Shown here piece by piece: positions 1 to 29,212 of a stretch of 29,212 bases of DNA. The stretch covers positions 4,162-33,373 of the forward strand of contig CAZYZR010000001.1 of assembly GCA_964651945.1 (NCBI GenBank), read 5' to 3'. Below the pieces are notes generated by a model. It was not told where the DNA came from and did not search any database. It was given only the letters and a program-made list of their open reading frames with translations. Position numbers and translations under genes: made by a program. The DNA comes from an uncultured Oscillospiraceae bacterium (GTDB lineage Bacteria > Bacillota > Clostridia > Oscillospirales > Ruminococcaceae). How positions within the stretch are numbered: the stretch's first letter is position 1; each line of letters begins with the position of its first letter.

Positions 1-44
1 CCTTGCGGGCGCCCGACCTTATCGGAGGTCAATGGCACAATGGG

Positions 45-500
45 TCAATTTTTGTTTTCGCTCCGGGCCCCGTACACAAAGCCCTCTGCGTCCTCTTCCT
101 CGGGAATATCACACTCCGGAGGAGGGGTCATGCCCCGCTTCAGATAGTAATCCCTAAGAGCCCGTCTCACTGCCTGCTGAGCCAGCACCGAACAGTGAAC
201 TTTTATCGGCGGAAGCCCGTCAAGAGCGTCCATAACTGCCTTGTTGGTTAGCTGCAAAGCCTCGTCCACAGTTTTTCCCTTTATCATCTCAGTGGCCATG
301 CTGGAGGTCGCTATGGCAGCCCCGCATCCGAATGTTTTGAACTTGCAGTCCTTTATGACCCCGTCCTCTATATCAAGGTACATCTTCATTATGTCCCCGC
401 AGACCGGGTTACCAACTTCTCCCACGCCGGAGGCCTCTTCTATTACCCCCACGTTCCTCGGATTCATAAAGTGATCTATAACTTTGTCGCTGTATACCAT
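45..500 (-). CDS. iscU: Fe-S cluster assembly scaffold (IscU/NifU-N type)
   Basis: 151 aa; MVYSDKVIDHFMNPRNVG start; three scaffold Cys in GNPVCGD, FKTFGCGAAIA and KVHCSVLA; directly downstream of a cysteine desulfurase. Confidence 0.93.
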   Translation of the reverse strand: MVYSDKVIDHFMNPRNVGVIEEASGVGEVGNPVCGDIMKMYLDIEDGVIKDCKFKTFGCGAAIATSSMATEMIKGKTVDEALQLTNKAVMDALDGLPPIKVHCSVLAQQAVRRALRDYYLKRGMTPPPECDIPEEEDAEGFVYGARSENKN

Positions 501-522
501 TTTCTATCTCCTTTTCACTGTT

Positions 523-1698
523 TCAAGAATTTTTTATTTTATCCCATACCGGGGACATTTCTCTCAGCTCTTTTACGGCCTTTACTACAGCATCCGCCAC
601 AAATTCGGCCTCCTCAGGGGTATTCTCTGTGGAAAATGTCAGCCTGAGGGAGCTGTGAGCCACTTCAATGGGTATTCCCATAGCCAGGAGTACATGGCTT
701 GGCTCCAGGCTGTCGGATGTGCAGGCCGAACCGGAAGCCGCACATATTCCCATAGCATCAAGCTTTAACAGCAGCCCCTCGCCTTCTATGCCCTCAAAGC
801 AGAAACTCGCATGCCCGGGAAGCCTTTTTTCCGGGTGCCCTGTGAGATAGGATTTTTCCAGGGTGAGTATCTTTCTGATAACTATGTCCCTCATTTCGCG
901 AAGCTTTTCGGCTTTTGCGGGGATATCTCTGGTTGCATTCTCAATTGCCACGCCAAGGCCCACTATGCCGGGCACGTTTTCGGTTCCCGCCCTTCTTCCG
1001 CCTTCCTGGCTTCCGCCTTCTATAAGGTTTTCCGGATTGACCCCTCTTCTTATATACAGCACTCCGATCCCTTTCGGAGCATTGAATTTATGACCAGCAA
1101 GGCTCAGAAGATCTATATTCTGCCGCTTAACATCTATATCCACATACCCAATTGCCTGCACGGCATCTGTGTGGAAAATAACCCCATGGCGGCGGCAGAT
1201 TTCGCCGATCTCTGGAATGGGTTCCACAGTGCCGACCTCATTGTTTGCGTACATCACGGACACCAGGGCAGTCTCCGGCCTGATAGCCCGTTCAACCTGC
1301 CGTGGGTCCACCATTCCGTACTGATCCACGTCAAGGTAGGTGACCTCAAATCCCTGCTTTTCCAGCCGCTTCATAGTGTTGAGGATCGAGTGGTGCTCCA
1401 CCGTGGTGGTGATAAGGTGGTTTTTCCCCTTGCTCTTCATGCGCCACGCAGTTCCCTTGATGGCCCAGTTGTCCCCCTCACTTCCGCTGCCTGTAAAATA
1501 TATTTCATTGGGCAATGCTCCGAGGGCTTTTGCCACTTGCTCCCTTGCCTTGTCTATAACCTTCCTGTTGTTTCTGCCGACGGAATAGACAGTGGAGGCA
1601 TTCCCGTAATTTTCAGTGAAAAACGGGAGCATCTCCTCCAGGACTTCCTTGCTCACCGGCGTAGTGGCCGCATTGTCAACATAAATAACTTTGCTCAT
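523..1698 (-). CDS. iscS: Cysteine desulfurase (IscS/NifS, PLP-dependent)
   Basis: 391 aa; YVDNAATT, EHHS, HTDAVQA, SLAGHK (PLP Lys), RAGTEN, SGSACTS (catalytic Cys). Confidence 0.95.
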   Translation of the reverse strand: MSKVIYVDNAATTPVSKEVLEEMLPFFTENYGNASTVYSVGRNNRKVIDKAREQVAKALGALPNEIYFTGSGSEGDNWAIKGTAWRMKSKGKNHLITTTVEHHSILNTMKRLEKQGFEVTYLDVDQYGMVDPRQVERAIRPETALVSVMYANNEVGTVEPIPEIGEICRRHGVIFHTDAVQAIGYVDIDVKRQNIDLLSLAGHKFNAPKGIGVLYIRRGVNPENLIEGGSQEGGRRAGTENVPGIVGLGVAIENATRDIPAKAEKLREMRDIVIRKILTLEKSYLTGHPEKRLPGHASFCFEGIEGEGLLLKLDAMGICAASGSACTSDSLEPSHVLLAMGIPIEVAHSSLRLTFSTENTPEEAEFVADAVVKAVKELREMSPVWDKIKNS

Positions 1699-1766
1699 AA
1701 AGTCTATTGGACGAAACCGTCCTCCTTTCTTTTATCTGCAGGCTATAAACCTACTTATTTGGTATG

Positions 1767-1772
1767 ATTATA
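1767..1772 (-). promoter_or_regulatory. Candidate -10 element (TATAAT) for iscS-iscU
   Basis: Perfect TATAAT on the minus strand about 70 nt upstream of the iscS ATG; no convincing -35 at 17 bp. Confidence 0.35.
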
Positions 1773-1805
1773 TTTTAACTACAACAGCCACAATCTGCAA
1801 TAGAA

Positions 1806-1822
1806 TTGTGACCAAGTCACAA
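1806..1822. promoter_or_regulatory. Perfect 7-3-7 inverted repeat TTGTGAC-CAA-GTCACAA, candidate operator
   Basis: Read directly; lies in the AT-rich intergenic region upstream of iscS. Confidence 0.4.
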
Positions 1823-2033
1823 AACACAATTTGGCAGTACGGTAAACATTCTCGACACTACAGCTATATACTCGGCAATTACACAGCATTTAAAAATTCC
1901 CATATTTTTTGCTTTTGAAAAAGCAGCCGGAATCAAGGGAAAGTCCACATTATTTTTTATAGTTTTCATTGGTATGTGAGAATTTTTTAAAAATTGTAAA
2001 ACAGCAGTCATCTGCCACAGTCAGAAACCGAAT

Positions 2034-2498
2034 TTACTCGGGGACCGACGAGTTTATCTGGTTTTTGTAATTTTCAGCCTGTGCCATCCGCTCTTTGTCA
2101 CAAAGTTCATTTTCCGAATGCCCCGCATGTCCTTTTATCCATATAAATTCCACATCATGTTCCTTTAAAAGAGGCAGCAAAAGTTCCCAGAGATCGCGGT
2201 TTAGGGCGGATTTCCCGTCGCTTTTTCTCCAGTTGTTTTTCTCCCAGGAGTATACCCAGCCTTTTGTAACTGCGTCAACCACATATTTTGAGTCGGATGT
2301 AATTTTGACTTTGCAGGGTTCTTTCAGGGCACGGAGCCGGGATATAACCGCAGTAAGTTCCATTCTGTTGTTGGTGGTTTTCCGTTCCCCGCCGCTAAGC
2401 AGTTTTTCTTTGCTGTTATAGCGCAAAAGTACCCGCCATCCCCCCGGACCCGGGTTGCCACTGCAGGCTCCGTCTGTGAATATTTCTACTTCTTTCAA
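2034..2498 (-). CDS. rnhA: Ribonuclease HI
   Basis: 154 aa, TTG start with AGGAGGA RBS at 2504-2510; FTDGACSGNPGPGGW, TTNNRMEL, SDSKYV, WIKGHAGH, NELCD. Confidence 0.95.
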   Translation of the reverse strand: MKEVEIFTDGACSGNPGPGGWRVLLRYNSKEKLLSGGERKTTNNRMELTAVISRLRALKEPCKVKITSDSKYVVDAVTKGWVYSWEKNNWRKSDGKSALNRDLWELLLPLLKEHDVEFIWIKGHAGHSENELCDKERMAQAENYKNQINSSVPE

Positions 2499-2551
2499 AT
2501 ATGTCCTCCTGCTTGGAGTATTTTCGCTGAAAAAATCTGAGAACGGCCTCC

Positions 2552-2580
2552 ATTATACTCCATAAAAAACAATGTGTAAA
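2552..2580 (-). promoter_or_regulatory. Sigma-A promoter for rnhA (TTTACA-17-TATAAT)
   Basis: -35 at 2575-2580 and -10 at 2552-2557 on the minus strand, 17-nt spacer; back-to-back with the rnj promoter. Confidence 0.65.
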
Positions 2581-2600
2581 TAAAGCCCGGCCACCGGGCC

Positions 2601-2629
2601 TTGACAATTGTGTGCAGAATTAGTAAAAT
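2601..2629 (+). promoter_or_regulatory. Sigma-A promoter for rnj operon (TTGACA-17-TAAAAT)
   Basis: Perfect -35 at 2601-2606, 17-nt spacer, -10 at 2624-2629. Confidence 0.75.
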
Positions 2630-2771
2630 AAAGGGCAGGTGAGGCAACACACCGGGTTTGTACTTTTAAGCCACTGGCTTTTTGAAAATATATTATATAA
2701 CTGAAATTTTCGCCATCTGATGAGAATGGTGTGTTTTTTGTATCTAAATTTTACAACAGAAAGGATTTTTA

Positions 2772-4514
2772 ATGCCAAAGAGCGACAAGACAGAAAAACA
2801 GACTGCAACACCTGCAAAAAGACATTACACGCGCAAAACAAAACCCCGGGACCCTCCCCGGTGTATCAGAATGATACCTCTCGGGGGGCTCAATGAAATC
2901 GGGAAAAATATGACAGTCTTCGAGTGCTGCGGGGACATGATGATTGTTGACTGCGGAAACTCTTTCCCCGACGATGAAATGTTCGGGGTTGACCTGGTCA
3001 TTCCCGATTTTACTTTTGTGCTTGAAAACAAAGACAGGATAAAGGGCATAGTGATAACTCACGGGCACGAGGACCACATTGGTGCGCTGCCCTACCTTCT
3101 CAAAGAGTTAAATCTACCCGTATATGCTACCAGGCTTACAAAAGGGCTGATTGAGAACAAACTTGACGAACATGGGCTCAGAAAAAAAGTAAAGGTAAAT
3201 GTTATAGAACCCGGTGACAGAATTGTCCTTGGGTGTATGACCGTGGTCCCTATATATGTGAACCACTCAATTCCGGATGCGGTGGGCCTTGCCATTGAGT
3301 CCCCCGCCGGGACTGTCCTTATGACAGGGGATTTCAAGATTGATTACACTCCTCCCAGGGGCAGGACTACCGACCTTGCGACCTTTGCCCGGTACGGGCA
3401 GAAGGGGGTTCTTGCCCTGCTCGCTGACTCCACTAACCGGGAGAGGCAGGGATACACACCCAGTGAAGAGACCGTGGGACGAAGTTTTGCGGGCTTCTTT
3501 GAACAGGCCCGGGACAAGAGGATTATCATTGCCACTTTCGCTTCCAATATATACAGGATACAGCAGATACTGGATCTTGCGGTAAAGTACAAGAGAAAGG
3601 TCAGTGTGTCCGGCAGGAGCATGGTCAACAACATTCAGATGGCTCTTGATCTGGGATATCTCAAGGTTCCTAAAAATGTGATGATCGATCCTGAAGAGGC
3701 AAAGAGGTACAGGCCCGGTCAGATAGTCGTCATCACCACGGGCAGCCAGGGGGAGCCGCTGTCCGCCCTGGCAAGAATGGCCGGGGGAACGCACAGACAG
3801 TTCTCGGTGGGAAGAGAGGATTTCATCATTATCTCCGCTACGCCAATTCCGGGAAACGAAAAAACTGTCACAAAGGTAGTCAACGGGCTTCTTAAATCCG
3901 GAGCCCAAGTAATCTATGAGTCCATGTACGATGTCCACGTCTCCGGTCACGCCTGTCAGGAAGAAATAAAGCTGATTCTGAGCCTTGTAAAGCCAAAATT
4001 TTTCATTCCGGTTCATGGAGAGTATAAGCATCTGATCCGCAATGCCTCCCTTGCAAGGAACGTGGGAGTAAAAGAGGAAAATATAGTTCTCGCCAACATA
4101 GGCGATGTACTGAGGATAGACCGGAGCGGAATTGCCGTTGAAGGTACGGTTGCCAGCGGCCGGGTGCTGATTGACGGACTCGGAGTGGGGGATATGGGGA
4201 GCGCAGTCATGCGTGACCGACGCCACCTTTCCCAGGATGGCATTGCAGTGATTACATTCACCGTTGACAGCAAGACCGGCCGGCTGCTGGGTGGTCCTGA
4301 AATAGTTTCCAGGGGCTTTGTCTATGTAAAGGAAAATGAGGCCCTTATGAGCGAGGCCAAGATGGCAGCCAGGGCAGTTATAGAGAAATACAGCAAATAC
4401 GACTATATTGACTGGACAGTTGTCAAATCCAAAGTGAGGGACCAGGTTGCAAACGTCCTCTACAAAAAGACGAGGAAGAACCCGCTGATTCTTCCCATAG
4501 TCATGGAAGTGTGA
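2772..4514 (+). CDS. rnj: Ribonuclease J
   Basis: 580 aa; IPLGGLNEIGKN, THGHEDHIG (metallo-beta-lactamase), HSIPD, GDFKID, TGSQGEP, HVSGHA, PVHGEY. Confidence 0.96.
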   Translation: MPKSDKTEKQTATPAKRHYTRKTKPRDPPRCIRMIPLGGLNEIGKNMTVFECCGDMMIVDCGNSFPDDEMFGVDLVIPDFTFVLENKDRIKGIVITHGHEDHIGALPYLLKELNLPVYATRLTKGLIENKLDEHGLRKKVKVNVIEPGDRIVLGCMTVVPIYVNHSIPDAVGLAIESPAGTVLMTGDFKIDYTPPRGRTTDLATFARYGQKGVLALLADSTNRERQGYTPSEETVGRSFAGFFEQARDKRIIIATFASNIYRIQQILDLAVKYKRKVSVSGRSMVNNIQMALDLGYLKVPKNVMIDPEEAKRYRPGQIVVITTGSQGEPLSALARMAGGTHRQFSVGREDFIIISATPIPGNEKTVTKVVNGLLKSGAQVIYESMYDVHVSGHACQEEIKLILSLVKPKFFIPVHGEYKHLIRNASLARNVGVKEENIVLANIGDVLRIDRSGIAVEGTVASGRVLIDGLGVGDMGSAVMRDRRHLSQDGIAVITFTVDSKTGRLLGGPEIVSRGFVYVKENEALMSEAKMAARAVIEKYSKYDYIDWTVVKSKVRDQVANVLYKKTRKNPLILPIVMEV

Positions 4515-4540
4515 TTATCCGTACAAAGGTTTAAAGGGTT

Positions 4541-6484
4541 ATGAAAAACAGATATTGGGGAACTGACGTACTGATTGTGATATTGTCATTGTCCACGGCG
4601 CTGTTTGCCGGGATTGCAATGTTCACCAATCCCGACAAAGCTCTGTACATATTCGGCCGGTTCCTTTTCCTCATTTTCATTCTGGTGATAAACATAGGTG
4701 CCATCAGAAGGGCCATCAGAGGGGTTTTCTTCGGCCACGGAAAGGGGGCTGCCAGACAGCAGCTGAGCTTTGAAAATCTCAGCCTGCCCCTTGCAATTGT
4801 GAGCAAGGGCGGAGTTGTCTGGTACAACGACGCTTTCAGGGATAAAATCCTTCAGGGCGAGGATTGTTACCTGACGCCTGTGGAAAAGATAATCCCCGGA
4901 TTCGACCCTTCAAGTTCCACCGGGAGGGAAGGGCTGTCAATAACTCTTGACAAGAGCCGGTTCACCGTCTACTCAGCCCGGGCATCCGATGACAATACCC
5001 TGTGGGTGTGTTATTTCGTGGACGACACCCTGCTTAAATATGAGGCTTCTGAATATCATCTCTCCAGACCGGTAATAATGGAGATAGTGGTGGATACCTA
5101 CGATGAGATCCTTATGAATCTCCGTGACAGCCACCGCGCCACAATAATGGCGATGCTTGACAAGCTTGTGGAGGATACCGCCTCCCGGGCAGACGGCATT
5201 TCCATGAAACTCGGAGTCAGCCGTTACCGAGTGATAATGGAGGACAGGTATTTTGAAAAGATACGCCGGGGCAAGTTTGAAATCCTGTCAAAAGCCAGAG
5301 GACTTGACGGGAATAACGTGACAGTTTCCATAGGTGCGGGTCGCGGAGGCAAGACCTTCCGGGAATCTGATGCCCTTGCAAAACAAGCCCTTGACATGGC
5401 TCTTGGCCGTGGAGGTGATCAGGCGGTCATCAAAGGTGAAGACGGGTATGAATTTTTCGGTGGCACCCGCCGGGGAGTCGAAAAAAGGAGCAAAGTCCGC
5501 AGCCGCATAATAGCGGATGCTTTAAGAGATGTGATTATCCAGAGCGAGACCGTGCTGATAATGGGCCACAAGAACAGCGACTTTGATGCAGTCGGGTCCG
5601 CAGCCGGCATGGCCGAAGCAGTCAGGAGCCTGGGCAGGAAAGCATATATTGCCATAAATGAGGAGGTAACCCAGGCGGGAAACCTCATTGAAAAAATAAA
5701 ATCTTCCACCGATATAGACCTGTTCATTTCCTATGACAGGGCCCGGAGGTATGCAGCAGCCAGTGATACGCTGCTGATAATCGTCGATACGAATGCAACC
5801 CGGATGACTGAATTCCCGGAGCTTGTGACAAAATGCAGGAGAAGAGTTCTGATAGACCATCACCGCAGGTCACCGGAATATATAAGCGATACAGTCGTTT
5901 CATATCATGAGACCTATGCCTCCTCTGCCAGTGAGCTTGTAACTGAGCTTCTCCAGTATATTCTTCCCGCAAACTACAGAATGGACAGCATATGGGCCCT
6001 TGCCCTTCTCTCCGGAATAATGCTTGACACAAGAAATTTTTCTGAGAGCGTGGGAGTGAGGACCTATGAGGCGGCCGCATATCTTCGCAGACATGGAGCA
6101 CTCTCTGTTGATGTGCTCAAGATGTTCAGCGTTTCAAAGGAAGTTTACAAGGCAAAGACAAACCTGGTAAATTCCGCCAATATATATAAAGGCGTAGCCA
6201 TAGCTATGTCCGACAATTTGCAGGATGACCTGTATGTGGCCATTCCTCAGGCTGCCAATGATCTTCTGACCCTTGACAACGTTAAGGCATCCATAGTGGC
6301 TGTCAAAATGGGGGACAGGGTAAATATTTCTGCCCGCAGCCTGGGGGATATGAATGTCCAGCTTTTAATGGAGCGGCTGGGCGGCGGAGGACACCTCACT
6401 ATGGCCGGTGCTCAGCTGAGTGATGTGAGTGTGGCTCAGGCGGAAGATATGATAAAACAGACCATAGACAATTATCGGGGATAA
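4541..6484 (+). CDS. gdpP: Cyclic-di-AMP phosphodiesterase GdpP (DHH/DHHA1 with degenerate GGDEF)
   Basis: 647 aa; two N-terminal TM helices, [32 protein letters not shown]; usual position upstream of rplI-dnaB. Confidence 0.88.
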
Positions 6485-6513
6485 AACCTTATAAAAAAAA
6501 ACAGGAGGCAAAT

Positions 6514-6954
6514 ATGAAAGTAGTATTGCTGCAGGATGTAAAGAATCTCGGGGCAAAGGACCGGGTGGTGAATGTTTCGGACGGTTACGCCAGGAATTTT
6601 CTGTTTCCGAGGAAACTCGCCAGGGAGGCAACAGCAGCGGCTCTCAATGACGTAAAGACAAAGGAAGAGGCAAAGGCTTTTCGCCTCCGGGAGGAGAAAA
6701 AGGCGGCCGAAGAACTTAAAAAGCACCTGGACGGCAGGACCGTAACCATAAAAGCAAAAGCCGGCAAAGAGGGAAAGCTCTTCGGCGCTGTGACCACAAA
6801 GGATGTGGCAGAAGCAATAAAAGAACAGCTTGGATTTGAAATTGACAAGAAAAAACTTGTAATGGACGACATCAAATCATACACCAGCACCCTTTGTGAG
6901 GCAAGAATTTACCCCGGGATCCAGGCGAAACTTACTGTTGTGGTAGAGGCATAA
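6514..6954 (+). CDS. rplI: 50S ribosomal protein L9
   Basis: 146 aa; [33 protein letters not shown]; GGAGG RBS. Confidence 0.97.
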
Positions 6955-6955
6955 T

Positions 6956-8338
6956 ATGGCGGAGCTGGACGTTGCACTCGGGGGAGTGGATTTAAAGCCC
7001 CCTTATGCCATTGAAACCGAACAGGCGCTGCTGGGGATATCAATAATTGACCCCGAGCAAATACCCACAATAATAGAGATTGTAAAGCCGGAGTATTTCT
7101 ATGTGAAGCAGAACAGGCAGATTTTTTCCGAGATAGTCAGCCTTTTTATGTCCAATACTCCGGTGGATTTTGTTACCCTTGTGGATGCGGTTATCTCAGC
7201 AAAGATTTTCTCTGATGAGACCGAGGCAAAAGTTTACCTTTCGAATGTGGCTGAGACTGTCCCCAGTATATCAAGGGTGCGGGATTATGCCAAAATTCTC
7301 AGAGACAAATACCTCATCCGCTCCCTTATGGAGACAGCCCAGGATATTCTCAGGCAGACCCAGGAAAGCTCTGATGCGGACCTCCTCCTTGAGAGTGCCG
7401 AACAGAAAATATACTCACTGAGGCAGGGAAAGGACACTGTGGGGCTCAGACACATAAGCGAAACCGCCGCTGAGAGTTTTGACAGACTGAGGAAACTTTC
7501 CGGCAAGGACAGTGCAAAATATCTCGGCGTGGCCACTGACTTCAGATTCCTTGACGACAAACTCGGCAGACTTGGAAAAAGCGATCTGATAATAGTTGCA
7601 GGACGCCCCGGAATGGGGAAGACCAGCTTTGCTTTGAATATTGCCACAAATGTCGCTAAAAATTCCAATATTCCCGTAGCTATTTTTTCGCTTGAAATGT
7701 CATGTGAACAGCTGACCGAGAGGATTCTCTCCTCAACAGCCGGAATTGACAGCACCAAACTCCGCACGGGGGACATACAGCCCGCAGGCTGGGAAGTAAT
7801 AAGCAATGCAATAGGGAAAATAGCGGATTACCCCATCTACCTTGACGACACACCTGCCATTACAATAACCGATATGAAAGCCAAGATAAGGCGTCTCAAT
7901 CAGAACCCAGAAATTGACAACGTAGGGCTGGTGATAGTGGATTACATACAGCTTATGAGCACAGGCAGGAGGACTGAAAACAGGGTACAGGAGATAAGTG
8001 AGATAACCCGAAATCTCAAAATAATGGCAAAGGAGCTGGATGTGCCGGTCATTGCCCTCTCCCAGTTAAACAGAAGTGTGGAGAGGATAGGCAGCAGGGA
8101 CAACCGACCCCAGCTTTCAGACTTGAGGGATTCAGGTTCAATAGAACAGGATGCCGATGTGGTAATGTTTATCTACAGGGATGCATACTACAACAAGGAT
8201 GAGAGCGCCAATCCCAATTCGGCGGAGTGCATAATAGCCAAAAACCGCCATGGGGAGAACGCAACCATACCGCTTTCCTGGGATGGCGCCCACACCCGTT
8301 TTTCAGATGTGGATTTTATTCACCGGGATGAGAGATAA
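6956..8338 (+). CDS. dnaB: Replicative DNA helicase
   Basis: 460 aa; AGRPGMGKT (Walker A), FSLEMS, IVDYIQLM, ALSQLNR, SDLRDSGSIEQDAD, IAKNRHG. Confidence 0.97.
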   Translation: MAELDVALGGVDLKPPYAIETEQALLGISIIDPEQIPTIIEIVKPEYFYVKQNRQIFSEIVSLFMSNTPVDFVTLVDAVISAKIFSDETEAKVYLSNVAETVPSISRVRDYAKILRDKYLIRSLMETAQDILRQTQESSDADLLLESAEQKIYSLRQGKDTVGLRHISETAAESFDRLRKLSGKDSAKYLGVATDFRFLDDKLGRLGKSDLIIVAGRPGMGKTSFALNIATNVAKNSNIPVAIFSLEMSCEQLTERILSSTAGIDSTKLRTGDIQPAGWEVISNAIGKIADYPIYLDDTPAITITDMKAKIRRLNQNPEIDNVGLVIVDYIQLMSTGRRTENRVQEISEITRNLKIMAKELDVPVIALSQLNRSVERIGSRDNRPQLSDLRDSGSIEQDADVVMFIYRDAYYNKDESANPNSAECIIAKNRHGENATIPLSWDGAHTRFSDVDFIHRDER

Positions 8339-9719
8339 AGTTTTAAACACTATAGAAAAGTACAATATGATAAAAAAAGGCGATACAGTTGCCGTATGTC
8401 TCTCCGGAGGAGCGGACAGCATGGCACTGTTTCACCTTTTGTATTCGGAAAAAGAGAACCTTGGGATCAATATTCTTGTCCTGCATGTAAATCACGGGTT
8501 GAGAGAGGAGAGCCGGCAGGAGGAAATTTTTGTCAGGGATTATTGTCAGACTCTGGGTGCGGAATGCAGAATCTACAGGGCAAAAATGGGGGAGAAACCG
8601 CTTCCTCAGGGGATGTCCACTGAGATGCGGGCACGAAATGAGAGATACGGATTTTTCACTTCCTCAATCGGCAATACCGGGACATTGCTTGCCACCGCCC
8701 ACACCGCTTCCGACAGGCGGGAGACGGTTCTTTTCAATATCACCAGAGGTTCTTCTATAAGAGGAGCGGCAGGTATTCCCCCTGTGAGGGACTATGTCAT
8801 CCGACCGCTCATTGAATGCACAAGGCGGGATACTGAAAGGTACTGCGAACTTAACGGTATTCCGTTTGTCAATGACAGAACAAATTTTCAAACCGATTAT
8901 TCCCGCAACAGGATAAGACTTAAAGTGATTCCGGAACTCATACAGGTTAACAGCCGGGCTGTGTCAAATATAAACTTTTTCGCCTCTGAAAGCCGGGAAA
9001 TATATACACTTTTGACACAATTAAGTGATAAACTTTACGACGAATCTTTTAGTTGCGGGAGTTTCGACACCTCCTTGCTGATCCGGGCACATCCCGCAGT
9101 GACAAAGAACCTTCTGAGAAACTATCTTGAGAAAAACGGGTGTCTTTCAAGGGATGGAGTTGAAGCTGTTTTTTCACACCTTTGCGGCGGGGGAGGACAG
9201 CTCTCCAAGGATTTATATTTTCGCGTCCGCAACGGCAGACTCTGGTTTTACGGCGCAGAATCATCCCTTGAAACAACAGAACCTGTCGCTGTATGCCCTC
9301 CTTGTGAAGTCTGTTTTGCACAGAAAATTTTTTCTTTTTGTTTTGTGGACTATTCCCGTTACAAGGAAATCCTTGCAGAAGGAAAAAATTGTTTCACAAA
9401 TGCAGTGGATTGTGATAAAATAAAAGACAGCATTTTACTTCGCCGGCGAAAACCAGGGGATAAAATAACTCTCCCCCGCAGGAATGTTACAAAAACCCTT
9501 AAAAAACTTTTTTCCGAGGATGGGATTCCTCCGGAGAAAAGGGCAAAAACAGCGGTTTTGTCAGACAGTCGCGGGAATGTTCTATGGGTCTCGGGCTACG
9601 GTGCTGACAGGCACTTTCTTCCCGGCAAAGGTTCTGCTAAAATACTTATAATCAGCGAAGAAAAGGAAAATGCGGAGGGGCAAAATGCTGGAAGATGTGG
9701 CAAATATTCTGATAAGTGA
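8328..9719 (+). CDS. tilS: tRNA(Ile)-lysidine synthetase
   Basis: SGGADS PP-loop, HVNHGLR, ATAHTASD, IRPLI, RNRIR; start placed at ATG 8328 (MRDKVLNTI), overlapping the dnaB end by 11 nt, rather than at the ORF-track start 8250. Confidence 0.92.
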   Translation: MRDKVLNTIEKYNMIKKGDTVAVCLSGGADSMALFHLLYSEKENLGINILVLHVNHGLREESRQEEIFVRDYCQTLGAECRIYRAKMGEKPLPQGMSTEMRARNERYGFFTSSIGNTGTLLATAHTASDRRETVLFNITRGSSIRGAAGIPPVRDYVIRPLIECTRRDTERYCELNGIPFVNDRTNFQTDYSRNRIRLKVIPELIQVNSRAVSNINFFASESREIYTLLTQLSDKLYDESFSCGSFDTSLLIRAHPAVTKNLLRNYLEKNGCLSRDGVEAVFSHLCGGGGQLSKDLYFRVRNGRLWFYGAESSLETTEPVAVCPPCEVCFAQKIFSFCFVDYSRYKEILAEGKNCFTNAVDCDKIKDSILLRRRKPGDKITLPRRNVTKTLKKLFSEDGIPPEKRAKTAVLSDSRGNVLWVSGYGADRHFLPGKGSAKILIISEEKENAEGQNAGRCGKYSDK

Positions 9720-10224
9720 GGAAGAAATCAGACAGATTGTTCGGGACCTGGGAAGACAGATAACCCGGGATTATGAGGGCAAAAACCTTTATCTCATAAC
9801 CGTCCTCAAAGGTGCAGTGGTATTCCTGTCTGATCTTATAAGGTCCATAGGATGTCACTGCGAGCTGGATTTTATGGTTGTCTCGTCCTATGGGTCCGGG
9901 ACGAAATCCTCCGGAAACGTGAAGATTGTAAAGGACATAGATGTTCCACTTGAGGGCAAGGATGTTCTTATAGTTGAGGATATACTGGATTCCGGGCTGA
10001 CTCTTCACTTTCTTATGGACCTTCTGGCCAGCCGACATCCGAAAAGTATGGAAATTTGCACTCTTCTGGATAAGCCGAGCCACAGAGCCTGTGATGTAAA
10101 TGCCAAGTATATAGGAAAACAGATTCCGGATGAATTTGTCATAGGTTACGGGCTTGATTACAACGAAAAATACCGCAATCTTCCGTTTATAGGCGTTCTC
10201 AAACCGGAAGTCTATACTGAATAA
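9685..10224 (+). CDS. hpt: Hypoxanthine phosphoribosyltransferase
   Basis: [40 protein letters not shown]; start at ATG 9685 after GGAGGGG; overlaps tilS by 35 nt. Confidence 0.95.
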
Positions 10225-10252
10225 ATCTAAACAGAGCAAAGGAGAACTTCTT

Positions 10253-12253
10253 TTGACCAAACAGAGAAACAGGGGCCAGATTCCCTTTATAGCATTACTG
10301 CTTCTGCTTATAGTGCTGGCTGTCATACTTAGCAGGCCGACGCAGACTACTGATCTGCGGACAAGCGAGGTCATCGACCTTTTCCGCAACCATCAGGTGA
10401 CTGCTTATGAGTTGAATCTCGGAAACGGAAATATTGAAATTGATGTAGCCGGCAGTGACGAAAATATTATCTACAAGGTCCCAGATGTCTACTCTTTCCT
10501 TGAAAAGATAGACCCTTATGTGGACGAGTACAATGAGCGGCATCCCAACAACCCGATGCTTTACAACTGGATAGTGCCTATGTCGCTTCCGGGCTGGGTA
10601 AGCATAATTCCGTATATTATAATGATCGGCTTCCTTGGCTTTATGTTCTACATGATGTACAGCCAGCAAGGGGGAGGGCGAGGTGCCGCTGTAGGCAGGG
10701 TAAAGACCAAAGATGCCTCTGAAAGCGCCCAGAAGAAAACATTCCGGGATGTGGCAGGTGCGGACGAGGAAAAAGAGGAGCTCGTTGAGATTGTCCAGTT
10801 CCTCCGCAACCCATCCAAATACAATTCCCTGGGGGCCAGAATTCCAAAAGGCGTGCTGCTTGTGGGGCCTCCCGGCACAGGTAAAACTCTTCTGGCCAAG
10901 GCAACCGCAGGTGAGGCCGGAGTCCCGTTCTTCTCAATTTCCGGTTCTGATTTCATAGAGCTGTATGTAGGCGTTGGCGCATCCAGGGTAAGAGACCTCT
11001 TTGAAAAAGCCAAGAAAAATTCGCCTTCGATTATATTTATAGATGAAATTGATGCTGTCGGTCGTCAGAGAGGCGCAGGCCTCGGCGGAGGGCAGGATGA
11101 AAGGGAGCAGACCTTAAACCAGCTGCTTGTCGAAATGGACGGGTTTACCGCAAATGAAGGGGTTGTTGTAATGGCGGCTACAAACCGTGCGGATATCCTG
11201 GACCAGGCTCTGCTTCGTGCCGGCCGCTTTGACAGGCAGATATATGTGGGTACCCCTGATATAAAGGGTAGGGAAGAGATTCTGAAAGTCCACTTCAGAG
11301 GCAAGCCTATGGGACCGGATATAGACCTCAAGGCTGTGGCAAAGGCTACTCCCGGATTTACAGGTGCGGACCTTGAAAACCTGGTGAACGAGGCTGCTCT
11401 TATGGCAGCAAAGAAGGGCAAAAAAGCCATAACCCAGGCTGAAATTGACCGGGCCACAATCAAAGTCATAGCCGGCCCTGAAAAGAAATCAAAGGTAGTG
11501 ACCCCCCAGGAAAAACGCCTTGTTTCCTTCCACGAGGCAGGACATGCAGTTGCCCATTACTACTGTCCCACTGCTGACAAAGTGCAGGAGATTTCCATTA
11601 TACCCAGGGGCATGGCAGGGGGCTACACTATGGCACTTCCTGAAAACGATGTAAACTACCGCACAAAGACCCAGATGAGTGAACAGATTGTCACCCTGCT
11701 GGGAGGTCGCTGTGCTGAGCGGCTTATACTTGATGACATTTCAACCGGAGCGTCCAACGACCTTGAAAGAGTCACTGACCTGGCAAAATCCATGGTGACT
11801 CGATACGGGTTCTCGGAGAAACTTGGAAATGTGGTTTATGGCAGCGACCCGAGCCAGACATTCCTCGGCCGTGATTACAGTCAGGGCAAAGTATATTCAG
11901 AGGCCGTAGCGGGTGAAATCGATGTGGAAGTCCGCAAAATAGTGGATGAAGCCTACCGGAAATGTATGGACATTCTCAGCGAGCACGAGGACAAACTGCG
12001 CATAGTCGCCCGGGAACTTATGGAAAAAGAGAGAATTTCCGGCCGGAGATTTGCTCAGCTTATGGCTGACGATTACGATCCGGAAAAGGACGGCGGAAAT
12101 GCGGTTGACATTGACCTTTCGGCAAAGCATTCTGCAGCGGCAGGGCTTTCAGAAAAAGAAATTTCTGAGGCATCCTCACCTGATACACAGGTTTCTGCCC
12201 AGAAGTCCGATACTGCAGAAGATGGCGGACGGCCGGGATCTGAAAATAAATGA
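10253..12253 (+). CDS. ftsH: ATP-dependent zinc metalloprotease FtsH
   Basis: 666 aa, TTG start after AAAGGAG; two TM helices, [30 protein letters not shown]; low-complexity C-terminal tail. Confidence 0.97.
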
Positions 12254-12344
12254 GCAAATCCTAAGTTTTTTGCAATAAATGTTGCAGGCTTTAAAGATCA
12301 TCTGCAGTTTTATACGGGATAATTGATTTTTAAATTCAGATAAC

Positions 12345-12375
12345 AGGCAGGGCAGGAAAGCCCTGCCTTTCATTT
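12345..12375 (+). terminator. Rho-independent terminator after ftsH
   Basis: AGGCAGGGC-aggaaa-GCCCTGCCT 9-bp stem followed by TTCATTT. Confidence 0.7.
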
Positions 12376-12398
12376 GAAACGGCACGGACCTTGTAAAC

Positions 12399-12428
12399 TT
12401 GACAAAAAAGCTTTTAATGTAATAAGAT
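12399..12428 (+). promoter_or_regulatory. Sigma-A promoter for topoisomerase pair (TTGACA-18-TAAGAT)
   Basis: Perfect -35 at 12399-12404; -10-like TAAGAT at 12423-12428. Confidence 0.55.
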
Positions 12429-12470
12429 ATTTATTCAAGCTGCATTTTCACATATTAATGAGAGGTACAG

Positions 12471-14456
12471 ATGGCGTCAAAAAAACAGGATTATACAAAT
12501 GAAAGTATAACTATGTTAAAAGGAGCTGACAGAGTCAGGCTCCGCCCTGCTGTCATATTCGGCTCAGATGGCATTGAGGGCTGTCAGCAGGCAATATTCG
12601 AAGTGATAACAAACAGCATAGATGAGGCCAGAGAGGGGTACGGGAAAAAGATAACGGTTACCCGCTTTGAGGATGGGAGCATTCAGGTGGAGGACATGGC
12701 CAGGGGCATACCTGTGGACTACAACGCCAGAGAGAAAAGGTACAACTGGGAACTGATATTCTGTGAGATGTATGCAGGGGGAAAATACAACAACAATCTG
12801 GGGGAAAACTACGAGTTTTCCCTGGGACTTAATGGTCTGGGCCTCTGTGCCACACAATATGCCAGCAGCTATATGACAGTAGACATAACGAGGGACGGCT
12901 TTGACTATCACCTTGATTTTGAAAAAGGCGAGAACATAGGCGGCCTTTCAAAGAAACCCACCGTTAAGAAGGGAACCGGCAGCACTGTAAAGTGGAAGCC
13001 AGACGATGAGGTTTTCAGTGACATCGATGTTCCCGCTGAATTTTTTACTGATACTCTTAAGAGACAGGCCATTGTAAACCCAGGGATCCTTTTTGTTTTC
13101 AGGAATCAAACCGGAAAAGGATTTGAGACGGAGCAGTTTATATATGAAAATGGGATCCGGGATTACGTGCGGGAGCTTGCGGGGGATGATGCGATTTCAA
13201 AGATAATAACGAATTCCGGCGAGGACACCGGCCGCGACAGGCCGGATATGCCCGAATACAAGCTGAAAATGAATGTGGCATATGCTTTTTCCAATAAGAC
13301 AAATGTAATTGAGTATTACCACAATTCCAGCTATCTGGAGCATGGCGGCAGTCCTGACAAGGCCCTCAGAAGTGCATTTGTCAGTCAGTTTGATGCTTTC
13401 CTGAAAACGAAAGGGCTTTATAAGAAAAACGAATCCAAAATAAAATTTGAGGACATTCAGGATTGTCTTATATTTGTTTCCAGCTGTTTTTCAACTGTCA
13501 CGAGCTACGAAAACCAGACGAAAAAAGCCATAACCAACAAATTCATAGCTCAGTCTATGACCGAATTTTTAAAAAGAAGCCTGGAAGTTTATTTTGTTGA
13601 GAATCCCGATGAGGCCCTGAAAGTTGCAGGCCAGGTGCTTGTAAACAAACAGAGCCGAGAACAGGCGGACAGAACCAGGCAGGGGCTGAAGAAAACTCTC
13701 TCTGCCCAGATGGATATCACCAACAGGGTGCAGAAATTTGTGGACTGCCGCTCAAAGGACGTAAGCGAGAGGGAAATATATATTGTGGAAGGTGACTCCG
13801 CTCTGGGTTCCTGCAAGACCAGCAGGGACGCAAGTTTCCAGGCCCTGATGCCCGTAAGAGGCAAAATACTGAACTGTCTCAAGTGCGACTATGAGAGAAT
13901 ATTCAAAAGCGATATCATAACAGACCTCATCAAAGTTCTTGGGTGCGGCGTGGAATGTCCTGCCAAATACCGAGTAAACGGAATATCCACTTTCAACATT
14001 GATAATCTGAGGTGGAACAAAGTAATAATCTGCACGGATGCTGATGTGGACGGATTTCAGATAAGGACACTTATACTCACCATGATTTACCGCCTTACCC
14101 CTGCCCTTATAGATGAGGGGAAGGTGTTCATTGCGGAAAGCCCGCTTTATGAAATAAACTGCGGCGATAAGACATATTTTGCATATAACGAAGCTGAAAA
14201 AACAGATGTGCTGGGCAGGATTGGAGACAAAAAATACACCATACAGCGCTCAAAGGGACTAGGCGAAAATGAAGCAGAGATGATGTGGCTCACCACAATG
14301 AATCCTGCCACCAGACGACTGATAAGGGTACAGAAGTCAGATGTTGACAAGACCCGGGAGACTTTTGAACTGCTCCTCGGAAACAATCTTTCCGGAAGAA
14401 AACAATATATCCGGGATTATGGAGCCGACTACCTTGATCAGCTTGATATCTCTTAA
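12471..14456 (+). CDS. Type IIA DNA topoisomerase subunit B (GyrB/ParE family, divergent clostridial type)
   Basis: 661 aa; GHKL EVITNSIDE, DMARGIP, MYAGGKY, GLNGLG; TOPRIM VEGDSA, PVRGK, TDADVDG, RSKGLGE. Confidence 0.92.
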   Translation: MASKKQDYTNESITMLKGADRVRLRPAVIFGSDGIEGCQQAIFEVITNSIDEAREGYGKKITVTRFEDGSIQVEDMARGIPVDYNAREKRYNWELIFCEMYAGGKYNNNLGENYEFSLGLNGLGLCATQYASSYMTVDITRDGFDYHLDFEKGENIGGLSKKPTVKKGTGSTVKWKPDDEVFSDIDVPAEFFTDTLKRQAIVNPGILFVFRNQTGKGFETEQFIYENGIRDYVRELAGDDAISKIITNSGEDTGRDRPDMPEYKLKMNVAYAFSNKTNVIEYYHNSSYLEHGGSPDKALRSAFVSQFDAFLKTKGLYKKNESKIKFEDIQDCLIFVSSCFSTVTSYENQTKKAITNKFIAQSMTEFLKRSLEVYFVENPDEALKVAGQVLVNKQSREQADRTRQGLKKTLSAQMDITNRVQKFVDCRSKDVSEREIYIVEGDSALGSCKTSRDASFQALMPVRGKILNCLKCDYERIFKSDIITDLIKVLGCGVECPAKYRVNGISTFNIDNLRWNKVIICTDADVDGFQIRTLILTMIYRLTPALIDEGKVFIAESPLYEINCGDKTYFAYNEAEKTDVLGRIGDKKYTIQRSKGLGENEAEMMWLTTMNPATRRLIRVQKSDVDKTRETFELLLGNNLSGRKQYIRDYGADYLDQLDIS

Positions 14457-14479
14457 ATCAGACACCCGGGGAGGACAAG

Positions 14480-16729
14480 ATGCCTAAGAAAAAACAGAAG
14501 AAAGCGCCGGAAGCCAGAAAGCCGGCTCTCGACGAAAATGTGGAGATCCTCTACGCAGGGGAAGTGGTGGACAGCGAAATAACAAAGACGCTGAAGGACA
14601 ACTATATGCCCTATGCCATGAGTTCAATCATCTCCAGGGCACTGCCTGAGATAGACGGGTTCAAGCCCAGCCACAGAAAATTGCTTTACACCATGTATAC
14701 TATGGGTCTGTTGAAAGGGCCCAGGACGAAGTCTGCCAATATAGTGGGACAGACTATGAAGCTCAATCCTCACGGGGACGCTGCGATATACGAGACGATG
14801 GTCAGGCTGGCCAGGGGAAACGAGAGCCTTCTTGTTCCCTTTGTGGACAGCAAGGGAAATTTCGGCAAGGCATACAGCAGGGATATGGCATACGCGGCCG
14901 CAAGATACACCGAGGCAAAACTTGAGCCGGTCTGTGAAGAACTGTTCGGGGATATAGAGAGCGACACAGTGGATTTCGTGGACAATTACGATTCCACTAT
15001 GAAGGAACCCACGCTTCTCCCGGTAACTTTTCCGAATATTCTTACAAACAATACTCTCGGAATTGCGGTGAGTATGGCCAGCTCCATCTGTTCCTTCAAT
15101 CTCCGGGAGGTGTGCCGAACTACAATATCACTGATAAAAGACCCTTCCCACAGCGTGAAGGATACCCTTCTCGCCCCTGATTTTGTGGGCGGAGGACAGA
15201 TTTTATACGATGAGAGTGACATTGACCGGATATACGATACCGGCAGAGGCTCTGTAAAAGTCAGAAGCAAGTGGCAGTACATAAAGGATGGCAATATGGT
15301 GGAAGTCAGTGAAATTCCTCCCACAGCCACAGTCGAAGCCATAATGGACAAGGTTTCGGAACTTGTAAAAGCCGGGAAAATAAAAGAAATCAGCGACATG
15401 AGGGATGAGACCGATCTGAATGGACTCAGGCTTACATTTGACCTTAAAAGGGGAACGGACCCTGAGAAGTTTATGCGGAAAATGTTCAGACTCACACCTC
15501 TCGAAGACGCTTTTTCTGCCAATTTCAACATTCTCGTTGGCGGTGTGCCCACTGTGATGGGGATAAAGGACATAATCACAGAGTGGGTGGCTTTCAGGAC
15601 GGAGTGCATAAAAAGAAGGACTTATTTTGAACTTGAGGGTAAAAGGGAGCGCCTGCACCTTATAGAGGGGCTTGAGGCAATCCTTCTGGACATTGACAAG
15701 GCAATCGACATAGTGAGAAACACCCGGGATGAAAAAGATGTGGTGCCAAATCTAATGATAGGTTTCGGAATAGACCAGGTCCAGGCGGAATACGTGGCAG
15801 AAATACGCCTGCGCCAGCTTAACAGAAACTATATACTGAAAAGGGCACAAGAGAAAAACGAGCTCAAAACCCGGATAACTGACCTTGAAGATATCCTGAA
15901 AAAAAGATCCAGGGTAAAGGAAATAATCATCTCTGAACTTGAAAATGTAATAAAAAAATACTCCGTTCCGAGGAAGAGCGAAATTATTTACGGAACCACA
16001 TCCCTCCGGGAGGACGAAAATTCAAGTGAAGACAGCCAGTATCCTGTTCATTTTCTTTTTACGAAACAGGGATACGCAAAAAAAATACTGCCCCGGTCCC
16101 TCAGAGGAGGAGGGGAGCAGAAACTCAAGGACGGGGATGAGATAGTTCTGATGCAGGAAGCCACCAGCGGCACCGATGCCCTTTTCTTTACCGACAAAGC
16201 TCAGGTTTACAAGTCTTCACTGTCCGCCTTTTCAGATTCCAGGGCCTCATCTCTGGGGGAGTATGTTCCCGCAAAACTGGAAATGGAGGAAGGGGAGAAT
16301 ATTCTTTTCACAGTACTCACGGATGACTATTCGGGTTTTCTTGTATTCTGTTTCGATAACGGAAAAGCTGCCAGGATCCCGTTGTCCAGCTATCGGACTA
16401 AGCAGAACCGCAGAAAACTAATAAACGCATTTTCCGACAAATCCGGTCTCGTCTCATTGCTGAAATTTTCAGAGGAGGAGGATATTGTTTTTGTCTCCTC
16501 CGCAAACAGGGCCCTGACGGTAAACACAGCGCAGATACCTGAGAAAACCACAAAGAGCAGCATAGGCGTCCAGGTCCAGAACCTAAAAAAGAATCAGACG
16601 GTGAAAGAGGTTTTTAGAGCCATGGACAGTGGGATCGCAAATGTTCAGAAGTTCCGCACCCGCAATATTCCTGCCCTCGGCTCATTCTTAAAGGACGGGG
16701 ATATAGGGGAGCAGACAACCCTTGTTTAA
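14480..16729 (+). CDS. Type IIA DNA topoisomerase subunit A (GyrA/ParC family, probably Topo IV-like)
   Basis: 749 aa; YMPYAMS, RALPEIDGFKPSHRK, PHGD, AARYTE (catalytic Tyr), IPPT; short C-terminal domain with no intact QxRGGKG GyrA-box. Confidence 0.92.
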   Translation: MPKKKQKKAPEARKPALDENVEILYAGEVVDSEITKTLKDNYMPYAMSSIISRALPEIDGFKPSHRKLLYTMYTMGLLKGPRTKSANIVGQTMKLNPHGDAAIYETMVRLARGNESLLVPFVDSKGNFGKAYSRDMAYAAARYTEAKLEPVCEELFGDIESDTVDFVDNYDSTMKEPTLLPVTFPNILTNNTLGIAVSMASSICSFNLREVCRTTISLIKDPSHSVKDTLLAPDFVGGGQILYDESDIDRIYDTGRGSVKVRSKWQYIKDGNMVEVSEIPPTATVEAIMDKVSELVKAGKIKEISDMRDETDLNGLRLTFDLKRGTDPEKFMRKMFRLTPLEDAFSANFNILVGGVPTVMGIKDIITEWVAFRTECIKRRTYFELEGKRERLHLIEGLEAILLDIDKAIDIVRNTRDEKDVVPNLMIGFGIDQVQAEYVAEIRLRQLNRNYILKRAQEKNELKTRITDLEDILKKRSRVKEIIISELENVIKKYSVPRKSEIIYGTTSLREDENSSEDSQYPVHFLFTKQGYAKKILPRSLRGGGEQKLKDGDEIVLMQEATSGTDALFFTDKAQVYKSSLSAFSDSRASSLGEYVPAKLEMEEGENILFTVLTDDYSGFLVFCFDNGKAARIPLSSYRTKQNRRKLINAFSDKSGLVSLLKFSEEEDIVFVSSANRALTVNTAQIPEKTTKSSIGVQVQNLKKNQTVKEVFRAMDSGIANVQKFRTRNIPALGSFLKDGDIGEQTTLV

Positions 16730-16867
16730 TTGTATTTGTTGCAGATGGCATTTTGCAAATCGGATATGTCCGGATTTAAAAAACCCGCGGGTTAAAAATA
16801 AATGGCCTTCAGGCGGAATCGGAGCAGAATTCAAATTTCATCAAAAGCAAATTAACTATTTTATCTA

Positions 16868-16896
16868 TTGCAAAAAGATTTTTATAAGAGTATAAT
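16868..16896 (+). promoter_or_regulatory. Sigma-A promoter for secG (TTGCAA-17-TATAAT)
   Basis: -35 at 16868-16873, 17-nt spacer, perfect -10 at 16891-16896. Confidence 0.75.
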
Positions 16897-16930
16897 TGTT
16901 AATACTTAGTAGTGAAGAGGTCAGATTCAG

Positions 16931-17170
16931 ATGGGCGTTTTTGAAATAATAGGCGGAGTATTGCTCATAGTGTGCGGCGTGATACTTATTCTTCTCATTA
17001 TGCCGCAGCAGCCCAGGGGAGGAATGGGCACGGTCGGAGGCGGGGATATGTTCTCCGACATGCGGACCCGTTCCGCAGATGCCAGAGCGGCAAAAGTTAC
17101 AAAGTATGTAGGGATTGCTTTCTTCGTGCTCGCTGTCGCAGTGGGTGCTATCAATATTTTTATAAAGTAG
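16931..17170 (+). CDS. secG: Preprotein translocase subunit SecG
   Basis: 79 aa; two hydrophobic helices around a Gly-rich loop (ILLILLIMPQQPRGGMGTVGGG); usual position before rnr. Confidence 0.85.
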   Translation: MGVFEIIGGVLLIVCGVILILLIMPQQPRGGMGTVGGGDMFSDMRTRSADARAAKVTKYVGIAFFVLAVAVGAINIFIK

Positions 17171-17186
17171 GAAAGAGAAACCACAG

Positions 17187-17215
17187 AAACCGCCCGGTGG
17201 AGGCGGTTTTTTATT
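17187..17215 (+). terminator. Rho-independent terminator after secG
   Basis: AAACCGCC-cggtgga-GGCGGTTT stem followed by TTTATT. Confidence 0.75.
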
Positions 17216-17246
17216 GCAGACAAAAAATAATCTATATAGGAGATAA

Positions 17247-19283
17247 ATGAGTAACAGAGAAATATTGGGAAAAGAAAAAAATGATGGTATCGTCAGGGCA
17301 AGGATAGTCAAAGTAAGAAACAACTTTGGATTTGCCCTTCCGGAGAATGGAAAAGAGGACATTTTTGTGCCTTCCCGGCGGTTGAAGGGTGCCCTGCCTG
17401 GGGACATAGTGAAACTGAAAATTCATTCCCGCGGGGGGAGAAAAGAGGGCCGGGTGGTGTCCTTTGAGGAGCCGAAGGAGACTTTCTCTGCGTATATTGT
17501 TGACGCGGGAGGAAGCTGCTGGGCTGCCCTTTCAGCCTGCCCCGATATTACTGTCAGAGTAAAAAATCGTGGCGATGCTGCAGGCGGAGACATCGCTATG
17601 GTCACTATAAACGGCAGAGGAACAAGGCACGAGGACCTCACGGCAACGGTAGTCAGGACTCTGGGAAAAATCCGGGACCGGGCAGGTGCGGTTAGAGTCG
17701 TCCTTGCGGAAAACGGAGCCGACAGGAAATTTACAGCCCGGGTGGAAAAACAGGCAAAAGCCGCTTACACTGATATTGATTTTGATAAGCGGACCGCAGG
17801 GAGAAAGGATTTTACAGATCTCTGCATATTTACAATAGACGGCGCTGACACAAAGGACATTGACGATGCAGTGTATGTCAGGAAAACCCCGGATGGTTTT
17901 ATTCTCGGAGTTTTTATAGCTGACGTCAGTTATTATATTCCCCGGGGCAGTCCGGTTGACGCGGAGCGGAAAGCCAGAGGGTCATCCATTTACTACGGCA
18001 ACAGTGTGATACCGATGCTTCCGGTCCGGTATTCAAATGATCTGTGTTCACTGAATCCGGGAGAAAAAAGGCTTTCTTTTGCCTGCATTATGGATATGGA
18101 CAACTCGGGCAAAATACAGAAATATGAGTTTACCAAGGCAGTGATATCCAGCAGGGTCAAGGGAGTTTATTCCGAAATAAACAAGATATTCGAAGGGCAG
18201 CGGTCAGAAGAAATAGAGGAAAAGTACAGCTGCGTTTCCTCTGTCATTCCGGATATTAAGCAGCTCTATGAAGTATTGAAAAACAGAAGAAAAGCCATAG
18301 GCAGCATGGACATAGAGAGCGATGAAGCAAAAATAATATTTGACGAAGAAGGCGGGGCGGTGGACATAAAGCGAAGGGAAAGCGGTCCCGCAGAGGAAAT
18401 GATAGAGGAATTTATGCTGTGTGCAAACCTCTGTGCTGCTGATTTTGCAGTCACTAATGGACTCCCATTTGTTTACAGAGTTCACGACGCACCTGACAAG
18501 GACAAGTTAGACAGCCTTAATATCATCCTGGCGAAAGCCGGACTTTCAGTATCTGCAAATGGGGATAAGACTTTGCAAAAATCCATGAGCGAGGCTCTTG
18601 ATGCGGCAAGGGGAACAAACTACGAGACTGTAATACACAGACGGGTTCTCCGCAGTCAGTCCAAAGCAGTTTACGATACCCGGCAGAAGTCCCATTTTGC
18701 CCTTTCAGCCCGGCATTACTCACATTTCACCAGTCCTATACGCAGATATGCCGACCTTACAATCCACAGAATCATGTCAGATTACCTTTCCGGGAAAAGG
18801 GAGGGTTTTGAATTATTGGCACAGGAAGGTGCTTCTCGGGCAAATGAGGGCGAAGCCCGCTCATTGACGGTAGAGAGGGACGCAACGGATATCTATGCGG
18901 CTGAGGTTATGAGCAGGCACATAGGCGATGAATACGAGGGAATAATAGTTTCGGTTACAAATTATGGGGTTTATGTATGCCTTGAAAACACCTGTGAAGG
19001 CCTTGTCCACGTTTCCCGACTTGATCTGATAGATCCTGAGATCACACCTGACGGACAGCTTTTTTGTCAGCTCACAGGTCAGCGATACGAAGTAGGACAG
19101 AATATAAAGGTAAAGGTTGCTTCTGTAAATATTCTCAAGGGAAACATTGATTTTGAGCCTGTGGCGGACAACAAGGAAAAAACCGGAAAAAATTCAGGCA
19201 AGAAAATTCCTGCCGGCAAAACGAAATCAACGGGAAGAAATACAAAAGGCAGTGCCGGAAATTCAGCAAAAAGGAGACATTGA
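17247..19283 (+). CDS. rnr: Ribonuclease R (RNB family)
   Basis: 678 aa; FTIDGADTKDIDDA catalytic motif, IADVSYY, MLP..SNDLCSL, IEEFML, HFTSPIRRYADL, S1 domain, basic tail; N-terminal HTH appears absent. Confidence 0.93.
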   Translation: MSNREILGKEKNDGIVRARIVKVRNNFGFALPENGKEDIFVPSRRLKGALPGDIVKLKIHSRGGRKEGRVVSFEEPKETFSAYIVDAGGSCWAALSACPDITVRVKNRGDAAGGDIAMVTINGRGTRHEDLTATVVRTLGKIRDRAGAVRVVLAENGADRKFTARVEKQAKAAYTDIDFDKRTAGRKDFTDLCIFTIDGADTKDIDDAVYVRKTPDGFILGVFIADVSYYIPRGSPVDAERKARGSSIYYGNSVIPMLPVRYSNDLCSLNPGEKRLSFACIMDMDNSGKIQKYEFTKAVISSRVKGVYSEINKIFEGQRSEEIEEKYSCVSSVIPDIKQLYEVLKNRRKAIGSMDIESDEAKIIFDEEGGAVDIKRRESGPAEEMIEEFMLCANLCAADFAVTNGLPFVYRVHDAPDKDKLDSLNIILAKAGLSVSANGDKTLQKSMSEALDAARGTNYETVIHRRVLRSQSKAVYDTRQKSHFALSARHYSHFTSPIRRYADLTIHRIMSDYLSGKREGFELLAQEGASRANEGEARSLTVERDATDIYAAEVMSRHIGDEYEGIIVSVTNYGVYVCLENTCEGLVHVSRLDLIDPEITPDGQLFCQLTGQRYEVGQNIKVKVASVNILKGNIDFEPVADNKEKTGKNSGKKIPAGKTKSTGRNTKGSAGNSAKRRH

Positions 19284-19408
19284 TTAATATGCAGTCCGGG
19301 CTTCGGCTTTATCTTCGCGCTGACAATTTGTGTTTTTGGGATATTTTCATTGCGAGCAAATTGTTGTAATATATTATCAAAATATTTTATTTGATTCAGA
19401 GGTGGATG

Positions 19409-20563
19409 ATGGAATTCAGATGGTATACCCGGCGGGATCCGGGAGCAGAGGACGCTTACAAGATAAGGAAGATTGTTTTCTGCGATGAAGTGGGATTCAC
19501 TGAGGATTTTGAATTTGATGAAACCGATAAAATCTCCTGTCACCTTGTTCTATATCTAGACGGGATTCCCACCGGAGCGGCAAGGATAAACAGGGAAGAG
19601 GGAAATACATGGCATTTCGGGCGCCTTTGCTGTCTTGTACCCCACAGGGGGAAAGGGCTGGGAAAAGCCCTGCTGAATGAGGCTGTGAGGAAATGTCTCT
19701 TATTTGGTGCCGACAAAATTAATCTGGGGGCAAAATACGATAAGAGGGATTTTTACAGGTCCCGGGGATTTTCTCCAACCGAAGAAATATTCTACGAAGA
19801 GGGAATACCCCACATTAATATGACCAGAAATTTTGATATTTCCCCTGTTACAAGAGATTCCTTTGACATACCTCAGCATGCGAATCTTTTCGCCCTGATA
19901 TACAGGCGGAGTGCAGAGCTGGCAGGAAGTGCGGGACGGGAAGCTGCAGATAAAGGTACACAGCTCTATGGCAGACAAAGAGGCCGGAGAATGGCGGAAA
20001 GAGCAAGAAGGGACGGAGCTCCCCTCAATATGGAGAGCTATCTTCTCTACGGTGAATGGGAGGACAAAAACTATCGTTCACAAAGCGAAGAAGCCCCCAC
20101 CTCTCCACGGTACACAACCCTTGTATCAAAGTGCGGATGGTGTGAAGCCTGGAAAGAGTCGGGACTTCTTGAGTACGGGAAAAATTATTGCACTTACGTG
20201 GACAAGAGCCTTGTCCGGGGGTTTAACAGCCGGCTGAGACTGGATATACAGAGCATTCTTTCCCAGGGCGGAGACAGATGCTGCTTTGTATGGAATGGGT
20301 TTTCCCTGGACTCAGATTCACAAAAAGCAGATTATGTCCGGAAATCAAAGGGCATGAGCCCGAAAAAAATCAAGGATTTTCTCTATCATACCGGCCATCT
20401 CCTGCGGGCGATGACATCCCGGATAGGCCGGGAACTGGGTGAGGAGAAAGCCGGAGCGATAAAAGAAAAAGCCCTCAGAGATTTTGAAGGTATGTACGGA
20501 CAGGAGCAGACTGCGGCGGTGATTGTAGAGGCAAGGCAGGACTTTACTCTGGTGGATTATTGA
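19409..20563 (+). CDS. GNAT acetyltransferase (ElaA/YjcF-like) fused to an ATC-hydrolase-like (V4R-related) domain
   Basis: N-terminal RKIVFCDE, EFDETD, GRL..RGKGLGKALL, FY..xGF, EGIPH; C-terminal YGxxRGxRMAxRA, CGWCEAW, YCTYVD, GFN, GGDRCCF. Start placed at ATG 19409 after GAGGTG (19406 is also possible). Confidence 0.7.
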   Translation: MEFRWYTRRDPGAEDAYKIRKIVFCDEVGFTEDFEFDETDKISCHLVLYLDGIPTGAARINREEGNTWHFGRLCCLVPHRGKGLGKALLNEAVRKCLLFGADKINLGAKYDKRDFYRSRGFSPTEEIFYEEGIPHINMTRNFDISPVTRDSFDIPQHANLFALIYRRSAELAGSAGREAADKGTQLYGRQRGRRMAERARRDGAPLNMESYLLYGEWEDKNYRSQSEEAPTSPRYTTLVSKCGWCEAWKESGLLEYGKNYCTYVDKSLVRGFNSRLRLDIQSILSQGGDRCCFVWNGFSLDSDSQKADYVRKSKGMSPKKIKDFLYHTGHLLRAMTSRIGRELGEEKAGAIKEKALRDFEGMYGQEQTAAVIVEARQDFTLVDY

Positions 20564-20615
20564 CACCGGGAAGTTTTAAAAAGGTTTCCGGAACATATCA
20601 GGTAAACAAAAAATA

Positions 20616-20645
20616 AATGAGGCGATGGTTTTCCATCGCCTCATT
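20616..20645. terminator. Bidirectional terminator between convergent genes
   Basis: Perfect 13-bp stem AATGAGGCGATGG-tttt-CCATCGCCTCATT, A-rich on the left and T-rich on the right. Confidence 0.8.
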
Positions 20646-20659
20646 GCTTTTGTTACAAT

Positions 20660-21076
20660 TTAATTTTCGCCGCTTAACAGATTTTTTGCAAATTTTGCCG
20701 CCAGCCGGCAGTCCTCCTGATTGGGTTTTCCCCTGTTCAGCATAAGGAAAGAGCCCTTGCAGGAAAATTCTTCCTCCGCCAGAGGAATTCCTTTGTCACC
20801 GAGCAATCCTGAGATGACTTTATACGTGGATTTAGCAGCCCGTGTGGTGGAAAAGTTCACTACTTTTCCCACTTTTACATTGATATTCTTTATAAAGTCC
20901 TTAATATGTCCGTCCACTCCGCCGGCATACATCGCACTGCCCAGGAACAGAATATCCACGTCTTCATTAAACGGTTCAGTCACAGACAAGGCGGGCACCC
21001 CTGCTGCCTCCGCAATGGCCTCGGCTATTTTGCGGGTATTTCCTCCGCGTGAATAATACCTTACAGCTATTTTCAT
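20660..21076 (-). CDS. Short-chain flavodoxin-like protein
   Basis: 138 aa; YYSRGGNTRKIA (FMN phosphate loop), LFLGSAMY; GGAGG RBS. Confidence 0.85.
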   Translation of the reverse strand: MKIAVRYYSRGGNTRKIAEAIAEAAGVPALSVTEPFNEDVDILFLGSAMYAGGVDGHIKDFIKNINVKVGKVVNFSTTRAAKSTYKVISGLLGDKGIPLAEEEFSCKGSFLMLNRGKPNQEDCRLAAKFAKNLLSGEN

Positions 21077-21198
21077 TTTTCCTCCTGTATATATCCCTTG
21101 ATGTCAAATAGCATTTGATTTGATATGATTATTTCAATTTTATTTTCCCATCCCTTGCACCTGTTTTCAGTAACTTTGTCACACATTAATTATGCTGA

Positions 21199-21232
21199 AG
21201 AAAAAATTCCCCGCTCCTTGGGAGCGAGGAAT
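21199..21232 (-). terminator. Rho-independent terminator after cyclophilin gene
   Basis: ATTCCcCGCTCC-ttg-GGAGCGaGGAAT stem (one mismatch) with a U-tract on the minus strand. Confidence 0.65.
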
Positions 21233-21238
21233 GATATT

Positions 21239-21712
21239 TTATTCTATTATTTCCACTTTCTTCATAATAACTGGGGACAAGGGTTTGTCGGCACACCCGG
21301 TGGCCACGGAGGCTATCCTGTCCACCACATCCATGCCCTCAACCACCTTTCCGAAAGCGGCATAATTGCCATCCAGATAAGGTGCATCTGCATGCATTAT
21401 GAAAAACTGACTTCCGGCGGAATCAGGGACTATAGTCCTTGCCATTGAAACCACTCCCCTGGTGTGTTTCAGATCGTTCTTTACGCCGTTTGCCTCAAAC
21501 TCTCCTTTTATTGTCCATCCGGGGCCTCCGCTTCCGTCACCTTTCGGGCATCCGCCCTGAATTACAAATCCGGGAATTACCCTGTGAAATGTAAGTCCGT
21601 CGTAAAACCCACTCTTCACCAGTTTTTCGAAGTTTGCACAGGTTATCGGAGCAATCTCGGGGTAAAGCTCGATTTTTATCTTTTCACCTGTGTTCATTGT
21701 TATGACTACCAT
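21239..21712 (-). CDS. Cyclophilin-type peptidyl-prolyl cis-trans isomerase
   Basis: 157 aa; [53 protein letters not shown]. Confidence 0.95.
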
Positions 21713-21743
21713 ATTTTTATCCTTTCTTCCGGCAGCGCCGTGA

Positions 21744-22502
21744 TTATTTTCGGTTTATATTATTGTAATATCCGTACAGCCCTTTCAGAAGCAAGTCGGG
21801 GTCGTAGACATATTTTTCCCTGCAGAATGGAAGAACGGCTTTTGCCCCGCCGCCTGTGATGTATCTGGTCACACCGGATCCCAGTTCTTTTTCAAATTCC
21901 AAGTTGATCCTGTCTACACTGCCGGCCCGGCCTAAAATTATCCCGGATGACAGTGACTGCGGAGTATTTTTTCCGATGGATACTGCCGGAGGGGACAGCT
22001 TCCTGTCTACAACAAGGCCGGTGGAATTTTCCAGAGCAATCCGGGACAAGAGTATGCCGGGCATAATGGATACTCCCAGTATTGCTCCGTTTTCATCGAC
22101 CCGGGTCACAGAGGTTGCAGTTCCCATATCAGTGACAACAGCGGGCAGCTTTTCTGCCGCGATACAGGAGGCAACTATATCAGCACCCACTTCCATCGGG
22201 TCATCAGTCAGGATTTTTATCCCGGACAAATCATTCCTGAACAATAGCGGATTTCTTCCCGTGATATCCCTCAGTGCGTCACATACTTTGCCTGTGACAA
22301 CCGAAACTACGCTGCAGACAGCACACCCCTCTGTATTTTCCGCCCTGATTCCGGCATTCAGAAAACTTGTTTTAAATCCTGCCAGAAAATTTTCGTATGT
22401 CTGCCTCTTGTCGTAGTCCATTTTAATTTTTGAGTGCAGAATACCTTCTTCGAAAACGCCTATATCTATATCGGTGTTTCCCACGTCGACACATATCAAC
22501 AT
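21744..22502 (-). CDS. coaX: Type III pantothenate kinase
   Basis: 252 aa; [38 protein letters not shown]. Confidence 0.9.
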
Positions 22503-22510
22503 AATAATTT

Positions 22511-22539
22511 ATTTTATCACAAGAATGCTGTTATATAAA
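22511..22539 (-). promoter_or_regulatory. Extended -10 promoter (TGA-TAAAAT) immediately upstream of coaX ATG
   Basis: Minus-strand -10 at 22511-22516 with TG, -35-like TTTATA at 22534-22539 (17-nt spacer); only 8 nt lie between the -10 and the ATG. Confidence 0.5.
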
Positions 22540-22680
22540 CCTCACTGTAAAAAATTTTACAAATTTACAAATTCTACATTCAGTCGTTATCAGGAAACAG
22601 GGGTAAATGTTGTTATGGCATATTCCGGTATGTCAGAATATTTACAATTTTCTGTTTCCACCCATAAACTCAATATTTTA

Positions 22681-22689
22681 TGGTACAAT
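22681..22689 (+). promoter_or_regulatory. Extended -10 promoter (TGG-TACAAT) for the pseudouridine synthase
   Basis: TGn followed by TACAAT about 58 nt upstream of the likely start; -35 is poor. Confidence 0.45.
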
Positions 22690-22747
22690 GAATCCGGTGA
22701 TTACGTTTATCCGTAATTGCTTATTGCTTTATCCGGGGTATTCAGCG

Positions 22748-23467
22748 TTGCGACTGGACAGATATGTGAGCGAGAGCCTGGGAATTTCGAGAAAAGAATC
22801 TTCACGGATCATAAGGCACGGAGAGATTGAAGTAAACGGAATCAGGCAGAAAAGCTCCTCTTTTTCAGTTTCGGATGAGGACAGAGTCTGCCGAAACGGA
22901 GAAGAGCTTTTAAGAGAAGATTTTGTATATCTTATGATGAACAAGCCCATAGGCGTGTTGAGTGCATCCGAAGATTCCGGCGGCCTTACCGCCCGGGATC
23001 TGGTGAAAGATGATTTTCCCAGAAGAAACCTTTACCCCGCAGGCAGGCTTGACAAGGACAGCACAGGACTTTTGCTCCTCACCGATGACGGGACATTTGC
23101 CCACTTTGTCACATCTCCCAAAAGGCACGTGGCAAAAAACTATATAGTCTCAATTGACTCTCCCGCAACTGAGAATATAATAGAAGGTTTTAAAAACGGG
23201 ATTGTACTCCCCGACGGTGAAGTGCTGAAAAGTGCCGAACTCAGGCCCCTCAGCCCCGATGGACTTACTTGCCAAGTCACCATATCTCAGGGAGTCTATC
23301 ACCAGATAAAGCGCATGTTCGGTGTCTATGGGATCGGCGTAAACTCCCTTCACCGCATCTCAATAGGCGGGCTTGTTCTCCCGCAGGATTTGGCTCCCGG
23401 GGAATACAAAAAGCTCAGTCCGGAGGATCTTGTCGCAGCGGGTTATAAGAAATTTCCCGATTTTTAA
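22748..23467 (+). CDS. RsuA/RluB-family pseudouridine synthase
   Basis: S4 domain beginning LRLDRYV (TTG start at 22748 inferred), MNKPIG, AGRLDKDSTGLL (catalytic Asp), EG-like QGVYHQIKRMF, LHRISIG. Confidence 0.88.
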   Translation: MRLDRYVSESLGISRKESSRIIRHGEIEVNGIRQKSSSFSVSDEDRVCRNGEELLREDFVYLMMNKPIGVLSASEDSGGLTARDLVKDDFPRRNLYPAGRLDKDSTGLLLLTDDGTFAHFVTSPKRHVAKNYIVSIDSPATENIIEGFKNGIVLPDGEVLKSAELRPLSPDGLTCQVTISQGVYHQIKRMFGVYGIGVNSLHRISIGGLVLPQDLAPGEYKKLSPEDLVAAGYKKFPDF

Positions 23468-23568
23468 AGAATGCTGCACATTTGCCCTTTATAATGTCAA
23501 CAGGCTTTTGACATCCCGATAATTTTATGTTTTGCACATAAACATAGGTGAAAAATTGTAAATCAATG

Positions 23569-23597
23569 TTGCATTTTGTTGAATAATTGTGTAGAAT
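23569..23597 (+). promoter_or_regulatory. Sigma-A promoter for CdaR-ftsEX operon (TTGCAT-17-TAGAAT)
   Basis: -35 at 23569-23574, -10 at 23592-23597. Confidence 0.55.
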
Positions 23598-23655
23598 AGT
23601 AATTATTAAGTTTAAGAGTTGTATAAAATAACAAAGTTTTTTCGGGGGAGTAGTT

Positions 23656-24741
23656 ATGTCAAACAGGATGTTTCAGGGAATTATTTACCAGATGAGGGAG
23701 ATAATAGGCAGGACAATCGGAGTTACTGATGAAATGGGCGTAGTTGTGGCCTGCAGTGATCTCAGCCAGGTGGACGGAATCCGCAACGGGGTCCAGAGCG
23801 AGAGGATGGCAAACAATTCTGCCTTTACCCGCAACGGATTTTCATACCGCGGTTTTACCAGCACAAAGAGGAATGACTTCTATGTCTTCGTTGAGGGCAC
23901 TGATGAGCAGGCAGACAAGTATGCAGCTATGCTCGCAGTCACCCTGCAGAATCTGAAACAGTTTCATGATGAGAAATTCGATAGGCTCAATTTCATTAAA
24001 AATGTTGTGATGGACAATATAATGCCCGGGGATATTTACGCCAAGGCAAGGGAGAAGCATTTTGCTACGGATGTTCCCAGGGTGGTTTTGATAATCAGGG
24101 TGGAGCAGCAGAAAGAGATGTCCGCATATGAAGTTGTGCGGAACTTGTTCCCCGACAAGCAGAAGGATTTTGTATTTGAAACCAGTGAGACCGACACAGT
24201 CCTGATCAAAGAGCTCAAAAAGGGAATAGAGACCAAAGATATTGAAAAACTTGCCGCTTCCATTGTCGATACCCTCAATGTGGAATATTATATAAAGGCT
24301 GTCGTTGGGATCGGCACTCAGGTAAACAACATAAAGGATCTCTCCACTTCATTTAAAGAGGCTCAGATGGCACTTGAAGTGGGAAAAGTTTTTGACACTG
24401 AAAAGTCAATAGTAAATTACGAGAATCTCGGGATAGCCAGGCTCATTTATCAGCTTCCCACCACATTGTGCGAAATGTTCCTGAAAGAGGTTTTCAAACA
24501 GGGTTCGATAGAGAGCCTTGACCGGGAGACACTGTTTACAATTCAGAGCTTTTTCGAAAACAATCTGAATGTAAGTGAAACTTCAAGAGGACTTTTTGTC
24601 CACAGGAACACCCTTGTGTACCGTCTTGAAAAGATAAGAAAAATAACCGGGCTGGATTTAAGGCAGTTTGACGATGCAATAATATTTAAAGTTGCCCTTA
24701 TGGTGAAGAAATATCTTCAGTCAACCCAGGAGAGATATTGA
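23656..24741 (+). CDS. CdaR/PucR-family transcriptional regulator
   Basis: 361 aa; N-terminal sensor region, GGDEF-like middle (VVGIGT, SFKEAQMAL), C-terminal HTH FFENNLNVSETSRGLFVHRNTLVYRLEKI. Confidence 0.85.
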   Translation: MSNRMFQGIIYQMREIIGRTIGVTDEMGVVVACSDLSQVDGIRNGVQSERMANNSAFTRNGFSYRGFTSTKRNDFYVFVEGTDEQADKYAAMLAVTLQNLKQFHDEKFDRLNFIKNVVMDNIMPGDIYAKAREKHFATDVPRVVLIIRVEQQKEMSAYEVVRNLFPDKQKDFVFETSETDTVLIKELKKGIETKDIEKLAASIVDTLNVEYYIKAVVGIGTQVNNIKDLSTSFKEAQMALEVGKVFDTEKSIVNYENLGIARLIYQLPTTLCEMFLKEVFKQGSIESLDRETLFTIQSFFENNLNVSETSRGLFVHRNTLVYRLEKIRKITGLDLRQFDDAIIFKVALMVKKYLQSTQERY

Positions 24742-24839
24742 ATTTGTCTGCCCTCCGGATTCATTCCCGGGATGGCTTTTCCCGGTATCGCTGTATGTGC
24801 TTGCTCAACAGTTTATTTTGCGGGGTTCAGGAGTAGAGG

Positions 24840-25523
24840 ATGATAGATTTTAAAAATGTCACAAAGAAATACGAGCCCAATATAACCGCTCTGAAAAACA
24901 TCACAGTTCACGTGGACAAGGGGGAGTTTGTGTTTGTGCTTGGCCACTCCGGGGCAGGAAAGAGCACTTTTTTAAAGCTTATGCTCCGCGAGGAGAAGGC
25001 CGACAGCGGCAAAATTGTGGTAAACGGCTACAATGTAACCGACATAAGGGAGAAAGACATCCCCTATATGCGCAGGACTCTTGGAGTGGTTTTTCAGGAC
25101 TTCAGGCTGATACCCAACCTCACCGCCTTTGAAAATATAGCCTTCGCCATGAGAGTGACCAACATCGACGAAAAGGAGATCGACAAACGAGTTCCGTATA
25201 TACTGAACCTGGTGGGCCTTCAGGGAAAAGAGGACAAGCTCCCTGCTCAGCTTTCAGGCGGTGAACAGCAAAGGGTTGCTCTTGCCAGAGCCCTTGTCCA
25301 CAATCCGGACCTTGTGATAGCGGATGAGCCCACGGGAAATATAGACCCACAGCTTTCAATAGAAATTATGGAACTTTTGAAGGCGATAAACCACACAGGT
25401 ACTACTGTTCTGGTGGTGACCCACGAAGTAGAACTTGCAAAAAGGTATGCTCAGAGGATAATAGAAATGAGGTCCGGCACGATAATCGGGGATACATTGG
25501 CTAAAAAGGCGGTGGCAGAATGA
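24840..25523 (+). CDS. ftsE: Cell division ABC ATPase FtsE
   Basis: 227 aa; GHSGAGKST, GVVFQDFRLI, LSGGEQQR, IADEPTGNID; upstream of ftsX. Confidence 0.93.
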   Translation: MIDFKNVTKKYEPNITALKNITVHVDKGEFVFVLGHSGAGKSTFLKLMLREEKADSGKIVVNGYNVTDIREKDIPYMRRTLGVVFQDFRLIPNLTAFENIAFAMRVTNIDEKEIDKRVPYILNLVGLQGKEDKLPAQLSGGEQQRVALARALVHNPDLVIADEPTGNIDPQLSIEIMELLKAINHTGTTVLVVTHEVELAKRYAQRIIEMRSGTIIGDTLAKKAVAE

Positions 25524-26428
25524 AATTTTCGAGTTTCAAATATCTTCTCGGCCAGGGTTTCCGCAACTTTAAAGGGAACCGTCTTATGAGTGTCGCCTCC
25601 GTAGGCGTGGTGGCTTCCTGTCTGATTCTCACCGGTATTTGCGGGTTATTGGCCCTAAATGTCAACAGTTTTGTAAATTACCTCGGCGCCCAGAACGAGG
25701 TCGTGATATATCTCCGGGAGACCGCCACTGAGGACCAGATAAGCAATATGGAAAAAAAGCTTTCTTCCGACAGTGACGTATCATCCTATGTGTTTGTATC
25801 CAAGGAAGATGCCCTCAAAGAGCAGATGGGATATATGGGCCAGTATGCCAGCTTACTTGAGAGCTATCAGGGGGAAAACAACCCGCTCCCGGCTTCCTTC
25901 AGGGTTCATGTCCGGGATCTTAAACGGATCAACAGCGCATCATACCGTTTTTCGGGTATGGAGGGTGTGGATTATGTGTCCACTCCGACTGAAATTGCCA
26001 GTGTTCTGATTACCCTCAAAAATATAGTGTTTTATGCGGGTATTGCCATTCTCGCCACCCTTTTCCTCGTCAGCATGGTGGTCATATCAAACACCATAAG
26101 GCTGACAGTATACGCCAGGAGGAGGGAGATAAGCATAATGAAGTATGTGGGTGCCACAAACGGATTTATCCGCTTCCCCTTTGTAGTGGAAGGGCTGATA
26201 ATAGGCACAGTGTCATCCGTCATTACATTCCGGGCAGTCAGTGCGGGATATGTTTATCTGTTCAATTACATAACATCCCAGGCCACCGGTCTTATTGCGA
26301 TGCTTTCTCAGTGCATAATCCCATATACGGATATACTCCCATATATGGCGGTTGTTTTTCTTCTCTTCGGTTGGATTATCGGCGGTCTTGGAAGCGCTCT
26401 CTCGATGAGAAGATACTTAAAAGTCTGA
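25520..26428 (+). CDS. ftsX: Cell division permease FtsX
   Basis: 302 aa; four TM helices, ISNTIRLTVYARRREISIMKYVGATNGFIRFPFVVEG. Confidence 0.93.
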   Translation: MKFSSFKYLLGQGFRNFKGNRLMSVASVGVVASCLILTGICGLLALNVNSFVNYLGAQNEVVIYLRETATEDQISNMEKKLSSDSDVSSYVFVSKEDALKEQMGYMGQYASLLESYQGENNPLPASFRVHVRDLKRINSASYRFSGMEGVDYVSTPTEIASVLITLKNIVFYAGIAILATLFLVSMVVISNTIRLTVYARRREISIMKYVGATNGFIRFPFVVEGLIIGTVSSVITFRAVSAGYVYLFNYITSQATGLIAMLSQCIIPYTDILPYMAVVFLLFGWIIGGLGSALSMRRYLKV

Positions 26429-26441
26429 TTGGAAAAGTTAT

Positions 26442-27623
26442 ATGAAAAACGACAAGAAAAGTAAAAATATTATAGTCCGCATTCTCTGTCTCGTGTTTGT
26501 TTTTGCCATGAGTGCAGGGCTTGTGTCACCTTTTATTGCCTATGCTGATTCAAAGGATGATTTTCTTGAGGCCCAGAAGAAGCTGGATGCAATAAATGAG
26601 CAGATTGCTGGTCTCAACGATGAGGAGAAAAAGCTGGAGAGCCAGAAGAAAAACGCCAATACACAGATGGATCTGGTCAAGCAGCAGATAAACATCCTCA
26701 AAAACGACATTGGCACTTTGCAGGAAGACCTGCGGAAAAAGCAGGAGGAGCTTGATGCCAAGAAAATTGAGATTGAGGACACCGACCAGCTCTTTAAGGA
26801 TAGGCTAAAGGCGATGTATATAATGAGAAGCGGCGGAAATCTTTCCACAATACTTGCCGTTGACAGCTTTTCCGAGCTTCTCACTGCCACGGATACCCTT
26901 CAGAGAATCTCCGTTGCGGATACAGACCTGATAAAATACCTGTCTGAACAGAAAAAGATAATAGAAGAGGAAGAGGCTTCAATACAGGATTCCCTCAATG
27001 AACTTGTGGAAAAACAGGGGACTATGGAGGACAAGCAGTCGGAACTCGCAGGCCTTATGCAGACTCTTGATGATCAGCTCACTGACACAGAGGCCAAACA
27101 GCAGGCGGCCCGGCGGGACCGGCAGGTGATATATGAAGAGTACCAGCGGGCCAAAAAAGCAGTTGAGGCTGAGTTCGGCGAGAGCTATACCGATCAGTTC
27201 GTGGGCGGTGAGTATATCTGGCCGGTTCCGGGCTATGGGAACATTTCCTCAGGTTACGGCCCCAGGTCCTTTTACATTTACGGAACCCCTTATTCGGATT
27301 TTCACAATGGGATAGATATATCCGGCGGTGGAATACATGGGCGGCCTATAGTTGCATCAAACTCCGGTATGGTGAGGAGAGCCCAGTACGGCACTTCCGG
27401 CTACGGCAATGTTGTGGAGGTGGACCACGGGGGCGGAAACTATACCTTGTATGGCCACTGCTCATCCCTTGCGGTGGGTGTGGGAGATTACGTGACCCAG
27501 GGACAGGTTATAGCCTATGTGGGCAACACCGGATTTTCCACCGGTCCTCACCTGCATTTTGGGCTTTACACAGGAGGAGGCTTTGTGGATCCCACGCCGT
27601 ATGTTTCCGGATCAAGGCCCTGA
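26442..27623 (+). CDS. Secreted coiled-coil plus M23 peptidase (EnvC/CwlO-like FtsEX partner)
   Basis: 393 aa; signal peptide, long coiled coil, YIWPVP, FHNGID, GYGN, YGHCS, STGPHLHF. Confidence 0.88.
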   Translation: MKNDKKSKNIIVRILCLVFVFAMSAGLVSPFIAYADSKDDFLEAQKKLDAINEQIAGLNDEEKKLESQKKNANTQMDLVKQQINILKNDIGTLQEDLRKKQEELDAKKIEIEDTDQLFKDRLKAMYIMRSGGNLSTILAVDSFSELLTATDTLQRISVADTDLIKYLSEQKKIIEEEEASIQDSLNELVEKQGTMEDKQSELAGLMQTLDDQLTDTEAKQQAARRDRQVIYEEYQRAKKAVEAEFGESYTDQFVGGEYIWPVPGYGNISSGYGPRSFYIYGTPYSDFHNGIDISGGGIHGRPIVASNSGMVRRAQYGTSGYGNVVEVDHGGGNYTLYGHCSSLAVGVGDYVTQGQVIAYVGNTGFSTGPHLHFGLYTGGGFVDPTPYVSGSRP

Positions 27624-27651
27624 TGCATAAAAATAAATTCAAAGGAGCAAG

Positions 27652-29212: not shown

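Follow-up and report, generated by a model that had tools for sequence, protein, structure and literature searches.

The window, i.e. the whole analysed stretch of 29,212 nucleotides, belongs to a 1.34-Mb Oscillospirales gut MAG (46.5% GC; designated G000) and carries the genes collected in Table 1. The codon CGG accounts for 122 of the 556 arginine-box codons (22%) across 23 window ORFs, in line with the fifth estimated in a first-pass annotation of this DNA. Genome-wide, 2865 of 221,051 codons are CGG (13 per 1000), which ranks third in use among the arginine-box codons.

Table 1. Genes of the analysed region and individual CGG codons within them
Feature	Position	Strand	Remarks
RNase J	2772..4514	+	Pfam; 8 CGG codons
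RNase J CGG	3438-3440	+	inside DSTN[A/S]E motif
GdpP (c-di-AMP phosphodiesterase)	4541..6484	+	Pfam; 11 CGG codons, 0 in Arg column
Ribosomal protein L9 and DnaB helicase	6514..8338	+	Pfam; 2 CGG codons each
TilS and HPRT	8250..10224	+	Pfam; 8 and 3 CGG codons
FtsH	10253..12253	+	Pfam; 9 CGG codons
FtsH CGG	10745-10747	+	Ala position of TFADVAG motif
GyrB-like gene	12471..14456	+	4 CGG codons
GyrA-like gene	14480..16729	+	8 CGG codons, 0 in Arg columns, most in columns tolerating Glu/Gln/Ala
RNase R	17247..19283	+	15 CGG codons
RNase R CGG	17967-17969	+	Ala position of EAxxRGTS
GNAT/ATC-hydrolase, RsuA-type pseudouridine synthase, PucR/CdaR-like regulator	within 19391..27623	+	13, 2 and 2 CGG codons
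FtsE, FtsX, M23 peptidase	within 19391..27623	+	0, 4 and 6 CGG codons
RNase HI	2034..2498	-	Pfam; 4 CGG codons; just beyond the 2772-27623 span
RNase HI CGG	2433-2435	-	within GNPGPGGW[CGG]V

From about 30 motif codons, the first-pass annotation had concluded that CGG is missing from conserved arginine sites and no longer means arginine, that CGA still does, and that the change is limited to CGG. The Fisher test it proposed, of CGG against the other five arginine codons, was run on ten window genes with at least nine outgroup homologues each (RNase J, GdpP, L9, DnaB, TilS, HPRT, FtsH, GyrB, GyrA, and RNase R), using alignments of 9–79 Oscillospirales sequences per gene with CGG masked as X in all sequences. 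This set takes in the source genes of the earlier motif codons, as whole genes rather than by codon-by-codon re-reading, except those for RsuA and CdaR, which were without an outgroup alignment; the genes at 19391..27623 were tested for CGG only within the genome-wide comparison. None of the 68 CGG codons fell in a column with at least 80% arginine (again 0/68 at a threshold of 50%), as against 106 of 261 for the other five codons (CGT 6/11, CGC 22/46, CGA 7/17, AGA 28/78, and AGG 43/109; p = 8.4e-14); the conserved arginines of L9 and DnaB, for instance, are written with codons other than CGG. In the genome-wide test, comprising 611 ORFs from which antisense shadow ORFs had first been removed, CGG was opposite arginine at 51/1226 sites in outgroup genome G020 and at 36/897 in G016 (~4%), compared with around 50% (45–68%) for the other five codons (p = 1.2e-230 and 5.8e-175, respectively). 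CGA was opposite arginine at 50–54% of sites, and CGG does occur in arginine columns of both outgroups and of G004, a relative with a canonical tRNA. CGG is without arginine meaning in G000, and the change is specific to CGG since CGA behaves as a normal arginine codon; the tRNA set agrees, and the earlier conclusions are borne out on all these points.

The sole tRNA with a CCG anticodon that was found (G000:C95:2622-2697, minus strand, outside the window) is a normal 76-nt tRNA by ARAGORN and Rfam (RF00005 cloverleaf, 61 bits). Its acceptor stem, GCGCUCG/CGGGUGC, contains G1:C72, C2:G71, and G3:U70, the discriminator base is A73, and the D-loop, AGUUGGGA, has G20 where the arginine determinant A20 stood. 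G3:U70 and, as minor ones, A73 and G20 are alanine identity elements; a further minor element, the G2:C71 of a typical tRNA-Ala, is replaced by C2:G71 in this stem (type A). The anticodon arm resembles that of the canonical tRNA-Arg(CCG) of the genus and matches it exactly in most clade members, suggesting an arginine tRNA with altered acceptor identity. Because AlaRS reads the acceptor stem (G3:U70) and disregards the anticodon, the tRNA should, as judged from its sequence, be charged with alanine. CGU, CGC, and CGA would still be read as arginine by tRNA-Arg(ACG), present in G000 together with a TadA-like deaminase that presumably converts its anticodon to ICG. The assembly is 86% complete with 28 tRNAs found, so that a second CGG decoder is possible.

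Within the genus, 15 of the 32 species-level genomes carry a tRNA(CCG) with G3:U70; all 15 keep both G3:U70 and A73, and they form one clade (SH-aLRT 98), in which eight crown-group species have G3:U70 alongside retained A20, C35, and G36. The canonical-type relatives have tRNA-Arg(CCG) with G3:C70 and A20, joined by G1:U72 in three of them (G012, G022, and G026). At the same syntenic locus, G011 and G035 (NCBI CAKSZX01, an uncultured Oscillospiraceae bacterium from a Hadza gut sample) have a different acceptor stem (type B; GGGGGUG/CAUCUCC, with G2:C71), which in these two species is identical to that of the tRNA-Ala(UGC) of G020.

Altogether, CGG has most likely come to mean alanine (a probability of roughly 75%), with CGU, CGC, CGA, AGA, and AGG staying arginine. 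The CGG of RNase J falls in a column with Ala in nine and Ser in one of 10 Oscillospirales, a position that is Ser or Ala in the RNase J1 structures 3zq4 and 6k6s; the one in FtsH is opposite Ala in 13 of 15 outgroups and in E. coli FtsH (7vhp), and the one in RNase R is opposite Ala in 10/10 outgroups as well as in the B. subtilis (8cdu) and E. coli (5xgu) enzymes. In GyrB, each of the 14 clade genomes examined has CGG, never CAG or CAA, at positions 14355-14357, a column with Ala 50 and Ser 13 among 79 outgroups, and at 14412-14414 (Ala 59, Ser 12, and Val 7) CGG and GCN interchange within the clade. The three gyrase columns in which CGG is oldest, being common to 14, 5, and 4 genomes, are alanine columns in up to 79 outgroups, and clade siblings have GCN there. 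Further CGG codons stand at Ser/Gly/Ala positions of RmlA (GGSGTRL), an ABC protein (PTSG motif), and RNase HI (GGYG); at the RNase HI codon of Table 1, the relatives carry Gly, Gly, Cys, or CGG. At the 99 CGG sites with two agreeing outgroups, the residues are led by Ala (28), Glu (23), Lys (10), and Ser (7), and a plain log-likelihood places Ala first, followed by Ser (−5), Glu (−42), and Gln (−46). In G035, with its tRNA-Ala-like acceptor stem, CGG is most often opposite alanine of G000 (48/214).

The column evidence for alanine in particular is weak, because CGG is mostly found at tolerant polar sites. The window-level profile test gave no positive log-odds for any residue (Glu −0.5, Ala −11.3, and Gln −15.6), single-outgroup likelihoods over all sites placed Ser, Glu, or Gln above Ala, and mixture models with a floating self-match fraction did not single out Ala. 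Only 24% of CGG sites are in columns where two outgroups agree (43–51% for ordinary codons), and no residue class has CGG in its strictly conserved columns (~6000 codons examined). Among two-outgroup columns, CGG is carried by 1.8% of those for Glu, the codons of which are two steps from CGG, and by 2.1% of those for Ala. Across the genome, 20 CGG sites recur in another clade genome; opposite them, G020 has Glu at 8, Ser at 4, and Ala at 1, several of the underlying ORFs being antisense artefacts.

Such a diffuse picture probably has a mutational origin. CGG is at least two nucleotide changes away from every GCN codon, so new CGG codons would not be born in conserved alanine columns; they would be reached in one mutation from codons such as CAG, AGG, CGN, and TGG at alanine-tolerant sites, leading to a mixed Glu/Ala/Gln/Lys/Ser column profile. 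The likely history is that CGG fell almost out of use in the genus (most canonical-tRNA relatives have 0–0.7 CGG per 1000 gyrase codons), that G3:U70 next appeared a single time, in a gene derived from tRNA-Arg(CCG), at the root of a clade numbering 13 species or more, and that CGG thereafter re-expanded.

That CGG still means arginine, and is only avoided at important sites through a rare or slow tRNA, is hardly credible, even though CGG is missing from conserved columns of every kind. Even where sites vary, a true arginine codon is opposite arginine in 45–60% of cases as against 4% for CGG, CGG is too heavily used to be called rare, the outgroups and G004 put it in arginine columns, and the tRNA(CCG) of G000 has G3:U70 and no A20; the values of 0/68 and 4% refute this reading. 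A very improbable alternative is glutamine, as in other Clostridia, with CAG and CGG synonymous. Relatives within the genus have CAG at many CGG columns, the gyrase CGG columns of G000 being Gln at 85%, 64%, 42%, and 95%; Gln is the residue most enriched opposite CGG (~2–3 fold), and some relatives have been inferred as Gln or uncertain (bioRxiv 10.64898/2026.04.02.715157). This signal is, however, the product expected from recent CAG-to-CGG transitions. CGG occurs in 1.1% of two-outgroup Gln columns, where about a third would be expected of a synonym of CAG, and at none of 110 codons in gyrase columns that are strictly Gln, even though one transition turns CAG into CGG; on these counts glutamine was excluded. 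Its log-likelihood lies 46 below that of Ala, the GyrB codon at 14355-14357 lacks CAG/CAA counterparts in an Ala/Ser column, and the tRNA(CCG) has G1:C72 and A73, whereas the tRNA-Gln genes of G000 start with U1:A72. Nor is there a sign of a tryptophan code of the Anaerococcus or Absconditabacteria type, since CGG is in none of the 89 two-outgroup Trp columns and at none of 42 codons in gyrase columns strictly conserved as Trp.

Glutamate is improbable as well, despite being the commonest residue opposite CGG genome-wide (198/1226 and 152/897), the top-scoring meaning in the window-level profile test, and the leading G020 residue at the shared sites (8/20). Its log-likelihood is 42 below that of alanine, CGG appears in 0.30% of Asp columns as against 6.6% for true Glu codons, and the small-residue positions in FtsH (TFADVAG), RNase R (EAxxRGTS), RmlA (GGSG), and RNase HI (GGYG) are unfit for Glu; the tRNA(CCG) is without the anticodon or D-arm features used by GluRS. 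It is also unlikely that the decoding of CGG is ambiguous, Ala being joined by some remaining Arg or by a different residue, at least where the tRNA keeps A20; selection would then hold CGG at sites where either residue is harmless. Its avoidance of strictly conserved columns of all residue classes would fit, as would its low use in the eight species keeping A20, C35, and G36 (0.7–2.1 per 1000 gyrase codons, versus 2.8–12.0 in species without A20), a contrast that amounts essentially to one phylogenetic event, since the A20-keeping species form one clade. Also, informative CGG sites are opposite Arg/Lys of G000 at 8/15 in G024 and 19/190 in G035 (Fisher 1e-4). On the other hand, the tRNA of G000 has G20 and only 4% of the CGG sites in this genome face arginine, the outgroups have no arginine at the CGG sites of G024 (19 sites only), and the mutational isolation of CGG from GCN accounts for the avoidance of conserved columns without ambiguity.

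To return to a change from arginine to alanine, the genus may, more tentatively, preserve successive stages of one tRNA switching its amino-acid identity, although we regard this as doubtful. A tRNA-Arg(CCG)-like gene would first have gained G3:U70 with the arginine determinants A20, C35, and G36 retained and CGG very rare; separate lineages would then have replaced A20 (by U in several species and by G in G000), and one lineage would have turned the whole acceptor stem into that of tRNA-Ala, each step accompanying a several-fold expansion of CGG. Should the A20-keeping tRNAs serve as substrates for both Ala and Arg, they would form a natural series along the ambiguous-intermediate route to codon reassignment, and if the staged reading is true, it would bring a mutational explanation, too, for the failure of profile methods on the new meaning.

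A change of CGG from arginine to alanine has been proposed, tentatively and from 11 assemblies, for a clade of the GTDB genus RGIG3102, which belongs to the Clostridia and is represented by MAGs from human and swine guts (bioRxiv 10.64898/2026.04.02.715157, April 2026); in that clade the tRNA(CCG) has G3:U70 and G1:C72 without A20 and the outgroup tRNA-Arg(CCG) has G1:U72. G000 belongs to what looks like the same genus. The two share the codon, the proposed meaning, the tRNA features, CGA kept as arginine, an uncertain profile-based inference, and outgroups with G1:U72 (here G012, G022, and G026); both the alanine reading and the tRNA features have already been put forward in that preprint. 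New here are the reason why profile methods fail on CGG and the identity-change series of the tRNA across the clade, namely A20 retained in eight of 15 G3:U70 carriers and two species with a tRNA-Ala-identical acceptor stem. Furthermore, tRNA-Arg(ACG) together with the TadA-like deaminase offers an answer to a question raised in the preprint, namely how CGA is decoded.

In other Clostridia, CGG has passed to Gln and to Trp, and in Absconditabacteria CGA/CGG have passed to Trp (Shulgina and Eddy 2021, PMC8629427). Those cases have in common with the present one that in low-GC Firmicutes the arginine box gives up CGG alongside an altered tRNA(CCG), and differ in the target amino acid, Gln or Trp, the codons of which are single steps from CGG, so that the new meaning is clear in conserved columns. 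Unlike in those codes, CGG in G000 is found in just 1.1% of conserved Gln and 0/89 Trp columns. In the nuclear code of a eukaryote, the yeast Pachysolen tannophilus, CUG has changed from leucine to alanine through a tRNA-Ala with a changed anticodon; there, too, a sense codon was captured by alanine, which is possible since AlaRS reads G3:U70 and not the anticodon, but the codon is another and the tRNA of G000 has a tRNA-Arg(CCG)-type anticodon arm. The unassigned CGG of Mycoplasma capricolum represents the low-usage stage through which CGG appears to have passed here. In contrast to that type, with the codon nearly absent and no cognate tRNA, G000 has 13 CGG per 1000 codons and a CCG tRNA, and CGG, being abundant and present in essential genes, must be translated; a transfer from arginine to alanine would be a rare change of the genetic code, brought about by an altered tRNA.

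The studied Oscillospiraceae genome (G000; 1.34 Mb in 148 contigs, 46.5% GC, estimated completeness 86%) is placed among Oscillospirales gut bacteria by its GyrB homologues. The window spans positions 4162-33373 of its contig C1. The GyrB-like protein of the window showed no Pfam HATPase_c match at E ≤ 1e-5, and the GyrA-like one, short at 749 aa, matches a single C-terminal β-propeller blade, and only weakly; the pair may be topoisomerase IV-like rather than gyrase. The longest ORFs give an overlap of 89 bases between DnaB and TilS and one of 50 bases between TilS and HPRT; translation of TilS and HPRT probably begins at start codons further downstream than the first in-frame ones.

Features of the window and of other loci considered in the text
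Feature	Location	Strand	Basis
RNase J, GdpP, ribosomal protein L9, DnaB, TilS, HPRT, FtsH	window, in this order	+	
GyrB-like gene, GyrA-like gene, RNase R	window, after FtsH, in this order	+	
GNAT/ATC-hydrolase fusion, then RsuA-type pseudouridine synthase, PucR/CdaR-like regulator	window, after RNase R	+	
FtsE, FtsX, M23 peptidase, S41 peptidase	window, last in order	+	
Class-V aminotransferase, RNase HI, CoaX	window	-	
GyrB-like/GyrA-like pair	window 12471-16729	+	
DnaB/TilS overlap	window 8250-8338		longest ORFs
TilS/HPRT overlap	window 9670-9719		longest ORFs
GyrB residue 629	window 14355-14357		
GyrB residue 648	window 14412-14414		
CCG-anticodon tRNA	G000:C95:2622-2697	-	ARAGORN; Rfam RF00005, 61 bits
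TadA-like tRNA adenosine deaminase	G000:C3:30190-30621		Pfam PF14437, 117 bits
tRNA(CCG) of G005 (L073)	G005:C18:8820-8895		

CGG constitutes 122 of the 556 Arg-box codons in the window ORFs, in line with the share of roughly a fifth estimated in the first-pass annotation, which had further proposed that CGG alone has lost the arginine meaning and that CGA retains it. Ten window proteins were aligned to 9–79 homologues taken from 79 Oscillospirales loci, with CGG masked as X in all aligned sequences so that no meaning was presupposed. In these alignments, columns with at least 80% Arg accommodated none of 68 CGG codons, as against 6/11 CGT, 22/46 CGC, 7/17 CGA, 28/78 AGA, and 43/109 AGG codons; the Fisher test suggested by that annotation, comparing CGG with the other five, gave p = 8e-14, and both proposals were borne out. 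The same loss was observed genome-wide, when G000 ORFs were aligned to 1.2 Mb of the complete same-order outgroup G020 and 0.79 Mb of another, G016, after removal of antisense shadow ORFs, a filter that barely altered the headline figures. CGG was opposite Arg at only 51 of 1226 sites (G020) and 36 of 897 (G016), far below the 45–68% seen for the five remaining Arg codons individually (p = 1e-230 and 6e-175, respectively). The outgroups' own CGG codons faced G000 Arg at 43% and 37% of sites, indicating that both use the standard code. It is virtually certain that CGG in G000 is not read as arginine. Long antisense ORFs, such as the minus-strand ones on contig C1 that lie opposite genes of the window, are conserved across genomes merely through conservation of the sense strand, with sense CCG (Pro) reading as CGG; they contaminated a genome-wide list of shared CGG sites, and codon-meaning surveys based on six-frame ORFs must filter them.

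ARAGORN identified 28 tRNAs in G000, three of which carry Arg-box anticodons (ACG, CCU, and CCG). The tRNA-Arg(ACG), together with the TadA-like deaminase, would account for the reading of CGU, CGC, and CGA, and the presence of the deaminase gene fits inosine-mediated reading of CGA. The acceptor stem of the tRNA(CCG), GCGCUCG/CGGGUGC, provides the pairs G1:C72, C2:G71, and G3:U70, followed by the discriminator A73. The D-arm agrees with that of the relatives' tRNA-Ala, and the D-loop (AGUUGGGA) has G at position 20 instead of the arginine determinant A20. G3:U70 is the principal determinant for alanyl-tRNA synthetase (AlaRS) and is recognised independently of the anticodon.

Among 32 species-level genomes of the genus, 15 have a CCG tRNA with G3:U70 and A73, and about 10 have the canonical 77-nt tRNA-Arg(CCG) with G3:C70 and A20, some of them with G1:U72. 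The carriers of the G3:U70 form constitute one clade in the GyrB+GyrA tree (SH-aLRT 98), sister to the genome G006, and both adjoin a clade that has the canonical tRNA. The G3:U70 tRNA has, in most carriers, an anticodon arm identical to the canonical one, which suggests its descent from an arginine tRNA; no synteny was found between the two loci, and it is the anticodon-arm match that supports this descent. At position 20, eight crown species have A, six have U, and G000 has G. Two carriers, G011 and G035, have the acceptor stems GGGGGUG/CAUCUCC and GGGCGUG/CAUGUCC, respectively, the former identical to the stem of tRNA-Ala(UGC) in G020, and both genes lie at a locus syntenic with other carriers. 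Judging from these sequences, the repeated shift toward tRNA-Ala features would be hard to explain unless alanylation were the selected function. The tRNA(CCG) of the carrier G005, which groups beside these two species in the gyrase tree, is 96% identical to that of G000, and its flanks have nothing in common with the other carriers' loci; lateral transfer or relocation could be involved.

Alignment columns say far less about the meaning of CGG than about that of any ordinary codon. The residues opposite CGG genome-wide are diverse (Glu 16%, Ala 16%, Lys 11%, Ser 10%, Asp 6%, and Gln 6%), and only 24% of CGG sites are in columns where both outgroups agree, compared with 43–51% for normal codons. 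In a Codetta-like test of the window, the correct residue of each normal codon scored about +1 nat per site, while no residue had positive log-odds for CGG (Glu, −0.5; Ala, −11.3; Gln, −15.6). In strict gyrase columns (conservation of 90% or more in up to 79 outgroups) of 14 clade genomes, no CGG was found in ~6000 codons (Ala, 0/387; Gln, 0/110; Arg, 0/498). Within the genus, CGG is mainly opposite CAG, GAA/GAG, AAA, and GCN. This diffuse profile can be explained by mutational isolation: CGG is at least two substitutions away from every GCN codon and so would not spread through conserved alanine columns; new CGG codons would arise by single steps from CAG, AGG, CGN, TGG, CUG, CCG, and GGG and persist only at alanine-tolerant sites.

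The clearer column signals favour alanine. At the 99 CGG sites where the two outgroups share a residue, it is Ala at 28, Glu at 23, Lys at 10, and Ser at 7, and a two-outgroup likelihood, with its expectation built from G000's own codons, is best for Ala, followed by Ser (−5 log units), Glu (−42), and Gln (−46). The oldest CGG codons, those in gyrase columns where 14, 5, and 4 clade genomes share CGG, are the most informative on meaning; the outgroup residues there are Ala 50/Ser 13, Ala 59/Ser 12/Val 7, and Ala 36/Leu 12, respectively, and clade siblings without CGG at these columns carry GCN. CGG also occurs at small-residue positions of several motifs. It stands at the Ala of TFADVAG in FtsH, where E. 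coli (7vhp) has Ala; at the Ala of EAxxRGTS in RNase R, where B. subtilis (8cdu) and E. coli (5xgu) both have Ala; and at the Ala/Ser position of RNase J DSTN[A/S]E. The others are the Ser of RmlA GGSGTRL, the Ser in a PTSG motif of an ABC ATPase, and a Gly in GNPGPGGYG of RNase HI. In G035, with its tRNA-Ala-type stem, CGG is most often opposite G000 Ala (48/214).

A single-outgroup likelihood over all sites placed Glu, Ser, or Gln on top, shifting with the conservation filter, and was judged uninformative because CGG sites are mostly unconserved; mixture models with the self-match fraction left free put Pro, Gly, Gln, or Ser first at a self-fraction close to 0, and were rejected as artefactual fits to generic surface-site profiles; Gly and Pro also lie one step from CGG and show no self-matches. 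As a Gln codon, CGG would account for about one third of Gln codons; it is found in only 1.1% of the two-outgroup Gln columns, and in 0% of those for Gly and Trp, and such low fill excludes these single-step neighbours as meanings. Glu, as frequent as Ala opposite CGG genome-wide, is disfavoured by the columns for Asp, the residue that true Glu codons face most often: they carry CGG at 0.30% as against 6.6% for true Glu codons. Bacterial seryl-tRNA synthetase (SerRS) requires a long variable arm, and Ser, close to Ala in the two-outgroup likelihood, is excluded structurally by the 5-nt variable loop of the tRNA(CCG). Taken together with the tRNA sequence, we consider that CGG is translated as alanine with a probability of about three in four. 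At GyrB residues 629 and 648, the sister clade with the canonical tRNA has Gln (CAG/CAA, 11–13 genomes), 79 other Oscillospirales have Ala/Ser, and the reassigned clade has CGG or GCN. Gln, one transition from CGG, is odd at such small-residue positions; these sites, or the code of the genus ancestor, may have had a more complex past than a single switch.

Most relatives with the canonical tRNA have 0–0.7 CGG per 1000 gyrase codons, from which the genus seems to have nearly lost CGG ahead of the reassignment, as codon-capture models expect. One of them, G004, has 8.5 per 1000, nearly all in Arg columns, and its closest relatives use almost no CGG; usage swings widely even under the standard meaning. 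Within the clade, gyrase CGG amounts to 0.7–2.1 per 1000 with A20 and 2.8–12.0 without it (Mann-Whitney, 0.002, to be read with the non-independence of related genomes in mind), which is close to a single contrast because the A20-keepers form one subclade; the correlation with GC3 is weak (rho 0.45, p 0.11). In the A20-keeping G024, with 1.4 CGG per 1000 codons in a 120-kb sample, Arg or Lys of G000 is opposite CGG at 8 of 15 sites, a suggestive excess over the 19 of 190 for G035 (Fisher, 1e-4), but the outgroups show no Arg at the only 19 sites available. A dual Ala/Arg identity of the tRNA is possible in the A20-keeping species.

Annotation with table 11 inserts Arg at ~1.3% of all residues in these bacteria, or ~4 wrong charged residues per 300-residue protein. 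Across an entire clade of MAGs from human and animal guts, this skews the assignment of protein families and the prediction of structure, isoelectric point, and membrane topology. With alanine as the new meaning, the case would also illustrate how a synthetase blind to the anticodon (AlaRS) takes over a vacated codon through one acceptor-stem change, and why a captured codon that single mutations cannot reach from its new synonyms is nearly invisible to column-based code predictors.

Bacterial sense-codon reassignments are very rare, and that of CGG, real as it is, is already known: an Arg-to-Ala change was reported in April 2026, by a k-mer method, in 11 gut assemblies forming one clade in the GTDB genus RGIG3102 (bioRxiv 10.64898/2026.04.02.715157). 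Our literature search found no further paper pairing RGIG3102 with CGG, and the Arg-to-Ala case rests on this one tentative preprint, which, since Codetta in many cases failed or returned Gln, grades the meaning as 'somewhat uncertain', and which asks how CGA is read. Independent statistical confirmation from raw sequence by a different method strengthens the case; we add an explanation for the diffuse profile, the exclusion of Gln and Glu, an answer on the reading of CGA, and the spectrum of tRNA variants across the clade. In the preprint, the tRNA(CCG) has G3:U70 and G1:C72 and lacks A20, and outgroup arginine tRNAs have G1:U72 (10.64898/2026.04.02.715157). These details match those of the G000 clade so closely that the two clades are very probably the same.
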